Shown: positions 1-61,806 of the stretch, in pieces
How the letters are laid out: each line of letters begins with the position of its first letter
Numbering within the stretch: the stretch's first letter is position 1
IMG/VR virus record: IMGVR_UViG_3300046479_000013
Span: 1 to 61,806 of that record
Length of the DNA stretch: 61,806 nucleotides
Strand: one strand, 5' to 3'
Origin: a virus
Taxonomy: Duplodnaviria > Caudoviricetes
Position numbers and translations under genes: made by a program
Notes under the pieces: model-generated
Told to the model about the DNA's origin: nothing
The model's database searches: none
What the model saw: the letters and a program-made list of their open reading frames with translations, nothing else

Positions 1-8
1 TGAGAGAG

Positions 9-206
9 TTGGCCATAAAATGGACTCCCTTCATGCCAATGGGACCGGATGACTTGGATCTGGTTCACTACGTCCAGGTCCTCAACAGAAGCCGGGATAG
101 CAAATGGGTTTTGCACAACCTCCTGAAGCAATTGGCGGAGACGCCATTTGAATCCATTGAGGATCTAGCCAAGCCCCCAGTCTCTGAGATAAAGCGAAAG
201 CCTTGA
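9..206 (+). CDS. hypothetical protein (start uncertain, may begin upstream of window)
   Basis: ORF track; no recognised motif. Confidence 0.4.
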   Translation: MAIKWTPFMPMGPDDLDLVHYVQVLNRSRDSKWVLHNLLKQLAETPFESIEDLAKPPVSEIKRKP

Positions 207-268
207 TCTCAAAACTTTGACCCTGGTTGCTGACAATTAGCGTATAATAAGGTGCAGGGGGTACCATC

Positions 269-502
269 ATGATCCTGCTGAGGAGAACCATGCGTTTCAA
301 TGCCGTCAATGGGAGGGATGTCAGACAGCTAACCATATCCGAATCCGCACTCACCAATACTACATTCTCAGAGATAGACATTCACCTACGGGAGATGTTG
401 ATTGCTCAAGGAGTCCCAGAGGAAGAAGCCTATGGGTACACACTGGAACTCGTAACCCAACCCCATGAGGAAAAATCCCATGCCGAATACAAACCCATTT
501 GA
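269..502 (+). CDS. hypothetical protein
   Basis: ORF; TATAAT and GGGGG upstream; overlaps next gene. Confidence 0.5.
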   Translation: MILLRRTMRFNAVNGRDVRQLTISESALTNTTFSEIDIHLREMLIAQGVPEEEAYGYTLELVTQPHEEKSHAEYKPI

Positions 503-938
503 CTACTTGGCCTGGTTCAAGGTTCAGGTGATCGAGCCCAAGACCCGTGAGGTCTTCTACGAAGTCAACCTACGGGGTGAAGGCACGCTTGACGTCTGCG
601 AAGCTGTGCTCAAACTGCTCTGCATCTGCCCCAACACCGACAACATCATATCTCGCATCGGCCACGAGGAAGAAGGCTGGCGGCTCTACTCCATCAAGGA
701 TTTTGACATCCTGGTGACCGCTGCAGAAGATCCCGTGGACTTCGAGGGTCGGATCGAACTGGCGCTTCAGATCGCCAAAGACATCCTAAACCCTCGCAGG
801 GACACCGACAAAGCCATCCTTCGCTCCTCCCTGCTGGAGATGGTCCGGGCATTGCTTGGCGGCAAACCCAAGACCGGGGAGATCTACGAGATCTCAGAGA
901 CCATCGAATACGGCGAGTTCATGAAGGATCTGCAATGA
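480..938 (+). CDS. hypothetical protein
   Basis: GAGG upstream of ATG 480; ATGA overlap with next gene. Confidence 0.65.
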   Translation: MPNTNPFDYLAWFKVQVIEPKTREVFYEVNLRGEGTLDVCEAVLKLLCICPNTDNIISRIGHEEEGWRLYSIKDFDILVTAAEDPVDFEGRIELALQIAKDILNPRRDTDKAILRSSLLEMVRALLGGKPKTGEIYEISETIEYGEFMKDLQ

Positions 939-1525
939 GCTTGTTCCGGGTCCCAGCCCCAGAGGAATACCTCCGGAAATTCCCGAGAGGGCATTGCTCT
1001 GAGCTCCGGAACCTCTACGTCTACATGCTCCCCGGACTGGGAGATCATCCTGAAGGTACCCCGCTGGAATTCCAAGAGGCCCTCTGTGAGGTCGTGCGTG
1101 GCATGTGGATTCGTCCGCGCATGCGCTACCTCCAAGGGCCTCCAGATGTTCCGGCAACAATCTGTGACTGGTCATACAAGAAGATTCCCGAGGGATCCAT
1201 GCTGGTGGGTATGGGCCTTGGAGGCACGGTGGCTTGTGGACTCCAGGACTACGTTAAGGATCTGATCGTATTTGCCATTAACGCCCCAATGGTGGTTGGG
1301 GACTACCGGGTTCACCCAGCTGGCCTACCAGGTCAGCGAGTGGCCCTTTACAACTCAAATTTGCCAACCCTTGAGGGATCCTCCTCCTGGGCTGGATGCT
1401 GTGACGATCATGCAGATCTGCCTTTTCTTACCCAAGACCTCAAGGGCCATCTGCCCTTCCTGGCTACCCTGATTGCAATCAATCTGAGGGGGCAGAACAT
1501 GCATGAGGCATTGAAGCTTCTGTAA
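935..1525 (+). CDS. alpha/beta-hydrolase-like fold protein, apparently lacking the nucleophile Ser
   Basis: YMLPGLG and LVGMGLGG resemble the oxyanion and nucleophile-elbow motifs, but GxSxG is GMGLG. Confidence 0.45.
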   Translation: MSLFRVPAPEEYLRKFPRGHCSELRNLYVYMLPGLGDHPEGTPLEFQEALCEVVRGMWIRPRMRYLQGPPDVPATICDWSYKKIPEGSMLVGMGLGGTVACGLQDYVKDLIVFAINAPMVVGDYRVHPAGLPGQRVALYNSNLPTLEGSSSWAGCCDDHADLPFLTQDLKGHLPFLATLIAINLRGQNMHEALKLL

Positions 1526-1552
1526 AGCTGAGTAACCTGTCCTGGAGGGTTT

Positions 1553-1756
1553 ATGGACAGGCTACGAATCGGCCTTGCTTTGGCCATATTGGTCCTAGGG
1601 ACGGGGTGTGCCTCGAACCAGGTGATGCGTCAGCGGTTAGGGGATGGCTGTCCTCACCTCATGACGGACACCCATGGAAACACTTACGTGGTTGAACACC
1701 ACTTAGGGGACACCTACCACATCACCCCACTGGAATCCTATCCGGTGCCCAAATGA
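1553..1756 (+). CDS. small putative lipoprotein
   Basis: Basic N-terminus, hydrophobic stretch, lipobox-like LGTGC; GGAGG RBS. Confidence 0.6.
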   Translation: MDRLRIGLALAILVLGTGCASNQVMRQRLGDGCPHLMTDTHGNTYVVEHHLGDTYHITPLESYPVPK

Positions 1757-1901
1757 TGGACGATGATGATCTGTCCATCCTGGGTTGGATTTTCCTTGCT
1801 CTTACGGCGATCACCGTGATCGGTTTATGGGCGCATTATAATCCACACTCCGCTCAGAGAATTCTGGGCATCGTTCAGCAGCTTGCTGACTAGGAGAAGT
1901 C

Positions 1902-3257
1902 ATGGACGTAGTTCGTAAGACAATTCTGAATTTGCTGGCTGAAGGTAACGAGGACATTCGGCGATCAGTGATCAACCAGATCCCCTTTGAGGTCCGAGAC
2001 CTCCTACATAGCTTGCACATGAAGAGCCACAAGAACAATGGCTTCTTCCTGGTCGGTGGCTGCATCCGGGACATGCTCCTGGGTCGCACGCCCAAGGACT
2101 GGGACATGGTGACCACGGAACCCTATGTGGTCAAGGGCCTCTACCCGATGATCGGAAAGGACTTTCCGGTGTGGCAAGTCAAGCTGGTCAATCATGTCGT
2201 GGAACTGGCCTCGGCCCGCACAGAGCGGAAGATCGGAGACGGACATACCGGCTTTGAATGTACCGAGACCAACGACATTAATCAGGACCTGCTCCGGCGG
2301 GACCTCACGATCAACGCCATTGCCTTGAGCGACAGCGGAGATATCTTCTATGCTCCCAATGCGTTGGAAGACCTCAAGGATGGTGTGCTCCGGCATGTCA
2401 CCAAGGCCTTCGCCGAGGATCCTCTGCGAGTGTTCCGGGTGGCCCGGTTCGCGGCCCAGCTGGGTTTCACGGTGCATCCTCACACGACCAGGTTCATGTT
2501 CATGCTGCGTCATGAGCTGAAGACCCTGAGTCCGGATCGAGTCCGGGTGGAACTGGAACGGGCCTTGATGGCTCCCCATCCCAGCCAATTCTTCCGGGTG
2601 CTCAAAGAGGCTCGCTGCTTGGATCACTGGTTCCCCGAAGTGGAGAGCCTGATCGGATCAGAACATAGCCTCAAACATCACCCGGAGGGGGACGCCTTCG
2701 AGCATGTCATGCTGTGCATGGAGACCATGCGCAAGAACCCCTCCTGCACGCTGGATCATATGTTGGCCATCCTGGGCCATGACTTCGGCAAGGGTCTCAC
2801 CGATCCTACGATGTGGCCTAAGCACATAGGTCATGAGCAAGGCGGGATCCCGTTGATCATCAACTTCTGCAACCGTCTGGGCTACGGCAGACAGACGATC
2901 CATCAGATGACCCAGGTGGCTGCCAATCACATGGTGATGCATAAGATCCAAGAACTCCGGCCTAGCACGCTGCGCAAGCTGCTCTTGGACACCCGACGTT
3001 CTGTGTTAGGCATCAAGGGTTTCGGCGATGTGTGTCAGGCTGACCACAATGGTCGGGGTGGTTTTGAGAACTATGAATACAAGAGCACTCAATACCTCCT
3101 GGACGCCATGGAGGCTCTCAAGGCCGTGAAGATCGTTCCGGGTTTGACTCCAACGCAAATTGAACAGACTCAGAACATCACCATGAAAGCCTGGAAGAAC
3201 CAATACCTCAAGGACCCCGAGAACGTACGGGGAACGTGCGTGGAGCACAAACCTTGA
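1902..3257 (+). CDS. cca: multifunctional CCA-adding tRNA nucleotidyltransferase with HD domain
   Basis: LVGGCIRD..DWD, DLLRRDLTINA, EDPLRVFR, HHPEGD, HDFGK motifs. Confidence 0.95.
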   Translation: MDVVRKTILNLLAEGNEDIRRSVINQIPFEVRDLLHSLHMKSHKNNGFFLVGGCIRDMLLGRTPKDWDMVTTEPYVVKGLYPMIGKDFPVWQVKLVNHVVELASARTERKIGDGHTGFECTETNDINQDLLRRDLTINAIALSDSGDIFYAPNALEDLKDGVLRHVTKAFAEDPLRVFRVARFAAQLGFTVHPHTTRFMFMLRHELKTLSPDRVRVELERALMAPHPSQFFRVLKEARCLDHWFPEVESLIGSEHSLKHHPEGDAFEHVMLCMETMRKNPSCTLDHMLAILGHDFGKGLTDPTMWPKHIGHEQGGIPLIINFCNRLGYGRQTIHQMTQVAANHMVMHKIQELRPSTLRKLLLDTRRSVLGIKGFGDVCQADHNGRGGFENYEYKSTQYLLDAMEALKAVKIVPGLTPTQIEQTQNITMKAWKNQYLKDPENVRGTCVEHKP

Positions 3258-3331
3258 TTTGAATCCATAAGCTCTAAACCCTGGGGTTGAGTTCTTCAAC
3301 CCCAGGGTATCGTATACGGGAGGAGAGAAAC

Positions 3332-5773
3332 ATGAAGCTGCAAGCCAGCGGGGTCAAGGTCGAAACCTTTGGGGTTGAGGAGTCCAGCGACTCTGACTTC
3401 ATCATCCACAACAGTGCTATCGCATTCAAGATCCTGAGCTCGGGTCTCTACAGCGATCCTGTCCGTGCCATTCTGCGTGAGTTGGGTACCAATGCCATGG
3501 ACGCGCACATCATGGCCGGGAAGCCTGAACTGCCCTTTAAGATCCACCTGCCCACTCGGTTTGAGTCCTGGTTCTCCATCAAGGATGAAGGCATCGGGAT
3601 GACCGAGGAACAGATCCGCACCAACTACTGTGGCTATTTCGGCTCCACTAAACGCTCCGACAATGCAGTCACTGGATGCTTCGGCCTGGGTAGCAAGAGT
3701 CCCTTCTCCTACACCGAGACCTTCTCAGTCACCAGCGTGATCGACGGTGTCAAGTCGGTCTACACGGCCTATGTGGCACCTGAGGGCAAGCCTAAGGTCA
3801 ACAAGCTCTCCATGGAGGAGACTGAGGAACCCAACAGCGTCGAAGTAATGTTCCCGGTCCGCACTGAGCACATCTGGGACTACACGCAGAAGGCCAAGTC
3901 CGTCTACCGTGATTTCCCGGTGTGGCCTGAGAGCAATGTCCCTCTGGAGTTGGTCCGGGTGGAACATTCACCGGAAGGGACCGCCAAGTATGAAGTGAAG
4001 CTGTTCCGGGACCTGGAAGACGGATCAGATCCCATCGAAGAGATCGAGGAGCATGAGCTCACCTGGGGAATCCGCAAGGGGAACTGGAACAACCCAGTGG
4101 GTGATGGTGTCCGAGTTATCCTTGGGCCGGTTGCCTATCCTCTGGACCAAGCCCAGATAAGCTTCACCCATCCAATGCTGAAGTCCAACCTAGACATCCG
4201 GATCGCCATGGGTGATGTGGAGATGACTCCCAGCCGTGAGAGTCTCAACTACACAGACTTCACCAAGGCCAATCTCAAGAGCGCCTTCGAGGCCATCGGC
4301 AAGAGTATCTCCACTGCCTACCTGACTGAGCTCAACAAGTGCAACAAGCGCATTGAGGCCCTGATCCTCATGAGCCGTTGGAGGAACAACAACCAGCAGC
4401 TGTACAATGTGATCTATGAGGCGGCCAAGGGTTTCGATTTTGAGAAGTTCAAGATCTCCTCTGACAAGATCACCATCAACCAGACGGAGTTCCTGGGTGT
4501 GGGAATCTACGAGCTGGATTATTACCACAATGGCCCCAAGCTGAACCCCAAGACCAACAGCAAGAACGAGCGACTGGAACTCAAGGCCGGTCGCAACTCC
4601 TGGTTGGAGAAGGACAAGGTGTTCCTGATCAGCAAGGAGTTGGTGCTGGTCTACCAGGATGTGCGTAAGGCTGGCTTCAAATCAATGGTCCAACGCGCTA
4701 AGAGCCAAGGGGAATTCGAAGGTAAGGAGCTGCTGATCCTGGTGCCTACTAAAGACGCTGTCATGCAGCCTACTGGGAAGAACAAGTGGATTGAAGACGT
4801 CAATGCCTTCGACGACGCCATGCTCCTGTCAGCTGAGTTTGACACAGAGATCACCCTGGCCTCTGAGTTGTTCGTCAAGTATCCGGCTCCCAAGACCGAG
4901 AAGGGAAAGGTCAAGAGCACCCGCACCAGACTGCTGGAAAAGTCCCACCGGGGTGACGGCTCTGACTTCTGGAAGCTGACCTACGAAGATGTTGAGGACA
5001 CGCTGGCCAACCTTGAAGGGGACACCAAATACTTCTTCTATATCACTGGGTTCTCCGTGGATGATACCATCACCTACAAGGAAGTAACCCAGAAGAACCC
5101 GGACACCGGCCTGGATGAGAAGGTCATGGTCCCCGATGACCAGATTGCGAACAACCAGACCCTTGGGAATATCTTCGAGAAGCTGCAGGAGGCAAAGATC
5201 TTGGAGGCTGATGATGTTCTCTTCGGGGTCAACACCAAGGACAAAGACAAGATCAAGGACGATCCGGAGTGGGTGAATATCTTTGAGTATGCTCGCGAAT
5301 ATCTCGCCAACTCCCTCTCCCAAGAAGACAAGGACCGGCTGGAATTCTCCAAGTCCAAGCACACCGAATCCCTGGTGAGCATCATTGACATTGGCAAGAA
5401 GCAGGTGCTCGAAGGGACCTTGTTCAAGGAGCTCATTGAGCCCTTCACGCCCATTGCCCAGGTGATCAAGGACGCGTATCAAAGTGCATATCAGAGCTGG
5501 CACACCACCACGCAGACCAGGCGCATCCAGAAGCTGAATGATCTCTTCAGTGTCCTCCATGTTCCCCATCCTCCGGTGCGGGAAGCCATCCAGGAAGTGG
5601 TGAGCCAGATCTCAGAAACCTATCCCTGGTTGTTCAGTGGGGTGTTTGAACGCAATGACACCAAAATGATCGAATACATCCTCCTGGTAGACAATGCCGA
5701 AAAGGCAAAGCAGCGTATCCTTCAACTTGAGTCCGATCTTTCCGAAGCTCGTTCCTACGTAGTCCAATCATAA
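3332..5773 (+). CDS. rIIA: rIIA-like protein (N-terminal GHKL ATPase)
   Basis: LSSGLYSD..AILRELGTNAMDAH, DEGIGM, GCFGLGSKSPFSY; directly upstream of rIIB-like gene. Confidence 0.9.
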   Translation: MKLQASGVKVETFGVEESSDSDFIIHNSAIAFKILSSGLYSDPVRAILRELGTNAMDAHIMAGKPELPFKIHLPTRFESWFSIKDEGIGMTEEQIRTNYCGYFGSTKRSDNAVTGCFGLGSKSPFSYTETFSVTSVIDGVKSVYTAYVAPEGKPKVNKLSMEETEEPNSVEVMFPVRTEHIWDYTQKAKSVYRDFPVWPESNVPLELVRVEHSPEGTAKYEVKLFRDLEDGSDPIEEIEEHELTWGIRKGNWNNPVGDGVRVILGPVAYPLDQAQISFTHPMLKSNLDIRIAMGDVEMTPSRESLNYTDFTKANLKSAFEAIGKSISTAYLTELNKCNKRIEALILMSRWRNNNQQLYNVIYEAAKGFDFEKFKISSDKITINQTEFLGVGIYELDYYHNGPKLNPKTNSKNERLELKAGRNSWLEKDKVFLISKELVLVYQDVRKAGFKSMVQRAKSQGEFEGKELLILVPTKDAVMQPTGKNKWIEDVNAFDDAMLLSAEFDTEITLASELFVKYPAPKTEKGKVKSTRTRLLEKSHRGDGSDFWKLTYEDVEDTLANLEGDTKYFFYITGFSVDDTITYKEVTQKNPDTGLDEKVMVPDDQIANNQTLGNIFEKLQEAKILEADDVLFGVNTKDKDKIKDDPEWVNIFEYAREYLANSLSQEDKDRLEFSKSKHTESLVSIIDIGKKQVLEGTLFKELIEPFTPIAQVIKDAYQSAYQSWHTTTQTRRIQKLNDLFSVLHVPHPPVREAIQEVVSQISETYPWLFSGVFERNDTKMIEYILLVDNAEKAKQRILQLESDLSEARSYVVQS

Positions 5774-5784
5774 AGGAGCCACCA

Positions 5785-7110
5785 ATGGGCGCACCTTCAA
5801 TCATCAAGGCCGGTAACACCCTTACCGTCCACTTCCTCGGCAAGAAGATCTTCGCCGTCACGGACAGCGTCAAGAACTGGAAGAAGATCCTGGAGACCAT
5901 CAAGGCCAAGGACTGGGACGAACTGCTGCTCCAGCTGGACCTGACCCAGGCCGTGGCCACCAAGAGCAAGGGCCGTGCGGAGATCATCAAGGACCAGGTG
6001 TTCCTGGACGGTCGGCCCGTGAAGAACGCCGTGTCCGAGCGGATCCTCGAGATGGTCATGGACGACTGGGACTTCAACCCGCTGCTCCGCTTCCTCGAGA
6101 ACTCCTACGCCAACCCGGCTCCCTGGGCGGTGAATGAGCTGTTCTTGTTCCTGGAGACCAACAAGCTCCCCATCACCGAGGACGGGTGCTTCCTGGCCTA
6201 CAAGGTCGTCAACCACGACTACACCGACTGCTACACCAGCAAGATCGACAACTCCATCGGCCAGGTGGTCACCATGGAGCGCCAGTCCGTGGACGCTGTC
6301 CGTGATCGAACCTGCAGCTATGGCCTCCACTTCTGCAGCTACGAATACATCAAAAGCTTCTCCAGCTGGTACAACGACAAGAAGCCTCGGCTCATGCTGG
6401 TGAAGATCAACCCAGTGGATGTGGTCTCCATCCCCAGCGACTACAGCAACACCAAGGGCCGGTGCTGCAAGTACGAAGTGATCGATGAAGTGGACATCAA
6501 CACCCGTGAGTCCCACAATGCCTCCGCTCCTCCAGTGGTCGACCTGCGGCCTCTGGAAGGTCCCACCGGGAAGCCCACCCCGGCTCCTGCTGGCCCGGTG
6601 CTCAACATCGACATGATCATCGACATGCTCGTCGAGGAGATGAAGAATGCTCATCTCGACACTTCCATCAATCCAAGCTTCTCCTTCAACTACTACGGGG
6701 ACTCCATCGACCTCGAAGAGATCCTCACTGCCCTGGACCTCAAGCTCGAGACCGAACTGGCGGGTGCCGACTGGCCGGAAGACATCGAGGATCGCTCCCT
6801 GGACACCCTGGCCGAATGGATCCTGGAACAGAAGCTGGCCGGTCCGGTGGACATCAAGAAGGGAGATGTCTCTGAGGACGACTACAGCTTCGAGGGCCTG
6901 TGCAAGCACTTCAACGTCTCCAAGAACGCTTCCGGCACCGCGCTCAAGGGTCTGCGGGAAGGCCTGAGCATCACTGGACAGGCCCTGGCTGACAAACTGG
7001 ATCGCAGTCGCTCCTCCGTGTGGTCCTTCGAGAACTCCCTCAATCCCAAGCAGGAGACCATCCACGCCGTGCTCACCGCCCTGCGGGATCTGGAGAAGGC
7101 CGAAGAGTAA
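5785..7110 (+). CDS. rIIB: rIIB-like protein with C-terminal ACP-like and XRE-HTH-like extensions
   Basis: LPITEDGCFLAYK, CSYGLHF, VKINPVDVVSIPSDY..KGRCCKY; AAGGAG RBS. Confidence 0.9.
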   Translation: MGAPSIIKAGNTLTVHFLGKKIFAVTDSVKNWKKILETIKAKDWDELLLQLDLTQAVATKSKGRAEIIKDQVFLDGRPVKNAVSERILEMVMDDWDFNPLLRFLENSYANPAPWAVNELFLFLETNKLPITEDGCFLAYKVVNHDYTDCYTSKIDNSIGQVVTMERQSVDAVRDRTCSYGLHFCSYEYIKSFSSWYNDKKPRLMLVKINPVDVVSIPSDYSNTKGRCCKYEVIDEVDINTRESHNASAPPVVDLRPLEGPTGKPTPAPAGPVLNIDMIIDMLVEEMKNAHLDTSINPSFSFNYYGDSIDLEEILTALDLKLETELAGADWPEDIEDRSLDTLAEWILEQKLAGPVDIKKGDVSEDDYSFEGLCKHFNVSKNASGTALKGLREGLSITGQALADKLDRSRSSVWSFENSLNPKQETIHAVLTALRDLEKAEE

Positions 7111-7130
7111 TCCCTACTAGCTCTTCATAT

Positions 7131-7160
7131 AAGCCCGGTCCTCGGATCGGGCTTTGTTTT
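7131..7160 (+). terminator. intrinsic terminator after rIIB
   Basis: AAGCCCGGTC/GATCGGGCTT hairpin followed by T-rich tract. Confidence 0.75.
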
Positions 7161-7203
7161 GTCTTGAAACCAAGTAACCTCTCTTACACCCCTAGGAGGT
7201 TAT

Positions 7204-7482
7204 ATGTGGATTGTAATTGTTGTTGCGGCCCTGCTGGGCCTTGGTCTGTGGCTCAAGTACGGCGGTAAGGTCAAGCAGGAAGAGGCTGTGGTGGTAGCGG
7301 ATGTCACCACTGACGTCAAGGATGTGACCAATGTGGTTACCCCCATCGTCGCTGATGTGACCAAGGACGTAGCCGAAGTGACCACCGACGTCAAGGACAT
7401 CACCGAAGTTGTGACCCCGGTTGTGGCTGACGTGACCAAGGATGTCACCGCTGTGGTTGACGATGTGAAGGGCAAGGTCTAA
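7204..7482 (+). CDS. small membrane-anchored protein with V-A-D-V-T-K-D-V repeats
   Basis: N-terminal TM helix, ~29-aa internal duplication; AGGAGG RBS. Confidence 0.75.
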   Translation: MWIVIVVAALLGLGLWLKYGGKVKQEEAVVVADVTTDVKDVTNVVTPIVADVTKDVAEVTTDVKDITEVVTPVVADVTKDVTAVVDDVKGKV

Positions 7483-7510
7483 CCCCTGCGCTCAACCTAG
7501 ACCAAGAACG

Positions 7511-7530
7511 AGGCCCCCAATTGGGGGCCT
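7511..7530. terminator. hairpin terminator between convergent genes
   Basis: AGGCCCCCAA/TTGGGGGCCT inverted repeat. Confidence 0.65.
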
Positions 7531-7535
7531 TAGTT

Positions 7536-9059
7536 TTAGCCTCCACCACCGTTGTTACCTGGCAAGGGGAAAGTGGCATTCCCGATTGCAATCCCAGAGA
7601 CCAACCCTGTGGGGGCTGTGACGTTAGGAACTTGGAATTGACCATAGTTGATGAAATCCAGGAGCATCAAGACGCCGTTGCTCATCAGAACGTAGCGATA
7701 CTGTTCATCTCCGGTATCTCCCCAATAGGAGAAAGTGAAAGAGGGGGTGAGGGTGACTAGACTTGGATCAACCAGCTGATACCAGGAACTCCCATCTCGG
7801 CTGATAAGGATTTGGTTCCCATCAGCCGTATCTCCATTTGTATCAGAAATGTAGAAGTTGTCTGAGACCATCACTCGCATGGAGTCATCACCACTTGAAA
7901 ATACAGCTTGCTGATTGATCTGACCCACCCCGATGATGGTGTTGACGGCCTGAGCTTGATATCCTGGGAAACTCTTGCTGGAAGGAAGAAGTGGATATAC
8001 GGTGGCATTGTAAGGACCGGAGGGAACCTCTCCCCCACTCATGAATGTCAAGGTTAATGCAGTATCAGGGTCTGCTGCTAAGAAGGGGCCATAGGTGTTA
8101 TTTCCACTATAGAAGTTGCGATTGACAAACACCCCAAGGGGATCATTGGTTCCGGGAACTACACCACTAGCGACTGTGGACATTTCTCCATGCTGCTGAT
8201 TCCAATTGTTATAGTCAGAAGCAAATACGATTCTTCTCTGTTGATTGGTGGTCTCTTGGACTTCGAATCCGCAATACTCTGCCCCACTACTGAACCCATT
8301 GAAATATTGGGGGTTACTCATATTGCTTGTTTGCAGATAGGGAGTCCCTGGGATGAAATGCTCAAAAGCATTCTTTCGACCATCCCAATTACAATTCTGA
8401 GGGTTGCACTGTTGTGGTGTGCTAGAGCCACCATTCCAATACCAAATATTATTGCTAGAATCCAAGAAAACGAATACACCAGAACCATAGTCATAATAGG
8501 TTTCAGGACCACCCAGGGTTGGAATTGGATCCCCAAAGCCAGGGGTCATATCTGTCCAAACCGCTGTAGGAGCAGCATCGGGGGAAGTATAGAATTTAAA
8601 ATTCCCATCCGACCCGGAGACCATCACAGACAGGCCGGGATAACCCAAACCTGTAGCTGCTCCTAAGATGGTTTCTCCAGAGACAGTGGTGACCTGGGAA
8701 CGAACAAAGGTGGTTTTGCTAGTGGGGAGGAAGATACTCTGCTCATCCTCGGAAATGATAGCACTACCATCCCGGACGGGTAAAAGACCTCCAGTCCAAG
8801 GGGTTACTCCATCTGTGTCAAACACACTGGCAACCGTTAGAGCAGAGAGATTGTTCGAAGGGGAAAGGTTGTTGAAGTAATTTTGATAGTTACTTCCCTG
8901 ATACCAAGTCCCATCGGTGGGAAGCCAACCAGCCGGAAGAGGCATGTCCTTGGGGAAGCTCATCACTGCCCCCAAGGGGAGCATACCCACTCCGGATGTG
9001 TAGGCTTGAGATAGAAGAGCTACTCTATTGAATAGCCACATGGATTCAGCACTGAACAT
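7536..9059 (-). CDS. tail fibre / tail-collar domain protein
   Basis: LPLGAVMSF...PAGWLPTDG collar-like motif; beta-rich; follows long fibre gene. Confidence 0.7.
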   Translation of the reverse strand: MFSAESMWLFNRVALLSQAYTSGVGMLPLGAVMSFPKDMPLPAGWLPTDGTWYQGSNYQNYFNNLSPSNNLSALTVASVFDTDGVTPWTGGLLPVRDGSAIISEDEQSIFLPTSKTTFVRSQVTTVSGETILGAATGLGYPGLSVMVSGSDGNFKFYTSPDAAPTAVWTDMTPGFGDPIPTLGGPETYYDYGSGVFVFLDSSNNIWYWNGGSSTPQQCNPQNCNWDGRKNAFEHFIPGTPYLQTSNMSNPQYFNGFSSGAEYCGFEVQETTNQQRRIVFASDYNNWNQQHGEMSTVASGVVPGTNDPLGVFVNRNFYSGNNTYGPFLAADPDTALTLTFMSGGEVPSGPYNATVYPLLPSSKSFPGYQAQAVNTIIGVGQINQQAVFSSGDDSMRVMVSDNFYISDTNGDTADGNQILISRDGSSWYQLVDPSLVTLTPSFTFSYWGDTGDEQYRYVLMSNGVLMLLDFINYGQFQVPNVTAPTGLVSGIAIGNATFPLPGNNGGGG

Positions 9060-9061
9060 AT

Positions 9062-12000
9062 TTATACTCCACCCTCTCCACCAGGATTGCTGGAGATTCC
9101 ATAATTTTGATTGAAGTAATAGTCAAACTTTACCCCCATGATGATGTTACCAACTGAGAGGTAGCTCTGGAAGAATGCCACATGCTTCTCACTCAGAGCA
9201 CCACTGGAGTTATAGACGTAGTTGATAGCATGATTCTTTCCAATGATGGTCTGCAGAATTCCATTGGCATCAAAGAGCATCTGATCACAGAAACCCATGT
9301 TGGCCAGATTGGTCATCTCACTGGGGGCTGTGTTGAACGCTGGACTAATGTTTACCACTGTGCCTGGGAAGAAAAGTCTAAACTCAATTGAGTTGCTCTC
9401 AAAAGGAACACGATAGTAACAGTATTCTGATGGACTGTAATTTGGACTGGATTTGCTCCCAATGTTTGTATCAGCGGTATCCGTTGGGTTGGGAACAATC
9501 TGATATTCCTGAGGAGTAGTGTTCATGTATGGGAAGCATTCAAGCTCGGCTACATCTCCTAAAGCTCCCTGAGCGGCTGCATGGAACAGGCGGCAAGGAA
9601 TACCATCTCGGAGGATAGTCAAGCTGGTCTCACAGATCCCATCGGGAGAATACAGAGGATTGAACACTGGAATGTTAATGGGTTGAGACCACCACAATGT
9701 CCCGGAACCATCCCCAATGAATCTCAAGACCATTCCCTCAGAAGGAGTCCAGGGCCGGATAGATCCTGAATAGTTGTTCATGGATTGCTGAATGGCATTA
9801 GCGTTATCCAAGTAGTCACCCTTGGCGTAGACGTCCCCATTGTAATTCCAAGTGGGGAAAGAGGGGCAGCAGAGGTTATTGCGATTGATGATAATCTTGA
9901 CGGTCATGGAGTTGAGACGAATCTGAACCACATAGGGTGAGCTTCCAGTGAGATACAGGGTCGGACCATTAGCCTCCTGGCGGAAGGTCAGCTGAGGATT
10001 ATCCCCAACGTTGAAGCATACAGGATCATTGATTCCACCTTCTACTGGATTGCTGGGGTAGTTGTTACTCGCTGTTGTAATCGTGTTGGGGAACAGAGGA
10101 GTGAATCCAGCGTAGGGATTGTATACAGTAATAAAGTTCTGCTCATACACGGTCATGGTCATCAGGGTGTATTGACCTGTAAGGAGATAGACAGTATCAC
10201 TCTGAGTAGGATCCATGGTTGAGCAGAGAATGTTACTAGGGACTGGGTTTGGAACCCCGGCAGGAGGTGAGGTTCCAAAGATCTCTCTGGTCGGAGCGTT
10301 TGAGCCATCATTCTTGTAACGAACGACACCCTCAAAATAGTTCTCGTAGTAACCAAGTCCTATTACAGTCCCGTCATCCGCGAAGGACAGATGATAATTT
10401 GGGGCTCCAGCAGACGGGAACACAATGGGTCCCAGGATCGGATTGATGAATCCATCATTAGGAGAGAACACACAGTATTCATCTGTACTCCCTGTGCTTC
10501 CAGTTCCTCCACGATAGGTGACAATGATGTTACCGTCAGTGTAGCAAAGATTCATGTTATTACCACCAGCAGCGGTAACGGGAGACATGGAAATCATTCT
10601 GGGTTTTGCATAGTAATTCAGAACACAGGGGAAGACAAAGGATCCAGGATTCCCAGTGGAGTTGTACCATAGGGTAGGTGGATTGTTACTGCTGTAGTTC
10701 TGTGGATTGGTCATGCCAATCATCTGATATTGAGGAAGGTTTTGATTGTAGGGATCAAAGGGGTCCGTGGAAGGGTTAGTCAGAGAAGGAACATAAGTGA
10801 TCATGCTCATGCTGACGCTATCCGCCCCATTATACTCTATGTTCGGGAAATAATTTGGCTGGTCATAGTACACACCCATGTGCTTGTGTACCTCGTGGAC
10901 TTCCCCGGTGCTCAAGGTGATTACGCAAGTGAGGTCAATATCACTGTAGATCTGTGCCACATATAGAACCCAGTTTCCCCCATTCATGACCATCTCAACA
11001 CCAAGGGAATTAACCCAGGCACCCTCGACGGTCCAGACGTAGCTAGCTCCAACGAAGGTGGGAACCTTAGCCTGATGCCAGGATTCAGCATAACCTGGTA
11101 TAGACCAATTACCTTCGGTCATAGTTGCTTCAGGAGTGTCCTTCCAAGGAGGGCTGGTTTCCCCATTGCAAGGGATAGAGATTCCAGTGTTCGGAACACC
11201 CCCTATCCAACCGGGGGTGGCAGTCTGACCTACAGGCTGGATAAAGATGTAGTTGGTATCTGGTGTGGTATCAATGGTGATACCACTCATCTTATAGCTG
11301 TAATCCCACTGCTCTGTGTAGATCTCTGTGTTGAATGCCTGACCATTTCCGTTCAGGAATTGAGGGGTATACTGAACCATATCAATATTACCATTGTTGT
11401 CATCAGAGTAGAAAACAATAGAATTGTCTACTCCACCATTGATCTGAACGGTGATGTTGATTGGATCAAGACTGGTCGAACGCAACTCATAGGTGAACTG
11501 ATTGAAGGAATAAACTCCCGGCTGAGATGCCCCGTTGCATACGGGAATCTGCCAGCTGGGATCCCAATTGGCTTGTGTGTTAGCAACGGAAACCCCGTTG
11601 ACAAGGATTTCAACCAAGTAACTAGAACCATTACCCCCACCAGTAGTGTCAATGGCTAGACCCATAGAGTCAATTCCATTCCAACTTCCGGCACCGCCAA
11701 CTGTGATCTTGAAGGTATTTCCAACCGTCAAGGGGACCAACTGGAAATTCATACTTGATTGACCCTGACCCCAACCCCCTTGCTCATCAGAGGGAGCCCA
11801 GAAATTGTCATTTTCAGTAGTCACCAGCATAGCAGAAGCTGGGGACACACCAGTGGGAGACACATAGGTGGGGATACCACCGGAGATCCCTAGAATCTGC
11901 CCTTCCAGACCAGGAGCTAGACTGACAGGAGTTCCTGCATCACCACCGATGATTAGGTCACCAGGATCGGTCATTGGGTTGGTGAGCTCAGCGCCTACAG

Positions 12001-14767
12001 GAGCGATGAACTGAGGCATGCCATTCACAACCGTGAGGATCTGCCCATTGTAACCAGCACCAATAGCCTGAGGAGCACCATTAGTCCCACCTACGATCAT
12101 CTGACCCTGAGCAAACATTGGGTTGGTCATCCCACTTGAACCAGAGCTAGGAGTTACCCATGAGAGATTGGTACCATCGGTCTCCAGGACTTTGCCGGCC
12201 TGACCCGAGACAGGGGGAAGACCATTGGATGGAGCTACCCAAGAGGCTGTGGTACCATTGGTCTCCAGGACTTTACCGGACTGACCCGTCTGAGACGGCA
12301 AAGAGAACGGGGTGACCCATGAGAGATTGGTCCCGTCGGTCTCTAGGACCTTACCGGCATTGCTGGTCTGATCCGGGAGGGTTGTTCCTCCTCCACCGGA
12401 GCCAGAAGGTGCGGTGATCCACTGGAGATGGGTCCCATCAGTGGACAACACTTTGGTGGCATTGCCGGTCTGAGAAGGAATCTCCGTGGGAATTGCAGTC
12501 CATTGAGCCACAGTGCCATTGTTGGTCAACATCATCCCACTGGTCCCAACGGACATAGTCGGAAGAGAGGTCGGGAAGGCAACCCAAGAGGCTGCAGTAC
12601 CATTGTTGGTCAATGCCATCCCGTTGGTCCCAGTGGACATTGTGGGAAGCTGGGAGGGGAGGGTGGTCCAAGCCGCTGTAGTCCCATTGCTGGCCAAGAA
12701 TTGACCATTGTTGGCAGCGATTTGAGCTGGGATGACACTGACGGTTGCCCAAGTGGCGGACGAGCCATTGGTGGAGAGGAACTTACCGGAGTTTCCAGAT
12801 TGCGCCGGGAGGGCATCAGAGGGAGGATTGACCCAGGTGGGTAGACCATTGGAGCCCACAGCGAGAAGCATACCATTGGTAGCTCCAATGGCCAGACGAT
12901 CTGGAACATTGGAAGCGTTGCCGATGAGCAAGTCGCCCTCGGTGGTGATCGGAGTGGCGGTGATCCATACACCAGTATTACCATCAGTAGACAGGATCTT
13001 CCCGTTCATACCCGTCATGTTGGGTAGGCCAGAGAAGCCGTCAGCTACGGATGCCCAAGCGGCGTTGGTGCCATCAGTTCGGAGGAAGTAACCAGTGTGC
13101 CCCGTCTGAGCAGGGAGCGCAGAGGTAGGAGCAGATACCCAAGCGGGGAGGCCATTGGTACCTACAGCCAACAATGCCCCTTCAGTACCAATACCCAATC
13201 TGGTGAAGGTGGTGGAAGTGTTACCAAGGATCAGATCTCCATAGGTCATTCCACCAGGAGCAGTGAGGCCTTGGAGCCATTCTAGATTAGTTCCATCAGT
13301 AGACAGGAACTTACCAGTCTGGCCAGTGAAGGAGGGAATGGCGGCTAGACCTGCTTCCAAGGCAGTCCATTGGGCAAAGGTGCCGTTGGTGGATAGGTAG
13401 AAACCATTCTTACCAGACTGAGCTGGGAGAGCTGAAGTGGGCGCGGATACCCAAGCCGGGAGACCATTGTCCCCCACAGCCAACAGAGTTCCAGCAGCAC
13501 CAATGGGGAATCTCACTGGGACAGCGGGGTTACCACCAGCAGGAGCGTAGATCATATCCCCAGCAGTGGTCATGGGGTTGGTCATTCCATTGAAGGTGAA
13601 GGTAGCCCAGGTGGGAGCGGAACCGTTGTTGGTCAAGAACATCCCACTAGTGCCAGAGGACACAGCAGGAAGGGCAGAGATGGCTTGCCAAGAGAGCGCA
13701 GTGCCGTTATTGGTCAGGAAGGATCCAGAGACCATAGTCGGCAATGGGCTGGGAACTGTGGACCAGGAGATCGCGGTACCATTTGTGGTCAGGAACTTAC
13801 CACCGGCTCCACCTTGAGAGGGAAGCTGATTGGGGATAGCGGCCCATGCAGCGGTTGAGCCATTGGTAGTGAGAACCATTCCGCTCTCGCCAGCGGTCTG
13901 GGTGGGAAGCACCTGAGGGAAAGAGGTCCAGGCACAAGTAGATCCGTTGGTGGTAAGGTAGTAACCGTTCTCCCCAGCGGTCATAGCCGGGAGCTCCTGG
14001 GGCAATGTAGCCCAGGACAATCCTGTACCATTGTTGGTCAGGAACTCACCAGAGACCAGGGAGGGGAAGAAGCTAAGGAAGGTGGTCCAGGAGGCATTAG
14101 AGCCATCGGTAGTCAGTAGGTCCCCATTGGCCTGACCAGCAGGGAGACCGATGAGGTTGGACCAAGCCAGGGACTGGCCATCAGGGGTGTAGAGGAATTT
14201 ACCGGCTTCACCTGCAGGACTGGGCAGAGAGTCCGGCTGGTCGAACATCTTAGCCATCACAGTCACAGTGGAAGCATTCACGGCGATGATGGTTCCAAGG
14301 ATCTGCTTTGCTTGAGAGGCTGTGGTGGGTACAGTGGTCTGGGCCGCACCAGGGACGGATGTGCTCAAATACACATACTGACCAATACTGGCTGAAGTAA
14401 AAGCCCCCAGGGGCATCTGGGTGTTGGGGCCAGCGTAGTAGACCAGAGCTTCAGCTCCAGAGGCTACAGCGGCTAGGACATATCCGTGAGCTTCTTTGGT
14501 CTTGTCGGCGGCCAATGCCTTCTGAACCATCTTGGTCCCGTTGCTGGAGAACACATTGACCCAGTCACCGGCATTGAGGGCTGTGGCGGCAATGATGTTC
14601 TCGGCATACTCGGAGACTGAAGGTGGAATGACCCCATCAGAGTTGGTCTCAACGATGCTCCCTGGTGCGGGGGCATTAGGATTGATTGCAGGCTGCTCTA
14701 CAACTAGCCTGGAAACGGGATCGAAAATCAATGGGTTGGTCAAGACTATACTCCCAGGGGTGCTCAT
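9062..14767 (-). CDS. long tail fibre / adhesin (1901 aa)
   Basis: Many LPxQxGxxGxxLxT[ND]GTxxSW and NPMTxxGDLI repeats; G/T/S/N-rich; beta-rich C-terminal region. Confidence 0.8.
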   Translation of the reverse strand: MSTPGSIVLTNPLIFDPVSRLVVEQPAINPNAPAPGSIVETNSDGVIPPSVSEYAENIIAATALNAGDWVNVFSSNGTKMVQKALAADKTKEAHGYVLAAVASGAEALVYYAGPNTQMPLGAFTSASIGQYVYLSTSVPGAAQTTVPTTASQAKQILGTIIAVNASTVTVMAKMFDQPDSLPSPAGEAGKFLYTPDGQSLAWSNLIGLPAGQANGDLLTTDGSNASWTTFLSFFPSLVSGEFLTNNGTGLSWATLPQELPAMTAGENGYYLTTNGSTCAWTSFPQVLPTQTAGESGMVLTTNGSTAAWAAIPNQLPSQGGAGGKFLTTNGTAISWSTVPSPLPTMVSGSFLTNNGTALSWQAISALPAVSSGTSGMFLTNNGSAPTWATFTFNGMTNPMTTAGDMIYAPAGGNPAVPVRFPIGAAGTLLAVGDNGLPAWVSAPTSALPAQSGKNGFYLSTNGTFAQWTALEAGLAAIPSFTGQTGKFLSTDGTNLEWLQGLTAPGGMTYGDLILGNTSTTFTRLGIGTEGALLAVGTNGLPAWVSAPTSALPAQTGHTGYFLRTDGTNAAWASVADGFSGLPNMTGMNGKILSTDGNTGVWITATPITTEGDLLIGNASNVPDRLAIGATNGMLLAVGSNGLPTWVNPPSDALPAQSGNSGKFLSTNGSSATWATVSVIPAQIAANNGQFLASNGTTAAWTTLPSQLPTMSTGTNGMALTNNGTAASWVAFPTSLPTMSVGTSGMMLTNNGTVAQWTAIPTEIPSQTGNATKVLSTDGTHLQWITAPSGSGGGGTTLPDQTSNAGKVLETDGTNLSWVTPFSLPSQTGQSGKVLETNGTTASWVAPSNGLPPVSGQAGKVLETDGTNLSWVTPSSGSSGMTNPMFAQGQMIVGGTNGAPQAIGAGYNGQILTVVNGMPQFIAPVGAELTNPMTDPGDLIIGGDAGTPVSLAPGLEGQILGISGGIPTYVSPTGVSPASAMLVTTENDNFWAPSDEQGGWGQGQSSMNFQLVPLTVGNTFKITVGGAGSWNGIDSMGLAIDTTGGGNGSSYLVEILVNGVSVANTQANWDPSWQIPVCNGASQPGVYSFNQFTYELRSTSLDPINITVQINGGVDNSIVFYSDDNNGNIDMVQYTPQFLNGNGQAFNTEIYTEQWDYSYKMSGITIDTTPDTNYIFIQPVGQTATPGWIGGVPNTGISIPCNGETSPPWKDTPEATMTEGNWSIPGYAESWHQAKVPTFVGASYVWTVEGAWVNSLGVEMVMNGGNWVLYVAQIYSDIDLTCVITLSTGEVHEVHKHMGVYYDQPNYFPNIEYNGADSVSMSMITYVPSLTNPSTDPFDPYNQNLPQYQMIGMTNPQNYSSNNPPTLWYNSTGNPGSFVFPCVLNYYAKPRMISMSPVTAAGGNNMNLCYTDGNIIVTYRGGTGSTGSTDEYCVFSPNDGFINPILGPIVFPSAGAPNYHLSFADDGTVIGLGYYENYFEGVVRYKNDGSNAPTREIFGTSPPAGVPNPVPSNILCSTMDPTQSDTVYLLTGQYTLMTMTVYEQNFITVYNPYAGFTPLFPNTITTASNNYPSNPVEGGINDPVCFNVGDNPQLTFRQEANGPTLYLTGSSPYVVQIRLNSMTVKIIINRNNLCCPSFPTWNYNGDVYAKGDYLDNANAIQQSMNNYSGSIRPWTPSEGMVLRFIGDGSGTLWWSQPINIPVFNPLYSPDGICETSLTILRDGIPCRLFHAAAQGALGDVAELECFPYMNTTPQEYQIVPNPTDTADTNIGSKSSPNYSPSEYCYYRVPFESNSIEFRLFFPGTVVNISPAFNTAPSEMTNLANMGFCDQMLFDANGILQTIIGKNHAINYVYNSSGALSEKHVAFFQSYLSVGNIIMGVKFDYYFNQNYGISSNPGGEGGV

Positions 14768-14793
14768 AGAGATCTTGGGAGTCGTGAGAGCTA

Positions 14794-15147
14794 TTAAGGT
14801 TTCGGTCTATGTAGGTATAAAACAGTGCTTCCAAACTTGGTCTTATGACATCCGAGAACTAACATATTATCCTCAAAATCTTTGAGCTGCTCGATGGTCA
14901 ACACCTTAGATCCAAATAGCATAGGCTCTGGCTCAAAGGCCCATGTGGGTCCCCCTTCCCAAGAGCAAGTGAATAAGGATCCAATGAGGCACAAACCAAA
15001 ATCCTCTACATTTTTGTTGATGAATACTTTTGAGGGATAAACCGTGGTGGAGAATCCCTCACCAAGGAAATCAATAATGCTTGAAGCGGCATCTACTAGC
15101 ACCTGAGGATCCTCAGCAGCTCTGAGTAGTTTAGCGGTTAGTTTCAT
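14794..15147 (-). CDS. KLL-leader family protein
   Basis: Starts MKLTAKLLRAAED; ATGA overlap with upstream gene. Confidence 0.75.
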   Translation of the reverse strand: MKLTAKLLRAAEDPQVLVDAASSIIDFLGEGFSTTVYPSKVFINKNVEDFGLCLIGSLFTCSWEGGPTWAFEPEPMLFGSKVLTIEQLKDFEDNMLVLGCHKTKFGSTVLYLHRPKP

Positions 15148-16796
15148 TCCCATTGCCCTCTGTAGTAGACATCCCCACCACTGGTGTAGGATTCTCTGTA
15201 ACCATTTGCAGTCATCCAATCCAGGATGACATCATACTGCTCAGCGGACCCCTTGAAATTCTTAGGAAGAGAAATGGAGTTCAAGGAAGCATCAAAGGTG
15301 AGGAGATATGAATTTGGACTCAAGAAAACCATATAAGTGGTTCCGATATTGGTTATGTTAGAAGTCAGCCCTGGAACAGGGGCATCCCAATCGATTCCCA
15401 GGGTCTGTAGCAAATCCTTTAGTTCAGAAAGATATTGATCCTTGGTGGCACGCTTAAGGAGTTTGGCCTGCATTCTAGTTTTACCCTTGGCCTCCTGCTC
15501 CGGCGTGAAGGGATATCGGTCAAAGAACACTATGGTGCTGTGCTTGTCCCCCTCCAGGACCTTCCCGCCCATGGCGTAGCCCCAATCAAGGAAATCAGCC
15601 TTGAGCTCTTGATCCCCAGGGCCTCTACCAATGCACAGAGTGTAACTCCACAGCCGATGAGTGAGCGCAGCGATCATGTTGTCCTCTTCAGAACGAATGA
15701 ATACTTGCTTATCATCTATCTTCATCTGGCTGTCTTTGATCCCTAATCCTCGGGCATATTCAGCGAAATCATCTAAGGGAACCTTGTTGAGTTCCGGAGT
15801 CTGATCAGCATTTGTCAGACGACCCAGAACCGGCTTGAAAGATCCCGCTGGCTTAGGTGTGTTCTCCCAACGCTCACGGCCACCCAGATCTCGGAAGACC
15901 ATCTTGAAGTTATGCACGGCTAGCCAGTCTTCAATAGCCTCACGATCTGAAGGTGTAAGGTTAGGTTCTACATGAACCTCGTAGTGATATGTTAGGGGAT
16001 CAGAGAGCTTGGCGGCGAAGCCCTGGAAGGTAATACGGAGGATCCTCTTCTCATCCTTATGATAATCTCTTCCTCTATACAACACGATGGCTACAGGGGC
16101 CTCTTCGGTCTTGAGGGTCTTGTCCCCAAGAGTGGTCTTGAGCTCTTGGACCATCTTACGGGTATCCGCCATTGGAGCATCAGCGTAAGATTCAGCGCAC
16201 TTGAGCAGTTTGGAGGTCAAGGTTTTCTGTGGGTGGATGAAGAAATGAAGCTCACGTGTTGCGGTAGCATCTGAAGCTCGGCCACCCTTGGACAAAGCCC
16301 AATCATACAATTCTTCGAAGACTTCACTCATACCAGATTCCTCAAGCCATTTCTTATTGCTAGACAGAACCAATGTTGCTCCTTGCCCGTATGCCACGAA
16401 GGACACCAGCTTTCGATGAAACTTATCTCTGACTTGAACCCACCCATTCTCGGAAGCGATCAAATTGTCAGGAACACCTAGATCCCGGATGAAGATATAG
16501 AAATCTCGTTCCAGATCATTGTCTGGGCGAACGAAGACATCTTCCCCTCTGTCCGTGAATTCATGATCAAGAGCCCACTGCTTAGCAGAGGCTATGATCT
16601 GTTCATCTTGAGGAATCAATCCATGATTCTCCAAGATCTCTAATCTGAATTGTTTGTTAACTCTGCTGAGTTCTAGAATTGCGTATGTGTTGTTGGAATT
16701 CTGAACACGTATACAATCCCCTACATTACGAATGCGCTTAGGAGAGACATGTAGCTCGGCTAGGAGAACCTTGAATTCTTTAATCATCTGGGCCAT
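15144..16796 (-). CDS. multidomain (polyprotein-like) member of the KLL-leader family
   Basis: Internal LTSKLLKCA and MQAKLLKRA; five DWxxxxG[FY]-type repeats. Confidence 0.75.
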   Translation of the reverse strand: MAQMIKEFKVLLAELHVSPKRIRNVGDCIRVQNSNNTYAILELSRVNKQFRLEILENHGLIPQDEQIIASAKQWALDHEFTDRGEDVFVRPDNDLERDFYIFIRDLGVPDNLIASENGWVQVRDKFHRKLVSFVAYGQGATLVLSSNKKWLEESGMSEVFEELYDWALSKGGRASDATATRELHFFIHPQKTLTSKLLKCAESYADAPMADTRKMVQELKTTLGDKTLKTEEAPVAIVLYRGRDYHKDEKRILRITFQGFAAKLSDPLTYHYEVHVEPNLTPSDREAIEDWLAVHNFKMVFRDLGGRERWENTPKPAGSFKPVLGRLTNADQTPELNKVPLDDFAEYARGLGIKDSQMKIDDKQVFIRSEEDNMIAALTHRLWSYTLCIGRGPGDQELKADFLDWGYAMGGKVLEGDKHSTIVFFDRYPFTPEQEAKGKTRMQAKLLKRATKDQYLSELKDLLQTLGIDWDAPVPGLTSNITNIGTTYMVFLSPNSYLLTFDASLNSISLPKNFKGSAEQYDVILDWMTANGYRESYTSGGDVYYRGQWE

Positions 16797-17170
16797 TATA
16801 TTCTCTTGAGCAGCTTGGCTCGTAAGGACTTCTCTGGATTCGGGATCTTCATGAGTTCCCACATAGGGTAGGATGACACAAACTTCTTACCCCCATGAGC
16901 ATAGCCCCAATCGATTACAGCCTCCAGGATCCCCTGCTCCCATTCAGAAAGAGAGAATCCCGGTTGGAAGACCAGAAGCTCATAGAAGTTGAAGAGGGTC
17001 GTTTCATTCGTAAATTTAAGAAGATAGTCTGGATCGTCACCATACACTCTATTAGTGTCTTGATGACCAGGACGTAGAACAACGATCTGACGAGAGTCAT
17101 GGCGCATGGACTTCCAGTCCAATCCAAGATCAGAAGTAATGAAAGCATCAAATTCTTTAAACGGATCCAT
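16796..17170 (-). CDS. DWxxxxG-domain protein ending in the KLL motif
   Basis: IDWGYAHGG; C-terminus SLRAKLLKRI; TAATG overlap with next gene. Confidence 0.7.
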   Translation of the reverse strand: MDPFKEFDAFITSDLGLDWKSMRHDSRQIVVLRPGHQDTNRVYGDDPDYLLKFTNETTLFNFYELLVFQPGFSLSEWEQGILEAVIDWGYAHGGKKFVSSYPMWELMKIPNPEKSLRAKLLKRI

Positions 17171-17196
17171 GAACCACCATATCTAAAAGGACATAG

Positions 17197-17221
17197 AAAA
17201 TCCCCGGACTGGGCCGGGGAT
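17197..17221 (-). terminator. intrinsic terminator after tRNA-Trp
   Basis: TCCCCGG/CCGGGGA hairpin followed by TTTT on minus strand. Confidence 0.65.
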
Positions 17222-17225
17222 ACAT

Positions 17226-17301
17226 TGGCAGGAGTGACCCGGATCGAACGGGCAACCAGGGGATTTGGAGTCCTCTGCTCTACCTTCTGAGCTTCACTCC
17301 T
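17226..17301 (-). tRNA. tRNA-Trp(CCA)
   Basis: Cloverleaf, loop CT-CCA-AA, encoded CCA. Confidence 0.92.
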
Positions 17302-17306
17302 ATGTG

Positions 17307-17477
17307 TTACGAACTAGGCATGGCCAACCAGAGAATAAAATAGACAAGCAAACCAGGACCAAAGATCAAGAAGATCAGGAAGAGGATCCGCATCACAGCT
17401 GGATCAACGTCGAAATAGTCAGCGAGTCCACCGCATACCCCGGCGATCTCTCCGTTCTTACGAACTAGTCTATCCAT
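17307..17477 (-). CDS. pspC: PspC-domain membrane protein (56 aa, below ORF-track cutoff)
   Basis: Manual translation MDRLVRKNGEIAGVCGGLADYFDVDPAVMRILF...YFILWLAMP; GAGGAG RBS. Confidence 0.88.
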   Translation of the reverse strand: MDRLVRKNGEIAGVCGGLADYFDVDPAVMRILFLIFLIFGPGLLVYFILWLAMPSS

Positions 17478-17478
17478 A

Positions 17479-18120
17479 CTAACTCCTCAAAAGGGGAAGC
17501 TCTTCCAGACAAGTCTTGCAAGCGCCACAAGCCACGTAGACACCATTATCCGTCCGTGGAGTCCGACATGACCAGGAGAGATCCCGAACCTCCTTGGGGA
17601 GGAAATCATAGATTTCACGCTTAGTGTATTTGACAACCGGGAAAAGCTTCTTCACGATTGTGAACATTGAAATCACATGACAGCTACGTTGGAACCGCCA
17701 TTCAGATACTGGATCATAGGGGGCACCGTCTGACTTGGTTCTTCCAATGGCAATGTGCTTAACATCTGGCCAGAAGGAACAGATGTTCCCGGCAGTGAAA
17801 GCTACAATGTCGGTATCCCAGGGGAACCCTCCGTTGAAGGTTGGGAAGGCACAGGTGGATTCTGAATATGACAACCTAGGATTAGGACTGTAATAGGCAA
17901 GGATATCCTCCACAGCTCTACTCTCTACCTCATCCCTACCCTCTTGGTTGAGGATGTTGATGTGATGGACATGTAGATCATATTGAGAATACTCTGGTTG
18001 ATTGAGGAGCACATGAAGCATCCCCAAGGAGTCCAACCCTCCCGACAACATCACAAGGATGGTTGGGGAGGTAGGATTCGAACCCACGGATGACGGGATC
18101 AAAACCCGTTGCCTTACCAC
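17479..18120 (-). CDS. QueC-like PP-loop ATPase (start either GTG inside tRNA-Gln or near 18050)
   Basis: SGGLDS PP-loop; WSC...CGACKTC zinc site. Confidence 0.75.
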   Translation of the reverse strand: MVRQRVLIPSSVGSNPTSPTILVMLSGGLDSLGMLHVLLNQPEYSQYDLHVHHINILNQEGRDEVESRAVEDILAYYSPNPRLSYSESTCAFPTFNGGFPWDTDIVAFTAGNICSFWPDVKHIAIGRTKSDGAPYDPVSEWRFQRSCHVISMFTIVKKLFPVVKYTKREIYDFLPKEVRDLSWSCRTPRTDNGVYVACGACKTCLEELPLLRS

Positions 18121-18134
18121 TTGGCGACTCCCCA
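18060..18134 (-). tRNA. tRNA-Gln(TTG)
   Basis: Cloverleaf, loop TT-TTG-AT, CCA. Confidence 0.92.
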
Positions 18135-18135
18135 G

Positions 18136-18564
18136 TTAAAGCTTGGCCTCGTCCTGATAGATCTGGCGTAGATGCATCAGGAGCTTGCCGAGCATATTCT
18201 TCCCCGTCCCATCCATGGTCCCCCAGTAACGATCACCCCAGGTGTTGCCTTCTTCCAGGTGAGCATCTCCGGTTAAGAGAAGATCTTTTCGTAGGTCCTC
18301 GTGCTGGTCAAACTTGGCCTGCAGGACTTCCCACATGATGTCGTCCTTGACTTCATCCCAATCAGAGCGGAGAGTGATCTTACGACCAAGCTTCTTGCTC
18401 AGACCAGCGGTGAGAATCGTGAACTCCTTAGCCCGAGCGGGTTCTTTCTGAGACTGGTATGCAGCCTCGGTGCTCGGAAAGGTCAAGCCAAAGACCGTCA
18501 CGGGAGCTTCATGAAAGTTGCTCAGGAAGCGATAGACGCCACTGAACTCTTTGATGCTGTCCAT
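18136..18564 (-). CDS. NADAR (YbiA-like) family protein
   Basis: FLSNF, TEAAYQSQK, DWDEVKDDIM, KFDQH, WGDRYWG, GKNMLGKLLM. Confidence 0.92.
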   Translation of the reverse strand: MDSIKEFSGVYRFLSNFHEAPVTVFGLTFPSTEAAYQSQKEPARAKEFTILTAGLSKKLGRKITLRSDWDEVKDDIMWEVLQAKFDQHEDLRKDLLLTGDAHLEEGNTWGDRYWGTMDGTGKNMLGKLLMHLRQIYQDEAKL

Positions 18565-18578
18565 GATGGTCTCCTTGA

Positions 18579-18656
<78 letters not shown>

Positions 18657-18822
18657 ATGATACCCCAGTTGTGCTACTCCGCTGAGGGGCCGGAGGTATT
18701 CAATCCCCTTGCGAGGACAGGCACTAGAACGTCCAAGACTATCAAGACCATACCTACTTGGCTAGGTGAGGGGCTAACCGTGAACCAAATCCCCTCGGGT
18801 CAGAGATCTAAGTTACCGGGGT

Positions 18823-19206
18823 TCATAAACCCTGGATCCCCTTGAGGAAGTCTTCATCATCTTCCAGAGCATTAGCATCCAAAGGAGAATCCACTAGTTT
18901 CGCTGTAATGGTGTCCTCTAAGGCTTCTTCATGATCCTCATTGTTCTCATAATCGAAATCTGCTTTCCATGAGACCCATTCGAACTCATGCTCTTCTACA
19001 TCTCCACCCATGGATTCAAACCCATCTAGGTAATCACCAAGGACCTTCTTCATTTCCCGCCATAATCTACGCTCAATCTCAAATGGGACTTCTGTTCTCT
19101 GCCCCATTTCCACTTTGACCAAGAAGGGTTTGAACTTTCCAGCCTTGGATCTGATTGTGTAGCCCCAGAGGGAAGCGGTGAGGAGTTTGGCTGTGAATCG
19201 GATCAT
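18823..19206 (-). CDS. KLL-leader family protein
   Basis: MIRFTAKLLTAS; acidic. Confidence 0.75.
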   Translation of the reverse strand: MIRFTAKLLTASLWGYTIRSKAGKFKPFLVKVEMGQRTEVPFEIERRLWREMKKVLGDYLDGFESMGGDVEEHEFEWVSWKADFDYENNEDHEEALEDTITAKLVDSPLDANALEDDEDFLKGIQGL

Positions 19207-19538
19207 TTGTAGATCCCCTTGATGGTGTGAAAGGTGGGGACGTAATAGGATCGCACAGCATCCTTTACACGTGTGAAATTATGAGTGACCAGCCAGTCTT
19301 CTACAGCATCCAGATAGTCTTTTGGGACAGTGTCATACACGTAGATGGTTGGCCGTTGGGCCGTTGTGTCCATGTCCTCATTGGAAACCGCCATAATCAT
19401 CTTGTTTCTAAAATGGATGGCCCTACCCCAATGCTCCCCTTGATTTCTAAACCCAAAGGTCTGTTGAAGACTCTTGGCGAGAAGCCAGACATCGTTCTTG
19501 TTGAAGGCGGCTTGTAGAAGTCTAGAGGTCAATCTCAT
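19203..19538 (-). CDS. KLL-leader family protein
   Basis: MRLTSRLLQAA; EDWLVTHNF. Confidence 0.75.
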   Translation of the reverse strand: MRLTSRLLQAAFNKNDVWLLAKSLQQTFGFRNQGEHWGRAIHFRNKMIMAVSNEDMDTTAQRPTIYVYDTVPKDYLDAVEDWLVTHNFTRVKDAVRSYYVPTFHTIKGIYK

Positions 19539-19942
19539 TTCGTATCTTCCATCACATCTATGAAGCCTTCATCGTCGTCCGGGGTCAAGTAGAAATCTAC
19601 CATCTTGTGCTTGGCCATTCCTAATGTGTAGGGTCCATCCCACTCATGGACGCCCTCTTGATAGTTCCCGTTGTAGACGGTTATAGAACATACCCAGTAG
19701 GTATGCTCAGCATCTTCCTCGGCAGCAGCCTCACCCCACATTTCGGCGTCAATCTTGGCCTTCACAATTATGGCGTAATCCACAGAGTCCTGCTCATCAC
19801 TACGCTCACTACCCACGATCTTCTTAAAACCCACAAGCTTGATGGGTGGCAGAAAAGGTGCGTAGTTCTCGTTCATGGATCGCTCCAAGGCTTCCTTGGT
19901 GATCTCTGTGGCACGCTTGAGGAGTTTAGCAGACAGTCTCAT
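19535..19942 (-). CDS. KLL-leader family protein
   Basis: MRLSAKLLKRATE; start placed downstream of tRNA. Confidence 0.75.
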   Translation of the reverse strand: MRLSAKLLKRATEITKEALERSMNENYAPFLPPIKLVGFKKIVGSERSDEQDSVDYAIIVKAKIDAEMWGEAAAEEDAEHTYWVCSITVYNGNYQEGVHEWDGPYTLGMAKHKMVDFYLTPDDDEGFIDVMEDTK

Positions 19943-19962
19943 AGTTAAGGCTGGTAAAGATT

Positions 19963-20040
19963 TGGTCGGTGTGGTTGGATTCGAACCAACGTCCTCTCGC
20001 GTCCGAGGCGAGTCGTCTGACCAGGCTGGCTTACACACCG
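19963..20040 (-). tRNA. tRNA-Pro(CGG)
   Basis: Cloverleaf, loop CT-CGG-AC, CCA. Confidence 0.85.
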
Positions 20041-20044
20041 TGAT

Positions 20045-20123
20045 TGGTCGGGATGAGAGGATTCGAACCTCCGACTTCCTGTCCCCCAGACAGGCGCTCT
20101 AGGCCAGGCTAAGCCACATCCCG
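20045..20123 (-). tRNA. tRNA-Pro(GGG)
   Basis: Cloverleaf, loop CT-GGG-GG, CCA. Confidence 0.9.
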
Positions 20124-20127
20124 ATGA

Positions 20128-20201
20128 TGGTTGGGGTTCTCCGATTCGAACGGAGGAAGGGTGGTTCAGAGCCACCTGGTTTACCACTAGCCTAAACCCC
20201 A
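20128..20201 (-). tRNA. tRNA-Gln(CTG)
   Basis: Cloverleaf, loop CT-CTG-AA, CCA. Confidence 0.9.
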
Positions 20202-20209
20202 ATTGTGAA

Positions 20210-20285
20210 TGGTGGACCGAGAGGGATTTGAACCCCCGACACCTGGATTTTCAGTCCAGTGCTCTACCCACTGAGCTATCGGTCC
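20210..20285 (-). tRNA. tRNA-Phe(GAA)
   Basis: Cloverleaf, loop CT-GAA-AA, CCA. Confidence 0.93.
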
Positions 20286-20401
20286 TTGATAAGTTGATTG
20301 TTTTGATACGTGAAATAAACTTTGCTTTTCCCTTACGTAACGGGGATAATCGTTGCGTCCGGAAAGACAGTTTGGACTCTTTACCTTACCTTGGAGCGGT
20401 T

Positions 20402-20701
20402 ATGGTAGTAGAGTTGGAGAGAAGCCAGTTTTCGACCCAGTGTGCCTGGTGCAAAAGAGTTCGCATTGGGGACAAATGGAGACCGGAGCGCAGGGGTGAG
20501 CCCTGCTACACTCATGGGATCTGCCCACATTGCATCAAGAAACTCTACCGTGAGGGCGTGAACACCAGATTCAAACTCCGAAGGGCCTATGTTGCCCATT
20601 GGGCCTCTGGGATAGTCCCAGACAACCTTCATTGCTACATCGCTGGAATTGTGATTGTATTGCGGCACATCCACCGGATCACCGGGATGTTCAAGCGTTA
20701 A
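20402..20701 (+). CDS. small zinc-binding domain protein
   Basis: CAWCKRVR...W...THGICPHC; GGAG upstream of ATG 20402. Confidence 0.65.
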   Translation: MVVELERSQFSTQCAWCKRVRIGDKWRPERRGEPCYTHGICPHCIKKLYREGVNTRFKLRRAYVAHWASGIVPDNLHCYIAGIVIVLRHIHRITGMFKR

Positions 20702-21162
20702 GCTGTCCGCTGGTTGACACAGTCCTGATATTCCACGACGTTCATCTCCATGAAGTCAGCACCCTCCATGAGGGCAGCAGAGACACGGTGGTTACCGTCC
20801 TCGATCAGGTAACGGCCAGAGGGCATGTGGATCACCTGGGGTGGAGTGATCTTAAAGACCATACCAGGGTTGTTCATGATCCCACTGAGCTTGTCCGTGA
20901 AGATGTACTCCTGATCAGATTCTACCTTGTTGAGCGGAACGTTACGGCGTTGTGAAGTGACATACTTGAGATACCCATCCGGGATAGTTTCTCGGGCCTC
21001 CATGTCCCCTTTTGAGGGGATGATCCAGGGGAAGAGCTTGGCGAGCTTGATCCGGCCTTGGTAGTCTGTGAGGGCGTCGATCTTCTCCATGAGAGCCTCA
21101 GCACCGGGGGCATCTTCTTCTAGATCAGCTCGCTTGAGTAGTTTTGAGGTTAGACTAAACAT
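20698..21162 (-). CDS. KLL-leader protein with ParB/Srx-like domain
   Basis: MFSLTSKLLKRAD; PQVI...YLIEDGNHRVSAA. Confidence 0.75.
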   Translation of the reverse strand: MFSLTSKLLKRADLEEDAPGAEALMEKIDALTDYQGRIKLAKLFPWIIPSKGDMEARETIPDGYLKYVTSQRRNVPLNKVESDQEYIFTDKLSGIMNNPGMVFKITPPQVIHMPSGRYLIEDGNHRVSAALMEGADFMEMNVVEYQDCVNQRTA

Positions 21163-21472
21163 ATTTGCACCAACAATCTGATTCCTCATCGTAGCTGTTA
21201 GCTACGAGCCAATCCTTCACATCTTCCACCACAGAGGGATCTAGATTCTGAACAACATAGAAGTAGAAGGTTGGAAGGAAGGATACCTCCTTGAAATACC
21301 CTACATACGAGCCGTTTACTGAGATCCGATATCTGCTTATCTGCGACTCATGATCGTAGGCGTCTTCAACGGAGCCTCCAATGGACTCACACAGTTCCTG
21401 AGCGTCCTTGTAGGCCGCATCATCGGAATCTTGCGTGTCCGCTCGTTTGAGTAGCTTGGCGTTAAGTCTCAT
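21155..21472 (-). CDS. KLL-leader family protein
   Basis: MRLNAKLLKRAD; KDWLVANSY. Confidence 0.75.
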   Translation of the reverse strand: MRLNAKLLKRADTQDSDDAAYKDAQELCESIGGSVEDAYDHESQISRYRISVNGSYVGYFKEVSFLPTFYFYVVQNLDPSVVEDVKDWLVANSYDEESDCWCKYV

Positions 21473-21524
21473 ACTAAGGGGAACCGAAACCCTCTATCCG
21501 GTTCCCCTATACGCCCTTGCTGAT

Positions 21525-21600
21525 TGGTGGAGCCACTGGGAGTTCAACCCAATCCTCAAGCTTGCAAAGCTAGCGTGCCACGCCTCAACACTTTGGCCCC
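21525..21600 (-). tRNA. tRNA-Ala(TGC), atypical D/T loops
   Basis: G3:U70, loop TT-TGC-AA, T-loop TTGAACT, CCA. Confidence 0.75.
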
Positions 21601-21605
21601 AGGGG

Positions 21606-21699
21606 TCTGAACGTTCTGTCTATAGGGTCTACGATCGATGCCCTATAGGTCCTTGATCTGTTCGAATTCGCCTCAAGTCAGCGCCTCGGAACATTCAGA
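21606..21699 (-). ncRNA. candidate structured RNA between the two tRNA-Ala genes
   Basis: ~12-bp closing helix enclosing CTTGA/TCAAG and CTATAGGG/CCCTATAG hairpins. Confidence 0.35.
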
Positions 21700-21700
21700 T

Positions 21701-21776
21701 TGGTGGAACTTACGGGAGTCGAACCGCTGACCTCCTGCATGCCATGCAGGCGCTCTCCCAAATGAGCTAAAGCCCC
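21701..21776 (-). tRNA. tRNA-Ala(GGC)
   Basis: G3:U70, loop AT-GGC-AT, CCA. Confidence 0.92.
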
Positions 21777-22156
21777 TATTGATTATGACGTGGAATTATT
21801 AAAGTCAAACACTTCGCTACATCGTCTGGACCCTCACCGGGGATCTGCTCTTCATCAGGAAGATCTTCCAAACGATACCCCTTGGCAGCGATCCAGTCCT
21901 GAACTAAATCGTTGATTTCAGGATCAGGAATTCCTCCAAATTTAGGATTCAACCCCACATAATGGATTTCCTCTGTTCTAGTCTTCCTGTAGTCAAAGAT
22001 CATAAAGGAGGGAGGTTGAGTTTTGAAATCCACCCTAGCCCAGTTAGGCCCGGTCCCACTTTGAATCCCGGTCCCAACATAATCAATCATGTCCCTTGCC
22101 ATATCTCTGGCATCAAGGGAAGAAGCTAGAAGGAGTTTAGCAGAGAGTCGGATCAT
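21776..22156 (-). CDS. KLL-leader family protein
   Basis: MIRLSAKLLLAS; QDWIAAKGY; GGAG RBS. Confidence 0.75.
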   Translation of the reverse strand: MIRLSAKLLLASSLDARDMARDMIDYVGTGIQSGTGPNWARVDFKTQPPSFMIFDYRKTRTEEIHYVGLNPKFGGIPDPEINDLVQDWIAAKGYRLEDLPDEEQIPGEGPDDVAKCLTLIIPRHNQ

Positions 22157-22181
22157 ACTAAACTCCAGACAACTCTTGGAT

Positions 22182-22258
22182 TGGGGGGAAGGAAGAGATT
22201 CGAACTCTCGCCGAACAGGATCACAGTCAGGCGCTCTAACCATCTGAGCTACGGTTAC
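22182..22258 (-). tRNA. tRNA-His(GTG)-like, chimeric/mispaired (possible pseudogene)
   Basis: Intact D and T arms, GTG loop, C73-CCA; acceptor and anticodon stems do not pair. Confidence 0.55.
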
Positions 22259-22260
22259 AT

Positions 22261-22347
22261 TGGTTGGGATAGGGGGACTCGAACCCCCACGGCCTTGCGG
22301 CAACAAGCACCTCAAGCTTGCGCGTCTACCAGTTCCGCCATATCCCA
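22261..22347 (-). tRNA. tRNA-Leu(GAG)
   Basis: Long variable arm, loop TT-GAG-GT, CCA. Confidence 0.92.
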
Positions 22348-22359
22348 CTTGTGTTACAT

Positions 22360-22446
22360 TGGTGCGCCCGGAAGGATTCGAACCTCCGTAGAGTTTGACT
22401 CGGCAGATTTACAGTCTGCTGCTTTTAACCACTCAGCCACGTGCGC
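22360..22446 (-). tRNA. tRNA-Tyr(GTA)
   Basis: Long variable arm, loop CT-GTA-AA, CCA. Confidence 0.92.
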
Positions 22447-22456
22447 ATTGTTAAAA

Positions 22457-23272
22457 CTATTGGTGCCCATGGTCGGACTCGAACCGACAAGCTTGCGCGG
22501 AAGAACCTAAATCTACTGTGTTTGCCATTTCACCACACGGGCAAAGATCCTTGAACTTAGGGATACTCTGGACATCCCCAGAAGATTCGAACGCTTCAAG
22601 GGCATGGAGCTTCCAAAGCATTCTCAAATCTATTCTAGGATTATCCTCTAAAGCCTTGTTCATCTTTAGGATGTCATTTTGCTTCAAAAGACCCTTGACT
22701 TCTAGAAATACTCGAAGATCAATGAGATAGAAATCTGGGGTGTATCTTCTAATCTTATCAAATCGAATAATCCTTCGTTCCCAACGAATTCCAAGTTGGT
22801 TCAATTTCTCAGCCACTCTTCGTTCCCAGGTCCCTTGAACTCTGATTTGTTTATCCCCACACTGAACTTCGTAGTAAGGGACATTTCCACCCGTTCTTTG
22901 AACATACTTTGTTCTAGAAAGAGACATCTTGTTACGAGATTCAAGAGAGTGAGGTTTACCCTTCTTCCCTATTCGAGAAGCAGAAACCTTCTTTCCATAA
23001 GACTCGATACGAGGATCAATCTCCTTAGTCAACCCTTTATTCCAAGGGATTGAAGGGAGATGGGTTTGTTTTCTCTCTTTACCACAATGGGATCTGTGCC
23101 CACAATAGGATTGTTTATTACTAAATTCAACCCCACATTTATCACAGACATATTTATCGTGAGGAACGGCCCTAAGAGATCTAGGACCGTTACCATCACA
23201 ACCGTTAGCGTGTCTGGAAAAATTGGCTGCTTGGATTTCAAATCCGCACTTATCACATTTGATAGATCTCAT
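22457..23272 (-). CDS. homing-type endonuclease (Zn fingers, NUMOD3-like, PD-(D/E)XK-like C-terminus)
   Basis: CxxC motifs, PWNKGLTK, HSLESRNKMS, YTPDFYL..LEVKG; last codons run through tRNA-Leu(TAG). Confidence 0.8.
   Translation of the reverse strand: MRSIKCDKCGFEIQAANFSRHANGCDGNGPRSLRAVPHDKYVCDKCGVEFSNKQSYCGHRSHCGKERKQTHLPSIPWNKGLTKEIDPRIESYGKKVSASRIGKKGKPHSLESRNKMSLSRTKYVQRTGGNVPYYEVQCGDKQIRVQGTWERRVAEKLNQLGIRWERRIIRFDKIRRYTPDFYLIDLRVFLEVKGLLKQNDILKMNKALEDNPRIDLRMLWKLHALEAFESSGDVQSIPKFKDLCPCGEMANTVDLGSSAQACRFESDHGHQ
22461..22542 (-). tRNA. tRNA-Leu(TAG)
   Basis: Loop TT-TAG-GT, variable arm, CCA. Confidence 0.85.
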
Positions 23273-23300
23273 GAGAACCTCTAAGAGGAATCCAGAAGTC

Positions 23301-23335
23301 TACCCAGGGCGTCTCGCCAATTCCGCCACACTCGC
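23301..23335 (-). pseudogene. 5' half of a tRNA-Leu-like gene
   Basis: GCGAGTGTGGCGGAATTGGCGAGACGC (acceptor 5' strand + D arm); no 3' half follows. Confidence 0.6.
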
Positions 23336-23487
23336 TATATGGACCGCATGCCACGAAGTTATAGCGCGGGGTGATAAACCTGAGTCCTAAGACCATTGAG
23401 CATATCCCTACTACCGCAACCTTTCATTCTGTCCTTACGGAGCAGAACCATCCGGTCCACCTTGCCTATTACGTTATCTAGTTGTCA

Positions 23488-23516
23488 AATAAATCAGGCC
23501 CCTCGAAAGGGGCCTG
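23488..23516 (-). terminator. intrinsic terminator
   Basis: CAGGCCCCT/AGGGGCCTG hairpin followed by ATTTATTT. Confidence 0.65.
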
Positions 23517-23615
23517 GGGAGGTCAAAATCTTTGTTCTCTTAGATTATTCGGTCCCCAGACCCTTACCGCTTGCGGGATACGCAAGTAGCTGTTGGGCAA
23601 ATGGGGCGAAATGGT

Positions 23616-24236
23616 TCATAATAAACTAGTCCCTGAAGCTAGGCAACGTCTCTCGTTGTCTCTTTTCCGTTTGGATTCAGAAATCTTCCTTTTGTGCTCT
23701 TCGGAAAACTCCCTTCCTTTCAATAAGGATACTCTACCTTTCATGGTATCTGAGATTTTCTGTCTAGATTCTTCCGAGAGGGATCTTCCTTTAAGAGCAT
23801 TAGACATGTTCTCAACATGCTCATCCGAATGCTTAATCCCTTTCATAGTTTCAGATATCTTGGTTTTGGTTTCTTCTTTGTGTATTCTTCCGCACATTGA
23901 ATTAGATATCCTGATCTTCGTTTCTTCGGAGCATTGTCCTGGACCTTCAGCTGACTTATTTATATTATAGCCTTTGTCTCGTTTCCAAGACTGAAATAGA
24001 TCAATATAATAATTTTCCCATAAATCCAGTTGTTCCAAAGAACATTCCAATAAAATCTCAAATGAGAAAGATTCCGAACCATATTTATTCCATGCCGCCT
24101 GAAAGTGTTGCGTGTTATTCCCGCTCTTTAATTTGCTGATGTGTCTTCTATATCTTCTATCAATATCCTTACTTTGACCAATATAGACTTTACCATTTAT
24201 CTTGTTGGTAAAAATATAGATACCGATTTTAATCAT
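23616..24236 (-). CDS. GIY-YIG homing endonuclease with NUMOD3 repeats
   Basis: GIYIFTNKINGKVYIGQS, KGYNI, repeated SEETKxKIS. Confidence 0.92.
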   Translation of the reverse strand: MIKIGIYIFTNKINGKVYIGQSKDIDRRYRRHISKLKSGNNTQHFQAAWNKYGSESFSFEILLECSLEQLDLWENYYIDLFQSWKRDKGYNINKSAEGPGQCSEETKIRISNSMCGRIHKEETKTKISETMKGIKHSDEHVENMSNALKGRSLSEESRQKISDTMKGRVSLLKGREFSEEHKRKISESKRKRDNERRCLASGTSLL

Positions 24237-24245
24237 TCCTTGCCT

Positions 24246-24560
24246 TCATATCGATCTCTGGTCTGCCGGGATGGCTTCTTCTAGCTGATGGGCCTTAGCG
24301 GATGTGAGCACCTTGACCAAGGCTAGCCGGAACGTGGAGTCATTGAGGGTCATCTGCACCCGCTGCACCACGATGGGGGCTACGATCACTGCCAGGTCTG
24401 CCATCGGGGAACTCTCCAACACGGTCACCATCTTGGTTGCCCCGTAAGGCATCATCAGGGTGGTGCGTAGCTTGGACATGTTCTTGCGCACGTAGGCGAT
24501 CATCTCTTTGACCCTGGGATCCTCAGCACGCTTGAGCAATTTAGCCATTAGGATCATCAT
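24246..24560 (-). CDS. KLL-leader family protein
   Basis: MMILMAKLLKRAED. Confidence 0.7.
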   Translation of the reverse strand: MMILMAKLLKRAEDPRVKEMIAYVRKNMSKLRTTLMMPYGATKMVTVLESSPMADLAVIVAPIVVQRVQMTLNDSTFRLALVKVLTSAKAHQLEEAIPADQRSI

Positions 24561-24903
24561 GGGACTCCGGGTTCTTTCCGGGACTGGAAATCTCTTCAGA
24601 TGATTCGATATTGAATCTTGCAATGCTAGCCAAGCAGATTTCACTACCCGGCTGGACCTCTCGACAGATGCTAGGACGGGTGGGGTAGATGGCACAGAGA
24701 CAACGCTCGCCTAGATTGCCCCGTAGTGTCACACAACGACCATTACATTGGCGCATCGCGTAGGTCTCGATGTCACCCTGCTGGAGCAGAGTCAAGTCAA
24801 TCTTAAGCACAGCATCTTGTTCTGTGACCTCGATCCACTTTGGATCTTGTTTATTTGAACAGCAGACCCCACAGGTCATGCAGTCCGGGTTAAGCTCTAA
24901 CAT
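24541..24903 (-). CDS. YkgJ-like cysteine-cluster (CxxCxxCC) protein
   Basis: CMTCGVCC...RCVTL...CAIYPTRPSICR; GAGG RBS. Confidence 0.85.
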   Translation of the reverse strand: MLELNPDCMTCGVCCSNKQDPKWIEVTEQDAVLKIDLTLLQQGDIETYAMRQCNGRCVTLRGNLGERCLCAIYPTRPSICREVQPGSEICLASIARFNIESSEEISSPGKNPESHDDPNG

Positions 24904-25330
24904 CCTTACCTCTTTGGTTGAGGAATTCTGACAAGGCTCTGTCATCCTCAGACTTGAGTAGGGAAGGGATAAGGTCAATCATGATCTTCTTCAGCCAAAC
25001 GGCGTTTACCCTCTCCACCAATAGCTGACCCTGCAACTGATTCAATTCCTCCCGGATCATGTCATGGCCCATGGTGTGTCTGAACTCAAGAGGGTAATGG
25101 GTTTCCCCCATGAGCCGTTCTTCCATGAAGAAGTGCATGTCCACGAACATCAGAATCATGGTCAAGATGTTACGGATCAAGCTCTCAGAGGCTGAGGTGG
25201 GGTTCTCCAGGTGAGCATCCAAGGCCCTACCCGCCTTGCGCAGCAGATGGCCAATCTTAGCATGGTGAGCATCAATCTTTTCAAACCCTGTAGGGCTGAA
25301 CGTGTAGGGTTTCGTTGCTGGAGTTTCCAT
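24890..25330 (-). CDS. hemerythrin-like protein
   Basis: TGFEKIDAHH, HFFMEERLM...YP...HxxxH; terminal HxxxxD motif degenerate. Confidence 0.8.
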   Translation of the reverse strand: METPATKPYTFSPTGFEKIDAHHAKIGHLLRKAGRALDAHLENPTSASESLIRNILTMILMFVDMHFFMEERLMGETHYPLEFRHTMGHDMIREELNQLQGQLLVERVNAVWLKKIMIDLIPSLLKSEDDRALSEFLNQRGKDVRA

Positions 25331-25353
25331 AGGCTCTTCTTGTTGTATCTAGA

Positions 25354-25917
25354 TTACTCATCGCCCTTAAAACGAATCCAAGTACAGGAACCATCTTTAC
25401 CAGATTCCAATGCTCCCCCTTTGGTGACGAGCCAATCCATTATCCCTTCTCGATTTCTAACGTTATTTCCTATCCATACCTGATATGAAGTGAACGTGAT
25501 CATCTCACTATCCCCAGAGAAATCACTGACCTCACCGGCGTTCTGCCCCGTACGGTTATTGTAGATGTGTCCAAGGTAAGCTTCCTCCTGATCCAGATCC
25601 ATGTCCCAATTCAGAGCATTAGGGTCTATCTCATAGGTCTCGGGGTCTAACTTAAACATTCTAGTAAAGATGCGCACCAGCAACTCAGCATTGAACACAT
25701 CCTTACCCTTGAGTGTGATCTCTTTCTCAACCCGATCTCGCTTAACATGTAAGTGACGATCCTGGGGATAAAAGATCATGGTCGAATATTCTTGGGAGAT
25801 CAATTGCTCCGCACATTCAGGATCGATCTCTGCCAGGTAGGCTCTCAGATCCTTGGTCATCTGATCCGGATCTATTTCCCCTGTAGCCTTCTTGAGCAAC
25901 TTAGCATTAAGCCTCAT
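25354..25917 (-). CDS. KLL-leader family protein
   Basis: MRLNAKLLKKAT; MDWLVTKGG. Confidence 0.75.
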   Translation of the reverse strand: MRLNAKLLKKATGEIDPDQMTKDLRAYLAEIDPECAEQLISQEYSTMIFYPQDRHLHVKRDRVEKEITLKGKDVFNAELLVRIFTRMFKLDPETYEIDPNALNWDMDLDQEEAYLGHIYNNRTGQNAGEVSDFSGDSEMITFTSYQVWIGNNVRNREGIMDWLVTKGGALESGKDGSCTWIRFKGDE

Positions 25918-26384
25918 TCTGAAGTCTCACGAAAGCTCTTTTGATAGGCTGATGGATACCCAGGAACATTGTGGAACCCGTCGGAGATCAGAAAATCCAG
26001 GAGATTTTCTTTGAAATCCTTATAGGTCTCATTCCAAGCCTCCTGCTCTTCTAGGTTGTCAAGAGAATAGATATTCACTTCAAGGAAATCTACTTTCCCT
26101 TCAAATTGATTATAACATTCGATAGAAAGGAGTGTCTTAGCATAGAAATAAGGATACTTGGAAGAGGATCCCTCCCCATTCTGTGCTGAGGGTGCAAATA
26201 TTCCTACACGGCCTTCCTGAAAAGTTAAGGCTTCAAATTTAATGGTTGGGCGGGAAGCCATAGAGTGTGGTGCGGGGGCCTTGATTGAACACTCATTTAG
26301 GAAATCCACTATCTCTCTAGCTAGTGCATTCTCCGCCCTATCATTTTCATCTGCGGTCTTGAGTAATCGAGCTGTGAATTTCAT
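25914..26384 (-). CDS. KLL-leader family protein
   Basis: MKFTARLLKTAD; LDFLISDGF. Confidence 0.75.
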   Translation of the reverse strand: MKFTARLLKTADENDRAENALAREIVDFLNECSIKAPAPHSMASRPTIKFEALTFQEGRVGIFAPSAQNGEGSSSKYPYFYAKTLLSIECYNQFEGKVDFLEVNIYSLDNLEEQEAWNETYKDFKENLLDFLISDGFHNVPGYPSAYQKSFRETSE

Positions 26385-26695
26385 ACTGTCTTCTCAAATG
26401 TTAATCCATTATGTTGAAACCCGATTGAGATGAGAAAATCTGTTAGATCTTCGAGTAGGAGCTCATTGGTGGTATAGTTCTTATTGATATCCACCTTGAG
26501 TACATTATTGAGATGAGTTATGTAGGCGAGGACCTTCATGCCCTCCATGATGCAAGCGTGTACGGAATCCCGACCGTTGTGCTTGATTCTGAACATTCCA
26601 TCAGGATCAAACTCCTGAAGGAACTGAGTTATCTCCGTGGTCTCTGGAGCGTTGACCACGGCTGTCTTGAGGAGCTTGGCTGTGAGGCTTACCAT
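26381..26695 (-). CDS. KLL-leader family protein
   Basis: MVSLTAKLLKTA; TDFLISIGF. Confidence 0.75.
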   Translation of the reverse strand: MVSLTAKLLKTAVVNAPETTEITQFLQEFDPDGMFRIKHNGRDSVHACIMEGMKVLAYITHLNNVLKVDINKNYTTNELLLEDLTDFLISIGFQHNGLTFEKTV

Positions 26696-27774
26696 TCGTG
26701 GCCTCCGATGTTGTTGAATTGCTTCAGCACCTTGACCAGCTGCTCTTGAAGGGAGTTCATCAAATCTCTCTGCTTTCGATGATCGGTCTCTTGATTGATC
26801 TTATTGATTACTTCTCTTGAGTTGAGGTAGTTGTAGCGATCTCCAATGGTCTTGCGAAGCAACTCAATCCCTGCATTATGCATTTCAGGGCTCAAGTCTA
26901 GAAGATTCTGAAGCCCATTGAACTCAAACAGCTTGTTGGGATTCTTCTTCACCAGGTCTTTGAGCTGACGCATGATCTTCTTAGCAATCTTGCTTACCTC
27001 AGCCTCATCTTGAGCATTGAAATATCCCTTGCCGCATAGGAAGAATAACAGGTCTGGGATCCGGACACGGATGGTGCCCTTGATGCCCAGACTGAACAGA
27101 TCTTGCTCAGTCTCATATCTGCCCATTGGGGAATCTTCAGTATCAATATTTCGAATAACAATCCAGTTATGTTCCTCTGAGAATTTCTTCAGCTGTTGAA
27201 ACAGCAGATGCTTGATCTCTGGGGATTGCTTGACCTCGGCTTCGAATTTCTGAACCATAGTCAGGTAGGAAGTATAGTTGGAATCCCCTTGTTCAAAGCG
27301 AGCCTTGAACTCCTCAAGAAGATCCTGGACCACATCAGTGTTTTCAGATTTCTGATAACTACCCAGCGAGAATTCAAACCCAATAGCATCCCCACCGTAA
27401 GCCGGGTGAGGCTCCATCTTAAAGCCCGCACTGATGAATAAATCGGTTACATCCTCTGGATCGATATCAAATTCCTTGCTAGGATTATAGGATCCCTGGA
27501 GCACCGGAAAACCATTGGCTGGATCTACGTCATGGGATCTAATCCAGAGCGTGAACAGATCCTTGGTATAACCTCCTTCATCTCTGAACCGGATGGTAAC
27601 CTTTGATCCATTGTCACTGCTTCTGTAATCACGACCGTCATCTACCAACTTGTAAATGTCCTTGTCGGGGAATGCGCTCTTAGCCCATTGATAGATTCGC
27701 TCACCCATCTTGATCATGTAGGCGGTCAGTTTCTTATCGTCGGCAGCTACTAAGAGCTTGGCTGTGAATCTCAT
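26689..27774 (-). CDS. KLL-leader family protein
   Basis: MRFTAKLLVAADD; TDLFISAGF. Confidence 0.75.
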   Translation of the reverse strand: MRFTAKLLVAADDKKLTAYMIKMGERIYQWAKSAFPDKDIYKLVDDGRDYRSSDNGSKVTIRFRDEGGYTKDLFTLWIRSHDVDPANGFPVLQGSYNPSKEFDIDPEDVTDLFISAGFKMEPHPAYGGDAIGFEFSLGSYQKSENTDVVQDLLEEFKARFEQGDSNYTSYLTMVQKFEAEVKQSPEIKHLLFQQLKKFSEEHNWIVIRNIDTEDSPMGRYETEQDLFSLGIKGTIRVRIPDLLFFLCGKGYFNAQDEAEVSKIAKKIMRQLKDLVKKNPNKLFEFNGLQNLLDLSPEMHNAGIELLRKTIGDRYNYLNSREVINKINQETDHRKQRDLMNSLQEQLVKVLKQFNNIGGHEW

Positions 27775-27790
27775 TCGTCACCATCACTAC

Positions 27791-28321
27791 TTAGAAGGCT
27801 AAATCTACCCGATACCATTTACTCCACTGACGGGTGCAACCTTTCCGGAGGCCCGGATAGGTCTTGGCGATCAGCTTGAGCACTCGCATACGAATGATCT
27901 CCTTGGCCGCCCTACCACCGAAACGATCATCACAAGAATCCATGAGCTTGTCGTAGTTGCAGAAGTGGTGGCGGATAAACGCTACCAGGGTTTGGTCATC
28001 CTCTGTGTGCAGGGACTCTGCTAGTGCCAATAGCTCAAGGTTGTCGGTCAAATTGATCTTGACGTTCCTAGCCCATTTATTGGTGGCGGCTTGCTTAGCC
28101 TCTTTGGTTCGGATCCTACCTAGCTTCTCACGGAATTCTGGGGAGCGTTCCACCCGGAGGACTTCATCTTCATCATAGAGGTTCATGAACGCCCCATTGG
28201 GCACATCAGCGTTGATTGCTAAGCAGCGAGGCTCAATAAGGGTCTTGATCATCTTTCTTGTCCAACCTCTGGATTCGAGATCTCTACGAGTGAAATACTT
28301 GAACTCAATCTCGTGTGTCAT
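27791..28321 (-). CDS. hypothetical protein
   Basis: LESRGWTRKMI, FIRHHFCNYD; in frame immediately after the upstream TAG. Confidence 0.7.
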   Translation of the reverse strand: MTHEIEFKYFTRRDLESRGWTRKMIKTLIEPRCLAINADVPNGAFMNLYDEDEVLRVERSPEFREKLGRIRTKEAKQAATNKWARNVKINLTDNLELLALAESLHTEDDQTLVAFIRHHFCNYDKLMDSCDDRFGGRAAKEIIRMRVLKLIAKTYPGLRKGCTRQWSKWYRVDLAF

Positions 28322-28987
28322 CTAGCTTTGCCCATCAGTAAGTCTCCTATAGACCTTAGATAAAAACTTCTTCTTAATCCGTTCACCTAACCCGTCTATG
28401 TACCATCGCTGCACCCTAGGATATACCTCAGGGATCTTATCCATAGATAGGTTGAGAAACTTCAGTTTCATTGCGGTCTCGTAGGCATATGCATCAATCT
28501 CAGCTGTATCTGAGTAATATGCCTCGTCACCATCCTGAACAAAGAAGCCCAATTCTATATAGAACTCTTCTGCCTCACAATAGCTCTGAAGATTATTGTG
28601 AGCTTGCTGGAGTTGTTGATGCACATGTCTCAGCTCATGCAGGAAGGTGAAGAACATTTCGTTCCGGTCTTCCCGATCGGCTATCTGGATCCTCCAGAGG
28701 AATGAATTCCTAGAAGGGATATATCTACATTGTGTCTCCCCGCTGAGTTCCATCCCTGAGACCAATTCAAACCTGCTGGCATGGCTAGGACGCATCTCCA
28801 GATTACGAACGTCTAGGTTGATCCCCTTCCGGGCGATCTCCAGAGATGCCTTCAGAAGGTGCTTGTCATTGGATAGGAATGCGGAACGGATCTCTTGGAG
28901 CATTAATCTCCAAAATCCAGAGGAGGCGCTGTGGGCTCTCCCTCTTTCCAAAGTTCCCTGGGTGTCCCAGCCCATAGGAGCGTCCAT
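28322..28987 (-). CDS. putative zinc metallopeptidase (start uncertain)
   Basis: HELRH (HExxH) and downstream EIDAYA. Confidence 0.7.
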   Translation of the reverse strand: MDAPMGWDTQGTLERGRAHSASSGFWRLMLQEIRSAFLSNDKHLLKASLEIARKGINLDVRNLEMRPSHASRFELVSGMELSGETQCRYIPSRNSFLWRIQIADREDRNEMFFTFLHELRHVHQQLQQAHNNLQSYCEAEEFYIELGFFVQDGDEAYYSDTAEIDAYAYETAMKLKFLNLSMDKIPEVYPRVQRWYIDGLGERIKKKFLSKVYRRLTDGQS

Positions 28988-29199
28988 AGCCCTGGACCAC
29001 GATCACTCTTACGGACCTCAACGGCCACATAGGGTTGGTCGTTTAAGCTGTCCAACATCGTCCCCTTGACGCTGGGTGGGTAGACCCACTGGCCATCAGG
29101 TAGGACAAAATGAGTGGGATTAAAGGTGACCCGGACCCAGATGGTCTGAGCTCTCCGTCTAGCTGCTAGTTTGGATCGCCAAGGCATAAGCATCTCCAA
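28903..29199 (-). CDS. hypothetical protein
   Basis: ORF in gene run; start uncertain. Confidence 0.5.
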   Translation of the reverse strand: MEMLMPWRSKLAARRRAQTIWVRVTFNPTHFVLPDGQWVYPPSVKGTMLDSLNDQPYVAVEVRKSDRGPGLWTLLWAGTPRELWKEGEPTAPPLDFGD

Positions 29200-29210
29200 A
29201 ACAGCAATGG

Positions 29211-29231
29211 AAAGGCCCCCAACTGGGGGCC
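29211..29231 (-). terminator. intrinsic terminator
   Basis: GGCCCCCA/TGGGGGCC hairpin followed by TTT. Confidence 0.55.
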
Positions 29232-29262
29232 ATTCGCAAGCATAGATTGTTAGGGATGCTTG

Positions 29263-29448
29263 CTAGACTTGATCGAGTTCAATCTCGCTAGCATTGGCCC
29301 AGCCGAATTCCTTCTCGGCGTCTCCGTTGACGGCAGCATAGACCAGGTGGAAAGGATCCTTGGCCTTGGGCTTGATCTCTTTGACCTTGAAGCGCACTCG
29401 GGCATATCCGGTGACGTAGACTATGTCGTCCTTCTTGATGTCACTCAT
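29263..29448 (-). CDS. hypothetical protein
   Basis: ATGA overlap with upstream gene. Confidence 0.6.
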   Translation of the reverse strand: MSDIKKDDIVYVTGYARVRFKVKEIKPKAKDPFHLVYAAVNGDAEKEFGWANASEIELDQV

Positions 29449-29678
29449 GGCTTCTTGACCTCAGGCTTGAATGCGAAGTGCTGCTCCAGATACCATCGGA
29501 GCCTGGTGAGATCACCCCGGATATCCTCGATGACATCCTTCTCGTCCTTGCGTTCAGGGCCGAGCATCTGCTTGTAGACATAGAGGTTGGAGATCATCCT
29601 TGTCATATCTGCAGAGACCACCTGCTCAGGGCTTAGAGACCCATCCTGTTTGTTGACCAATTCAAGTGTGCTGGCCAT
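29445..29678 (-). CDS. hypothetical protein
   Basis: GGAG RBS; helical composition. Confidence 0.6.
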   Translation of the reverse strand: MASTLELVNKQDGSLSPEQVVSADMTRMISNLYVYKQMLGPERKDEKDVIEDIRGDLTRLRWYLEQHFAFKPEVKKP

Positions 29679-29695
29679 AGAGGCTCCACATGAAT

Positions 29696-29715
29696 GAGGC
29701 CCCCGAAGGGGCCTC
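29696..29715 (-). terminator. hairpin after Ro60 gene
   Basis: GAGGCCCC/GGGGCCTC inverted repeat. Confidence 0.55.
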
Positions 29716-29729
29716 GTAGGTTGAAGGGG

Positions 29730-31301
29730 TTAGCCCTTGGCGAAGGCCGTGACCACAGCCGGGGCCGCAGTGTCGAAGCCGACCACATCGAGCATGCCGC
29801 CGTCACTGGGATCGGCGATGGAGAACTCGGTGGCGGTCATTCCGTAGACGACCAGCTTGGCGGGGATGCCCATGGCATTGCGGTAGGACTTCAGCGCCTG
29901 GAAGGGGTGGATTGCGCCAGCCCAGGTCTCGTTGTCGGTGTAGACCTCGAAGACCTCGACGGGGATCTTGTTCTTCTGGGCCCAGACCATCGGCAGGGAG
30001 CAATCGGTGCCTCCCATGGAGATCCCGGCGATCCGCTTGGTGACGGCGTCGAGGCTCATCTGCTTGGTGAGCGGGATGTCCACGAGCCGAGTGGAGAAGC
30101 CCATGGTGTGATGCTGCTCTTCCACACGCACACGGAGCATCGCCATCGCAGCGGAGGCCTGAGCCGGGGTGAGCGGCAGACCGGCGATGTTGCCCCAGCC
30201 CATGGAGCCGGAGACATCGAGGGCGCTGAGGGTCTTCTTGCCCATCGGTTCGACGGTGCCGAAGGAAAGGTAGAAGGCCTCGTCGAGAGCGGAGACGATC
30301 TTGGGGTTGGCGGACCAGGTGAGACTTCCCTTGTCGCCGTGACCCTGCTCGTAGGTCTTGAGGGCCACGAGGAGGTTGAGCGGATGCAGACGGGCCTTCT
30401 TGATGGCCTCCTGATCACCGAGGAGCTTGGTGATCCGCTGGGTGGCATCGCTCAGAGGGCCGGTGAGACCCAGGGCACTGAGACGACCGAGGTTGCGGAC
30501 CATGGCACCCATGGGGATGTTCTCCATCAGTGCTTCCCAGACCTTGGACTCTTTGAGCCATTCGGTGGGCAGGGCCTCCCAGGGGAGCCGGTTGTCACGC
30601 ACGAGGCTGATGACTTCCTTGGCGCTCTGGGTCTCCTGCAGCCGGATGAAGGCTTCGATCATGGGATGGAGCTGATTCTCCACTTCCTTACCGACGGACC
30701 AGCGGAACATGTCGTTCATCACGCCAGTTGCGGAAGGATGGGCGAGGCGCAGAACGTCCCGGTGGGTCCAGCCGCCACGCTGACGGTACTTGATCAGCTG
30801 CAGGGCCACCTGGTCCTCGGTCTTGTTGGTGTAGAACTTACTCACACCACGACGGAGACCTGCGGACCAGCCGCGCATGGCAACCACGGCGTCGCAGAAC
30901 TGGAAGATGTGAGTCCCGATTCGGCACACCTGGGGGATGGAGGCGTATGCGGCCTTCTTGGTGTTCTCGTCACCGTAGGTGGCGCAGAGGGCGAGGACGA
31001 AGATCGCGGGATCGTTCTTGGGTGCACGACCGGCGTCGGAGACCTGCACGACGAACTGCACCACGGCCTCACCGTTGTGCTTGATCATCTCGATGATGGT
31101 CTTGGCAGCGTCCTGGGTCATCTTGCGTTCCCCGGCGTAGTAGCTGCCCTTCTCGGTTCCCAGGATGAGGAACCTGTTCAACAGCGCCTGGTCGTCGATC
31201 TTGAAGACGAAACCACCAGCGTTGTTCTTGACCTGGCTCTTACCGAAGACCTCTTCCTGCTGAGAAGTGACCTTCTGAGAAACGTGTTCCTGGTAACGCA
31301 T
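29730..31301 (-). CDS. rsr: Ro60/Rsr RNA-binding protein (TROVE + vWA)
   Basis: QVKNNAGGFVF, RFLILG, KYRQRGGWTHRDVLRLAHP, AMVRNLG, LDVSGSM, GGTDCSLPM, TDNETWAG, GMLDVVGFD; AAGGAGG RBS. Confidence 0.96.
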   Translation of the reverse strand: MRYQEHVSQKVTSQQEEVFGKSQVKNNAGGFVFKIDDQALLNRFLILGTEKGSYYAGERKMTQDAAKTIIEMIKHNGEAVVQFVVQVSDAGRAPKNDPAIFVLALCATYGDENTKKAAYASIPQVCRIGTHIFQFCDAVVAMRGWSAGLRRGVSKFYTNKTEDQVALQLIKYRQRGGWTHRDVLRLAHPSATGVMNDMFRWSVGKEVENQLHPMIEAFIRLQETQSAKEVISLVRDNRLPWEALPTEWLKESKVWEALMENIPMGAMVRNLGRLSALGLTGPLSDATQRITKLLGDQEAIKKARLHPLNLLVALKTYEQGHGDKGSLTWSANPKIVSALDEAFYLSFGTVEPMGKKTLSALDVSGSMGWGNIAGLPLTPAQASAAMAMLRVRVEEQHHTMGFSTRLVDIPLTKQMSLDAVTKRIAGISMGGTDCSLPMVWAQKNKIPVEVFEVYTDNETWAGAIHPFQALKSYRNAMGIPAKLVVYGMTATEFSIADPSDGGMLDVVGFDTAAPAVVTAFAKG

Positions 31302-31354
31302 GTCCCCTCCTTCGATCCCGTCATGGGATGCATGGACACTAGGTTACACAGGTG

Positions 31355-31624
31355 TTAGGAGAGTCTGTCGAAATCCTTCAAGATTTGTAGAAGCACACGC
31401 TTCTCATGGTCTTCAAGTCCAAGGACGGGATTCACACCCCATCTTGTGAAGTCAATTGGCCACAAAGCAACCAAAACAGGATTCCCCATCTGCATCCGGA
31501 ACAACATCTCTGTCTTACCTTTGTTGATTTGCAAATCCCCATTCTTGTCCTTACCCGCCGGAACCCATTGGAGCGGCTGGTTGATCAGATTTCTTAATAC
31601 AGAGAGGGTCGGTGTGTAGTCCAT
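31355..31624 (-). CDS. hypothetical protein
   Basis: ORF in gene run. Confidence 0.55.
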   Translation of the reverse strand: MDYTPTLSVLRNLINQPLQWVPAGKDKNGDLQINKGKTEMLFRMQMGNPVLVALWPIDFTRWGVNPVLGLEDHEKRVLLQILKDFDRLS

Positions 31625-31628
31625 CAGG

Positions 31629-31985
31629 CTAGGTTAGCGGGAGCACCCACCAGCCTGGGGCCTTCTTATTTTCCCTGAAACCTTTGGCGAGCAACCAAGT
31701 CTCATAAAGATCTCCGTAGACAGGAGCATCAGAGGAATCTACAAAGGCCTGTACGACCTCACCAGACAATCTGAAATCTGTAGGCTCCACTCGAAGGTCA
31801 TTCTCTCTAACCTTATATCCAACACGATATTGCGTGAGGCCTGTCAGAACAATGAGTTCAAGATCTGGGTTATCTTCTTTCAAATAGGCTTCAAACTCTA
31901 GGACTAGATCGGCAAATCTCCGCTTATGCAAAGCGGAGCGATCCATCCCGTCAGCGGAGACTAAGAGTTTGGCCTGGAAGATCAT
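31629..31985 (-). CDS. KLL-leader family protein
   Basis: MIFQAKLLVSAD; ETWLLAKGF. Confidence 0.75.
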   Translation of the reverse strand: MIFQAKLLVSADGMDRSALHKRRFADLVLEFEAYLKEDNPDLELIVLTGLTQYRVGYKVRENDLRVEPTDFRLSGEVVQAFVDSSDAPVYGDLYETWLLAKGFRENKKAPGWWVLPLT

Positions 31986-33106
31986 GCCTCTTCAGCCCCT
32001 TTGAGCAGCTCTTCAAGCTGGGTGTCCATGTGTTCGTTGAAACCCTTGGTGGTGAGCCAATCTCGGACATCCTCAGGATTATATTCAAGAGATGGATCCA
32101 TCCCATAGCCCTTGAAGATCAGGTACATGTCTTCCTTTGTGGCTAATCCAGCGTACAATTCTGACAGGTCTGTCATGATACCTGTATTAAATAGTGTCCT
32201 AAGATCTGGACTTAACTGAGGGAGTCTAGCGGCGATAGCTTTCTTGAAACCCCTTTCAAATCTACCACCATCCCGATCTTGATTGTAGCATTGACCGAAA
32301 TATTCATCTATCAGGTCATCCACACTCCAATTTTCGATCATCACATCAGTGGGGAAATGCATCCCAGTGCTGCCCCCAATGACCTCCTCACTCTCAAGCT
32401 CAGACGGGCACAGAGCCTTAACAATCCCATGGTCTGGACACAGGGGTTTGAGGGAAGCGGAATTCTCAGAGAGCCTTTCCAGATAAAGATTCTTGGTGTC
32501 ATTTGAACAAAGCCCAAGATCCTCGGGATCCAGGTCCTTTATGAACTCAACAAAGTCTTCACCCTTCAGATTCAACGCTCGTTTAATAACTTGATCCTCT
32601 TCAGAATCGTCGCTATCGTCTTCTTCACCCCCATACTCTGGAGGATACTGATCCCCAGGAGCAGCGGTCTTGTCTGAACCATCCTTGGGCAGGGCCGGGT
32701 CATAGAAGGTTCTGCGCTCCTTCTCTGCAGGGAGATCCTTACGCTGGTTCACCTGAGGCACAGTGGCCTCTGCAGAGAAAGGTTCGAAGTGATCGCCCAT
32801 GTCCACGAGATTCCACACCTGGACCTTGTTGTTGTAGACGTCCACGGTATCTCCACTCCAACGGGGAGTCTGGGTCAGGAGATCAAATCCACGATCCGTG
32901 ACCTCATAGAGATACTGTCCATTGAGCTTCAACAGATCCTTACCCATCAACGCCTTGAGGGTCTTAGCCGCATGGGGGATCTTACTGATATCCGTAGGCT
33001 TGATATTAGGATTGTCCCAAACTCGCTTGAGAAGCTCAAGCATATCAGGAGTGATGGAGATGCGCTTCTTGGCAGCGGACATAAGGAGTTTGGAGGTAAG
33101 CTTCAT
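31982..33106 (-). CDS. KLL-leader protein (wHTH-like N-part, YFGxCY domain)
   Basis: MKLTSKLLMSAA; IDEYFGQCY; RDWLTTKGF. Confidence 0.75.
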   Translation of the reverse strand: MKLTSKLLMSAAKKRISITPDMLELLKRVWDNPNIKPTDISKIPHAAKTLKALMGKDLLKLNGQYLYEVTDRGFDLLTQTPRWSGDTVDVYNNKVQVWNLVDMGDHFEPFSAEATVPQVNQRKDLPAEKERRTFYDPALPKDGSDKTAAPGDQYPPEYGGEEDDSDDSEEDQVIKRALNLKGEDFVEFIKDLDPEDLGLCSNDTKNLYLERLSENSASLKPLCPDHGIVKALCPSELESEEVIGGSTGMHFPTDVMIENWSVDDLIDEYFGQCYNQDRDGGRFERGFKKAIAARLPQLSPDLRTLFNTGIMTDLSELYAGLATKEDMYLIFKGYGMDPSLEYNPEDVRDWLTTKGFNEHMDTQLEELLKGAEEA

Positions 33107-33120
33107 TATAATTCCTGTCT

Positions 33121-34005
33121 TCACTCGTTGAATCGTAAAGTGCCACGCTGGATCCAATACTCGTAAGGATCCTTGAGCTCATCGTTGAGATAGAGCACGG
33201 ACCTACCGGCCTCCCGTAGACGGTCCGTGTATTTCTTCCCTACCTCATCGGAGTCCAGGACAAAGACCAATTGCAGCCCATCTAAGAACCGCTCATGCGC
33301 TTCTGAGATGAAGGCACTACCAAGGCCAATGGTGTTGGTAAAACCCATTTCTACCATAGCAATGTAGTCAAAGAACCCCTCTACGACATACACCGGCTTG
33401 GTAGGATCTATTCGGTCCAATCCAAATGTAGCTTGCCGGCCATGAGAGAACAACCACTTGGCCATAATCTTAGCCACCGGCCCCTCGGTGAAGCGGAACA
33501 CAATGTTGTTCACCTGACCCTGACGATCCCGGCTCAGGCAGGTCATGGTCTCCTCTAATGGGAGGATCACAGGCAGACCATGTTGGATGAGGCCCACAGA
33601 GGCTCGGTTGAGAGCCTCCAGGTTGAAGGGGAAATAGTTGGCCAGGGACTGAAGGTTATGGTGCTCATACTTCCAGGAACTGATTCCATACTTGGGGATC
33701 AACTCCAGCGGGAATTTTCGATCCTGAAGGAACCCTTGGATCTTAGTCGAGACTGGACGGGCCATCAGAGCCTCTACGTCCTCAGATCTAAGCTCTGGAT
33801 ACACACATGGATGCTCAACATGCATTCGATCAGCAATATGTCTGGCATATGTTGGATCAATCGTGTGAATGGAGATTGCTTCCTGAACTCCCTCTTCACT
33901 CATAATCGCTTGGATCAAGTCGTAGTCATCATCACGCATGAAATAGTCTAGGATCGGAAGGGGATCCACGAGCAACTTCAGCAGGAAATTCTTCTTACTC
34001 TTCAT
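33121..34005 (-). CDS. DnaG-like TOPRIM domain protein
   Basis: VYVVEGFFDYIA, LDSDEVG, KDPYE. Confidence 0.8.
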   Translation of the reverse strand: MKSKKNFLLKLLVDPLPILDYFMRDDDYDLIQAIMSEEGVQEAISIHTIDPTYARHIADRMHVEHPCVYPELRSEDVEALMARPVSTKIQGFLQDRKFPLELIPKYGISSWKYEHHNLQSLANYFPFNLEALNRASVGLIQHGLPVILPLEETMTCLSRDRQGQVNNIVFRFTEGPVAKIMAKWLFSHGRQATFGLDRIDPTKPVYVVEGFFDYIAMVEMGFTNTIGLGSAFISEAHERFLDGLQLVFVLDSDEVGKKYTDRLREAGRSVLYLNDELKDPYEYWIQRGTLRFNE

Positions 34006-34033
34006 GGTAACCTTTGAGTTAGCTCTAGGTTAT

Positions 34034-34768
34034 CTATTGGCCATCAAAGTCTTCAAAATCAGGAAGCTCTGCCTGATGCCCACCGGGGTTAAAAGCATTA
34101 TCGAGCGTTTCCTCTAGATAATCCACGTCATACATGAACTTAGCTTTAAACGCAGGGAAGTCAACATTAGCCCACCACTGCTCCAAAGGTTCCCGACCAT
34201 AGATCAAGATCAGGTCATCGGCGTTAGCCACAGCTAGACCCGAAGAGACCACTTCCTCTTTGGTCGCAGCCTGCATGATCGCATTGGGATCAGGATAGGC
34301 GGCTTTGATTCTGGAGATGAGAACCTCTTTGATTCCGGGCTGGAATCGTTCATGCTCACGCTCACGATGATAACACATTCCAAAGTATTCATCTACAGCT
34401 ACAACCAGAGGTGCCGTGATGAATGCTCTGTTGGGAAACTTTAACCATTGATTAGCCCATTTGGTGTTCCCTGGATCTAGCGTTGAGGGAGCGATGAGCC
34501 AAGGGATTCCCCCGTAGGTAGTGTTCTTGATGCAACGTCCAAGCTCTTCTCCCTGAGCAAGGAGGAGATCTCCGAAGTTTTCTTTAGCCTCATCGGAGAC
34601 TGATTCCCAGATTTCACAACACCCATAACCAAGATCGTTATCAATCTTGTAAGCCAGATTAGCTACAGATTTAATACTCCCTTTTGCAATGGCTCGCTCA
34701 AGAAGCTTTACCACTTGGGCCTCATCCATAGTGTTTGCTTTCTTGAGAAGCTTAGCCGTCAATCTCAT
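34034..34768 (-). CDS. KLL-leader protein (YFGxCY domain)
   Basis: MRLTAKLLKKAN; paralog of 34752..35522. Confidence 0.75.
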   Translation of the reverse strand: MRLTAKLLKKANTMDEAQVVKLLERAIAKGSIKSVANLAYKIDNDLGYGCCEIWESVSDEAKENFGDLLLAQGEELGRCIKNTTYGGIPWLIAPSTLDPGNTKWANQWLKFPNRAFITAPLVVAVDEYFGMCYHREREHERFQPGIKEVLISRIKAAYPDPNAIMQAATKEEVVSSGLAVANADDLILIYGREPLEQWWANVDFPAFKAKFMYDVDYLEETLDNAFNPGGHQAELPDFEDFDGQ

Positions 34769-35522
34769 TGCCATCCTGATCTATATCTGGGGGATTGTTA
34801 CCGTTGTTACCCAAGGCCCCACCAGGGGCATGGTTGTTCGGGAGATGTTGTGCTTGCTGAATATCGTTCATACCCTCAATGAAACAATCGGCTACACCAC
34901 ACATGAGACTACGTTCCCATTCCTGAGGATCCACAGTATCCCACCAGCTCATGACATCTTTCTCACCATAGATATCAATCAGAGCCTCTGGCCCAGAGCA
35001 AGAGATTCCAGACAGACAAGGTTCAGAAGATAACGCCATCAATTTGGAACATCTGCGATAGGTGCCCTTGATGCGCTGCATCATAATCTTCTTGGAACCC
35101 TTCTCAAAGCGATGACCATCTCTCTGATCCTGGTAGCAGATACCGAAATAGGCATCCAAGACAACCGTGATTGGGGCGGTCATGAAGAAACCACGTGGGT
35201 AGGGGGTAAGTTCTTCAATCACGGACGGAGCAATGAGCCAGGGGATATCCCCACCCTCATTACCATCTTCCTCGATCAAATCTCCAAGCTCTTCTCCCTG
35301 AGCAGTCAGCATGTCCTTGAGGGTCTCAAAGGATTCTGGGTGGACTCTAGCAAGCTCCTCCCACTCCTCCGTGACAGCATAGCCACGCATTCCCTTCTCG
35401 GACTCTAGCTGATAGGCCAGCTTGACAAGATTGTGAATATCCCCAGTTGAAAGGACCCGATGGATTCTCTCCACCAGGTCCGGGTTTGCATCAGCACGTT
35501 TGAGTAGACGAGAAGTTAGCAT
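34752..35522 (-). CDS. KLL-leader protein (YFGxCY domain)
   Basis: MLTSRLLKRAD; AQGEELG, IPWLIAPS and YFGxCY shared with neighbour. Confidence 0.75.
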   Translation of the reverse strand: MLTSRLLKRADANPDLVERIHRVLSTGDIHNLVKLAYQLESEKGMRGYAVTEEWEELARVHPESFETLKDMLTAQGEELGDLIEEDGNEGGDIPWLIAPSVIEELTPYPRGFFMTAPITVVLDAYFGICYQDQRDGHRFEKGSKKIMMQRIKGTYRRCSKLMALSSEPCLSGISCSGPEALIDIYGEKDVMSWWDTVDPQEWERSLMCGVADCFIEGMNDIQQAQHLPNNHAPGGALGNNGNNPPDIDQDGNEIDG

Positions 35523-35550
35523 TTATCATTCCTAGGTTCAGGAATGATTC

Positions 35551-36207
35551 TCAAAGGCCAGCTTCGTCCTGTTTGGATCGATCTTCGGCGTCGAAGGAGA
35601 ACGTGGCTCCTCTGGCGACGTCAGCCTGGGCCAAGCAACGATAGGTTCCCAGCTTGTTGCTCATGCTCTTGTAGGCTTCCTGTGTGCCTTTGGCGTTGTT
35701 GGCGAAGGTCATGGAGCAGTCAGCGGAGATCCCCATGGCCCCACCGGCCTGGATGGCATCCTGATTGGAAGCCAGGAACACGAACACCCACTTGTAGACC
35801 TCGGTCTGCTGGGTGATGAGCTCACGGACCTTCTCCAAGGTGTACTCCCGGCTGGCGTTCTCTCCGCCATCTGTGGTAATTACAACAATTACCTTTTCTG
35901 GACGCTCTTCCTCCGGAAGAGAGGCATAATAAGCTCCCCTAGCAGTGATGGTCTTACCAATTGCATCCAAAAGGGCTGTCATTCCACGGGGGTGCAGCAC
36001 AAAGGCCGGAACCTCACTCAATGCGAGATTTTCATACAGCGTCTCGTATTGATCGTCGAACAAGTAGTGCGACATGTTAGCCACACCTGGAACCAACTTC
36101 TGTTCATCGACAAATGCGTTGAATCCACCTTCCGCATCCGTTTTGATTTGACGCATTGAACCACTGATATCAGTCAATGCAATGATGTCTGTAAAACCTG
36201 CCTTCAT
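35551..36207 (-). CDS. vWA-domain protein
   Basis: DISGSM MIDAS, GMTALLDAIG, TDGGENASREY, WVFVFL; GGAGG RBS. Confidence 0.88.
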   Translation of the reverse strand: MKAGFTDIIALTDISGSMRQIKTDAEGGFNAFVDEQKLVPGVANMSHYLFDDQYETLYENLALSEVPAFVLHPRGMTALLDAIGKTITARGAYYASLPEEERPEKVIVVITTDGGENASREYTLEKVRELITQQTEVYKWVFVFLASNQDAIQAGGAMGISADCSMTFANNAKGTQEAYKSMSNKLGTYRCLAQADVARGATFSFDAEDRSKQDEAGL

Positions 36208-36278
36208 ATTCTACCTCCACGGTAATCTGATTAGGATACTGGGCTGTGGAACCCCTTTTAGATGGAGTTGGCTTCAAC

Positions 36279-36770
36279 ATGATTAGACCCAATGAGCTTC
36301 CCCTTGTGATCACGTGCTTGACTCGGTTCAAGTTCAAGTCCACGGCTGTCGCGGAATACAACAAGGTTCTCACCGAGAAACCTGCAGGCATCATCTACCA
36401 GGTGCGCAAGACTCAGCAGCGTGCAACCCCTGCCCAGGAAGAGATCCTCCTCTCTAGCGACAAGGGCACCGCCCAGTCCCTGAAGACCTACATGGAGATC
36501 TGCAAGATCAAGGACGCTTGGCCCAAGGCTGAGCCAGTGTTGGCCAAGGATCCGGAGGTAGCTGTATGGTATGCCCTGCAGACCCAGAAGCCTTTCAAGG
36601 GTGGAGAGGCGTCCATTGCCACCAACGCTCGTTATAGCTTCGTATACGCCAGAGATGTGCTCCACGGAAGATTTCAGGCCGGTGAACCTGCAATCCAACA
36701 GAAGAAGAATTCCCCCAACGGGAAGGCAATTCTATGGGAAGCATACTGCAAAGAATTCGGAGTTCAGTAA
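36279..36770 (+). CDS. hypothetical protein with short helical repeats
   Basis: Repeated [WF]xxxExxI[A]xxxxxxxxYA units. Confidence 0.65.
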   Translation: MIRPNELPLVITCLTRFKFKSTAVAEYNKVLTEKPAGIIYQVRKTQQRATPAQEEILLSSDKGTAQSLKTYMEICKIKDAWPKAEPVLAKDPEVAVWYALQTQKPFKGGEASIATNARYSFVYARDVLHGRFQAGEPAIQQKKNSPNGKAILWEAYCKEFGVQ

Positions 36771-38020
36771 TGAAATTCTCATCCAAACTTCTCGTCACAG
36801 CCGCTTCCAATGCCGTCCTCAACGACGCCAAGACTCAGTTCGGGAAGAATCCCAACTTCCCTAAGGACGATGAGAGTCTGAAGGCCGTTGGTGCCTTGTT
36901 CGACAAGCTGCTCCCCACTGAGGCTCAGACCAACTCCAAGGGCAAGCTGTTGTATATGTTCCTCTTCAAGTGCATGTACGGCCCGGAGCCTTCCATCCTG
37001 ATGGAAGACGCTGAGGATGGCTTCACCATCAAGCCCTTGATGCAGAACACCTGGGACTGCCTCAAGAAGAACATGCTCGTAGGTCAAGCCGCCAACATCG
37101 CCATGTATAAGAACCTGACTGAGTTGGAGACCGCTGTCGACGAGGCCATGGGCAAGAAGAAGGGTGAAGGCGACCGAGAGGATGACGTCTACACCCCGGA
37201 GGAGTGGAAAGAGATCAAGGCCGGTGCCAAGCTGATCTATGACCAGGGTGGTTGGCAGCTGTGGAAGTGCGCGGCTAGCAGCAACACCACTGTGCTCCGT
37301 GCCGCCAATCTCCTCTGCGACAACACCAAGAACCCTCCTGCGACCTGGTGCGTTGGTTGGCCCTGGCCCTCTCGGTCTCTGGCCAAGAACTATATCCCCC
37401 AGGGTGACTTCTTTGTCTTCCGTCGTGGCAACGTCTCCCGTTACGCTGTGAGTTCCCAGAAGGGTAGACTGCTCCAGATCTGGACTACTCCGGATGCGGT
37501 TTGCTATGAGACTGCATCCTCGGGCTATGGTAGCCAGAGAGGTAAGTCGGACATCCCCTCTCTCCGTGCAGCGGCAAAGCAGCTGGGCCTCCCTTACGTA
37601 GACATCGCCTCTTCAATCCCTCCTGCGCTGGTCCCCATCATCAAGGCTGTCCGGCCCACTGAAGAGACTTGGCAGATGGTTCCTGAATCAGCCCTGGTCA
37701 CCCTGGACGACAACTCCCAGAAGAACCTGGACAAGATGATCTACGCTGCGGATCCCCACGCGCTGATCAAGGACATCAACTCCTTGTCCGGCAGCGCCTA
37801 TACGGTGGCTATCGCTCATGCGATCCTGGTGGCTGCTTCTAGCCCCAAAGTGCACAAGGACTTCGGAGAGGCCTACAAAGACTTCTCCAGCAACACCCTC
37901 CAGGCTTACATTGAAGCCATGGCAGGTCACAAGGTCACTCGTCTCCCCGATGGGTTGGAAGCCATGCTTATGGAAGCTGTCCGTGAGTGGGAGAAGGCTG
38001 TGGAGAAGGGCGAGAGCTAA
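36770..38020 (+). CDS. KLL-leader family protein
   Basis: MKFSSKLLVTAA; TAATG overlap; TWCVG motif. Confidence 0.75.
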   Translation: MKFSSKLLVTAASNAVLNDAKTQFGKNPNFPKDDESLKAVGALFDKLLPTEAQTNSKGKLLYMFLFKCMYGPEPSILMEDAEDGFTIKPLMQNTWDCLKKNMLVGQAANIAMYKNLTELETAVDEAMGKKKGEGDREDDVYTPEEWKEIKAGAKLIYDQGGWQLWKCAASSNTTVLRAANLLCDNTKNPPATWCVGWPWPSRSLAKNYIPQGDFFVFRRGNVSRYAVSSQKGRLLQIWTTPDAVCYETASSGYGSQRGKSDIPSLRAAAKQLGLPYVDIASSIPPALVPIIKAVRPTEETWQMVPESALVTLDDNSQKNLDKMIYAADPHALIKDINSLSGSAYTVAIAHAILVAASSPKVHKDFGEAYKDFSSNTLQAYIEAMAGHKVTRLPDGLEAMLMEAVREWEKAVEKGES

Positions 38021-39126
38021 TGCGGCTTGCAGCACCCCTGCTCAAGAGAGCAAATCAACCGGCTCCGCCACTCGTGGTGGAGCTAGTTGCATATCTGAAA
38101 GATATCTCTGGGCGGGTGACAACCCAGAATCTCCTTGAACGTTGGGACATTGACGCTAAGCCCGTTGACTCAGATCCCTTCGGTGCCTCAGAGTGGGTGA
38201 GTCTGCGTTACTCCCGCAATACCGCCGGTGAGGCTACGTTCCTGATGGTGGCTGAGAATGAGCCAGCACCAGGCTACCAGGAGTTATTGGACAACATCAA
38301 GGACTGGCTAATTGCCCAAGGGTTCCAGGAGAGGGAGAACGGAAGATACATCCAACCTAGACCCGGCAAGACATTCTCTAAGCTCAAACTTCTGACTCAT
38401 CCTCCTCAGATTGTTCGAGATCTAGCTCATGCAATCGAGGAGGTTGAAGAGGTAGATGAGATCACTATCCAGAGATCCTACGAGGGTGGGTTCCTAATGT
38501 TTGTGAGCTTTGATGATGCTTCGTTTCCAGAAGATAATTCCTATGGCGTGAATCTAGAAACCGGAGAAGTGGATTGTCTCAATCTGGATATCACCCCCGA
38601 TGAAGATGGTAAGTGGTGGGTACACACTCAGGTAGAACCTTTGGACTATAATGGCCCAGCCATACGCTCAGTCCTAGAGATCATCCAAGACTGGTTAGTC
38701 GCCAATGGATTCCGTCAGGACGGCCGAAGCAAGATTGATTGGAAGCAAGCGGCTGCAGTCAACAAGGAATACGTGAATTCCGTTGATGAGTGGTTTCAGA
38801 ACCTATGTCTGGGCATCAAGAACCAGATCAAAGAGATTAGTCCAGATCTCAAGAACATTGAATGCTCATTCTTCCACCGTAACGCCAGCATCATGGTTTA
38901 CAGCCCAGAGGCCACCTACGACAAGAAGGCCGTGGATCTAAATCTCCAATCAGATGCTGAGACCATCTTCGCAACCATCCTGGGATGGGTAGCCCCTGAG
39001 GTCAAGGAGAACATTATTGATGTTCTAACAGCCGCTGGCTTCCGAGACACCTGGGGACCTGAGCCCAAATACCATTACATGGTTGGTGTGTTCACAGACG
39101 AATTAGAAGATCCAGACAGCTTCTGA
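38020..39126 (+). CDS. three-domain KLL-leader protein
   Basis: MRLAAPLLKRAN; DWLIAQGF, DWLVANGF, DVLTAAGF. Confidence 0.75.
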   Translation: MRLAAPLLKRANQPAPPLVVELVAYLKDISGRVTTQNLLERWDIDAKPVDSDPFGASEWVSLRYSRNTAGEATFLMVAENEPAPGYQELLDNIKDWLIAQGFQERENGRYIQPRPGKTFSKLKLLTHPPQIVRDLAHAIEEVEEVDEITIQRSYEGGFLMFVSFDDASFPEDNSYGVNLETGEVDCLNLDITPDEDGKWWVHTQVEPLDYNGPAIRSVLEIIQDWLVANGFRQDGRSKIDWKQAAAVNKEYVNSVDEWFQNLCLGIKNQIKEISPDLKNIECSFFHRNASIMVYSPEATYDKKAVDLNLQSDAETIFATILGWVAPEVKENIIDVLTAAGFRDTWGPEPKYHYMVGVFTDELEDPDSF

Positions 39127-39684
39127 AGGTGCAGTGAGGTTGTCGGCCAGATCCTGAAGAGCCTCTCTGGAACCTGATGATTGATAGAACCATGCCGCAG
39201 TGCCGTGCCTCTGCATTGCCTCAATACCACATTGCTCCTGAAGCGCCAACCGGGCCTTGAGGGCCTCATAGGGTGTCCAGGGTTCCCGCTGGATCAGTCT
39301 TGCAATGAGTAGGGCATCATCAGCCATAAGCTGGACGACTTTGTCTGGTTCCAAACCAGACGGTAGGCTGTAGCCTTCAACGACCACATTGTTGTGACGT
39401 TTCATTTGGTCGCGCAGAGCATCCCACATGGGATCCTGAAAGATGGCGTTTAAGCGATCCAATGCCTCTTTGGACGCGAAGGCTACCTCGGCCAGCCCCT
39501 TACGGTCTAGGACACCATTGTTGACCAAATGACCCCCAAATTCCTTGGCGATCTGCGGGAGGAGATGCGGTGTGAGGTCTTTGGCAAGATCATCCAGGGA
39601 AACCCGAAAGAACCCCTTGGCCTCGATGAGCTTAGCCAACGTGGTCTTACCGGACCCACTCTTGCCCTGAATTCCGATTAACAT
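39103..39684 (-). CDS. coaE: dephospho-CoA kinase-like protein
   Basis: IGIQGKSGSGKTT, LDRKGLAEVAF...LDRLNAI. Confidence 0.8.
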   Translation of the reverse strand: MLIGIQGKSGSGKTTLAKLIEAKGFFRVSLDDLAKDLTPHLLPQIAKEFGGHLVNNGVLDRKGLAEVAFASKEALDRLNAIFQDPMWDALRDQMKRHNNVVVEGYSLPSGLEPDKVVQLMADDALLIARLIQREPWTPYEALKARLALQEQCGIEAMQRHGTAAWFYQSSGSREALQDLADNLTAPSEAVWIF

Positions 39685-39727
39685 AACAATACCCTCCATG
39701 AGGGAGGGTACAGTAGTGTTGAATACA

Positions 39728-39802
39728 TGGAGCCCACATCCGGGTTTGAACCGGAGACCCCCACCTTACCAAGGTGGTGCTCTACCACTGAGCTACATGG
39801 GC
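39728..39802 (-). tRNA. tRNA-Thr(GGT)
   Basis: Cloverleaf, loop TT-GGT-AA, CCA. Confidence 0.9.
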
Positions 39803-39808
39803 AACTTA

Positions 39809-40282
39809 TTAAGATACCTGAAGTGCTTTCTTCTTCCCTCTCCAAGTTGGAGTGATGCTATGGCAGTTAGGGCAGAGGGCGATCAGATTCTCTCTCAACT
39901 CATTCTTATGATCCCCGTCAATGTGATCCACTTCAAGGCTCAAGGGTTCTCCGAGCCATTCATTAGCCCCACATCTTGCACAGGCCCCGGATTGATCTCT
40001 AAGCACCCAATTCCGTTTACCTCCCCATTTGAGATTGTCCCAACCAACAGCCTCTGCTTGCTTGATTTTAGCTTGAGTGACTCTACCCCTATATTCTGGA
40101 TCTGCCCATTTTACTTTATTGGCGATTGATTTAAGCTTGCTGGATTCTAATGTTCCACCAGACGAGGCCGCAATCTTCTTCTTGGTCTCTTCAGAATGAG
40201 TTCGCTTGTTGGCACAGGATCTTGAACAGAACCCGGAGGGAGTTAAGATTTCTACTTCTTGATTACATTTCTTACATTTCAT
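39809..40282 (-). CDS. HNH homing endonuclease
   Basis: CARCG...LEVDHIDGDHKN..RENLIALCPNCH; FCSRSC; HSEETKKKI. Confidence 0.9.
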   Translation of the reverse strand: MKCKKCNQEVEILTPSGFCSRSCANKRTHSEETKKKIAASSGGTLESSKLKSIANKVKWADPEYRGRVTQAKIKQAEAVGWDNLKWGGKRNWVLRDQSGACARCGANEWLGEPLSLEVDHIDGDHKNELRENLIALCPNCHSITPTWRGKKKALQVS

Positions 40283-40330
40283 CGGACTTCCATCCTCTCT
40301 GAATTGAGAGATTGGAAGTCCGATTACATT

Positions 40331-40406
40331 TGGTTGGCGCACCAGGGGTCGAACCTGGGACAGATCGGTTATCGGCCGATTCCTCTACCAGCTGAGGTAT
40401 ACGCCA
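40331..40406 (-). tRNA. tRNA-Ile(GAT)
   Basis: Cloverleaf, loop CC-GAT-AA, CCA. Confidence 0.85.
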
Positions 40407-40418
40407 TTAAGGTTTAAG

Positions 40419-40808
40419 TTACCGTTGTCTTTTGTACCAGGGAGCCGCTTTGGTAGGAGAGATTTCTTCGAAGACACTTACGATCTGGGATCGCATATCA
40501 GCTAGGGCCTGTTCCACCTGCAGGGCTGGATACTTCTTCAAAGCAACAATCTCAGAGTACATAGCGTCCACCCGACGCATGAGAGTGGCCTTGAGCTCAC
40601 CAATTGAAGAAGGGTTGAAGCGGGACTGGCCTTCATCCTGAATGGTCACAGTGATCTTGTTCTCTTCGATGATGATCTCAATGTCCCATGGGGACAGCTC
40701 GGGAATCTTGGATGTCACCTGGAATTTGATCACGCGAGACCCATCCGGAGATTCAACATCTGTAGTGCTGTGTGCAAGCAGGAGTTTAGATAGAAGCCGC
40801 ATATTCAT
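40419..40808 (-). CDS. KLL-leader family protein
   Basis: MNMRLLSKLLLAH. Confidence 0.7.
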   Translation of the reverse strand: MNMRLLSKLLLAHSTTDVESPDGSRVIKFQVTSKIPELSPWDIEIIIEENKITVTIQDEGQSRFNPSSIGELKATLMRRVDAMYSEIVALKKYPALQVEQALADMRSQIVSVFEEISPTKAAPWYKRQR

Positions 40809-40836
40809 CCTCTACCCGAATCTGAAAGCCTTTAAA

Positions 40837-40864
40837 TGGTACTCCCTGACGGGCTCGAACCGCC
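40837..40864 (-). pseudogene. orphan tRNA 3' fragment (T arm + acceptor strand + ACCA)
   Basis: GGCGG-TTCGAGC-CCGTC-AGGGAGT-A-CCA with no 5' half. Confidence 0.6.
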
Positions 40865-40870
40865 CAGAAT

Positions 40871-40947
40871 TGGTACCTCCACCCCGATTTGAACGGGGGA
40901 CCTAATGCTTCGTAGGCATTCGCTCTAATCCACTGAGCTATGGAGGC
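40871..40947 (-). tRNA. tRNA-Arg(ACG)
   Basis: Cloverleaf, loop CT-ACG-AA, CCA. Confidence 0.9.
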
Positions 40948-40983
40948 GTAGTTGAACTTCCTGTCCTTTGGTTAGGAGCGGAA

Positions 40984-41733
40984 GTGTTTATCAAACAATG
41001 CAAAAACTGTGAGAAGGAATTCCAGACTAAGGATCGAAGAAGAACATTTTGTGGTTGTGCTTGTTCTTCCAGCTTCAATTCAAAAGGTAGAATTCAACCT
41101 CAAGAAATGAAGGACAAAGTTCGATCTAAACTACTTGGAAGAAAGAAACCTTTCGAGGATAGAATTCAGCATCCCTGCTTGATTTGCAATAAGCCTTTGG
41201 TAGGTAAACTCAAAACATGTGAGGGAGAGTGTCGGAAAGAGATCCGTAAGAGATCTGCAGCAAAAGCGGGTTCAGCTCAAAAGAGTCATTGTGTAACACC
41301 TCAAGGTCATGATGGATATTATGACGGAGTGTTGTTCAATTCGAACTATGAGTTAGCGTTCTACCTGTATTGCAAAGGAATAGGAAAGAATATTACACGC
41401 TACAAAGGAGACCCTATTAAATATTTGGATCCAAACGGAAAAGAACACAATTTCTACCCCGATTTCATTGTTGACGGAGAGATCACGGAGATCAAAGGTT
41501 ATGAATCAGAGATCAATCTAGCCAAACAGAGGGCCTCAGCAGGGTCTGTAATCTTCTTCTATGGTAAGGATCTTAGAGAAAAAATATTCCCTTGGGTGGA
41601 GGAACACCACATGAAAATCAAGGATTTGCATTCTTTATTTGTACAAAAGAAGCGGGAAGTTGCCTCCCCGCCTTTGATCACAGCAACTTCAGACCACGGT
41701 GTTGTCCCGTCTCGGAGTTCTGAAACTCCTTGA
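40984..41733 (+). CDS. homing-type endonuclease (Zn fingers + PD-(D/E)XK-like)
   Basis: CxxC motifs; SNYELAF...FYPDFIV..ITEIKGY; AT-rich, opposite strand to tRNAs. Confidence 0.8.
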   Translation: MFIKQCKNCEKEFQTKDRRRTFCGCACSSSFNSKGRIQPQEMKDKVRSKLLGRKKPFEDRIQHPCLICNKPLVGKLKTCEGECRKEIRKRSAAKAGSAQKSHCVTPQGHDGYYDGVLFNSNYELAFYLYCKGIGKNITRYKGDPIKYLDPNGKEHNFYPDFIVDGEITEIKGYESEINLAKQRASAGSVIFFYGKDLREKIFPWVEEHHMKIKDLHSLFVQKKREVASPPLITATSDHGVVPSRSSETP

Positions 41734-42316
41734 GGATGCACACAGCAGTGATGGCGTTGTCCATGTCCGGCTCACGCCAGATGGTCATATACTTGCCTTC
41801 ACTGTTCCAGTGACCGTTCGCGTCCACAGGATGGAAGTCTTCCAGGGTGATACCCTTTCCGCGCCAATCCTTGTAGTTCGGATCCGGAGTCAAGAGCACC
41901 AGGGTGCCGTTGATCCAGGGAGCATGGGGATGCTCCTTAGCGAACTGGTGTGCTGCGTGCGAAGCCTGAACAGCCTTCTGCGAAGGAGACATTCCACCTT
42001 TGACGATGATGTAGAGCTTGTGAGCTCCAGGATCGGTGAGGTAGAGTTTCCATTCGTCGATCCGTTCCCGAAGGCGGATCTGAGAATCCAAGGACTCCTT
42101 CTGTCGGCGCTTGTCCGGCTTGGAGGAGGGCTGCTCAATGAGACCTTTGTGCTTCCTGAAGGTCCCTCTGAGCTCACTCATCGCGATGTGCAGAGCACGT
42201 AGGCGGGTCGTCTGGCCCTTGGCGATGAGATCCTTGAGAAGAAGCTTGGCTTTGTTCCATGCCTCTTTCTGTTCAGGGGTAAAAGTTGGACGAGTGGTGT
42301 TGGTGTTGGTAGTCAT
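41678..42316 (-). CDS. peptidyl-tRNA hydrolase 2-like domain protein
   Basis: LYIIVKGGMSPSQKAVQASHA...TLVLL...WREPDMDNAITAV. Confidence 0.7.
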   Translation of the reverse strand: MTTNTNTTRPTFTPEQKEAWNKAKLLLKDLIAKGQTTRLRALHIAMSELRGTFRKHKGLIEQPSSKPDKRRQKESLDSQIRLRERIDEWKLYLTDPGAHKLYIIVKGGMSPSQKAVQASHAAHQFAKEHPHAPWINGTLVLLTPDPNYKDWRGKGITLEDFHPVDANGHWNSEGKYMTIWREPDMDNAITAVCILKEFQNSETGQHRGLKLL

Positions 42317-42474
42317 CGTAGACTCCTATGAGAAATGGGTTTAACCGAATTGAATTGATTGGTGTTTGCCGGATCTCGTCAGAGTCAGGGTGGACGCTGC
42401 TAATACTTCATAGCTCCTCCTGGATGCTGTGTGCCTCGTTATTGAGGACTTGGAAAGCCTAGGTTACTTGATCT

Positions 42475-42550
42475 TGGTAGCCCCGGTGGAATTCGAATCC
42501 ACGACGCACGGATTTAGAGTCCATCGCTCTGACCACTGAGCTACGGGGCC
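42475..42550 (-). tRNA. amber suppressor tRNA (CTA anticodon)
   Basis: Canonical 76-nt cloverleaf, loop CT-CTA-AA, A73-CCA. Confidence 0.88.
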
Positions 42551-42563
42551 TTGAGATCTTAGG

Positions 42564-43082
42564 CTACTTGCTCACCTGGCACAGCAGGTTACGGTTGTAG
42601 TTGATCACCTGGCAATTGGGGTCATTGTAGAGCGCCCGGACTCGGGCCATGCGATCGGGAAGATCTAAGCACTCACCTAAGACCTCAGCGAAGAGATCGT
42701 TAGAGCGATTGATCTGGGCTTGAGTGGCCCTGATCCCAAACCACAAGGCCTCACTGACCTCCGAGATGAACATCCCAGAAGTATATCCGGTGAGACCCAT
42801 GCGAACCACGAAGGTGCTGGCGTTACACCAGATGTAGACATTATCCTTATTGGACAAGGCTAGCCGGTGCTCTGGATCAATGGCCATTGCGCCGGGGAAT
42901 TTGCCCAGGGAGAACAGCCCGTTGGGACTTCCATGGCCGAGCATGATCACTCGGTCGTAGTCCGGAATAGTGTGCCTTAAATCCTCACGGCTGGCCTTAA
43001 GAACGTCGAACCCCTTACCGGCGTAGATCGGGGTCAGAAAATCGGTTGACCGATCCTCGGGGTGAATTACCAGGGTTTTCAT
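42564..43082 (-). CDS. hypothetical protein, possible caspase/gingipain-like fold
   Basis: VIMLGHGS...VYIWCNA; GGAGG RBS. Confidence 0.6.
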   Translation of the reverse strand: MKTLVIHPEDRSTDFLTPIYAGKGFDVLKASREDLRHTIPDYDRVIMLGHGSPNGLFSLGKFPGAMAIDPEHRLALSNKDNVYIWCNASTFVVRMGLTGYTSGMFISEVSEALWFGIRATQAQINRSNDLFAEVLGECLDLPDRMARVRALYNDPNCQVINYNRNLLCQVSK

Positions 43083-43129
43083 CTATACCTCCAGGTCCAT
43101 TATACCTGATTCTGTGGAGAAACGAGTCA

Positions 43130-43537
43130 TCAGAGGTCAGAATACTTCTTAACACCCTTGTTCTCTGCATTAAGCGCCAGACAGGCATCATCAAAAGCCT
43201 CTAGAACCCCAGGATCAACATTGTATTGGGCTAACAGGCCTCTACGCTTCACTAAACTTGTGGCCGGGAGACGAATCAGCAGCAAAGAGATCTGAGCCTG
43301 GAGACCATCTGGATTGGTATCATCCAGGATGAATACGATTTCTCTTATAGCCTCACCCTTGTTGGGATTGATGACATGCATGGCTGGATTAGATCCTTCA
43401 TCCCACACATCGATCTCCCACATGGGATAGGCTTGTCGAACCGTTGGGGTGATATATTCCCTCAACTCATTGAAAAGGCGCAACAGTTCTGCATCTGGAT
43501 CATGATCTGCTCTGAGCAGCTTGGCCATGAACCTCAT
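43130..43537 (-). CDS. KLL-leader family protein
   Basis: MRFMAKLLRAD. Confidence 0.72.
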   Translation of the reverse strand: MRFMAKLLRADHDPDAELLRLFNELREYITPTVRQAYPMWEIDVWDEGSNPAMHVINPNKGEAIREIVFILDDTNPDGLQAQISLLLIRLPATSLVKRRGLLAQYNVDPGVLEAFDDACLALNAENKGVKKYSDL

Positions 43538-43953
43538 AGGGACCTCACGGAGTATTGCACTTTGTTGAGCGTGAAGCCAAGAGCTGTAGCTCCATCCTGG
43601 ACGGCCTCATAGAGTTCAGTTGGGGGAGGATAGGCGTAGATCTTATTGGTCTGCTGTCCATGAATTAGGTTGACAACCATCTCAAAATCTACAGTTCCAC
43701 CAGGGGCCTCTTGCCATTCATCTTCCATCTCGTTGTAAGCGAATCCAACAGCATTGACGTTGATGACAATGGAGAATATCCCTTCTTGATCTTCAGGGAT
43801 TCCTGTGTAGACAATGACCTCTTGCTTGTCTTGATTGTAGTAACGCTTCCAAGAAGGTTCCATCGCTGGAGTTATATATTCCCAAAACTCCTTGGTCTTA
43901 CCCTCCGTATCTGGAGCAGCAAGGAGCAGCTTAGATGAGAACTTAATAGGCAT
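43534..43953 (-). CDS. KLL-leader family protein
   Basis: MPIKFSSKLLLAA; QDGATALGF. Confidence 0.72.
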   Translation of the reverse strand: MPIKFSSKLLLAAPDTEGKTKEFWEYITPAMEPSWKRYYNQDKQEVIVYTGIPEDQEGIFSIVINVNAVGFAYNEMEDEWQEAPGGTVDFEMVVNLIHGQQTNKIYAYPPPTELYEAVQDGATALGFTLNKVQYSVRSL

Positions 43954-44338
43954 AACTACGCACACCCTGATCAATGAAGTTGTTGGCGGCTAGGAGATCC
44001 TTCCACAAATCAAGAACCTCTGGGTTGAGGATCGGCATAGGAACATCGCCGGTCTTATATAGCTGGATGGTGCCAGAGCCTCGATCAGAGCTTACCCTAT
44101 TCAGAGAGAAAACAATCTCTGTGGGACCTTCCTTGACAGAGAGGGCATTACCGTATTCATCCTGAGCATCCAAAATTGCATGCGGATAGCTGATCCGAAT
44201 TTGATCCAGCATCTCGTTGAAGATGTAGTTCATCCGACTATCAAAATCCCCTTGATCATCATCCCAAAATCCGGGATCCTTGTCATCGTCAATAGCACGC
44301 TTGAGCAGCTTGGCGGTGAAAGGCTGGTTGGTTCTCAT
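43943..44338 (-). CDS. KLL-leader family protein
   Basis: MRTNQPFTAKLLKRAI; KDLLAANNF. Confidence 0.72.
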   Translation of the reverse strand: MRTNQPFTAKLLKRAIDDDKDPGFWDDDQGDFDSRMNYIFNEMLDQIRISYPHAILDAQDEYGNALSVKEGPTEIVFSLNRVSSDRGSGTIQLYKTGDVPMPILNPEVLDLWKDLLAANNFIDQGVRSYAY

Positions 44339-44379
44339 TTCAGGCATAACTAAGGCCCTCATTGGGAGGGCCAAAGTGT

Positions 44380-44456
44380 TGGCTGAGGAGGAGGGATTCG
44401 AACCCACGACATCGTGCTTAACAGGCACGCGCTCTAACCATCTGAGCTACACCCCA
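44380..44456 (-). tRNA. tRNA-Asn(GTT)
   Basis: Cloverleaf, loop CT-GTT-AA, G73-CCA. Confidence 0.9.
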
Positions 44457-44464
44457 AGAGATTA

Positions 44465-44576
44465 TTCTTAACGATAAGAGGATTGGAATCGGAGAACGAG
44501 AAAGCTTTTCAGGCGATCTCGGTTGGGATTGAACCAACTTTAACCAGATAACCGATTGCCGTTCGACCGTTAAGAA
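44465..44576 (-). ncRNA. Y-RNA-like element 1
   Basis: TTCTTAACG-GTCGAACG...GGTTATC...T-arm GTTGG-TTCAATC-CCAAC...TTAT-CGTTAAGAA. Confidence 0.7.
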
Positions 44577-44580
44577 AGAT

Positions 44581-44657
44581 TGGAAGCGGGGAGTCGATTT
44601 GAACGACTGACCTCAAGGTTATGAGCCTTACGAGCTACCAGGCTGCTCCACCCCGCA
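44581..44657 (-). tRNA. initiator-type tRNA-Met(CAT)
   Basis: TGGAGCAGCCTGGTAGCTCG D arm, unpaired 1:72, loop CT-CAT-AA. Confidence 0.85.
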
Positions 44658-44685
44658 TCGGGTTGTAAATAAGATACACGGAAGT

Positions 44686-45063
44686 CTAGAGTCGTATGAT
44701 ACCGTATCCAATAGTATCTTTTTTCTTCCCTACTTGCCCATCATAGGTCATTGCTCTCTTTATGAGAAGCCAATCCTCCAGGAGATCCTCCACTTCTTGA
44801 GGATCTCCGTTCAAGGAAGGATATGTGTCAAAGCGCACTTCCTGCTCACCACGACCATATCCCCCTGGACCATCCAAGGCTTTACGAAGCAGCAGGACGT
44901 AACCCTCCGGGATTCGAACCACCCATTCTGGCGCAATACGTCTAGTTGCTACATCAAGAGTATCTGCATCGTAACCATTGTCAATCAAAAACCCTTTGAG
45001 CTCATTGGCTACCTCAAGAGCGATGTCTTGAGCAGCTGTGAGGAGTTTGGAGATAAGTCTCAT
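44686..45063 (-). CDS. KLL-leader family protein
   Basis: MRLISKLLTAAQ; EDWLLIK. Confidence 0.75.
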   Translation of the reverse strand: MRLISKLLTAAQDIALEVANELKGFLIDNGYDADTLDVATRRIAPEWVVRIPEGYVLLLRKALDGPGGYGRGEQEVRFDTYPSLNGDPQEVEDLLEDWLLIKRAMTYDGQVGKKKDTIGYGIIRL

Positions 45064-45065
45064 GG

Positions 45066-45290
45066 TTAACCCAGGGAGTTCTTGATCGTGCTCAACTTGC
45101 GAGCTGCCTGACCAATTAGATCCTTGGCCTCGTTGAGCTGAGAAGCCAGGACTGAACGGCCTGTGACGTCAGCACCAGCCAGGTCCTGGAAGGCACCCCG
45201 GAGCTTCTCAATGGCAGCGTCTAATGCAATCTTGGCCTCTTCCGGAGAGGCGGTCTTGGAAGTTCGTTTGATCAACTGGTTACTGAACAT
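45066..45290 (-). CDS. small helical protein with divergent leader
   Basis: MFSNQLIKRTSKTA. Confidence 0.6.
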   Translation of the reverse strand: MFSNQLIKRTSKTASPEEAKIALDAAIEKLRGAFQDLAGADVTGRSVLASQLNEAKDLIGQAARKLSTIKNSLG

Positions 45291-45327
45291 GGGCCACCAT
45301 AGTATGTCTACTAAGGATTGGGAACTT

Positions 45328-45412
45328 TGGTGGCAGGGGAGGGACTCGATCGGATCACTGACCCTCATCTCCAGGCGATGATTCCCGGTGTTCTACTTAA
45401 AGCTACCCTGCG
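45328..45412 (-). ncRNA. atypical tRNA-like RNA (8-nt CAT-containing loop, expanded T loop)
   Basis: GCAGGG/CCCTGC acceptor with C1xC72, CCGGG/CCTGG stem, ACCA end. Confidence 0.5.
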
Positions 45413-45413
45413 T

Positions 45414-45490
45414 TGGTACCAGCTAGTGGATTTGAACCACTGACCTGCGGGTTATGATTCCGCTGCTCTACCGGCCTGAGCTAAGCTGGC
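45414..45490 (-). tRNA. tRNA-Met/Ile2(CAT)
   Basis: Cloverleaf, loop AT-CAT-AA, CCA. Confidence 0.88.
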
Positions 45491-45630
45491 TATGCGTGCA
45501 AGGCGAGTCGAACGTTCTCTACCCCTTGCGGGGGTATGTCTGCCCCGGAGACGTTGTCCTTGCACTGGCCTAGAGAGATCCGGCGCTGAACCATGGAAGC
45601 ATCCGGAGGGATCATTAACTCTCAAAGGAT

Positions 45631-45706
45631 TGGTAGACCCGACCGGGATCGAACCGGCGATAACCAGGATGAAAACCTGGTGCCTTAACCACTTGGCTAC
45701 GGATCT
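45631..45706 (-). tRNA. tRNA-Glu(TTC)
   Basis: Cloverleaf, loop TT-TTC-AT, CCA. Confidence 0.9.
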
Positions 45707-45784
45707 ATAAGTGTCAGACTGAAACTTTAGTGGACCATCTGACTGCCGGTCTAGCCGGGTGCATATATCGCTTTGGTAGCCGAT

Positions 45785-45859
45785 TGGAGCGGGAAATGGG
45801 GCTTGAACCCACGACATCGACCTTGGCAAGGTCGCGCTCTACCACTGAGCTATTCCCGC
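45785..45859 (-). tRNA. tRNA-Gly(GCC)
   Basis: Canonical sequence, U73-CCA. Confidence 0.95.
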
Positions 45860-45860
45860 A

Positions 45861-45962
45861 TTAAGCAAAATCACTGAGCATCCACTCTAAGAGAAGAATG
45901 AGCGGAAGACAGAATAGGAATGCTGTAGCCTCTAGAAAAGTCATTCCTTTTAAGAACTTCAT
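45861..45962 (-). CDS. 33-aa hydrophobic peptide between tRNAs
   Basis: MKFLKGMTFLEATAFLFCLPLILLLEWMLSDFA; GGAGGT RBS; fills the Lys-Gly spacer. Confidence 0.55.
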   Translation of the reverse strand: MKFLKGMTFLEATAFLFCLPLILLLEWMLSDFA

Positions 45963-45975
45963 GATTACCTCCGAA

Positions 45976-46052
45976 TGGTGCCCTGGCGGGGACTCGAACC
46001 CCGGACATTTCGCTTAAGAGGCGAATGCTCTAACCGGCTGAGCTACCAAGGC
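45976..46052 (-). tRNA. tRNA-Lys(CTT)
   Basis: Cloverleaf, loop CT-CTT-AA, CCA. Confidence 0.9.
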
Positions 46053-46162
46053 TAAACAGGGATCACAGAAACTGTATTCCAGCCGGATGAGCTGGGCCAT
46101 GTCTAATGGCATACCCTGAAATAACATCCAACAATATCCCTATTGCCGGTTCAGAACTTGAT

Positions 46163-46239
46163 TGGCAGTCCCGACGGGACTCGAACCCGCGACCTCCGCA
46201 TAGACAGTGCGGCGCTCTAACCAACTGAGCTACGAAACT
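46163..46239 (-). tRNA. tRNA-Asp(GTC)
   Basis: Cloverleaf, loop CT-GTC-TA, G73-CCA. Confidence 0.88.
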
Positions 46240-46613
46240 ATGAAATGGTGACAGGGACCGGCACGACCCTAACCCGAACCAACCGAAACCTTAAACAGGG
46301 AGTGGTTGACTCTCATATACGTTGACTGAACCATACGGTCGTGTATTTGGCCCAGTTGGGATATCTGCTCTCCCCTGTCACCGGGGTGTCCCTCTATATC
46401 AGGCAGGGCAGACTCGTATTCAATTGGTCGAATCCGAGGGACATGCTCTGCTTTCTCCGGCTAGTCTGGGTCCCGACTAAGGACCACCGGGTCGATGGTG
46501 AGATGGATGGCCACCTGTGGTGGGATCTGTATCTCAGGGCGATGGCCGACCCTGGGATCCCCCGTAGAGAGGAGCGCATCTGAGGTATACGGGGTAGACA
46601 CCGCAGAGATGGT

Positions 46614-46850
46614 TTAACGCTTCTTAGTGGCTTTGGCCCGGTCCTGAGCCCACTTGTAGTCCTTGAGCTCTTCCAGATGGTCCTCCACCATCCTAATGAG
46701 ACGGGAGAGGTCTGCTTGGCTATCCAGACAGGCCACAGATGGATGTCCCTCCTTGATCACCAGTAGCAGATCAGGTCTGACTAAGGTGCAGGAGGGAGAA
46801 TGCACGAGGGGGACTTTGGTGGTGAAGAGCGGCGATTTGCGTTTGGTCAT
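46614..46850 (-). CDS. hypothetical protein
   Basis: AGGAG RBS. Confidence 0.6.
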   Translation of the reverse strand: MTKRKSPLFTTKVPLVHSPSCTLVRPDLLLVIKEGHPSVACLDSQADLSRLIRMVEDHLEELKDYKWAQDRAKATKKR

Positions 46851-46937
46851 ATGTTCTCCTATGAGTTACGTTGCCGTCGTAACAAATAAGATTATTTAAA
46901 CATCAACCCCAAAGCATGTCGTGCTCCTTAGAAAAGG

Positions 46938-47273
46938 TTACTTGAAGGTCTTGACCGTGGTTCCCCATTCAGCCTTAACTACTCGGCCAAAGATCCTGTG
47001 GGTCCAACCATTCTGATAGCCATGGTTGTTGGAAATCAGGTAGCCTCTGTTGGCGTCTTTGGCCGTTACCAGATGGGCGTCGATGAACCTACCACGGACA
47101 AGGGCAAAGACAATGTCCCCAACCTCATAGTCCTCTTGGCGCTCAAAGGTCATTTGCACAGAGGTCTTGGCTGGGAAGATTGGAGTCATGGAACCCCCAC
47201 CAGTGGTAAGGGTTCCAGTTCCGGTTGTTTCTAGCTCCTCTCGGAGTCTTTCGTATCGAGTTTTCATATTCAT
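46938..47273 (-). CDS. S24/S26 peptidase-like protein
   Basis: GGSMTP...GDIVF..H...IFGRVV. Confidence 0.6.
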   Translation of the reverse strand: MNMKTRYERLREELETTGTGTLTTGGGSMTPIFPAKTSVQMTFERQEDYEVGDIVFALVRGRFIDAHLVTAKDANRGYLISNNHGYQNGWTHRIFGRVVKAEWGTTVKTFK

Positions 47274-47286
47274 CTCTTTCTATTAG

Positions 47287-47373
47287 AGCCAAGAGAGGGA
47301 TTTGAACCCTCGACGGAGATTGCTCTCAAGGGATTTGCAGTCCCTACCCTTCGACCACTTGGGACACCTTGGC
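47287..47373 (-). tRNA. tRNA-Cys(GCA) with long variable arm, CCA not encoded
   Basis: Loop CT-GCA-AA, U73, GAGA-GCAA-TCTC variable hairpin, 3' end CTA. Confidence 0.8.
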
Positions 47374-47745
47374 ATGTTCTGTTACCTTGAAACCATCATT
47401 GCGATCGATGGCCATCAGTTCATACCCGACCATGTCAAAATCGTCAAGGGCCAGGAGGACTGATTCGTGATCGAAACACTTACAGGAATAGACGTCCATC
47501 TGGATCATTCCAGGAGAAGTCTCATCCCAAACATGAATCGCAATGTGTGAGGTCTCGATACCAATCTGCGCAGTCAACCCTTTGTTGCCTGGATTGTCCA
47601 CATAGACGGTTCGAGGTTCGATGCATACCTTCATGTCAATGGCAGATACGAGATCTCTAAGCCACTGATTCATTTCATCCTCGCTTCTCGGAGGGTTCAT
47701 GACCCAAGCCTTCACGAGCAAGTGCTGATGGAACAACGCTCCCAT
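47344..47745 (-). CDS. speD: S-adenosylmethionine decarboxylase-like proenzyme
   Basis: GLTAQIGIETSHIAIHVW...MDVYSC; stop codon lies inside tRNA-Cys. Confidence 0.8.
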   Translation of the reverse strand: MGALFHQHLLVKAWVMNPPRSEDEMNQWLRDLVSAIDMKVCIEPRTVYVDNPGNKGLTAQIGIETSHIAIHVWDETSPGMIQMDVYSCKCFDHESVLLALDDFDMVGYELMAIDRNDGFKVTEHAKVSQVVEG

Positions 47746-47803
47746 ATTCTCCCCTTTTGTAGTTAATACAAACAGGAAAGGGAAGTCAACACTTGAATAT
47801 TAT

Positions 47804-47935
47804 TTCTAGGTAAGAGGGCGCAAAAGGATGTGGGCTCCTGACTTACCACTTGTCCACATCCCCGTGAAGTGGGGATGGCACGGATTCGAACCGGCGAATG
47901 GGAGCATGAGGTAACCCTTTTGCAACGACCTAGAA
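47804..47935 (-). ncRNA. Y-RNA-like element 2 with circularly permuted tRNA domain
   Basis: TTCTAG-GTCG..GCAAAAGG-GTTACC..T arm, CATCCCC-ACTTCAC-GGGGATG, D arm..CCTTTTGC..TTAC-CTAGAA. Confidence 0.75.
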
Positions 47936-47939
47936 TATT

Positions 47940-48026
47940 TGGCGGAAGGTGAGAGGATCGAACTCCCGTATCCGTGAGGATGCTTCTGGTTAGCAACCAG
48001 ACCCATTACCACTCTGGCAACCTTCC
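47940..48026 (-). tRNA. tRNA-Ser(GCT)
   Basis: Long variable arm, loop TT-GCT-AA, G73-CCA. Confidence 0.92.
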
Positions 48027-48031
48027 GTAAA

Positions 48032-48121
48032 TGGCGGAGGGGACAGGATTTGAACCTGCGGGACGCTTGCGCGCCCACCACCTTTCCGAGATGGAGCTAT
48101 CGACCACTCTGCCACCCCTCC
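48032..48121 (-). tRNA. tRNA-Ser(GGA)
   Basis: Long variable arm, loop TC-GGA-AA, G73-CCA. Confidence 0.88.
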
Positions 48122-48299
48122 TAGTCGTGCCCTGGTTAGATTTGGTTAGCAATCACCAGGGCGTAGTAATGACAAACACAGACGCCTATCGTTTCAGCCT
48201 TCTGTACCGCTAACCTGTCATTCTCGTAAGATTTCGCAAGGAACATTCATGCCTGGTCCCTTGCCGGTATGTCGGTGACTTTGCAGCGTAGTTCCGTCC

Positions 48300-48473
48300 T
48301 GGCTAGCCCAAGGGAGTTGAACCCCTGCCCTCCTTGCCTTGCGGGAGAAGGGTTTTCCATGGCGTGACGTGTAGCGCCCGACTATAGACCTATGGGAGGA
48401 CTCCGTCCAGTCCCGTTACACCCATTGATGGAAACCAGCTCTAAGGTCAGAGATGACTGGCAACCATGGCCCA
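48300..48473 (-). ncRNA. large tRNA-like RNA with expanded anticodon-position domain
   Basis: TGGGCCA/TGGGCTA-GCCA ends, AGGGG-TTCAACT-CCCT T arm, TTTCCAT/ATGGAAA stem enclosing ~65 nt. Confidence 0.45.
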
Positions 48474-48590
48474 TCCATTCCCAAGGCACAAGGCCTCCTA
48501 CGGGATCCAAGTGGGTGCGGGACCATTCTCTAGCGGCCCACTCGGGTCTTCTCCCAAGCCGGGGTGCCAGCTGAAGAAGATAGAACTACT

Positions 48591-48683
48591 TCTGAAGATA
48601 AGGCAGTGTCGAAGGATTTAATTAGCCAGGTGGCCTTGCGGCACGGAGGCTTGGACGGTAACCCTTTGACTTCGACCTTCAGA
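48591..48683 (-). ncRNA. Y-RNA-like element 3
   Basis: TCTGAAG-GTCGAAG-TCAAAGG-GTTACC...CCTTCGAC..TTAT-CTTCAGA; contains GNCGAAG. Confidence 0.75.
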
Positions 48684-48697
48684 TGATCTGAAGAACT

Positions 48698-48822
48698 TTT
48701 CTGAGGTAAGAGGCGAGGAGGGTTGGGTGCTGCTTTGGTACTTCTGTGCTGCTAGGTACTGCTTGGTTGCGTTAAACTTCAACGCTATCAGGGAGATAAC
48801 CCTATCTCAACGACCTCAGAAA
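48698..48822 (-). ncRNA. Y-RNA-like element 4
   Basis: TTTCTGAG-GTCG..AGGGTTATC...CCCT..TTAC-CTCAGAAA. Confidence 0.7.
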
Positions 48823-49601
48823 TTAGTGGACATACCCGGATTCGAACCGAGGACCAGGGAGCTACCCTTTTGACCAGAATGGAACACTCTCAATCCGTGA
48901 GGAGGGGTCTCGATCCCCAGTGCCCTATGCCCATGAACTTTGGTGAGAAGATTTATGAAGTCCTTCCCGTATTTCATCTGGACATAATCCAGTATTGGTT
49001 TCATTTCTTGTTTTTCAAGGACCTGAATTGGATGAGGAAACGCTTGGAGTTTATACTCATGTTGAGAATTCTTCCAACCCTTTATCTCGATATAACTGCC
49101 GTCTCCAAGAATAAAATCAGGATGGTATTTCCTAGAGATTCCTTCTGCGTCCAGGTAGTCAAACCCCTGTTCGTTTCTCCTAAAGGATACTCCATGATCT
49201 ATGCTGAAGAGGATCCAAGCAAGTTCCCAACTAGAATCACACCAGATTCCAACATAGAAACCTTTCTTACCTCTACCTCCGTGTCTCATCCCTCCACCCC
49301 AAGCCTTTGGATCTTTCTTCCGGGCTTCTTGAAGGAGGATAGCCCTATTCCTTTTAGACCAGAGCTTAGAACATTCTCTGGAACAAAATACAATGGACCT
49401 ATATCCTTTATCATGACGATGAAACAAAGAACCACATTCTCTACAGAATCTGTCCACACAGAGATTATTTTGATTCTCATGAAGAGAGTTTGAGATCTTA
49501 TTTCTGGTCTCTGGGCTTAGAGTCCGATTCCGATTGGAACAAGAAGGGCTACAGAAATTTGGTTTCTGAGTTTCTTTCCCGCAATATTTACATTTATTCA
49601 T
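48816..49601 (-). CDS. homing-type endonuclease (Zn fingers + PD-(D/E)XK-like)
   Basis: CKYCG, FCSPSC, DSSWELAW...YHPDFIL..YIEIKGW; related to 40984..41733; C-terminus overlaps RNA genes. Confidence 0.82.
   Translation of the reverse strand: MNKCKYCGKETQKPNFCSPSCSNRNRTLSPETRNKISNSLHENQNNLCVDRFCRECGSLFHRHDKGYRSIVFCSRECSKLWSKRNRAILLQEARKKDPKAWGGGMRHGGRGKKGFYVGIWCDSSWELAWILFSIDHGVSFRRNEQGFDYLDAEGISRKYHPDFILGDGSYIEIKGWKNSQHEYKLQAFPHPIQVLEKQEMKPILDYVQMKYGKDFINLLTKVHGHRALGIETPPHGLRVFHSGQKGSSLVLGSNPGMSTNF
48824..48932 (-). ncRNA. tRNA-like RNA with Ala-type acceptor and non-canonical core
   Basis: GGGCATA/TATGTCC-A (G3:U70), TTCGAAT T arm, no normal D/anticodon arms, ends CTA. Confidence 0.45.
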
Positions 49602-49639
49602 TTCCACCTCAGGTATCACCTAGGAAGCAGAAGTTCGAA

Positions 49640-49714
49640 TGGTGACCCCGGAGAATTTCGAAATCTCGACCGGATGCGTGTAAAGCATCTGCTCTGCCTC
49701 TGAGCTACGGTGCC
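49640..49714 (-). tRNA. tRNA-Val(TAC)
   Basis: Cloverleaf, loop TT-TAC-AC, CCA. Confidence 0.87.
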
Positions 49715-49731
49715 AATATTTATTATATGAA

Positions 49732-49916
49732 TTTGTCTTGATAAAAGGTCGGCGTCCCAGATAGTATATTTAACGGCGCGGCTACCAGACTTCGCCACCC
49801 CTCGATGAAGTCGAGGGAGGAGGATTTGAACCTCCGACAGAGCAGGGTATATACAAGGCCCATTGCTCCAACCGTGCCCCAAGCAGGATAAGGGACATCC
49901 AGTCGACCAAGACAAA
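49732..49916 (-). ncRNA. Y-RNA-like element 5 with circularly permuted tRNA domain
   Basis: TTTGTCTTG-GTCGA..GTCCC-TTATC...T arm, TCCCTCGA-CTTCA-TCGAGGGG, D arm...GGGAC..TTAT-CAAGACAAA. Confidence 0.75.
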
Positions 49917-49923
49917 ACTGTTT

Positions 49924-49994
49924 CTCAAAGATAAGGGAACTCCAAGACGGAGGCATCATTAACAGGATAACCGTCAGCGGAAACGACCTTTGAG
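49924..49994 (-). ncRNA. Y-RNA-like element 6 (minimal)
   Basis: CTCAAAG-GTCG..GACGG-TTATC-CTGTTAA..CCGTC..TTAT-CTTTGAG. Confidence 0.7.
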
Positions 49995-49998
49995 TGAT

Positions 49999-50073
49999 TG
50001 GTGCAGGGGGAAGGATTTGAACCCTCGATTCCAGGACTTGTACCCGAAGCTTTGAACACTAAGCTACCCCTGC
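49999..50073 (-). ncRNA. tRNA-like RNA, non-canonical anticodon loop (TACAAGT)
   Basis: Perfect acceptor, D and T arms, ACCA; lacks U33. Confidence 0.65.
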
Positions 50074-50082
50074 TAGATAAAA

Positions 50083-50173
50083 TGGTGGGTAGGGATGGAT
50101 TCGAACCACCGACTACCAGGGTTTTACGCCTGGCGCTCTCAAGTCCTTGCGGAACCAACTGAGCTACCTCCCC
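50083..50173 (-). ncRNA. tRNA-like RNA with hairpin inserted in D loop and 8-nt anticodon-position loop
   Basis: TCC-GCAA-GGA in D loop; CCAGG-CGTAAAAC-CCTGG; ACCA. Confidence 0.65.
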
Positions 50174-50177
50174 AGAG

Positions 50178-50290
50178 TGACCCTGCCTTGATACTCGCTC
50201 TTTGGACCCGGCTGCGTGCAATAGCGGTTTCCACTGCGGGTATCCACTCCAACCTTATGCGTCTGTTATAGAGACAAGGTTACAGGGTCG
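50178..50290 (-). ncRNA. candidate rod-shaped RNA with large central bubble
   Basis: GACCCTG/CAGGGTC and CCTTG/CAAGG closing stems, TGGA/TCCA and CCCG/CGGG distal stems. Confidence 0.35.
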
Positions 50291-50294
50291 TGAT

Positions 50295-50372
50295 TGGTTG
50301 GGAGGGAAGGATTTGAACCCCCGACCTCTTAGGCTTGCGGCCTAGGTGCTCTGAACACTGAGCTACCTCCCA
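50295..50372 (-). ncRNA. tRNA-like RNA, anticodon arm replaced by longer stem with CGCAA loop
   Basis: TGGGAGG/CCTCCCA acceptor, TAGGC-CGCAA-GCCTA, ACCA. Confidence 0.65.
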
Positions 50373-50377
50373 ATTGA

Positions 50378-50793
50378 TGGTGGACCTGGAGGGAATCGAA
50401 CCCTCGTCCAAGAAGACTGACCTTGATAGGAATTACACGCTTCCTTGACCTTAGACCTCCTGGAGCCGGTGGTCAAGGAACCACTCCGGAGGGATCTGCG
50501 TTCGTCACCATTCGGGCCGCAACCCCTGTGATGGTCTATTCTCTAGCACAGAATCGGTAGGATTGCTCCACCCTATCTATGTTCGGAGTCAAGCGAGACT
50601 CATGACTCCTATCCTGCTTACGCTACTAGAGCGAGTTCGGAACCGGCGCGGACGCTGGAACCAATGAAGCGGGAGAGGGAACTAGCAACAAAGTTGGCAG
50701 TTTTGTTTCACATGATTATTAAAGTCGGCCATCATGCTTCCGCTGCGTGCCTATACAAGACCTAAATCAACCTGTCGAAACCGGGTCAGGCCC
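50378..50793 (-). ncRNA. ssrA: tmRNA
   Basis: 5' GGGCCTGACCCGGTTTCGAC, 3' GGACGAGGGTTCGATTCCCTCCAGGTCCACCA, G3:U70; tag ORF 50698-50618 ANFVASSLSRFIGSSVRAGSELALVA*. Confidence 0.92.
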
Positions 50794-50827
50794 CTTTGAA
50801 CTTCCTCGAACTAAGTAAGAGGAAGAA

Positions 50828-51568
50828 ATGACATATTACCTATTGTATAAGACAACATGCCAGATTACTGGAAAATTCTACTGCGGAATGCACAAGACAG
50901 AAGAACTGGAAGATGGATATCTCGGATCAGGAAAACGCCTCCGGGCTTCAGTTGCAAAGTATGGAAAGGAGAACTTCACCCGAGAGCTTATTTCTACCCA
51001 CGATAGCCAAGAAACTCTTTCCAAGGCTGAAGAGGAATTGATCACCCCCGAGATGCTATCTAACCCCATGTGTCTGAATCTTGTTCCAGGCGGGAAAGGA
51101 GGCTCAGGACCAGGGAAGCTTGGTGCTTCACTTGGGGGTCAAGCCTATGCTAAGGCGCTTGAGGAGAACTCTGCATTCAGAGAAGTTAAGATACCCCAAC
51201 TCTGTGCTGCCGGGAAGCTTGGAGGAGCCTTGGGAAGCAACCTTCAAATTGGAGAAAGGGGAAAGATTTCTGCTCAAACTCCAGAGGCCAGATCCAAGAG
51301 AATCTCTACCATGAGAGAACGGGGTCACCAGAAAGGTGCGAAGAACAGTCAGTCTGGAACCACGTGTATCTATCACCCAGAGCACGGAAACAAGAGGATA
51401 CCTCAACAAGAAATAGATTCCTGGATCACTCAAGGATGGTTACCCGGAGCTAATATTGGAACCTGTTTCATTCATCATCCTGAAGCGTTGAAGGGGAAAC
51501 TCATTCCCAAAGGAGACCTGGATTCTTGGACCGATCAAGGTTGGATCCCTGGAATGAAACCCAGATAG
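50828..51568 (+). CDS. GIY-YIG (Seg-like) homing endonuclease
   Basis: LLYKTTCQITGKFYCGMH...DGYLGSG...YGKENF...NLVPGG; two C-terminal xxxGW.PG repeats. Confidence 0.88.
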   Translation: MTYYLLYKTTCQITGKFYCGMHKTEELEDGYLGSGKRLRASVAKYGKENFTRELISTHDSQETLSKAEEELITPEMLSNPMCLNLVPGGKGGSGPGKLGASLGGQAYAKALEENSAFREVKIPQLCAAGKLGGALGSNLQIGERGKISAQTPEARSKRISTMRERGHQKGAKNSQSGTTCIYHPEHGNKRIPQQEIDSWITQGWLPGANIGTCFIHHPEALKGKLIPKGDLDSWTDQGWIPGMKPR

Positions 51569-51737
51569 CGCCGATTCTTGTCTTCGCCGCAAGCGTCTAG
51601 GACAATCTAATTGATAGACTACAGCGATCTACATCGGGAGATCAATCGTGCAGCCAGAGGGGGACAAGGGCTGTCCCACCGCCTCCACCATCTGGTCATA
51701 GGGGCCAGAACCATCCTCTCAAGGAGTGATTGGATAG

Positions 51738-51856
51738 TTTCTCAGATTAAAACGGGGTTGGGGTTTACGCGCTCTATCCACTAAGCTACATGGTGGGATT
51801 CGAACCCACGCCTCGCTGTTCGTAGCAGTTAACCAACACACCAACGACCTGAGGAA
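51738..51856 (-). ncRNA. Y-RNA-like element 7 (T arm joined to D arm, acceptor stem deleted)
   Basis: CTCAG-GTCG..GGTTAAC..GTGGG-TTCGAAT-CCCAC-CATG-TAGCTTAGTGGATAGAGC..TAAT-CTGAG. Confidence 0.7.
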
Positions 51857-51861
51857 TAGTT

Positions 51862-51997
51862 TCTCTGATGAAAACCGGAATGGAATTTTACGCGCTCTAC
51901 CAGACTGAGCTATACGAGGAAGAGATGCCCTCGCAGATGGATTTGAACCACCGACCACGCTCTTAACAGGAGATAATCCATTACCAACGACCAGAGA
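51862..51997 (-). ncRNA. Y-RNA-like element 8 with circularly permuted tRNA domain
   Basis: TCTCTG-GTCG..AATGGA-TTATC..T arm, TGCGAGGG/TCCTCGTA closed acceptor, D arm..TCCATT..TCAT-CAGAGA. Confidence 0.75.
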
Positions 51998-52031
51998 TAT
52001 TATTGTCACCGCACCAGGTGAACTAGATAAG

Positions 52032-52118
52032 TGGGGAGGGATGGATTCGAACCACCGACCTCTAAGGATTTGACCCCTTAGTGCTCTGCGCCCGAAGGCC
52101 CAACTGAGCTACCTCCCC
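52032..52118 (-). ncRNA. tRNA-like RNA with hairpin inserted in D loop, paralog of 50083..50173
   Basis: GGGGAGG/CCTCCCC, GCC-TTCG-GGC insert, CTAAGG-GGTCAAAT-CCTTAG; CCA not encoded. Confidence 0.65.
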
Positions 52119-52192
52119 TTTGATAGTTGCCCCTCAACCCACCACATGTGAGGGGCCAGCAGCGGGAAAGGAGGGAAACCGCTACTGAGAAT

Positions 52193-52260
52193 TGGCGAAG
52201 ATAAGGAGACCAAGATCGGGTTTCTTCAAAGGGTAACCGATTCCTGAACGACCTTCGCTA
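52193..52260 (-). ncRNA. Y-RNA-like element 9 (minimal)
   Basis: TAGCGAAG-GTCG..ATCGG-TTACC..CCGAT..TTAT-CTTCGCCA. Confidence 0.7.
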
Positions 52261-52721
52261 GATAGGGCCGGGTGAGAATCTCGATGTTGTTACCCGGATC
52301 GGAGCAGGACTACAAGCCTGTTCCTTCGCAACATCATATCAGTCCGCTTCGACCCCTGCCTGGGGAGGATGAACTGAGGAGCCTACGGGGTGTTCGCCGA
52401 ATCCCCGCCATCGTTCCCCTCTGTAAGTCAAGTTGGGGCCACTCTAGTTACCCTATCCCTCAAGAACCCAGCGGTAAACACTCTGTGGCTCTCATGTATC
52501 CCCTCATATTCCCTCACAAGGCTCGATGGATGGGGCACCACGGAGCCGAGGTAGCTAAAGCTTTCTGGCGCAGGACGTATAGCGGACCTGATGCGCATAA
52601 CCCTGGCACGAGGGGCATCCTTGTAATCTAGAGCTAGATCCTATCACTAATATGAACACTCTGGTTCTCATCTCCGGAGCTTGCACCAAGGGGGAGCGAT
52701 TGGAAAACCCCTTGATCTTAT

Positions 52722-52786
52722 GGTCTCGATGAGTTGGCGAAGACGGGTATATAAGCCAGATAACCGTTCCTCAGCGACCGAGAGCC
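52722..52786 (-). ncRNA. Y-RNA-like element 10 (minimal)
   Basis: TCTCG-GTCG..ACGG-TTATC..CCGT..TCAT-CGAGA. Confidence 0.65.
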
Positions 52787-52840
52787 TGATATTTGAGTTG
52801 GCGTTTCACAACGAGCAACTCGTTTGTCGTTGATCATTAT

Positions 52841-52858
52841 TGAACTTTCAAGGAACCG
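52841..52858 (-). promoter_or_regulatory. boxA-like antitermination site in RNA-operon leader
   Basis: GGTTCCTTGAAAGT resembles rrn boxA; lies just upstream of the first RNA gene. Confidence 0.4.
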
Positions 52859-53067
52859 AACACTCGAGACCTAAGTTACTCCACCTTGGAGCGTACCAGC
52901 ATCCTTGGAAGGAATCACTGTCTCGAACTATCAAGGCCACTCTAACTCTAGCCTTCTCAGCTTGTTCCGGCCTCAACCGTGCGGATGAGAGAGGATACCC
53001 CATGGTTTATGAAATTCCACTCTCGGTAAAGATTCTTCGGGAAGTCGTTTGATTGATTTGTGTCCAA

Positions 53068-53679
53068 TCACTCCTCATCATCTTCTTCGACATTCCCATC
53101 CCCGATTCCATCCTGAAGGTTCCCGTTCTCATCCACATGACAGACGCTCTTCAAGACGTAATTTTCCATTGAAGAAAGAAATGCTGTTCGACTACCAATC
53201 TGGAATTGGTAATTCCCCATGACGTCCCCCATCCCTTCAAAGGAGTAGGCCTCTAGATTTCTATCTTGGAAAACCAGCCAGGTGGTGTCATCTGACTCAT
53301 CGTTGCAACTGACCACCTGTATGTGTAGACTGTCTACATCTGGAGAGTTGTTCTTTTCATCATTGAAGATGGACCATACCAACTGGGTTCCGGGAATAGC
53401 TCGAAAACCTTGAACGAATTTTCTTACTTCTTCCTCAGGAGGAGCCATTTGTCCAATCTGAGCTCTGTATTCTTCAGCCTCTTCCTCATCAAAGAAATCT
53501 GGCTCTACCCCAGGCCCAGAGATATAGAACTCATAGGATTTAGAAACCTGTATTCCCAGGAGAGCCAGGACACCTTTTAAATCTGGATCTGCTTTCTTCA
53601 AGACCTTTGCTTCAAATTGCTCTGGGGTTAGAGCCTTGCGAGGCTTGGCGGCTTTCTTTAGAAGTTTAGATCCGAACAT
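53068..53679 (-). CDS. KLL-leader family protein
   Basis: MFGSKLLKKAA; acidic; AGGAG RBS. Confidence 0.72.
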   Translation of the reverse strand: MFGSKLLKKAAKPRKALTPEQFEAKVLKKADPDLKGVLALLGIQVSKSYEFYISGPGVEPDFFDEEEAEEYRAQIGQMAPPEEEVRKFVQGFRAIPGTQLVWSIFNDEKNNSPDVDSLHIQVVSCNDESDDTTWLVFQDRNLEAYSFEGMGDVMGNYQFQIGSRTAFLSSMENYVLKSVCHVDENGNLQDGIGDGNVEEDDEE

Positions 53680-53703
53680 GAGGTTCTCCTGCCTAAGAAA
53701 CTC

Positions 53704-53726
53704 AAAGGCCCCCATGAAGGGGGCCT
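53704..53726 (-). terminator. intrinsic terminator after NAD operon
   Basis: AGGCCCCC/GGGGGCCT hairpin followed by TT. Confidence 0.6.
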
Positions 53727-53731
53727 AAGTG

Positions 53732-54241
53732 TTAATCACGACCTTGACCTAAACCAGAACGGCTAGCCCGTTGCCTTCGAAGAGCAGCCAGAGCATCCTG
53801 CAGTGGATCCAGGTTGGTCTTACGCTCGAACTCCATGAGCCTCATCACCAGAGCGTTGTAGACCGCACGGTCTTTGGTTAACGTGAGATCCGTACGCAAT
53901 CCATTGATGAAAACATTAGAGCCCACATAGGGTTGGAAGACCAACCCCTTCCCCGAGGTCCAGGAGGAATACCCTTTGGTCTGCAGGGATAGACGAACCA
54001 GGGGATCCTTACCAGGACCTAACTGAAGGTAGTAGTTCGTCCCACCGGATCTACCGGGACCGTCATCATCGTAGTCCTCTGACACAATAGCCCAGCCGGT
54101 CTTGTCCTCGTTTAGCAAGGCGGCCACGGCCTCCGAGATTTCATTGAGAAGCCGGTTCTTGGCGTTCTCGTAGGCGGAGTCCGAAGTGAATTCTGGATGA
54201 TCAGGAACATACGGGGAAAGAATTGGGCGAACCATAATCAC
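53732..54241 (-). CDS. hypothetical protein
   Basis: Overlaps NAMPT stop; no recognised motif. Confidence 0.6.
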   Translation of the reverse strand: MIMVRPILSPYVPDHPEFTSDSAYENAKNRLLNEISEAVAALLNEDKTGWAIVSEDYDDDGPGRSGGTNYYLQLGPGKDPLVRLSLQTKGYSSWTSGKGLVFQPYVGSNVFINGLRTDLTLTKDRAVYNALVMRLMEFERKTNLDPLQDALAALRRQRASRSGLGQGRD

Positions 54242-55707
54242 AACTCCGTGTTGGCGCGGACCTCTTCGAGGGTCCAGTCCATGAGCAGGTTTCCGTTCTC
54301 CCAGACGGGGACGGTCAGCGGATCAGCGTTCTTCTCCTGGCCGACAGCAGAGAACATGAGGCCGTCAGAACGGCGAAAGGTCTTCACCTTACCTGGCTTG
54401 CTGATCTTGCCGAGATCCGTGATGGGCTTCTTGAACACTTCCACCCACTCCCCGTTGATGTCTAAGGCGCTGGCCTTGTGAGCATACTTGAGCGTGTCTC
54501 GGTCCACCTTCTGCAGCAGGGCACCACCCATCCCGAAGGCCCAGTTGTCAGCACTGTAGCCCAGGAGCATGGCACGGTTAAGGATCTGAGCGATGCTCTC
54601 AGGGCACACACCGTCACCCTGGATGATACGGACATGCTTGAGGACCTTGAAACCCTTGGAGTTCACGGTGGAGCCAAACTTGCGATCCAGGATTTCCACC
54701 AGGGCCATATTGACTTCCACGGGATCACCAGAATCAGGTCGGATCACCACGGTCTTGCCGGAGTCAATGACCTCTTGGCGAAGCTTGCCACCCCAGATGT
54801 TCTCGGCAGCGTTGAAGATATTATAGCTGTCACTGACACAGGCGATGAAGGGGAATTCCGGCCCATAGGCGTGAACCATCTGCTGCATCTGAAGCCATTC
54901 ACCAAGTGGGCCCAGGGCGGTCATGGTGCTGTGCTCGCTGGCGGGAATGGAGAACCCAGCCATCTCCGAGTGGTAGAATTCCGCTCCAGCGATGATGGCA
55001 TCAATGGTGTCCGTGCCTCTGAAGTGGGGAAGGTGAGACAGACCACCGATCTCACAAGTCTGCTCCGAAGAGCCACCGCGCATACCGAAGTCATGCAGCT
55101 TGAAGAGCAGACCAGACAGGTCGTCGGCGGTCACGGACAGATAGTGCTTGATGATCTGCTTAATGGTGTAGCTGATGGCCGAGACCGTGGTGGGATACCA
55201 GATGGCACGAAGCAGCTGGGTCTCAATGGGGCTGCAACCCCAAGCGAAGGCCGGGTCCGTGGCCTCCAGGATCACCTGGGGCACGAGGGTGTTGGTGATC
55301 ATCCCCTCGGGGAGAGCGGAGATCCGCACCGGGGGAAGGCCTCCATGACGCTCTACGACCTGCTTGTAGCCATCGTAGTTGAAGGGCTCACCGTGCCGGG
55401 TGACGATGTCCCGCATGACGTCCACGTGTTCCATCGTGATAGGCTTGCTGAGCACCTGCTTGAGCCACATCTGAGGGCCGAAGAACGGGAACCGGGTCAC
55501 ATTGAGGTGCTCGTCCAGGCCCAGGGCAGGAGAGATATCCCGGATGAGGTCATTGAAAGGAGCGAGTTCCTTGAGGGAGATCTTGCTGCCACGGCTCTCG
55601 GTGTAGCCGTAATAGCCTTGTAGGCCCTTGGGGTATTGGAGGAATTGGCTGTATTTGTAGCTGTCAGCACGGAGCCAGCAGTTGCGGAGGAGTTCATAGT
55701 TGGACAT
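54238..55707 (-). CDS. nadV: nicotinamide phosphoribosyltransferase
   Basis: DSYKYSQ..QYP, WYPTTV, LHDFGMRG, IPASEHS, VSDSYN, IRPDSGDP, IIQGDG, FGMGGALLQ; AGGAG RBS. Confidence 0.95.
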   Translation of the reverse strand: MSNYELLRNCWLRADSYKYSQFLQYPKGLQGYYGYTESRGSKISLKELAPFNDLIRDISPALGLDEHLNVTRFPFFGPQMWLKQVLSKPITMEHVDVMRDIVTRHGEPFNYDGYKQVVERHGGLPPVRISALPEGMITNTLVPQVILEATDPAFAWGCSPIETQLLRAIWYPTTVSAISYTIKQIIKHYLSVTADDLSGLLFKLHDFGMRGGSSEQTCEIGGLSHLPHFRGTDTIDAIIAGAEFYHSEMAGFSIPASEHSTMTALGPLGEWLQMQQMVHAYGPEFPFIACVSDSYNIFNAAENIWGGKLRQEVIDSGKTVVIRPDSGDPVEVNMALVEILDRKFGSTVNSKGFKVLKHVRIIQGDGVCPESIAQILNRAMLLGYSADNWAFGMGGALLQKVDRDTLKYAHKASALDINGEWVEVFKKPITDLGKISKPGKVKTFRRSDGLMFSAVGQEKNADPLTVPVWENGNLLMDWTLEEVRANTEL

Positions 55708-55723
55708 GGTGTATTCTCCTGGG

Positions 55724-56764
55724 TTAGCTGAGGCTGAGGAGGTTGAAGATAATATCGAAGTGGTCTTCGAAGATATTGTTACGTCTGGAAGCGAGGTCCT
55801 GCAAGGAGACCCACATGGCTGCATCAGCATCGTCGGCGGCTCGAACCTCCGGGAGTCTTCGGGTCTTGGGGTCCAGTTCCAGCCGGATCAAACCAGCATG
55901 GGTGATCACCCGGCCACGGAGAGACCGATTGGGATTGTCGAAGAACTGAATGGCCGACAAACGGTCATAGAGTTTCTCCTTGGAGACCTTGATCCCCGTC
56001 TCCTCCTTGAGCTCACGGATAATTCCGTCCTTTATGCGCTCCCTTTGGTCAAGGAAGCCACCAGGGAGAGCCCAGCTACCCTTTCCGGGAGCAAACTTGC
56101 GGCGCACCATTAAGATGTGACCGGCACAAACCACGACGGCGTCCACGGTCTGCATGGTGACCGGGAACTTCTTGGGGTCGTAGTCCTTGTAGTAGTCGTA
56201 TTCCTCCTTGCGCATCCCAAAGGCCAGGGTGGTCATCCATTTCTCGATGAACCCAATGACCCCATGGGGCACCTGGCCACGCCAGATCCCGGCCTTCTCC
56301 ACGCACCCAGGTTCTCCGAATTTGTATTCGAAGATCGCTTCCCGGATGGCCGTGGCATCCATTGGAATGGTCTTGTCCATGGCCTCGACGAAATCCCACT
56401 GGGGGAACATGTCGATGTAGTAGGAGGTCCGGTCCTTCTTGTGGCCGACCAGGCAGATGTTGGAATCCGAAGCGTTGGTGTGCTGGGAGATCACCTGCTG
56501 CACTGCGGCTGTCCAAGCGTCATCGTTGGAGTAGTCACAGATGGGGAGCACGGTGATCCGATCCCTCTCTTCCGGGAAGGTGCTCAGGATCATCTCCTTG
56601 CGATCCTCGAAGCTCCAGGGGTTCTTGGGGCTCAGGAACGTGAAGGCCGATCCTACCAGGACCAGGACGTTGTCGGCTAATTCCAGTGCCTTCTCAATCG
56701 AAGCCTTGTGGGCTAGATGAAGGGGCTGCATCCTACCGATGAAAACTGCAGTTGCGTATCGCAT
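55724..56764 (-). CDS. nadM: bifunctional NMN adenylyltransferase / Nudix hydrolase
   Basis: FIGRMQPLHLAH, KNPWS, GHKKD; WALPGGF..RELKEETG Nudix box; FEDH. Confidence 0.94.
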   Translation of the reverse strand: MRYATAVFIGRMQPLHLAHKASIEKALELADNVLVLVGSAFTFLSPKNPWSFEDRKEMILSTFPEERDRITVLPICDYSNDDAWTAAVQQVISQHTNASDSNICLVGHKKDRTSYYIDMFPQWDFVEAMDKTIPMDATAIREAIFEYKFGEPGCVEKAGIWRGQVPHGVIGFIEKWMTTLAFGMRKEEYDYYKDYDPKKFPVTMQTVDAVVVCAGHILMVRRKFAPGKGSWALPGGFLDQRERIKDGIIRELKEETGIKVSKEKLYDRLSAIQFFDNPNRSLRGRVITHAGLIRLELDPKTRRLPEVRAADDADAAMWVSLQDLASRRNNIFEDHFDIIFNLLSLS

Positions 56765-56821
56765 AGACTCTCCGTCTCTGTTGTTGGGACCTCTCTGGTC
56801 TCCAACTAGGTTACCGCAAGC

Positions 56822-57739
56822 TTATGAAATCGCAACGTGCTCCTTGAGCCACTTTTGAACACCAAACAATTGACCACAGCCTCCGCCGATATCATCCTGC
56901 CCTGCAGGGTCGAAGACTCGGGTGTTGTAGCCTTGTTGGGTGAAGATGCTGGCAATCTCCTGGATCCGATCAATGTGATGATACCCCGCTGACTTCATGG
57001 TTTCATTCTTTGAGCAAACCACGGAGAAGGTGAAGTAGAACATCTGAGGCGGGAAAAGAGTCACGAGCCGTTCAAAATCCTCGGGAGTCTGGTTGGAAGG
57101 GTCGATGCAATAGTTGAGGAACACCGGCCTACCAGTGGCCAGCCACCATTCAATCCCGCAATCCCGGATCTGCCGAAGATTCATCTTGTTCTCATAGGGA
57201 ATGAGCTTGCTGCGGGCCTCGTCCGTTGAGCGGTGAATCGAAAACTGCAGACCCAACTCTGGACAACCCAGGCGTGAGTAGCGGATGATGTCTTGGAACA
57301 CATGAGAATCGTTGATCCCTATGGTGGAGATCAAGAATTGAGTCCGGTTGTCAGAGCATACGCTGTGCTGGCGCAGCTGAGAGATGGAGTTGCGAACATT
57401 AGACCAGTTGAGCATGGGCTCACCCATGGACATGAACATGATCTGGGTCTTCTTACCCTTCCACTCGAACACGGCTTGGATATCCATGTCCCTCAGGATA
57501 TATTCCACCTGAGACACGATCTCCTCCGTGGTGAGGTTGCGGATGAAGTGGGCTCCGGTGCCACAGAACAAGCACCCTACGGGGCACCCACTCTGGACCG
57601 AGCAACAGATCACCGTGCGCTCCTCGAAGGAGTTGTAACGGTAGAGAACGGCCTCCACGATGGCATCAGCCTTGGTGAAGATATACTTCCAGACGTTCCC
57701 TTCTGAGGAATCTCGACGCTCTACGCTGTCCCAGACCAT
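56822..57739 (-). CDS. RlmN/Cfr-like radical SAM RNA methyltransferase
   Basis: SVQSGCPVGCLFCGTG, RNLTTEEI, FMSMGEPMLN, DIGGGCGQL. Confidence 0.88.
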   Translation of the reverse strand: MVWDSVERRDSSEGNVWKYIFTKADAIVEAVLYRYNSFEERTVICCSVQSGCPVGCLFCGTGAHFIRNLTTEEIVSQVEYILRDMDIQAVFEWKGKKTQIMFMSMGEPMLNWSNVRNSISQLRQHSVCSDNRTQFLISTIGINDSHVFQDIIRYSRLGCPELGLQFSIHRSTDEARSKLIPYENKMNLRQIRDCGIEWWLATGRPVFLNYCIDPSNQTPEDFERLVTLFPPQMFYFTFSVVCSKNETMKSAGYHHIDRIQEIASIFTQQGYNTRVFDPAGQDDIGGGCGQLFGVQKWLKEHVAIS

Positions 57740-57778
57740 AACCTCTCCTAGGCCACCATGACCCTATGGAGAGGTTAC

Positions 57779-58147
57779 TCAGTTGTGCAAGGCCCTTGGA
57801 GGAACGTTTGTGAGCTCAAAGATGTAACGGGCGTAAGTGAATCCCTGGGTGTCGATTACCCAGATCCGATTCCCAAAGCGCACGACACACTCATTGATGC
57901 CATCCAGACCAGCACCAGCGGCCACGGCAGCATCATACCTTAGAACCTCTTCTAGATCCGTGTGCAATGCAGCCTCGTCTTCGATGTCAATCACGGGCAG
58001 CTGTTTCAATGCAGCTTTCTGCTCTCGACGGAGGATTGAGTAATTGAACTTCAATGCCTCGTCCGGGAATGCCTTGCGATCCCAGAATTCGTGGAACGTC
58101 TCTTCCAGGTCCATCACAGATCCTCGTTTGAGCAAAACATTCTCCAT
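57779..58147 (-). CDS. acidic protein with divergent leader
   Basis: MENVLLKRGS. Confidence 0.6.
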   Translation of the reverse strand: MENVLLKRGSVMDLEETFHEFWDRKAFPDEALKFNYSILRREQKAALKQLPVIDIEDEAALHTDLEEVLRYDAAVAAGAGLDGINECVVRFGNRIWVIDTQGFTYARYIFELTNVPPRALHN

Positions 58148-58470
58148 ATGTTTATCTCCAGGATCCAAGTTCTATAAATTCCTGTGGTAAATTCTGTTTT
58201 CTGACTTTCTCGGAAACCCAGGATCACCAAAAGATCTCCCAATTGATCTTGTTGTTCTTTTGTGGACATTCTAGGATTTTCAAAGAAATCAATTGTTTCA
58301 CCCATTCGATTATAATACCAAAGAATGATTTCCTCAGAATCATTGTAGAGGTAACTGGCTCCTTCTTCAAAATTCAGTTTGGCAGCTGGAAAGATTCTCT
58401 TCAGACCTCTACGCAGAGAGGCCATAACAGCTGAATGACTGGATGCCTTTTTGAGTAGCGGGTTCTTCAT
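58114..58470 (-). CDS. KLL-leader family protein (divergent)
   Basis: MKNPLLKKAS; GDLLVILGF; GAGGAG RBS. Confidence 0.7.
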   Translation of the reverse strand: MKNPLLKKASSHSAVMASLRRGLKRIFPAAKLNFEEGASYLYNDSEEIILWYYNRMGETIDFFENPRMSTKEQQDQLGDLLVILGFRESQKTEFTTGIYRTWILEINIWRMFCSNEDL

Positions 58471-58485
58471 GTTACACTCCTCTAA

Positions 58486-58929
58486 TTAGTGGTGGAATGT
58501 TCGGTCCTGCATGAACTGTTCGATAGGCCGGGAACCTTTCTTGGTATTGCACTTGTCGCACATGGTGCGAAGGTTGTTGGGATCATCGGCCAGATGACGC
58601 TGCTCCTTGGTCCAGGAGGACTTAGGGATCACATGATCACAAGTCATCAGGCGACCATCCTCGGAGTAAAGATTGAGGTGCCACTTGCGCCCACCATGAG
58701 GCTGCAGATGACGCTGCACAGCGAAGAAGGCCCCTTTACGCCCACAGGCGTAGCACTTGAGGGACTCCGTGAAGGGGATCAGCCGGGGAGCCTGAAGGTC
58801 CACCCAGGACCCAAGGGTGTGGATGAACACCCGTTTGACGGATCCGATCATCGGGAGAATGTCCTGTACGGGAACATGGAAAGCAGTTTGGTAGCTGCGA
58901 TAGGCTTTGGTCATGATTGAATCAGACAT
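58486..58929 (-). CDS. HNH nuclease domain protein
   Basis: CYACG...MTCDHVIPKS...NLRTMCDKCNTKKG. Confidence 0.85.
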   Translation of the reverse strand: MSDSIMTKAYRSYQTAFHVPVQDILPMIGSVKRVFIHTLGSWVDLQAPRLIPFTESLKCYACGRKGAFFAVQRHLQPHGGRKWHLNLYSEDGRLMTCDHVIPKSSWTKEQRHLADDPNNLRTMCDKCNTKKGSRPIEQFMQDRTFHH

Positions 58930-59114
58930 TATTTATCCTCCTGGATTCCACTGTAGACCCAGTTGGGGTCAGCCGAAAGCTCAAGGAAGTTCTTTTCACG
59001 AGCCTCCTGGGATGCATTCTTATCTCCAAGAATGGCCCCATCCGCCATACATCCGATGGTGAACTTGTGGATTGAATCTTTCTTCCAGACGAACACATGA
59101 TGGAATTTGAGCAC
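58929..59114 (-). CDS. hypothetical protein
   Basis: AGGAG + GTG start; TAATG overlap. Confidence 0.55.
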   Translation of the reverse strand: MLKFHHVFVWKKDSIHKFTIGCMADGAILGDKNASQEAREKNFLELSADPNWVYSGIQEDK

Positions 59115-59123
59115 AGGTGACTC

Positions 59124-59327
59124 CTATTTGGTTTCAGATTTCCAATGGTTGCAGACGCTCATGGGGGTAGTCCGGAACTCACCCTCCAGGCAGTAATGGC
59201 AACGGATGGCTGGACGATTTGGATGGGGATCTGGCTTGTCCCACTTGTTGCAGTTGAGGCAATTCCCACAGCAGCGAGGGACCTCCTTGAAGCCCATCTC
59301 CCTCTTGAGTTCAGCGATCCGGCTCAT
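59124..59327 (-). CDS. small cysteine-rich protein
   Basis: CCGNCLNC...C..C...VCNHW; GGAG RBS. Confidence 0.6.
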   Translation of the reverse strand: MSRIAELKREMGFKEVPRCCGNCLNCNKWDKPDPHPNRPAIRCHYCLEGEFRTTPMSVCNHWKSETK

Positions 59328-59336
59328 TTCAACTCC

Positions 59337-59365
59337 AGAAAGAGGGCCGGGTTTCCCCGGCCCTC
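59337..59365 (-). terminator. intrinsic terminator after helicase
   Basis: GAGGGCCGGG/CCCGGCCCTC hairpin followed by TTTCT. Confidence 0.7.
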
Positions 59366-59371
59366 GGATGG

Positions 59372-61015
59372 CTACTGAACGGTGATGAAGACCAGTTCGT
59401 TCATGGAGCGGGTGACCGCGACATACATGAGGTTGTTTTCCTGCTGCATCTGCCAATCCTTCTTGGCATATTTGTTGGGCATATACTTGTTCATTCCCAG
59501 GATGAACACACGCTGCCATTCACGACCCTTGGACTTGTGGACGGTGCTCAGGGTCAGGACCTTGGTGGGCTCGCCTTCTTTGGAATCCCCGAAGAGACTG
59601 TTGACGAAGAACTCGAAATCGGCGACGGTGCGCTTACCTTCAGCCTGGAGGGAGTCAATGATGCAGATGATGGTGTCGGCCTTGTCCTCAACGCCCTGGA
59701 TCATGTCTTCCTTGTTCTTGGCCATGTACTTGGTGATCTCGCGCTCCTTCCAAGACTGGACCTTGGTCTTGAAAGCGTCCAGCCGGGTGACCTTCCAACG
59801 CTTGGCCATCGCCACCAGGCCCTGGCCGATTTCCCGACCCTCAACCCGGCAAGCGATGCCACGGCGGATCAGGGAGAATGCGAGGCTGACGAGGGGCTTG
59901 GTGTTGCGGCAGAGGATGGCGTCCGTGGTGAGGAGGGTCTCGTCGTCGAAGTCCGGGGTGAGCTTCTTACCCTCGGTGTTGAGCTCAGAAATCATGGGCA
60001 GGGAGCGAACGATCCCTTCGGGGTTGGACTCGTGCGCCTGGAAGTCCGGCACCCACTGCTGGGCCACGCGAACCACAGCCTTGGGGCAGCGGTAGGTCAG
60101 GTTGAGGGGAAGTTCGGCAGAACCCAGGGCGGCCTTGAGCTGGTCCATGGAGTCGCTGTCGGCACCCGTGAAACCGTAGATCGCCTGAGCGGGATCGCCC
60201 ACGGCGATGATGCGCCCGGTGGAACCGGCCATACGGATGGCAAGGAGGCGACGAGAGAGGTTGAGGTCCTGGGTCTCGTCCACGAGGACGAAAGACTTAG
60301 GCCAGAACTTGGCACGGTAGAACAGAGGGCCGAGGATCATGTCGTCGAAGTCAATGACGCCCTGAAGGACCTGCTCCAACGAGCGATTGTAGACGACGAT
60401 GCAGAGCTTGATCATGGAGTCGCTGTGCTTGAACTCATTCTCGTCCCAGTCCTCGTCCAGGCCGAAATGTTCAATGAGCTCATACCATTTCTCGATCTGA
60501 TCAACCGGGTGGGCCACGCCGAAGGCACGATTCTTGGCGAGGGACACGGCTTTGGTGACGAACCCCTTCTGGTTCTCGCAGATGTCGGCCTTCTCACGAG
60601 CGTCCATCATCTGCTCGGGGGTGATGCCTGAACGAAGAGAGGCTGTGGTGCAGGCGATCTGGAGGTCATTGACAATCTTCTCGATCTTCTTGTCGTCGGC
60701 TTCCTGCATTTCAACGTTCTTCATCCGCTTGAGGTAGCCCCGAAGAGCGGTGGAACCTGCGCTGTGCATGGTGACGGCGCGGACGTTCTTGCCGTAGTTA
60801 CCCTTGGAGATCTTACCTTGAAGTTCCTGGACGATGGCCTTGTTGTAGGCGACCAGGGCGACTTCATTGTTCATGTTCTGCTTCATGACGGCGTCCACGA
60901 TTGCCATCAGGGTGAAGCTCTTGCCACAGCCCGCACGTGCGACGACGTTGAGGTGGCCACCGTCCGGAACGAGGGCGTAGGCGACGACTGCAGACTGTTG
61001 GGTGCTCAGGGCCAT
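59372..61015 (-). CDS. UvrD/Rep-like superfamily 1 helicase
   Basis: ARAGCGKS, LVDETQD, VGDPAQAIYGFTGA, TYRCP, STVHKSKGREW, MYVAVTR; AAGGAG RBS. Confidence 0.93.
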   Translation of the reverse strand: MALSTQQSAVVAYALVPDGGHLNVVARAGCGKSFTLMAIVDAVMKQNMNNEVALVAYNKAIVQELQGKISKGNYGKNVRAVTMHSAGSTALRGYLKRMKNVEMQEADDKKIEKIVNDLQIACTTASLRSGITPEQMMDAREKADICENQKGFVTKAVSLAKNRAFGVAHPVDQIEKWYELIEHFGLDEDWDENEFKHSDSMIKLCIVVYNRSLEQVLQGVIDFDDMILGPLFYRAKFWPKSFVLVDETQDLNLSRRLLAIRMAGSTGRIIAVGDPAQAIYGFTGADSDSMDQLKAALGSAELPLNLTYRCPKAVVRVAQQWVPDFQAHESNPEGIVRSLPMISELNTEGKKLTPDFDDETLLTTDAILCRNTKPLVSLAFSLIRRGIACRVEGREIGQGLVAMAKRWKVTRLDAFKTKVQSWKEREITKYMAKNKEDMIQGVEDKADTIICIIDSLQAEGKRTVADFEFFVNSLFGDSKEGEPTKVLTLSTVHKSKGREWQRVFILGMNKYMPNKYAKKDWQMQQENNLMYVAVTRSMNELVFITVQ

Positions 61016-61129
61016 GGTAGTTCTCCTTCTGAACCCTAATCTACGGCTCAGGGGGTTATATGGGGTCATTCACACGCACCTTTGCCGGGAAACGGAGTTC
61101 CCGGCTTGGTGGGGGAGCATTGGGTGCTC

Positions 61130-61564
61130 CTAGTTGTTGACCGCTTCGGGGGTGGCTTCGGCAGCAGGAGCGGCAGGAGCGACGACCTTCTTCTTGTGGC
61201 TGCGCTTGGGCTTGGGGGCGTCGACCTTGACCGGGGCCGGAGCGGGGGTGGGCTCGACCTCGGGAGCCTCGGGAGCCGCCTTCGGGGCCTTCTTGGCCAC
61301 CTTGGGGGTGATGGTGCGGGTGATGGTCAGGCCGAGCTCTTCCATGGTGGCCAGAGCAGCCTTGCTGCGGCTGACCTGATAGCTGGCACCGCGACGATCG
61401 CCCTTCATGGTGATCAGCCCGTCCTTCTTCAGGGTCTGGAAGGCGCGACCGACGACCGGGGTTTCCAGGCGGGTGGCCTTGGCGTATTCGATGCGGCTGC
61501 AGCCGGGGGTGGTGGCGATCGCCTTGAAGACCTTCTCGGCGGGGGTGAGGTTGCGCTTGGCCAT
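61130..61564 (-). CDS. winged-helix DNA-binding protein with K/A/P-rich tail
   Basis: wHTH-like pattern (TPGCSRIEYAKAT...LKKDGLI..G); low-complexity C-terminus; AAGGAG RBS. Confidence 0.65.
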   Translation of the reverse strand: MAKRNLTPAEKVFKAIATTPGCSRIEYAKATRLETPVVGRAFQTLKKDGLITMKGDRRGASYQVSRSKAALATMEELGLTITRTITPKVAKKAPKAAPEAPEVEPTPAPAPVKVDAPKPKRSHKKKVVAPAAPAAEATPEAVNN

Positions 61565-61806
61565 GATTTTCTCCTTGGGGAGGGTGGGTTGTGGTGGGTT
61601 CTGGTTCGTGGGGTTCCTGACCCCGATGAACCTATATACGAGTATGCTCTCGTTCCAAGGTCAAAGGCGCCAAAATTATTTTTATGCGCCTTCAAAATAG
61701 TGACCGATACTTCACCTAGGAGGTGCACTATGGCCAATAAGCTCACCAAAACATCAATAACGCCACTCCCATCCCTAAGGGAGGACACGGTCAAAGCCGC
61801 ACAAAA

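Follow-up and report, generated by a model that had tools for sequence, protein, structure and literature searches.

A conserved N-terminal leader on a duplicated family and other small acidic proteins of a large uncultured phage, read as a possible address tag

A short conserved terminal peptide on fast-evolving cargo or effectors is the common feature of encapsulin and bacterial-microcompartment cargo peptides and of the RxLR-dEER and PEXEL effector leaders. In giant phages, the ejection and inner-body proteins are cut at Glu-type sites. In phage T4, sequence records show that IPII and IPIII have the N-terminus MKTYQEFIAE, the capsid targeting sequence (CTS), and that the ip genes, all on one strand, flank the tRNA cluster together with a GIY-YIG gene. 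The accessible portion of PMC3012670 describes the T-even internal proteins as highly diverse defence proteins in which only the CTS is conserved, IPI* as β sheets between N- and C-terminal helices, and lysines of the T4 internal proteins as contacting DNA phosphates. According to the available parts of PMC5694885, PMC7411985 and PMC10052503, giant phages (SPN3US, the phiKZ group) pack many host-entering proteins that are cleaved by the prohead protease. Another N-terminal peptide, TNTAKILNFGR, is the N-motif-1 degron of lambda O, and is bound in the open ClpX channel as far as the available text of PMC12723719 goes.

The window studied here is the whole analysed stretch of 61,806 nucleotides from the virus record IMGVR_UViG_3300046479_000013. 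By six-frame scan, ORF extraction and a position matrix, we identified 25 ORFs within 14794-58470 with an N-terminal M-x-[LF]-x-[AS]-[KR]-L-L-x-x-A, a count that takes in two variants, MRLAAPLLKRA (38020) and MKNPLLKKA (58470). A shared leader had been proposed in a sequence-only reading of this DNA, and it proves to be real: all 14 examples quoted there are recovered, and the matrix, built from the 25 copies, gives 29 sites of at least 10 bits in the window (25 of them its own training set) against 0-6, with a mean of about 1.9, per shuffle in 20 window shuffles. The leader genes lie on both strands, as was claimed, with 23 on the minus and two on the plus strand, and none of the recognisable enzymes scores 10 bits or more, in accordance with their reported lack of the leader. 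The consensus over the first 11 residues is M-R-L-T-A-K-L-L-K-R-A, in which L7-L8 is invariant, small residues are retained at positions 5 and 11, and L-L-x-x-A is the best-conserved part. The leader does usually end in Ala, with this residue at position 11 in 21 of the 25, while position 12 is D in six, E in three, A in three, T in three, and other residues in the rest. Two further copies in the window are internal and in frame and one is C-terminal, leaving 25 of 28 copies at the extreme N-terminus.

With the leader masked, an iterated search joins 15 window genes, four from another viral contig (G001) and seven metagenome proteins into one family, with no reversed decoy among these 26 proteins. 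The fold is an α/β domain of about 105-140 aa with a C-terminal DW[LI]xxxG[FY] helix, in tandem within some members, and this small acidic family is new, lineage-specific and heavily duplicated. Family members make up 15 of the 26 leader-bearing window genes. On the minus strand they include 19203..19538 (111 aa, MRLTSRLLQAA), 21155..21472 (105 aa, MRLNAKLLKRA), 21776..22156 (126 aa, MIRLSAKLLLA), 25354..25917 (187 aa, MRLNAKLLKKA), 25914..26384 (156 aa, MKFTARLLKTA), 26381..26695 (104 aa, MVSLTAKLLKTA), 31629..31985 (118 aa, MIFQAKLLVSA), 43130..43537 (135 aa, MRFMAKLLRAD), 43534..43953 (139 aa, MPIKFSSKLLLAA), 43943..44338 (131 aa, MRTNQPFTAKLLKRA), 44686..45063 (125 aa, MRLISKLLTAA) and, by its body, the variant-leader gene 58114..58470 (118 aa, MKNPLLKKA; E 7e-11 in the masked iterated search). 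The match of 18823..19206 (minus strand, 127 aa, MIRFTAKLLTA) is borderline, at E 0.03-0.05. Among longer ORFs, 15144..16796 (minus strand, P0002) encodes 550 aa of tandem domains with family C-motifs at residues 289 and 525 and, by scan and matrix, internal leader copies TLTSKLLKCA (anchor 16214) and RMQAKLLKRA (anchor 15467). The plus-strand gene 38020..39126 (P0003, 368 aa, MRLAAPLLKRA) has two strong C-motifs and a weak third, with degenerate leaders at the junctions. In all, five internal copies are well kept, two in the window and one each in G001, P0017 and P0023, all at domain junctions; among the internal copies that tandem proteins carry, roughly half are degenerate. The leader is missing from the N-terminal domain of P0017 and from the N-terminus of the 124-aa ORF 16796..17170 (minus strand), which ends instead in ...SLRAKLLKRI followed by TAA, this stop overlapping the ATG with which the following ORF opens (TAATG); its body does not match the family significantly (E 0.38).

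For 11 leader genes, no body similarity to the family was detected with the leader masked. Bodies unmatched by the family profile are found on the minus strand in 14794..15147 (117 aa, MKLTAKLLRAA), 19535..19942 (135 aa, MRLSAKLLKRA), 20698..21162 (154 aa, MFSLTSKLLKRA), 24246..24557 (103 aa, MILMAKLLKRA), 26689..27774 (361 aa, MRFTAKLLVAA), 40419..40802 (127 aa, MRLLSKLLLAH) and 53068..53679 (203 aa, MFGSKLLKKA, and FEAKVLKKA at anchor 53610 as a weak second copy), and on the plus strand in 36770..38020 (416 aa, MKFSSKLLVTA). A search among 5.8 billion protein clusters returned for the 26689..27774 body only itself. Many of the unmatched proteins share the size class of 103-154 aa. Another common stretch, distinct from the family domain, is shared by three minus-strand genes, 34034..34768 (244 aa, MRLTAKLLKKA), its paralog 34752..35522 (256 aa, MLTSRLLKRA), and the middle of 31982..33106 (374 aa, MKLTSKLLMSA), which ends in a family C-motif. 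The proteins had been called unrelated-looking; this is not confirmed, as it fails for the 15 with a homologous domain and for the module of 31982, 34034 and 34752, and 11 leader genes are left with no detected family-like body.

The leader has three or four basic residues and no hydrophobic run, as expected from its description as basic and lacking a Sec-type core. The acidic body described behind it is likewise confirmed, with pI below 6 in 22 of 24 bodies of leader proteins; of the 41 other gene calls of at least 100 aa, 20 have so low a pI. The 12 residues after the leader have a mean net charge of about -1.1, where the corresponding residues of other proteins average about +0.2, and form an acidic, often Pro-containing spacer ahead of the folded body. 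After the spacer, most small unmatched proteins have a second weak motif, helix 2 ending [DE]-h-h-x-x-[FY]-[LIV]. In an AlphaFold model of one protein (21155..21472), pLDDT is below 50 at residues 1-3 and 7-16, and the body has a mean pLDDT of 77 (pTM 0.68); the leader of this protein is thus predicted to be unstructured. By its residue pattern, it would form a basic amphipathic helix in our reading.

The phage that carries the family is large, uncultured and found in peat metagenomes. The sole related contig found is G001, which carries repair and replication genes and eight leader sites, and has nothing in common with the window DNA by blastn; against the window gene calls, its only blastp match (E<=1e-4) is one homing-endonuclease-like protein. 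Seven further family clusters, all leader-bearing, came from a search of 1.84 billion representatives. Judged from these sequences, the leader is retained across diverged phages. Neither the window contig nor G001 has a gene for a capsid, scaffold or portal protein or for a prohead protease. Interspersed among the leader genes are 30 tRNA genes as well as genes of the GIY-YIG and HNH types, and three genes (16796-17170, 15144-16796 and 14794-15147, the last ending 26 nt upstream of ORF 9062-14767) lie directly upstream of that 1901-aa G/T/S/N-rich ORF and of a tail-collar-domain ORF, and no terminator-like site is called in the DNA separating them. The regions preceding the leader genes lack T4-type late promoter motifs and show no enrichment of sigma-70-like sites.

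Compared with the T4 CTS of IPI, IPII and IPIII, the leader is likewise an N-terminal peptide of about ten residues on otherwise diverse small proteins, and its genes likewise lie beside tRNA and homing-endonuclease-type genes; packaging, protease and scaffold are putative here. The sequences, however, are unrelated, a basic A-K-L-L-K-R-A core standing against the acidic Y-Q-E-F-I-A-E of T4, the leader lacks an [LI]-x-E cleavage site in register, and there are about 25 leader genes, more than half of them paralogs of one domain family, against three ip genes in T4. Giant phages may offer a second parallel, in that their paralogous ejection and inner-body proteins are many different proteins that enter the host. 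Those are identified virion components, whereas the leader proteins are putative ones and have no conserved Glu-type site; no sequence match and no clear fold match was found between the two sets. Encapsulin, microcompartment, RxLR-dEER and PEXEL leaders appear to follow the same logic of terminal peptide and spacer, with other sequences, organisms and machineries, and serve as an analogy only.

We consider that the leader is probably a tag read by some common partner. It would be a portable address, a short linear motif recognised by one receptor, and would confer a common destination on a fast-changing repertoire of effector-like proteins. For this speak the same leader on several kinds of body (the 15-gene family, the 11 unmatched, the 31982/34034/34752 module) and its poorly modelled state (pLDDT below 50) ahead of an acidic spacer and a folded body, as for an appended part. 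The destination we favour, tentatively and at less than even chance, is the assembling prohead, where tagged proteins would be packed and then injected with the DNA, as with the T4 capsid targeting sequence; the sequence-only reading had likewise inferred virion packaging and injection, with a cleavage code. Lying at domain junctions, the internal copies would suit the cutting of polyproteins by a protease, and three leader or family genes adjoin the 1901-aa and tail-collar ORFs. The scheme would leave out the cut after Glu that T4 makes, and any removal of the tag is hypothetical: within residues 6-30, [LI]-x-E is present in 9 of 26 leader proteins, where its register varies, and in 8 of 40 other proteins, and [SAG]-x-E in 7 of 26 and 9 of 40. 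Against the prohead stand the lack of head-module genes on both contigs and of T4-type late promoter motifs, the strongly acidic bodies, given the DNA-contacting lysines of T4 internal proteins in the available part of PMC3012670, and a large cargo set of at least 25 protein species; one copy is C-terminal, and about half of the internal tandem-protein copies are degenerate. Moreover, more than half of the leader proteins are paralogs of one family rather than unrelated cargo, therefore the common N-terminus could be inherited, with no need of a portable tag.

A destination other than the prohead would follow if the leader were an N-terminal degron read by a host ClpXP-type AAA+ protease, like N-motif-1 of lambda O and Dps, in which case the accessory proteins would be short-lived in a timed manner, or the protease would be swamped by its substrates. 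Flynn et al. 2003 reportedly gave the consensus 'polar-T/hydrophobic-hydrophobic-basic-hydrophobic'. Translated from sequence records, lambda O starts MTNTAKILNFGR and E. coli Dps starts MSTAKLVKSKA; the T-A-K-I-L of lambda O (residues 4-8) is in the register of T4-A5-K6-L7-L8 in the leader consensus, and the Dps N-terminus, aligned as the M-L-T-A-K-L-L forms are, reaches 7.4 bits by the leader matrix; only 0.025% of internal windows in the window and G001 proteins reach at least 5 bits. Both sides of the comparison would then be unstructured, extreme N-terminal peptides with T-A-K-[IL]-[LV], and the gene setting, accessory genes and not head genes, suits a degron. We nevertheless hold it unlikely. 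Lambda O scores below 0 and lacks the invariant L-L-x-x-A, the part that is best conserved, while the variants NPLLKKA, AAPLLKRA and HPLLKRS drop T-A-K; eleven conserved positions exceed the need of a five-residue motif; the five well-kept internal copies and the C-terminal one have no free N-terminus; and the likeness was spotted post hoc, from a handful of known tags.

Copies at N-terminal, internal and C-terminal places would fit a position-tolerant docking motif, by which the basic amphipathic peptide binds one hub other than the capsid or a protease (for instance a defence hub or another host protein, a chaperone, the membrane or a phage protein) and anchors many variable domains. The small residues at 5 and 11 with invariant L7-L8 suggest a protein groove over lipid binding, and a conserved anchor on divergent bodies is the pattern expected for arms-race effectors. 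Docking is an equally doubtful account in our estimation, since a general docking motif would not need so strong a preference for the extreme N-terminus (25 of 28) and no candidate partner was found, the blastp comparison of window and G001 (E<=1e-4) giving one homing-endonuclease-like gene only.

It is rather improbable that the leader has no addressing role and is just the terminus at which a duplicated family is best conserved, retained in the service of folding, solubility or translation start, with the 'unrelated' bodies being members diverged past detection. The homology in 15 of 26 window genes, the family-like size class of many unmatched proteins, the second weak motif in most of the small ones, and AAA-rich, CTC-biased 5' codons that hint at some translational selection agree with such an origin. 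A folding role is not apparent, however, because the modelled leader does not pack on the domain. In addition, the leader is four times as conserved as its fold, sits on bodies of 203-416 aa lacking a family match (26689, 36770, 53068) and on a different common module (34034, 34752), and is missing from two domains (the N-terminal one of P0017 and ORF 16796-17170).

The sequence-only reading had set against its own proposal a nucleotide element such as a promoter or recombination site. That such an element, or a mobile cassette end, merely happens to be translated is highly improbable, for in spite of a mild codon bias many synonymous codons are used, none of the 30 upstream positions is conserved above 0.5 bit, no intergenic 7-mer is enriched, and G001 carries the peptide without a blastn match to the window. 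The leader uses six Leu codons, four Ala and Ser codons, and both Lys codons; its first Leu is CTA in 4, CTC in 10, CTG in 4, CTT in 4, TTG in 2 and TTA in 1, its second is CTC in 17 of 25, and its Lys is AAA in 14 of 22, compared with 23% in gene bodies. Given this variety of synonymous codons and the lack of conservation upstream, selection acts on the leader peptide, which agrees with the claim of conservation at the protein level, and pairwise identity in a 16-row alignment is 0.60 across the leader columns against 0.15 in the remainder.

The leader was located by a six-frame scan for [AST][KR]LL combined with ORF extraction and a position matrix. The 11-residue peptide (consensus M-R-L-T-A-K-L-L-K-R-A) heads 25 ORFs in the window, 23 on the minus strand and 2 on the plus strand, a count that takes in the variants MRLAAPLLKRA (38020; leader genes are named by window coordinate) and MKNPLLKKA (58470). 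The matrix, trained on 25 of its own 29 sites, gives these 29 window sites at 10 bits or more against 0-6 per shuffle in 20 shuffles, so that the leader described in the sequence-only reading is real. Leu7 and Leu8 show no variation in the 25 copies; position 5 is Ala or Ser and position 6 Lys or Arg in all 25, position 11 is Ala in 21 of 25, and the residue pattern can be read as fitting a basic amphipathic helix. Two additional in-frame copies are internal to the 550-aa ORF 15144-16796, and ORF 16796-17170 carries one at its C-terminal end (...SLRAKLLKRI, TAA), its stop overlapping the following start codon as TAATG; the N-terminal copies are thus 25 of 28 in the window. The leader is coded with varying synonymous codons, no base is conserved in the 30 nt upstream of the leader genes, and a second viral record, the 63.8-kb G001, shares the peptide without any blastn match to the window. 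These observations, on which a nucleotide element behind the leader was rejected, indicate that the conserved entity is the peptide, not its DNA, in accordance with the earlier claim of conservation at protein level. That a Sec-type hydrophobic core is absent is borne out as well. In Sec and Tat signals a basic N-region (with twin Arg in Tat) leads into a hydrophobic core some 10 residues long or longer; in the leader no more than two hydrophobic residues stand side by side between charges, an acidic spacer comes next, and a signal peptide of either type was rejected. A looser leader-like start, MENVLLKRG, is seen in the window at 57779-58147 (-), and two MHPLLKRS starts are seen in G001 at 27064-27717 and 28968-29414 (-); together they hint at another form of the tag that is shorter, x-LLK[KR]-[AGS].

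The leader proteins had been taken as unrelated, and BLASTP among their bodies gives no links apart from 31982, 34034 and 34752. An alignment of the leader proteins of 103-187 aa, however, reveals a common plan: the leader (residues 1-11) and an acidic spacer, a second helix ending [DE]-h-h-x-x-[FY]-[LIV], a variable strand-rich middle, and a C-terminal motif E-x-x-h-x-D-W-[LI]-x-x-x-G-[FY]. The profile of this C-motif (23 columns, from 12 copies in 10 window proteins) matches six additional proteins at E<0.1, all six with the leader or a leader variant, and the first reversed decoys or ORFs of Synechococcus phage B3 come only at E ~1.7. When all leaders are masked with X, an iterated profile of the bodies takes in 26 proteins and no decoys, namely 15 window genes, 4 G001 genes and 7 proteins from elsewhere; 15 of the supposedly unrelated genes are therefore homologous even with the leader masked. 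Family units also occur in tandem, as in the ORF 15144-16796, with C-motifs at residues 289 and 525, and in 38020-39126, with two or three C-motifs. TAG recoding behind the tandem ORFs was rejected, since TAG terminates 22 of the 91 genes called crudely and, read with table 11, the tandem ORFs contain no interrupting stop.

The masked family profile leaves 11 leader genes unmatched (14794, 18823, which is borderline, 19535, 20698, 24246, 26689, 34034, 34752, 36770, 40419 and 53068), and at least three body types carry the leader: the 15-gene family, the 31982/34034/34752 module, and the unmatched bodies. Body pI is below 6 in 22 of 24 leader proteins, with a median of 4.6. Pairwise identity in a 16-row alignment is 0.60 in leader columns against 0.15 elsewhere, an extreme contrast, the terminal peptide being conserved while the bodies drift fast. 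For the 10 largest leader proteins, Pfam gives a single match, reported without its stretch (SAM_3, E 8.7e-5, on 31982), and PHROGs only two weak matches (E 3e-4 and 5e-3, on 20698); for 18 small ones, Pfam shows no family common to more than one member at E<=1, and a 361-aa leader protein has no homolog except itself. The protein family, which matches no Pfam or PHROG family, and the leader sequence are both new.

With the 16-row alignment as input, AlphaFold2 models 21155-21472 at mean pLDDT 77 and pTM 0.68, the body consisting of helix 19-31, four strands, helix 79-91 and a final strand. Residues 1-3 and 7-16, which are most of the leader and spacer, have pLDDT <50, and in this model the leader is therefore predicted to be a free appendage, unpacked against the fold. 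Foldseek of the family model finds nothing at E<=0.001 in the PDB and BFVD, Atlas structure neighbours (YjbR, DUF1801, XisI) have TM <=0.52, and the best Z of a wide VIA search, 7.8 for the AdoMetDC-like N-domain of spermine synthase, is at the usual background level of the tool. A small S-adenosylmethionine decarboxylase gene is present in the window at 47344-47745 (-) (PF02675, E 4e-11); despite the AdoMetDC-like background match of the fold, the family profile does not match it. A two-copy complex prediction for self-association scores 0.01, which carries no weight either way, and the tandem protein P0017 is modelled at low confidence (mean pLDDT 65, about 54-58 at its internal leader).

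Overall, a profile search of 1.84 billion representatives gives 23 matches at E<=0.001, including 14 window or G001 proteins, two spurious repeat proteins (P0020, P0024) and seven new clusters, all 'hypothetical', on contigs of at most 31 kb, and with the leader present. The internal leader is kept in tandem proteins P0017 and P0023, and is degenerate in P0016, P0018, P0021 and the window gene 38020. The family thus comprises about 21 clusters in this set and has no member in phages B3 and T4 or in G004, a contig found by its Ro60 match, from which we infer that it is rare and lineage-specific. G001, which encodes DNA ligase, a UvsX-like recombinase, a helicase and a phosphoesterase, has eight leader sites, one internal, besides its two MHPLLKRS variants, and its sole blastp match to the window (E<=1e-4, crude gene calls) is the GIY-YIG gene 23616, at 44% identity. 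The IMG/VR pattern M-x-L-x-[AS]-KLLKRA has three single matches, one of which pointed to G001, the rest being chance; a second IMG/VR leader pattern matches 14 stretches and is real in G001 only, and among 119 metagenome loci listed it gives chance matches only. A leader-profile word search of 5.8 billion proteins, with 8000 candidates scored, returns eight proteins, all from the window or G001. B3 has one leader-pattern match, equal to control. Related loci sought with Ro60 gave one contig, G004, without the leader, and those sought with the helicase, P0016 and P0025 gave nothing. Megablast of 20 kb against GenBank phages finds tRNA matches alone and no long DNA in common; the window helicase is closest to that of the 245-kb Synechococcus phages B3 and B23 (39% identity). 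Near-identical contigs occur in public runs labelled peat metagenome (four runs cover 14794-34793 at low depth, differing little or not at all), among which no leader gene is gained or lost, the DNA being near-identical; the depth peaks over 14794-34793 are confined to tRNA genes, with reads from other organisms.

In one model, then, the leader is unstructured; an acidic spacer follows it, it stands on a single expanded family as well as on several other bodies, and diverged phages retain it. Such a peptide would act as an address tag read by a single common partner. Phages are known to place a small number of defence-blocking proteins in the head beforehand by means of a short address peptide, and the closest known system in working principle is the capsid targeting sequence (CTS) of the T4 internal proteins. 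As there, a short N-terminal peptide stands on otherwise dissimilar proteins, here in 25 window copies; IPII and IPIII of T4 open with MKTYQEFIAE, and a tRNA cluster is flanked by the ip genes. By this parallel of architecture and gene neighbourhood we tentatively favour the prohead as the destination of the tag, at less than even chance. The review PMC3012670 describes the T-even internal proteins as diverse defence proteins with the CTS as the one conserved part, which argues in the same direction, as do three leader or family genes that run directly into fibre-like genes, and the leader copies at domain junctions, which would fit polyprotein processing. The genes at 7536-14767 (-) encode a 1901-aa protein with a high content of G, T, S, A, N and P and four PHROG 26190 repeats, and after it a protein of 507 aa that has a phage tail-collar domain; both genes probably specify fibres or adhesins, and neither protein has a sequence relative in the PDB. 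Against the prohead, no head-module gene is found on the 61.8-kb window or G001, and searches for relatives gave none that is longer; the T4 system has a gp21-type prohead protease and a scaffold core that receive the tag, which virion proteins have lost. The window is taken to cover only part of a very large phage genome, since CheckV estimates the related G001 record at 22% complete. Moreover, the supposed cargo is acidic and forms a very large set, and the [LI]-x-E prohead-protease site at which the T4 peptide is cleaved, a defining feature of that system, is not conserved in the leader: Glu stands at position 12 in 3 of 25 leader proteins, and [LI]-x-E occurs within residues 6-30 in 9 of 26 against 8 of 40 controls, with no fixed register. 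If the leader does target the capsid, its presence on at least 25 proteins would provide a ready list of candidate injected effectors, and the leader would be a second tag, unrelated in sequence, with which foreign proteins could be loaded into phage particles.

A more specific form, which we regard as possible but doubtful, is a trafficking code of the phage's own, in which leader and acidic spacer would load at least 25 effectors into the virion for co-injection under rules unlike those of T4. The cargo would be one expanded, fast-evolving alpha/beta family with recruits, recognition and processing would be unrelated to the Glu-specific T4 system, and the peptidase-like protein 28322-28987 (-) could be a candidate leader-processing enzyme. 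Should this be true, the leader would be a phage counterpart of RxLR and PEXEL effector leaders.

That the leader is instead a ClpX-type N-degron we consider unlikely, even though T-A-K-[IL]-[LV] shares its register between the leader and the N-termini of lambda O (MTNTAKILNFGR) and Dps (MSTAKLVKSKA). The free N-terminus in 25 of 28 copies and the low pLDDT of residues 1-3 and 7-16 also favour it, and the Dps N-terminus scores 7.4 bits with the leader matrix; lambda O, however, scores below zero with the full matrix, leader variants drop T-A-K, and non-terminal copies are present. In PMC12723719, TNTAKILNFGR serves as the N-motif-1 tag and is imaged within ClpXP. As a degron, the leader would serve to time the accessory proteins genome-wide; capsid tag or degron alike, a new protein family is defined. 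Docking to another hub we hold to be similarly improbable. Paralogy alone could account for much of the sharing, which also speaks against the prohead; that the leader has no addressing role and is simply the conserved end of the family seems quite improbable to us. A DNA element, either promoter or cassette end, can hardly apply, as the leader is not conserved as DNA, either at synonymous sites or in the flanks. As to expression signals, the leader genes have no T4-type late promoter motif TATAAATA upstream, sigma-70-like sites (18 and 12) are no more frequent than in shuffles (18.9 and 16.9), no intergenic 7-mer is enriched in the window, and no RNA run is listed among public runs with this DNA.

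The window, which spans an entire viral record of 61,806 bp, also encodes rIIA, rIIB, a UvrD-type helicase, a CoaE-like kinase and a Toprim protein. A tRNA nucleotidyltransferase (1902-3257, +), a NADAR protein (18136-18564, -) and a Ro60/TROVE protein with a vWA domain (29730-31301, -), beside the tRNA array, suggest a theme of RNA repair or RNA quality. The array comprises 30 tRNA genes, all on the minus strand, and beside it NAMPT and an NMNAT-Nudix fusion form a pair for NAD salvage (54238-56764, -), a neighbourhood matched in Synechococcus phage B3 (gp46, gp49, then tRNAs). The 221-aa protein of 28322-28987 carries the HExxH motif as HELRH and weakly matches DUF6782, a putative metallopeptidase family (E 2.8e-5, short of the Pfam cut-off), and its gene is directly upstream of a leader-gene run (27774 down to 25354). 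This ORF ends in TAG, and ORF 27791-28321 continues directly in frame; the tRNA at 42475-42550 (-) has the anticodon CTA, of amber-suppressor type, with the ARAGORN label Pyl. Amber suppression of this stop would give a fusion of about 398 aa with 27791-28321. Genes resembling GIY-YIG and HNH homing endonucleases (23616-24236, -; 50828-51568, +; 39809-40282, -; 58486-58929, -) are dispersed across the tRNA and leader region.

Follow-up and report, generated by a model that had tools for sequence, protein, structure and literature searches.

Leader-tagged single-domain genes and their possible fusion in an uncultivated phage

The capsid targeting sequence of T4-type phages is an acidic tag of about 10-20 residues which ends in [LI]-x-E for the gp21-type head protease. 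As in the locus described here, the targeting sequence of T4 IPI-III is one short conserved N-terminal peptide on diverse, fast-evolving small phage proteins (PMC3012670). Propeptides of SPN3US gp245 and of phiKZ head and ejection proteins are cut after A-x-E (PMC10052503), and there too a large phage has paralogue families which could be cut at several internal sites. Classical viral polyproteins resemble our locus in having a single ORF with several domain-sized units and a recurring peptide at some of the junctions. Signals for the ClpX unfoldase are, like the leader peptide reported here, short, unstructured and strictly N-terminal. The pattern of ClpX N-motif 1, polar-T/hydrophobic-hydrophobic-basic-hydrophobic, was reportedly set out by Flynn et al. 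in 2003, which is said to be the source of the ClpX signal tables. Examples of N-motif 1 given in PMC8138137 and PMC9775585 are lambda O (T-N-T-A-K-I-L) and Dps (S-T-A-K-L-V-K), and N-motif 2 is represented by IscR, IscS and OmpA, with M-R-L-T-S-x5-V (IscR) and M-K-L-P-I-5-A as its sequences (PMC9775585). ClpX N-terminal signals in use are also covered in PMC12723719, and lambda O is a phage protein rendered short-lived via such a signal (PMC8138137, PMC9775585, PMC12723719).

The DNA analyzed here (61,806 nucleotides, referred to as the window) belongs to an uncultivated phage from peat with many tRNA genes. At least 23 genes in the window, or approximately one quarter of its ORFs, begin with a leader of 9-12 residues with the consensus M-(R/K)-(L/F)-T-(A/S)-(K/R)-L-L-K-x-A, and seven further leader genes were present on one distant IMG/VR contig (G001). 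The 30 leader genes counted below are these seven and the 23 of the window, where 22 starts were matched by a regular expression and one was found by eye. The peptide expression gave 24 matches in the window (the 22 gene starts, one counted twice, and the internal copy before domain 5) and 0-3 matches in each of 30 shuffles, and all matches preceded at least 103 open codons. Back-translated M-R-L-x-A-K-L-L-K-x-A was matched four times in the window and not once in 100 dinucleotide-preserving shuffles, while a looser DNA pattern was matched 18 times on the minus strand and never on the plus strand (reversed control, 1 and 0). The leader codons differed synonymously between copies, indicating that the leader is conserved at the peptide level.

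A typical family member has 100-150 residues and is composed, in order, of the leader, a short acidic stretch, a helix, a variable sheet of 3-4 strands, a helix with the motif D-W-L-x-x-N-G-F (the DW helix) and two strands; the DW helix was detected by regular expression in about 17 of the 30 leader genes. A ParB-like protein, two paralogues of another domain type and several proteins without known relatives begin with the leader as well, and as these few unrelated payloads share it the leader is a portable N-terminal tag. The family has no known relatives and is greatly expanded in this phage; it is described in neither Pfam nor PHROGs, which is of note for annotation. Upstream regions of 25 starts (the 23 leader genes, D0 and the long ORF) had no common motif that could be seen by eye. 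Strong ribosome-binding sites are generally missing from genes in this DNA, many of which are coupled via ATGA overlaps. The T4 late-promoter word TATAAATA was discarded as a candidate, with two matches (0.33 expected) and neither of them before a leader gene, and sigma-70-like promoters and terminators in the window did not exceed shuffles. The features of the family are listed in Table 1.

Table 1. Leader-family features of the window by position (res, residues of the 550-aa product; SW, Smith-Waterman score).
Feature	Position	Strand	Remarks
D6, separate 117-aa leader gene directly downstream of long ORF	14794..15147	-	leaderless HMM match (included in training set)
Domain 5 body	15147..15446	-	N-G-Y subtype
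Strong internal leader R-M-Q-A-K-L-L-K-R-A, domain 4/5 junction	15447..15476	-	ATG retained at leader position 3
Domain 4 body	15477..15806	-	GG subtype
Decayed leader V-L-G-R-L-T-N-A, domain 3/4 junction	15807..15830	-	
Domain 3 body	15831..16193	-	res 202-322, N-F subtype
Strong internal leader T-L-T-S-K-L-L-K-C-A, domain 2/3 junction	16194..16223	-	TTG at leader position 3
Domain 2	16224..16517	-	res 94-191, GG subtype (D-W-x4-G-G), no preceding leader
Domain 1	16518..16796	-	res 1-93, no leader in own frame, helix Q-W-A-L-D-H-E-F
D0, 124-aa single GG-type domain	16796..17170	-	no N-terminal leader; SW 53 to domain 4
Six leader genes among tRNA genes	18823..22156	-	18823..19206, 19203..19538, 19535..19942, 20698..21162 (weakly ParB-like, PHROG E 2.9e-4), 21155..21472, 21776..22156
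Five leader genes	24246..27774	-	24246..24560, 25354..25917, 25914..26384, 26381..26695, 26689..27774 (361 aa)
Four leader genes	31629..35522	-	31629..31985, 31982..33106 (374 aa, DW helix at its end), 34034..34768 and 34752..35522 (paralogues, payload differs)
Leader gene, 416 aa	36770..38020	+	
Second fused ORF, N-terminal leader and three DW domains	38020..39126	+	leaderless HMM E 2.1e-14, 3 domain hits
Leader genes	43130..45063	-	43130..43537, 43534..43953, 43943..44338 (start uncertain), 44686..45063
Leader gene, 203 aa	53068..53679	-	
118-aa gene, leader variant M-K-N-P-L-L-K-K-A and DW-type helix	58114..58470	-	

The ORF listing begins the long ORF at a GTG (572 aa, 15144..16862, minus strand), while the ATG at 16796 gives a 550-aa product (ORF 15147..16796, minus strand); the stop codon at 15144..15146 overlaps the following ATG as ATGA. 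An earlier note made from this sequence had described five DW-type domains in the long ORF, with internal leaders at the domain 2/3 and 4/5 junctions and a weak V-L-G-R-L-T-N-A, and all of these motifs are present. The five domains of the 550-aa product measure approximately 95-130 residues and have one DW-type helix apiece (motifs beginning at residues 73, 165, 290, 404 and 526). Domains had also been taken to end with the DW motif, which was wrong, as about 15-35 further residues, predicted to form two strands, come after it.

No Pfam or PHROG family was found in the 550-aa ORF. An HMM built from 11 leader-stripped single-domain proteins matched it with E 8e-9 and matched the second fused ORF with E 2.1e-14, and Smith-Waterman scores between leader-stripped family domains reached 53-75, where the null had a mean of 25.7 and a maximum of 46. 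Homology was weakest for domain 1, with a best leader-stripped score of 42 against the null maximum of 46. Domain 2 scored 56 to both domain 4 and a G001 protein and clustered with D0 and domain 4 in a tree of 26 domains (SH-aLRT 80); the scores of domain 4 were 56 to domain 2 and 53 to D0. The nearest relative of domain 3 was the free-standing gene 19203..19538, with a score of 75 and a full-length alignment which included the leader (residues 193-300 against 3-91, BLASTP E 5e-6 in a small database; leaderless HMM i-E 0.0024). For domain 5, residues 441-535 matched gene 21155..21472 (BLASTP E 3e-3) and a score of 57 was obtained to gene 21776..22156.

We lean, with modest confidence, to the reading that five single-domain leader-family genes were joined head to tail to give the 550-aa ORF, one of two origins that the earlier note had offered. 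Single-domain leader genes are the usual form (at least 23 in the window, seven in G001), and fusion is supported because the related phage G001 holds the family as split genes (four in tandem, each with leader and DW helix), because domain 3 is nearest to a free-standing leader gene along its full length and because internal leaders of the second fused ORF are decaying. We infer that the direction of change was fusion and not splitting. In the second fused ORF junction 1 has a decayed leader, F-S-K-L-K-L-L-T-H-P, whereas junction 2 has none; over the seven junctions of both fused ORFs, with D0/D1 included, three leaders are strong, two are decayed and two are absent. The internal copies are probably old gene starts, that is, they would be former N-termini of genes joined to their upstream neighbours. 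Leader copies would then not be required at every boundary, and those inside the protein may be unmasked only by internal initiation or cleavage. Some points count against this reading. The three strong internal leaders (the end of D0 included) share 50-60% mutual identity by our own count while the surrounding domains share 8-27% (MAFFT), so that regarding them as neutral relics would need recent fusions, yet just one of them retains an ATG. All three lie where a GG-type domain is followed by an N-F-type domain, a regular period-2 pattern, and the leader could have a role inside the protein. The tree of 26 domains was saturated, with no branch at or above 95, and was not used for the order of events. 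In the fused ORFs one also sees how large phages turn tandem paralogues into proteins of several domains.

Beyond the window and G001 no leader was found in five collections. With the 550-aa ORF as query, phmmer against 1.84 billion representatives returned only the query itself, as did a word-index search of a 5.8-billion index among 7,998 scored proteins. Profile A2 had four matches among 460 candidates, all on the window and G001 contigs, and among 7,999 longer proteins it matched the 550-aa ORF alone. No related locus in IMG/VR was confirmed via the ORF or via its QueC-like neighbour. The leader DNA pattern retrieved one stretch from IMG/VR, which was G001, and 46 stretches from metagenome contigs with one match each, many of which hit stops and none of which had a second leader. 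Genomes of 185,579 species yielded 38 stretches and no cluster; of the two species-genome loci with more than one regular expression match, the first was a single site that had been counted double and the second was unrelated. When 14000..22000 was compared with 50,697 phage records by megablast, only tRNAs matched, and Synechococcus phage B23, the best helicase match (39%), was rejected as a leader carrier with a leader signal not above control. Between the two phages, gene 21155..21472 and the gene at the end of the G001 contig had a Smith-Waterman score of 75.

As to what the leader does, it may tentatively be seen as a tag that the ClpX unfoldase of the host recognises, serving as N-terminal degron or tether; in our judgement this is a minority possibility, based on a short motif. 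The reading follows from the match of the leader to published N-motif-1 and N-motif-2 signals in sequence and register. T-[AS]-[KR]-[LIV] occurs within the first nine residues of 16 of the 30 leader genes, as expected of N-motif 1, and the remaining genes mostly have x-[AS]-[KR]-L-L. The core T-A-K-(L/I)-(L/V) is in register with lambda O (M-T-N-T-A-K-I-L) and Dps ((M)-S-T-A-K-L-V-K), and leaders with M-R-L-T-S are identical to the start of IscR. The N-motif-2 pattern (M-basic-three hydrophobic-x5-hydrophobic) was found in 1/30 when applied strictly and in 12/30 when T/S was allowed as in IscR. The leader is however longer and more conserved than known ClpX signals, with L-L-K-x-A and then acidic residues, roughly every fourth ORF of the window carries it, and its internal copies have no counterpart among those signals. 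If the leader were a ClpXP signal, the phage would be drawing on host proteolysis throughout its genome to time or aim its accessory proteins. To our knowledge phage use of host ClpXP signals has been described chiefly in isolated examples, lambda O among them.

We consider it unlikely that the long ORF is a true polyprotein or cargo precursor, with the leader as a targeting-plus-cleavage signal and a phage head maturation or ClpP-family protease which trims it at the N-terminus and cuts at internal copies. The pieces would be D1-D2, D3(-D4) and D5, comparable to T4 or phiKZ-type processing of head-packaged proteins. Consistent with such processing, the leaders were placed in predicted linkers outside domain cores, albeit in low-confidence models, and the strong internal copies are more conserved than the neighbouring domains. 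The payloads are small, highly variable and located among tRNA genes, and T4 internal proteins are likewise diverse with only the targeting sequence in common (PMC3012670). A tail-fibre-like gene (1901 aa) lies directly downstream of the array, after D6. A ClpP-family protease gene in G001 (PHROG 'head maturation protease', E 2e-31) points the same way. Its neighbours, however, are helicase, UvsX-like and exonuclease genes and it falls short of every NCBIfam cut-off, and no ClpP family was found in the window, the contig being a fragment.

The suggestion of the earlier note that the leader is a protease site which frees single domains gained no direct support, as a good motif is missing at two of the four internal junctions (present at 3/5 and absent at 2/5 with D0/D1) and the ORF contains no protease domain or family. 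Nor is an acidic cut motif conserved after the leader. Within the first 25 residues the T4-type [LI]-x-E was present in 5/30 leader genes, at positions 12-22, and the phiKZ/SPN3US-type [SAG]-x-E in only 9/30, at inconsistent positions. In contrast to the T4 tag the leader is basic, and no T4-type head protease was found on the contigs. Homology to the SPN3US and phiKZ proteins was not found in PHROGs. Unlike the units of classical polyproteins, those of the long ORF also occur as free-standing genes of the usual kind, both in this genome and in its relative. No capsid genes were seen on either contig (CheckV completeness 35% and 22%), hence there was no capsid cleavage site to compare. Were the leader a loading-and-cleavage tag, it would define a capsid-cargo system with a signal unlike that of T4 or phiKZ.

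Internal starts within the leaders (TTG for domain 3, ATG for domain 5) might give nested products, D3-D5 and D5 with a normal leader, and so keep the internal leaders under selection, which we think improbable on the sequence features at hand. In both cases the start codon is at leader position 3, which M also occupies in some free-standing genes (M-K-A-R-L-L in G001, M-K-N-P-L-L at 58470). The sequence 10-22 nt before the domain 5 ATG is rich in purines and, as noted above, ATGA coupling without strong ribosome-binding sites is usual in this DNA. Against this, no ribosome-binding-like sequence precedes the TTG, and the third strong copy, which precedes domain 1, carries TTA there and is in the other frame.

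Of about the same low probability is that the leader is a structural or docking helix, for example an amphipathic one which binds a partner, a membrane or another DW domain, and is not a sorting or degradation signal, the internal copies being part of the repeat. The leader is predicted to be helical, with basic residues at 2, 6, 9 and 10 and leucines at 3, 7 and 8, most leader genes also have a DW helix and the three strong internal copies keep their period-2 regularity. However, D0, domain 1 and domain 2 show the DW fold pattern with no preceding leader, proteins lacking the DW helix also have the leader, and its pLDDT is below 50. The two structure models were both weak (pLDDT 48 and 67), with leaders modelled as separate helices (pLDDT below 50) that come after the final strand of one domain and ahead of the helix which opens the following one. 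At domain 2/3 the leader is a separate predicted helix (192-202) in a low-pLDDT linker, and at domain 4/5 it falls within a predicted helix (432-447, pLDDT 33-35), while block means for domain 4 were 72-85 over residues 341-380 and 58-62 over 381-410. Structure prediction as a check on boundaries, which the earlier note had proposed, placed the internal motifs between predicted domains and not within cores, but in low-confidence models and with the DW motif not at the domain end. Domain fold searches gave nothing above background. The best Foldseek match was 2fki (E 0.13, TM 0.43; YjbR, TfoX_N and MotA C-terminal 'double-wing'-like folds were compared), the best VIA-align match had Z 6.1 and rmsd 3.1 over 74 aligned residues, below the usual background, and Atlas neighbours had TM of about 0.5. 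The best PDB sequence profile match (E 0.026) was not credible.

More speculative again, and to our minds quite improbable, is that dozens of small hypervariable binder domains with a ClpX-type N-terminal tag act as phage 'degraders', each of which would bind a different host protein (a defence factor for example) and bring that protein or, in a timed manner, itself to ClpXP or a phage ClpP-family protease. In such a scheme the fused ORFs would be multivalent, and their internal tags would become exposed only once a first cut had been made or through internal initiation.

D0 ends with the leader copy S-L-R-A-K-L-L-K-R-I (16799..16828) followed by TAA, the last A of which doubles as the A of the next ATG (TAATG), as the earlier note had reported. 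This copy, which precedes domain 1, has TTA at position 3 and is in the upstream frame, and for that reason it is plausible that a single longer polyprotein was split at 16796. The earlier note had proposed a check for an indel at this position, and the junction proved genuine: a contig from a second sample (X2) spans TAATG from 16690 to 16840 without change, the domain 4/5 leader is spanned unchanged by the X2 and X3 contigs, and no indel was present in any of the four sequencing runs compared (among the compared samples, X1 may be the source sample). Programmed -1/+1 frameshifting at TAATG was rejected by eye, no slippery site being seen. We dismiss as very improbable that the long ORF is an assembly artefact or a pseudogene decaying through recent frameshifts in a dispensable array, which would fit a metagenome assembly and the frameshift-like D0/domain 1 junction but not 550 open codons, other-sample contigs identical at two junctions, four runs without an indel and a second, independent fused ORF on the opposite strand.

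Pfam SAM_3 (PF18016), for which the other family members searched had no score, matched the DW helix of gene 31982..33106 with 22.8 bits against a cut-off of 22.6, covering only profile positions 11-35 of 65.

The long ORF (15147..16796, minus strand), with five domains numbered here from the N-terminus, appears in the ORF listing as a 572-aa frame (15144..16862) opening at GTG, and the ATG at 16796 gives the 550-aa product. It contains five copies of the D-W-L-x-x-N-G-F-type helix (DW helix) of the domain family, at residues 73, 165, 290, 404 and 526. The 124-aa ORF upstream, D0 (16796..17170, minus strand), lacks at its N-terminus the leader, a short peptide of M-(R/K)-(L/F)-T-(A/S)-(K/R)-L-L-K-x-A type, and ends in S-L-R-A-K-L-L-K-R-I followed by TAA, the final A of which is the first base of the next ATG. 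The ORF and motif positions bear out the description of the long ORF, its internal leaders and the end of D0 in the earlier note, which had also raised an indel at 16796. No indel was seen among four runs compared (samples X1 to X4, X1 possibly the source of the window), which had the largest shares of the region and were all from peat, out of 12 peat and two lake-water metagenomes containing it. The X2 contig bridges the TAATG junction (16690..16840) unchanged, and across the domain 4/5 leader both the X2 and X3 contigs are identical to the window; because of this identity in other peat samples, the long-ORF sequence is real. At position 16162 a single low-depth contig of X4 (depth 2.2) has G>A, which would alter Thr212 just past the domain 3 leader. 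A terminator-like hairpin with a T-run lies at 17200..17221 (minus strand), between tRNA-Trp and the D0 start, and the stretch from D0 to the tail-fibre genes may be a separate transcription unit.

Products of leader genes are mostly 100-150 aa and share a layout of leader, acidic stretch, helix, variable sheet, DW helix and two strands; at least two D/E occur among the six residues after the leader in 17 of the 30 leader genes counted (23 in the window and seven in G001, a distant IMG/VR contig). The homology of the domains is independent of the leader, because matches persist once leaders are stripped. An HMM of 11 single-domain proteins treated in this way matched the long ORF (E 8e-9; domain 3 alone individually significant, i-E 0.0024) and the plus-strand ORF 38020..39126 (E 2.1e-14), and Smith-Waterman scores without leaders reached 53-75 (shuffled mean 25.7, sd 4.6, maximum 46). 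Domain 1 had the weakest homology, its best score being 42. Pfam and PHROG searches gave no fitting family, two minor exceptions aside: a ParB-like match (Table) and a borderline SAM_3 match to one member's DW helix (22.8 bits, cut-off 22.6). AlphaFold2 modelling of the 550-aa product with no alignment gave a mean pLDDT of 48.4 and pTM of 0.27, domains 4 and 5 alone being moderately confident, and the secondary-structure pattern still recurred from domain to domain. Both strong internal leaders, copies of x-L-T-[AS]-K-L-L-K-x-A, were modelled as helices of their own (192-202 and within 432-447), each in a low-confidence linker that joins the final strand of a domain to the opening helix of its successor. 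Location of the internal motifs in folded cores, the outcome which the earlier note had set against its own proposal, was thus not seen in these weak models. The product of 19203..19538, folded with a 10-row alignment, reached pLDDT 67.1 and pTM 0.60 (leader <50). Fold searches with the domain found nothing above background (Foldseek top match YjbR, E 0.13; VIA-align top match Z 6.1, rmsd 3.1, 74 residues), and Atlas neighbours TfoX_N, YjbR and YbjN were at TM about 0.5.

Sequence searches found no relatives of the long ORF. A scan of IMG/VR for the leader DNA pattern yielded one other contig, G001 (63.8 kb; CheckV 22% complete), without nucleotide similarity to the window and with six ORF-pair matches to it by BLASTP. 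Scanned with this pattern, metagenome contigs yielded 46 stretches and the genomes of 185,579 species 38, all of them isolated, chance-like matches. The leader is absent from phage B23, which had the best helicase match. Four of the seven G001 leader genes stand in tandem at one end of the contig, each encoding one domain with a leader and a DW helix, and as separate genes they provide the split form for the comparison of fused and split versions that the earlier note had proposed. Since a G001 protein and window gene 21155..21472 align at a Smith-Waterman score of 75, the family diversified before the split between the two phages. Within the window, domain 3 is closest to a free-standing gene, 19203..19538, the leader forming part of the match, and the second fused ORF (Table) has a decayed leader at junction 1 and none at junction 2. 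Together with the tandem G001 genes these support the fusion of leader genes suggested earlier. Genes for one domain headed by a leader are the norm and multi-domain ORFs exceptional, and internal leaders are found in strong, decayed and absent states; the best reading of the long ORF is therefore an array of leader-tagged paralogues that became fused.

The leader system at large is the more interesting result. Leader codons differ synonymously between copies, so what unites the copies is a peptide signature of the family, not a repeat in the DNA. Its back-translated pattern matched four times in the window and not once in 100 shuffles, and a looser DNA pattern gave 18 matches on the minus strand and none on the plus strand (reversed control 1/0). 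A peptide regex gave 24 matches, comprising 22 gene starts (one counted twice) and the internal domain 5 copy, with at least 103 open codons after every one, against 0-3 matches in 30 shuffles. The window contains at least 23 leader genes, two of them on the plus strand and one (43534..43953) spotted by eye, and a candidate 24th of uncertain start at 43943..44338; a crude greedy ORF count, as distinct from gene prediction, flagged 21 of 86 ORFs as leader-bearing. The leader is portable, because it is likewise found at the start of proteins that lack the DW helix, including 34034..34768, its paralogue 34752..35522 and several more.

Features of the window and of contig G001
Feature	Position	Strand	Remarks
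Strong internal leader copy	16194..16223	-	Long ORF, residues 192-201
Strong internal leader copy	15447..15476	-	Long ORF, residues 441-450
Degenerate leader copy			Long ORF, residues 323-330
Second fused ORF	38020..39126	+	N-terminal leader and three DW domains
Leader proteins	31982..33106, 34034..34768, 34752..35522	-	Share another undescribed domain with Y-F-G-x-C-Y ... R-F motif; one also ends in DW helix
Leader protein	20698..21162	-	D-G-N-H-R motif; weak PHROG ParB-like match, E 2.9e-4; no Pfam match
Divergent ClpP-family protease	G001:53801..54652 (L012:13801-14652)	-	N-terminal extension; long Lys/Pro/Glu-rich tail
Amber-reading tRNA	42475..42550	-	CTA anticodon
tRNA nucleotidyltransferase, rIIA, rIIB	1902..7110	+
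Nicotinamide phosphoribosyltransferase and NadR-like adenylyltransferase/Nudix gene	54238..56764	-	NAD salvage
1901-aa protein	9062..14767	-	Directly 3' of array
Gene next to 1901-aa gene	7536..9059		Weak tail-fibre and tail-collar matches

The leader is basic, probably helical and located at the extreme N-terminus. Published work describes an A-x-E cleavage rule for phage head proteins (PMC10052503), the T4 targeting-sequence concept (PMC3012670), the ClpX N-terminal degrons of lambda O (T-N-T-A-K-I-L-N-F-G-R) and Dps (S-T-A-K-L-V-K-S-K-A-T) (PMC8138137, PMC12723719), and IscR (M-R-L-T-S-5-V) as an example of N-motif-2 (PMC9775585, Table 2). The leader is without the cut motifs of known phage head proteases; [LI]-x-E and [SAG]-x-E occurred in 5 and 9 of the 30 leader genes, at varying positions. 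It does match the published lambda O, Dps and IscR signals, the window form M-R-L-T-A-K-L-L being in the lambda O register and the G001 form M-L-T-A-K-L-L in that of Dps, and T-[AS]-[KR]-[LIV] falls inside the first 9 residues in 16 of 30. Because of this agreement in sequence and register, our best single guess, a tentative one drawn from a short motif, is a ClpX-type degron or tether. The ClpP-family protein of G001 (113.9 bits to PF00574; PHROG 'head maturation protease', E 2e-31; under all NCBIfam cut-offs) is encoded amid replication genes (helicase, UvsX-like, exonuclease), not in a head module, and could fit degradation or cleavage.

One subtype, GG, is made up of D0, domain 2 and domain 4, which are mutual best matches at Smith-Waterman scores of 53-56 (a G001 protein ties for domain 2, also at 56) and group as one clade (SH-aLRT 80) in a tree that is saturated elsewhere. 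Every GG domain of the array precedes a strong leader and then a domain of the N-F subtype, so the array is (GG)-leader-(NF) x3. By hand count the three strong leader copies share 50-60% identity, and MAFFT alignments give 8-27% for the domains. This regularity and the conservation of the leader argue for more than relics. The strong copies may mark recent fusions, or be in continued use through internal initiation or as cut sites. The ATG is retained in the domain 5 copy only, the domain 3 copy having TTG at the same position.

The window (CheckV 35% complete) is a virus record for which no close cultured relative was found. Its tRNA genes number 30, lie without exception on the minus strand (17226..52118) and are interspersed with leader genes, three of which (21155, 34034, 44686) have a TAG stop. 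Other genes include a CCA-adding enzyme, tail-fibre-like genes, a QueC-like gene, primase and helicase. The 1901-aa protein matched no Pfam family and by eye has dozens of short G-x-x-L-x-T-x-G-x-x-x-x-W-type repeats. A long ORF on the plus strand (29694..31358) overlaps one on the minus strand (29730..31301); the latter has the sole family match of the pair, PHROG 'RNA-binding protein' (E 4.7e-87).

Follow-up and report, generated by a model that had tools for sequence, protein, structure and literature searches.

A resemblance of YrlA RNAs to circularly permuted tRNAs whose acceptor stems are closed has already been described (10.1101/312249; PMC4201824), and an origin from dimeric tRNAs has been proposed for these RNAs (Wang et al. 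preprint 10.1101/312249; Chen et al. 2014, PMC4201824). The L-shaped structure of Salmonella YrlA has been solved (10.1101/312249), and Ro60 binding and modification by TruB and DusA are reported for the family (PMC4201824). According to the latter source, only one characterised YrlA, that of M. smegmatis, has a 7-bp stem; RNase P cleaves it in vitro, and in vivo it is both cut and CCA-tailed, whereas RNase P cleavage was undetected there for Salmonella YrlA and Deinococcus Yrn1. A phage Ro60 has also been reported together with phage Yrl RNAs and host PNPase (PMC12135203).

The DNA analysed here (the window, 61,806 nt in full) belongs to an uncultured phage whose DNA recurs in peat metagenome runs. 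The 30 tRNA genes and the tmRNA of the window are all on the minus strand, as are ten Y RNA elements and an intact Ro60 open reading frame with TROVE and vWA_Ro60 domains (Table 1). Among the matches listed, the phage Ro60 shares 40–45% identity with actinophage 'Ro-like RNA binding protein'. The Y genes are 13.2–21.5 kb from Ro60, outside the limit of 4 kb or less applied in the published YrlA survey (PMC4201824). The scale of the family, ten genes inside a tRNA array at such distances from Ro60, is new, as is an acceptor-less form (E51738). By their coordinates, three Y genes are separated by 4 nt from the CCA of the tRNA upstream, which matches the spacing between the tandem tRNAs of the window (4–14 nt); no promoter or terminator signals were found above chance.

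Table 1. Coordinates of the Y RNA elements, their tRNA-like parts and two protein genes in the window.
Feature	Position	Strand	Description	Evidence
CCA-adding enzyme / poly(A) polymerase family protein	1902..3257	+	451 aa	Pfam PolyA_pol 1.2e-19, PolyA_pol_RNAbd 1.5e-13
Ro60 orthologue	29730..31301	-	523 aa; presumed protein partner	Pfam TROVE 6.6e-45, vWA_Ro60 1.7e-64
E44465	44465..44576	-	Y RNA; T-like arm 44522-44538, then second hairpin 44497-44521; no D arm	
E47804	47804..47935	-	Y RNA with complete tRNA-like module, 132 nt	closing helix, arms, ARAGORN circular
E47804 T arm	47878..47895	-	GCCGG/UUCGAAU/CCG(U)GC; one bulged U in 3' strand	
E47804 closed acceptor-like hairpin	47857..47877	-	CAUCCCC-ACUUCAC-GGGGAUG; 7 bp, loop ACUUCAC	
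E47804 D arm	47840..47854	-	GAC/AAGUGGUAA/GUC; 3 bp, loop AAGUGGUAA	
E48590	48591..48683	-	Y RNA; another inner module, 5' motif GUCGAAG	
E48700	48698..48822	-	Y RNA; different C/A-rich inner module	
E49732	49732..49916	-	Y RNA with tRNA-like module and long variable-arm hairpin, 185 nt	11-bp closing helix
E49732 T arm	49819..49835	-	GGAGG/UUCAAAU/CCUCC	
E49732 closed acceptor-like hairpin	49798..49818	-	UCCCUCG(A)-CUUCA-(U)CGAGGGG; 7 bp (8 with A-U pair), loop (A)CUUCA(U)	
E49732 D arm	49780..49796	-	GGC/GAAGUCUGGUA/GCC; 3 bp, 11-nt loop	
E49732 31-nt hairpin	49839..49869	-	variable-arm position	
E49924	49924..49994	-	minimal Y RNA without tRNA part	
E51738	51741..51853	-	Y RNA; T arm 51793-51809, D arm 51771-51786, no acceptor hairpin	
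E51862	51862..51997	-	Y RNA with complete tRNA-like module, 136 nt	8-bp closing helix
E51862 small hairpin	51960..51972	-	CUC-CUGUUAA-GAG, upstream of T arm	
E51862 T arm	51936..51952	-	GGUGG/UUCAAAU/CCAUC	
E51862 closed acceptor-like hairpin	51913..51935	-	UGCGAGG(G)-CAUCUCU-(U)CCUCGUA; 7 bp (8 with G-U pair), loop (G)CAUCUCU(U)	
E51862 D arm	51894..51910	-	GCUC/AGUCUGGUA/GAGC; 4 bp	
E52193	52195..52258	-	minimal Y RNA without tRNA part	
E52722	52724..52783	-	minimal Y RNA without tRNA part	

An uninterrupted closing helix of 7–11 bp is present in all ten elements. Its sequence differs in every one, and each helix ends in GGU/AYC, followed by C and then G; the common order is closing helix, bulged C, opposite-strand bulge, upper stem and a (G)GUUAYC motif. 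In E47804, the 8-bp helix UUCUAGGU/ACCUAGAA is followed by the bulged C and GGUUACC. GGUCG combined with G[GA]UUA[UCA]C and a closing helix of 7 bp or more is found nine times on the minus strand and not at all on the plus strand (mean 0.34 and maximum 2 in 100 dinucleotide shuffles). Judged by sequence, the end made up of the helix GGU/AYC, the bulged C and GGUUAYC is the putative Ro60-binding end. The YrlA seed alignments of actinobacteria, cyanobacteria and mycobacteriophage ET08 have the same GG(U/C)CGAA...GGUUAYC 5' part (PMC4201824 supplementary texts 1 and 2), and the ET08 YrlA has GGUUACCUCAU in common with E47804 (PMC4201824 supplementary texts). The 5' motif GNCGAA is found in only two of the ten elements; the three with complete tRNA-like modules have GUCGUUG or GUCGAC. 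No Rfam YrlA score comes near the gathering score of 69: E51862 reaches 31.5 bits (model 22–89, E 3e-5 on 286 bases searched), with an alignment that spans the T arm, closed stem and D arm, E49732 reaches 17.6 bits, and E47804 gives no match.

Similar genes are found in relatives. In a related viral contig with a 51% identical Ro60, five Y genes lie directly upstream of Ro60 on the same strand; T arm, 7-bp closed stem and D arm are all present in one of them, and the contig contains a counterpart of E51862. In Arthrobacter phage Atuin, Ro60 lies within the tRNA array and is followed by unannotated elements of like design (Rfam YrlA 31.7 bits; circular ARAGORN 104.7 and 107.8), in which the acceptor hairpin matches that of E49732 with one compensated change and an identical loop. 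A shorter, GUAA-capped stem is also seen among the relatives.

These likenesses bear on the suggestion that the modules are Ro60-independent tRNA decoys, which would sequester or misdirect host tRNA-binding enzymes or tRNA-cleaving defence nucleases while the helix provided stability only. Such a role, which would suit elements that are distant from Ro60 and embedded in a tRNA array, in a phage that has 30 tRNAs and a tmRNA, is very improbable: GGUCG, GGUUAYC and the bulged C are conserved whether or not an element has a tRNA part, the same scaffold motifs occur in the relatives' Ro60-adjacent genes and in published Ro60-bound YrlAs, and anticodon nucleases usually target an anticodon loop, which the modules do not have. 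The elements are probably YrlA-type Y RNAs that form a family of ten paralogues with variable inner modules, the series having arisen mainly through gene duplication followed by module deletion or replacement.

The order T arm, acceptor and D arm, claimed for E47804, E49732 and E51862 in the preliminary description, is confirmed, with 7-bp closed hairpins inside the Y helix; the hairpin loops quoted there (ACTTCAC, CTTCA and CATCTCT) agree exactly. The acceptor-like hairpin and the D arm are linked by UG in E47804 and by UA in E51862, and a 5-bp stem, GCUCC/GGAGC, opens into the Y helix in E47804. U8, G15 with C48, the GG of the D loop and a UUCRAAU T loop can be read in all three sequences. 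The small CUC-CUGUUAA-GAG hairpin of E51862 corresponds to the V stem-loop of YrlA and resembles an anticodon arm. ARAGORN was run in circular mode on each of the ten natural elements, permitting an intron in the anticodon loop, and 3000 dinucleotide shuffles (300 per element) served as the chance control at the default and -ps90 thresholds. Two of the three complete modules are called at default (E49732, 105.3; E51862, 101.3) and the third, E47804, only at -ps90 (94.9), compared with 0/3000 and 16/3000 shuffles, respectively. A default call for E51738 (101.3) was rejected as an artefact because 11 nt were counted twice.

The survey cautions that dimeric tRNAs can score as false YrlAs (PMC4201824), and a 24.8-bit match to the Rfam tRNA model joins the D side of E51862 with the T side of E51738. 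It is nonetheless scarcely credible that the modules are misread tandem tRNA genes, or permuted genes processed into working tRNAs. Neither linear-mode ARAGORN nor Rfam gives a tRNA at threshold that overlaps E47804, E49732 or E51862, the flanks (upstream of the T arm and downstream of the D arm) are Y scaffold rather than the remainder of a tRNA, and E47804 and E49732 have no anticodon loop. The three complete modules are the published YrlA design: a sound find, and no new kind of RNA.

The graded series of tRNA parts was also described correctly. E51738 has lost the acceptor stem, its T and D arms being joined only by the 4-nt linker CAUG. It aligns end to end with E51862 except for the acceptor hairpin (score 42, shuffle maximum 25) and, on this alignment, is evidently a deletion paralogue in tandem with it. 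The T-like arm of E44465 (GUUGG/UUCAAUC/CCAAC) is directly followed by the second hairpin, and the T-loop motif is absent from E49924, E52193 and E52722. A tRNA part is missing altogether in five of the ten elements.

Separate tRNA donors and repeated making had been proposed for the modules, which corresponds to a multiple-origin form of the published dimeric-tRNA model, with the three modules captured separately from different dimers of the phage's own tRNA array. Tandem tRNAs with short spacers are at hand in the window, and the T arm/closed stem/D arm cores are colinear with junctions of adjacent tRNA genes in other phages. The E47804 core matches tRNA-Tyr/tRNA-Gln of Ruegeria phage V13 (89% coverage, 75% identity, E 0.6), and the E51862 core is at least 80% covered in 25 of 974 matching records; 17 of the 22 such matches listed fall on two annotated tRNAs (e.g. 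Asn/Thr in phage P1), whereas the other five carry no tRNA annotation. The tRNA opening site and tRNA type also differ among the modules. E47804 keeps a 5-bp anticodon-stem equivalent and opens at the loop, and its D loop resembles that of tRNA-Gln in the window; the CUGUUAA loop of E51862 is identical to the anticodon loop of the window's tRNA-Asn; and E49732 resembles class II tRNAs in combining a 3-bp D stem and an 11-nt D loop with a long variable-arm hairpin. However, no tRNA donor can be named, because the module halves, compared with the window's 30 tRNAs, reach best scores (28–37) equal to those between unrelated window tRNAs (medians 28 for 5' halves and 31 for 3' halves). Both halves have the same best tRNA in only one of four modules (E51738), compared with 4 of 30 real tRNAs, and the one scaffold common to all ten RNAs favours whole-gene duplication. 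Independent births are unlikely. Because the donor scores are at background, E51738 is a paralogue, E51862 has a counterpart in another contig and the E49732 stem is matched in Atuin, these comparisons favour old lineages undergoing duplication over recent births in the tRNA array; the last two observations make the lineages older than this phage.

The claim that the modules are non-chargeable tRNA-elbow mimics holds in part: they are YrlA-type elbow mimics in a Ro-type helix, but their being non-chargeable is not assured, as the 7-bp M. smegmatis YrlA is cleaved and CCA-tailed. By analogy, RNase P might cut the acceptor loop, with 3' trimming and CCA addition leaving two-piece, Ro60-bound RNAs with a free acceptor end. 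The three stems are exactly 7 bp and stacked on a 5-bp T stem, the loop ACUUCAY is kept across E47804, E49732 and Atuin, and the phage encodes a CCA-adding-type nucleotidyltransferase. Against this, CCA is not encoded after the discriminator position in the loops, the tmRNA and one unexplained gap, but none of the Y elements, are covered by contigs from three RNA libraries, the other two YrlA-type RNAs reported in PMC4201824 were uncut, and E51738 and the relatives' GUAA-capped stem represent a design that works without a cleavage site. We regard a mature form opened in this way as a tentative, rather doubtful possibility.

In the preferred reading, that of a YrlA-type family diversified by duplication, the inner part of each Y RNA would be a variable effector module, tRNA-shaped in three, and the series from complete through acceptor-less and T-arm-only to none would reflect mainly whole-gene duplication followed by inner-module deletion or replacement. 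The Y RNAs may be transcribed with the tRNAs and freed by tRNA-processing nucleases, and the closing helix would be bound by Ro60. The elbow could recruit a tRNA-recognising partner, or tether Ro60 to host PNPase as in the known Ro60/Y RNA/PNPase particles. Because the acceptor stems are exactly 7 bp, RNase P may open some molecules, to which CCA would then be added.

Two further Y-like elements in this region, E48700 and E48590, come in addition to those named in the preliminary description; both have inner modules of their own, without tRNA parts.

The Y RNA genes lie in a 61.8-kb virus record whose open reading frames encode, by domain search, a tail-collar protein, GIY-YIG and HNH endonucleases, NAMPT and a UvrD-type helicase. 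The same record encodes a Ro60 orthologue, a CCA-adding-type nucleotidyltransferase and a tmRNA, and all 30 tRNA genes called by ARAGORN are on the minus strand. The ten Y elements, each named by its start coordinate, are located in the second tRNA cluster (44–53 kb), on the same strand as Ro60 and 13.2 to 21.5 kb away from it, well beyond the 4 kb or less searched in the published survey. The start coordinates of the preliminary description are within 3 nt of these outer ends.

Outer ends of the ten Y elements and positions of associated genes in the window
Feature	Position	Strand	Remarks
E52722	52783-52724	minus	
E52193	52258-52195	minus	
E51862	51997-51862	minus	
E51738	51853-51741	minus	
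E49924	49994-49924	minus	
E49732	49916-49732	minus	
E48700	48822-48698	minus	
E48590	48683-48591	minus	
E47804	47935-47804	minus	
E44465	44576-44465	minus	
CCA-adding-type nucleotidyltransferase	1902-3257		
Ro60 orthologue	29730-31301	minus	intact; TROVE and vWA_Ro60 domains
tmRNA	50378-50793	minus	regular form; 97.1 bits

Inspection by eye of the tRNA genes showed that two tRNA-like genes (50086-50173 and 52031-52118, both minus) carry an extra hairpin of about 14 nt within the D loop; the first matches Rfam at 47.9 bits with no ARAGORN call, and the second is called as tRNA-Leu(cag) with the anticodon at position 31. An 88-nt tRNA-Cys (47286-47373, minus; anticodon GCA) has, also by eye, an apparent long variable arm, which is unusual for tRNA-Cys. 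A tRNA with anticodon CUA (42475-42550, minus) is labeled Pyl by ARAGORN and is of the amber-suppressor type; this tRNA notwithstanding, the phage reading frames are otherwise normal under table 11.

All ten elements are built on one scaffold. The closing helix is an uninterrupted stem of 7–11 bp with a distinct sequence in each element, its pairing kept by compensating changes, and its last bases are always GGU on the 5′ strand and AYC on the 3′ strand. It is followed by an unpaired C and a G, by a bulge of several nucleotides on the 3′ strand (often CUU or UUU), and by an upper stem. Directly after the upper stem, the inner part opens with (G)GUUAYC in nine of the ten elements. This motif is also present in all five elements of a related contig (L004, 795-1361), a 30-kb viral fragment that is the closest by Ro60 among the loci compared (51% identity), and in loci L009, L010, L052 and L021, which include more distant Ro60 loci. 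The tetranucleotide GUCG is found in every element; compared with the YrlA motif GNCGAAN0-1G, which lies in the 5′ strand of the Ro60-binding helix, the dinucleotide that follows is AA in two elements (E48590 and E44465), UU in six, AC in one and CU in one. The stems were tabulated directly, element by element, instead of by formal covariation, since MAFFT, run on the ten elements and on eight cores, aligned some stems wrongly.

GGUCG together with a GGUUAYC-type motif and a closing helix of 7 bp or more is found nine times on the minus strand of the window and not at all on the plus strand, with a mean of 0.34 and a maximum of 2 in 100 dinucleotide shuffles. A finder that relies on the helix by itself is unspecific, with 21 matches per strand of the window; specificity is gained only when the GGUUAYC motif is required as well. 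The 14-nt spacer between E48700 and E48590 (48684-48697) can also pair with the start of E48590 as a competing hairpin, UCUUCAGA-UCA-UCUGAAGG, which outscores the E48590 closing helix in RNAfold once the flanks are included.

With a lower stem of at least 7 bp, a single bulged C, an opposite bulge and a UUAUC-type motif, the elements resemble vertebrate Y and nematode stem-bulge RNAs, where the same three helical features (7 bp or more, one bulged C and a bulge across from it) are described as the Ro60 site (Kowalski and Krude 2015, PMC4726728). The (G)GUUAYC motif recalls the UUAUC reported there as conserved at the start of the loop domain in both of these animal groups. The same source regards Y RNAs of bacteria as not homologous to the vertebrate clades, and the animal RNAs lack a tRNA-like module, whereas three of the window RNAs carry one.

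In E47804, E49732 and E51862, the inner part is permuted, running from the T arm through a closed acceptor-like stem-loop to the D arm, and the tRNA-type nucleotides are in place. Each module begins with the 3′ strand of an anticodon-stem equivalent, followed by a variable region, a 5-bp T stem with a UUCRAAU loop, and a 7-bp hairpin in the position of the acceptor stem. The hairpin is linked to the D arm by U plus one nucleotide (by a single U in E49732, as parsed), and the module finishes with a D arm containing GG in its loop and the 5′ strand of the anticodon-stem equivalent. U8, as well as G15 with C48, is present in all three.

Each natural element was submitted to ARAGORN in circular form, and the anticodon loop was permitted to contain an intron. 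This re-permuted search called E49732 (score 105.3) and E51862 (101.3) at default settings, and E47804, whose T stem contains one bulged U, at the relaxed threshold only (94.9). Shuffled controls gave 0 of 3000 calls at default and 16 of 3000 at the relaxed setting. A circular call for E51738 was rejected as an artefact in which 11 nt are used twice. The Rfam YrlA model (RF02553) aligns to exactly the T arm, closed stem and D arm of E51862 (31.5 bits), and also matches E51738 (21.8 bits) and E49732 (17.6 bits), with no match for E47804; the gathering score of 69 is reached by none of these four. The arm order, the circular calls and the E51862 alignment together bear out the earlier observation of permuted tRNA modules within Y-like RNAs.

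The three modules differ in detail. E47804 retains a 5-bp anticodon-stem equivalent and opens at its loop, while the D arm of E49732 consists of a 3-bp stem and an 11-nt loop, and a long hairpin occupies its variable-arm position. E51862 has a small hairpin upstream of the T arm (51960-51972), corresponding to the "V" stem-loop of YrlA, with the 7-nt loop CUGUUAA. The same loop is found in G1_Y4, a Y gene of the related contig (L004, about 1026-1040); ARAGORN reads it as an Asn anticodon loop, and it is identical to that of the window's tRNA-Asn. Published YrlA seeds have CUUCUAA, CUCAUAA and AUUGAAA at this position, most of which fit the anticodon-loop pattern (PMC4201824). Judged by these loops, the V hairpin may be what remains of an anticodon arm. 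The closing loop of the acceptor-like stem is ACUUCAC in E47804 (47864-47870) and ACUUCAU in both E49732 (49806-49810) and the Arthrobacter phage Atuin (L017, about 2527-2535), and seems to be a conserved sequence rather than a free spacer.

Three other classes of RNA gene were considered for these elements. No linear tRNA call by ARAGORN or Rfam overlaps the three, and the only bridging tRNA match has 24.8 bits (threshold 29); they are therefore not tandem tRNA genes misread as YrlA. In permuted tRNA genes of the red-alga type, joining the ends restores an anticodon arm with a 7-nt loop; here the ends form a helix of 7–11 bp with bulges and an upper stem, about 50–85 nt in all, of which ARAGORN must treat 54–85 nt as an intron. 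A tmRNA, including the permuted two-piece forms, would combine a tRNA-like domain with a tag frame and pseudoknots, a combination absent here; tmRNA models score only 11–14 bits on the T arm and closed stem of E47804.

The graded series proposed in the preliminary description is real, with three complete modules, the acceptor-less E51738, E44465 with a T-like arm only, and minimal forms without a tRNA part. E51738 aligns with its upstream neighbor E51862 from the first to the last scaffold base with a score of 42 (maximum of 25 in 200 shuffles), and CAUG replaces the acceptor hairpin. On this alignment, E51738 is a tandem duplicate of E51862 that has lost the hairpin, and at least one step of the series is a deletion within a duplicated gene. 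In E44465, the T-like arm is directly followed by a second hairpin and the D arm is absent. E49924, E52193 and E52722 are minimal stem-bulge-stem-loop RNAs, and E48700 and E48590, which are not part of the series in the preliminary description, have other inner parts. Five nucleotides upstream of E48700, in the end of the reading frame at 48816-49619, lies a fragment resembling a T arm and acceptor 3′ strand (48828-48860, minus), for which no matching 5′ strand was found on the minus strand of the window.

A megablast search of 47700-52300 against the phage collection gave no match, and viral contigs contain no relative of the 267-residue reading frame that lies in the array. A Ro60 protein 71% identical to that of the window exists on contigs of up to 198 kb, but its contig was recovered in neither the viral nor the metagenome scan. 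In the related contig, the scaffold recurs in five genes that share the strand of Ro60 and lie no more than 700 nt upstream of it. Among these, G1_Y4 combines a T arm and a D arm with a 7-bp stem that GUAA closes, and aligns to E51862 with a score of 40. In two more distant Ro60 loci, the motif adjoins Ro60. A pattern scan of viral contigs for E51862 counterparts returned 38 loci, two of which (the related contig and L052) have a T loop after the motif; the remainder look mostly like chance or coding matches. The best match of the E49732 core in the phage collection is in an unannotated gap of Atuin, inside a tRNA array and 450 nt downstream of a Ro-like gene. The Atuin element shares the design of E49732, with an identical loop and a closed stem one compensated pair apart, and scores 31.7 bits on the Rfam YrlA model, also below 69. 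Two unannotated YrlA-type RNAs can be placed in this phage (OK040794.2; L017, 2296-2450 and 2461-2599), downstream of the annotated Ro-like gene and between tRNA-Thr and tRNA-Phe, with a third T arm possible near 2645.

YrlA RNAs have been described as resembling circularly permuted tRNAs, and an origin from dimeric tRNA transcripts is quoted in that context (10.1101/312249). The E47804 core is colinear with a junction of tRNA-Tyr and tRNA-Gln (Tyr|Gln) in a Ruegeria phage. Of 974 records matching the E51862 core, 25 cover 80% or more of it; among the 22 of these that were listed, 17 fall on two annotated tRNAs and 5 have no tRNA annotation. Such alignments are best read as resemblance, not descent. 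Local alignment of the module halves to the 30 window tRNAs gave scores of 28–37, at the level of unrelated window tRNAs aligned with each other (medians 28 and 31). Named donors were rejected on these scores, and the earlier suggestion of separate tRNA donors is unsupported, whereas the kind of RNA, a YrlA-type tRNA mimic, had been identified correctly, though that type is already published.

The common scaffold, the E51862 counterpart G1_Y4 and the likeness of the E49732 closed stem to that of Atuin argue that the modules are old lineages duplicating as whole genes. The same three findings speak against repeated, separate capture of modules from tRNAs, which we consider unlikely even though the differing anatomy favors it: the loop opening of E47804, the CUGUUAA hairpin of E51862 and G1_Y4, and the class II-like features of E49732. 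A fuller version, for which the odds are poorer still, joins three separate captures into one Ro60 scaffold (a Gln-like tRNA that was opened within its anticodon loop, an Asn-like one opened beside a kept anticodon hairpin, and a class II-like tRNA with a long variable arm) with 7-bp stems that RNase P opens and the phage enzyme tails with CCA. It would imply Ro60-tethered RNAs with a live acceptor end and, as a corollary, that YrlA RNAs in general retain a former anticodon arm as their V stem-loop.

The nearest known counterparts are YrlA RNAs, which are bound by Ro60 and carry pseudouridine and dihydrouridine set by TruB and DusA (PMC4201824). As in the YrlA RNAs of Mycobacterium smegmatis and mycobacteriophage ET08 (PMC4201824; RF02553), the T arm, closed acceptor-like stem and D arm lead into a helix of the Ro60-binding type, the 5′ part reads GG(U/C)CG..GGUUAYC, and Ro60 is on the same strand; the 7-bp stem is shared with M. 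smegmatis, and GGUUACCUCAU is common to E47804 and ET08. Published seeds from actinobacteria, cyanobacteria and ET08 read GG(U/C)CGAA...GGUUAYC (PMC4201824, supplementary texts 1 and 2). Unlike these RNAs, the three tRNA-like window elements have CGUU or CGAC in place of CGAA, the D stems of E47804 and E49732 deviate from the conserved GCUC/GAGC, the Rfam scores are 0–31.5 bits against a gathering score of 69, and the genes are 13.2–21.5 kb rather than about 160 nt from Ro60.

The survey by Chen et al. (2014; PMC4201824, Table S2) lists YrlA candidates in 254 bacteria and 22 phages, with at most three per phage. Several YrlA-type genes per phage are seen in Caulobacter phage CcrColossus (three tandem candidates in that table, compared with ten genes here), and Atuin likewise has YrlA-type RNAs within a tRNA array, which there also houses Ro60. 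In contrast to both phages, the window set includes forms without an acceptor stem, without a D arm, or without any tRNA part. The crystal structure of Salmonella Typhimurium YrlA (Wang et al., 10.1101/312249) shows a tRNA-like L formed from the T, D and closed acceptor stems. The Salmonella stem has 6 bp, and just the 5′ strand of its Ro60 site is recognizable (PMC4201824), whereas the window elements have 7 bp, and both strands and the bulged C are clear. Thermus phage phiLo also combines a phage Ro60 with phage Y-like RNAs, in this case two that adjoin the Ro60 gene, unlike those of the window (PMC12135203). These RNAs, Yrl1 and Yrl2, have a stem-bulge-stem form with a CGAA-type motif, and their complexes with phage Ro60 and host PNPase were studied biochemically; in the main text of that paper, "YrlA" is absent, "tRNA" appears twice, and no tRNA-like module is described in the passages compared (PMC12135203). 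What is new here is how large the family is and how it is arranged, together with the acceptor-less form.

Three Y genes start 4 nt past the CCA of the preceding tRNA, which is also the distance between tandem tRNAs. From this position, the Y RNAs would be made together with the tRNAs and cut out by tRNA-processing nucleases. By analogy with the family, Ro60 would bind the closing helix, and the tRNA-like part would fold into an L recognized by tRNA enzymes. The 7-bp stem of M. smegmatis YrlA is reported to be opened by RNase P and tailed with CCA (PMC4201824), and the earlier reading of the window modules as non-chargeable is uncertain.

Judging from the window, most phage Y RNAs escape surveys limited to 4 kb around Ro60 or to the Rfam threshold. 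Y RNAs are regarded as modular adaptors, of which one end holds Ro60 and the other picks what Ro60 meets. This family leaves the picture of what Y RNAs are unchanged, and ten of them on one scaffold in one phage provide a natural set of substrates and baits for RNase P assays, CCA-adding assays and pull-downs, with three different complete tRNA-like ends, one acceptor-less end, one with a T arm only, and five others.

A search for promoters and terminators gave no signal (7 and 8 sites, compared with 8.6 and 9.4 expected). Contigs assembled from three RNA libraries include none on the Y elements; since contigs can show neither ends nor absence, nothing follows for the Y RNAs. Contigs from RNA libraries do cover the tmRNA and, in three studies and with 0–1 differences, positions 48274-48563. 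The latter fall within a stretch of about 460 nt that has no called gene and separates tRNA-Ser(gga) from E48590 (48125-48590, minus), where no Rfam match was found. The fold z-scores of the two large gaps adjoining Y genes, −1.55 for this one and +0.72 for the other, thus give no evidence of unusual structure. The 48125-48590 region is possibly the source of an abundant unknown RNA.
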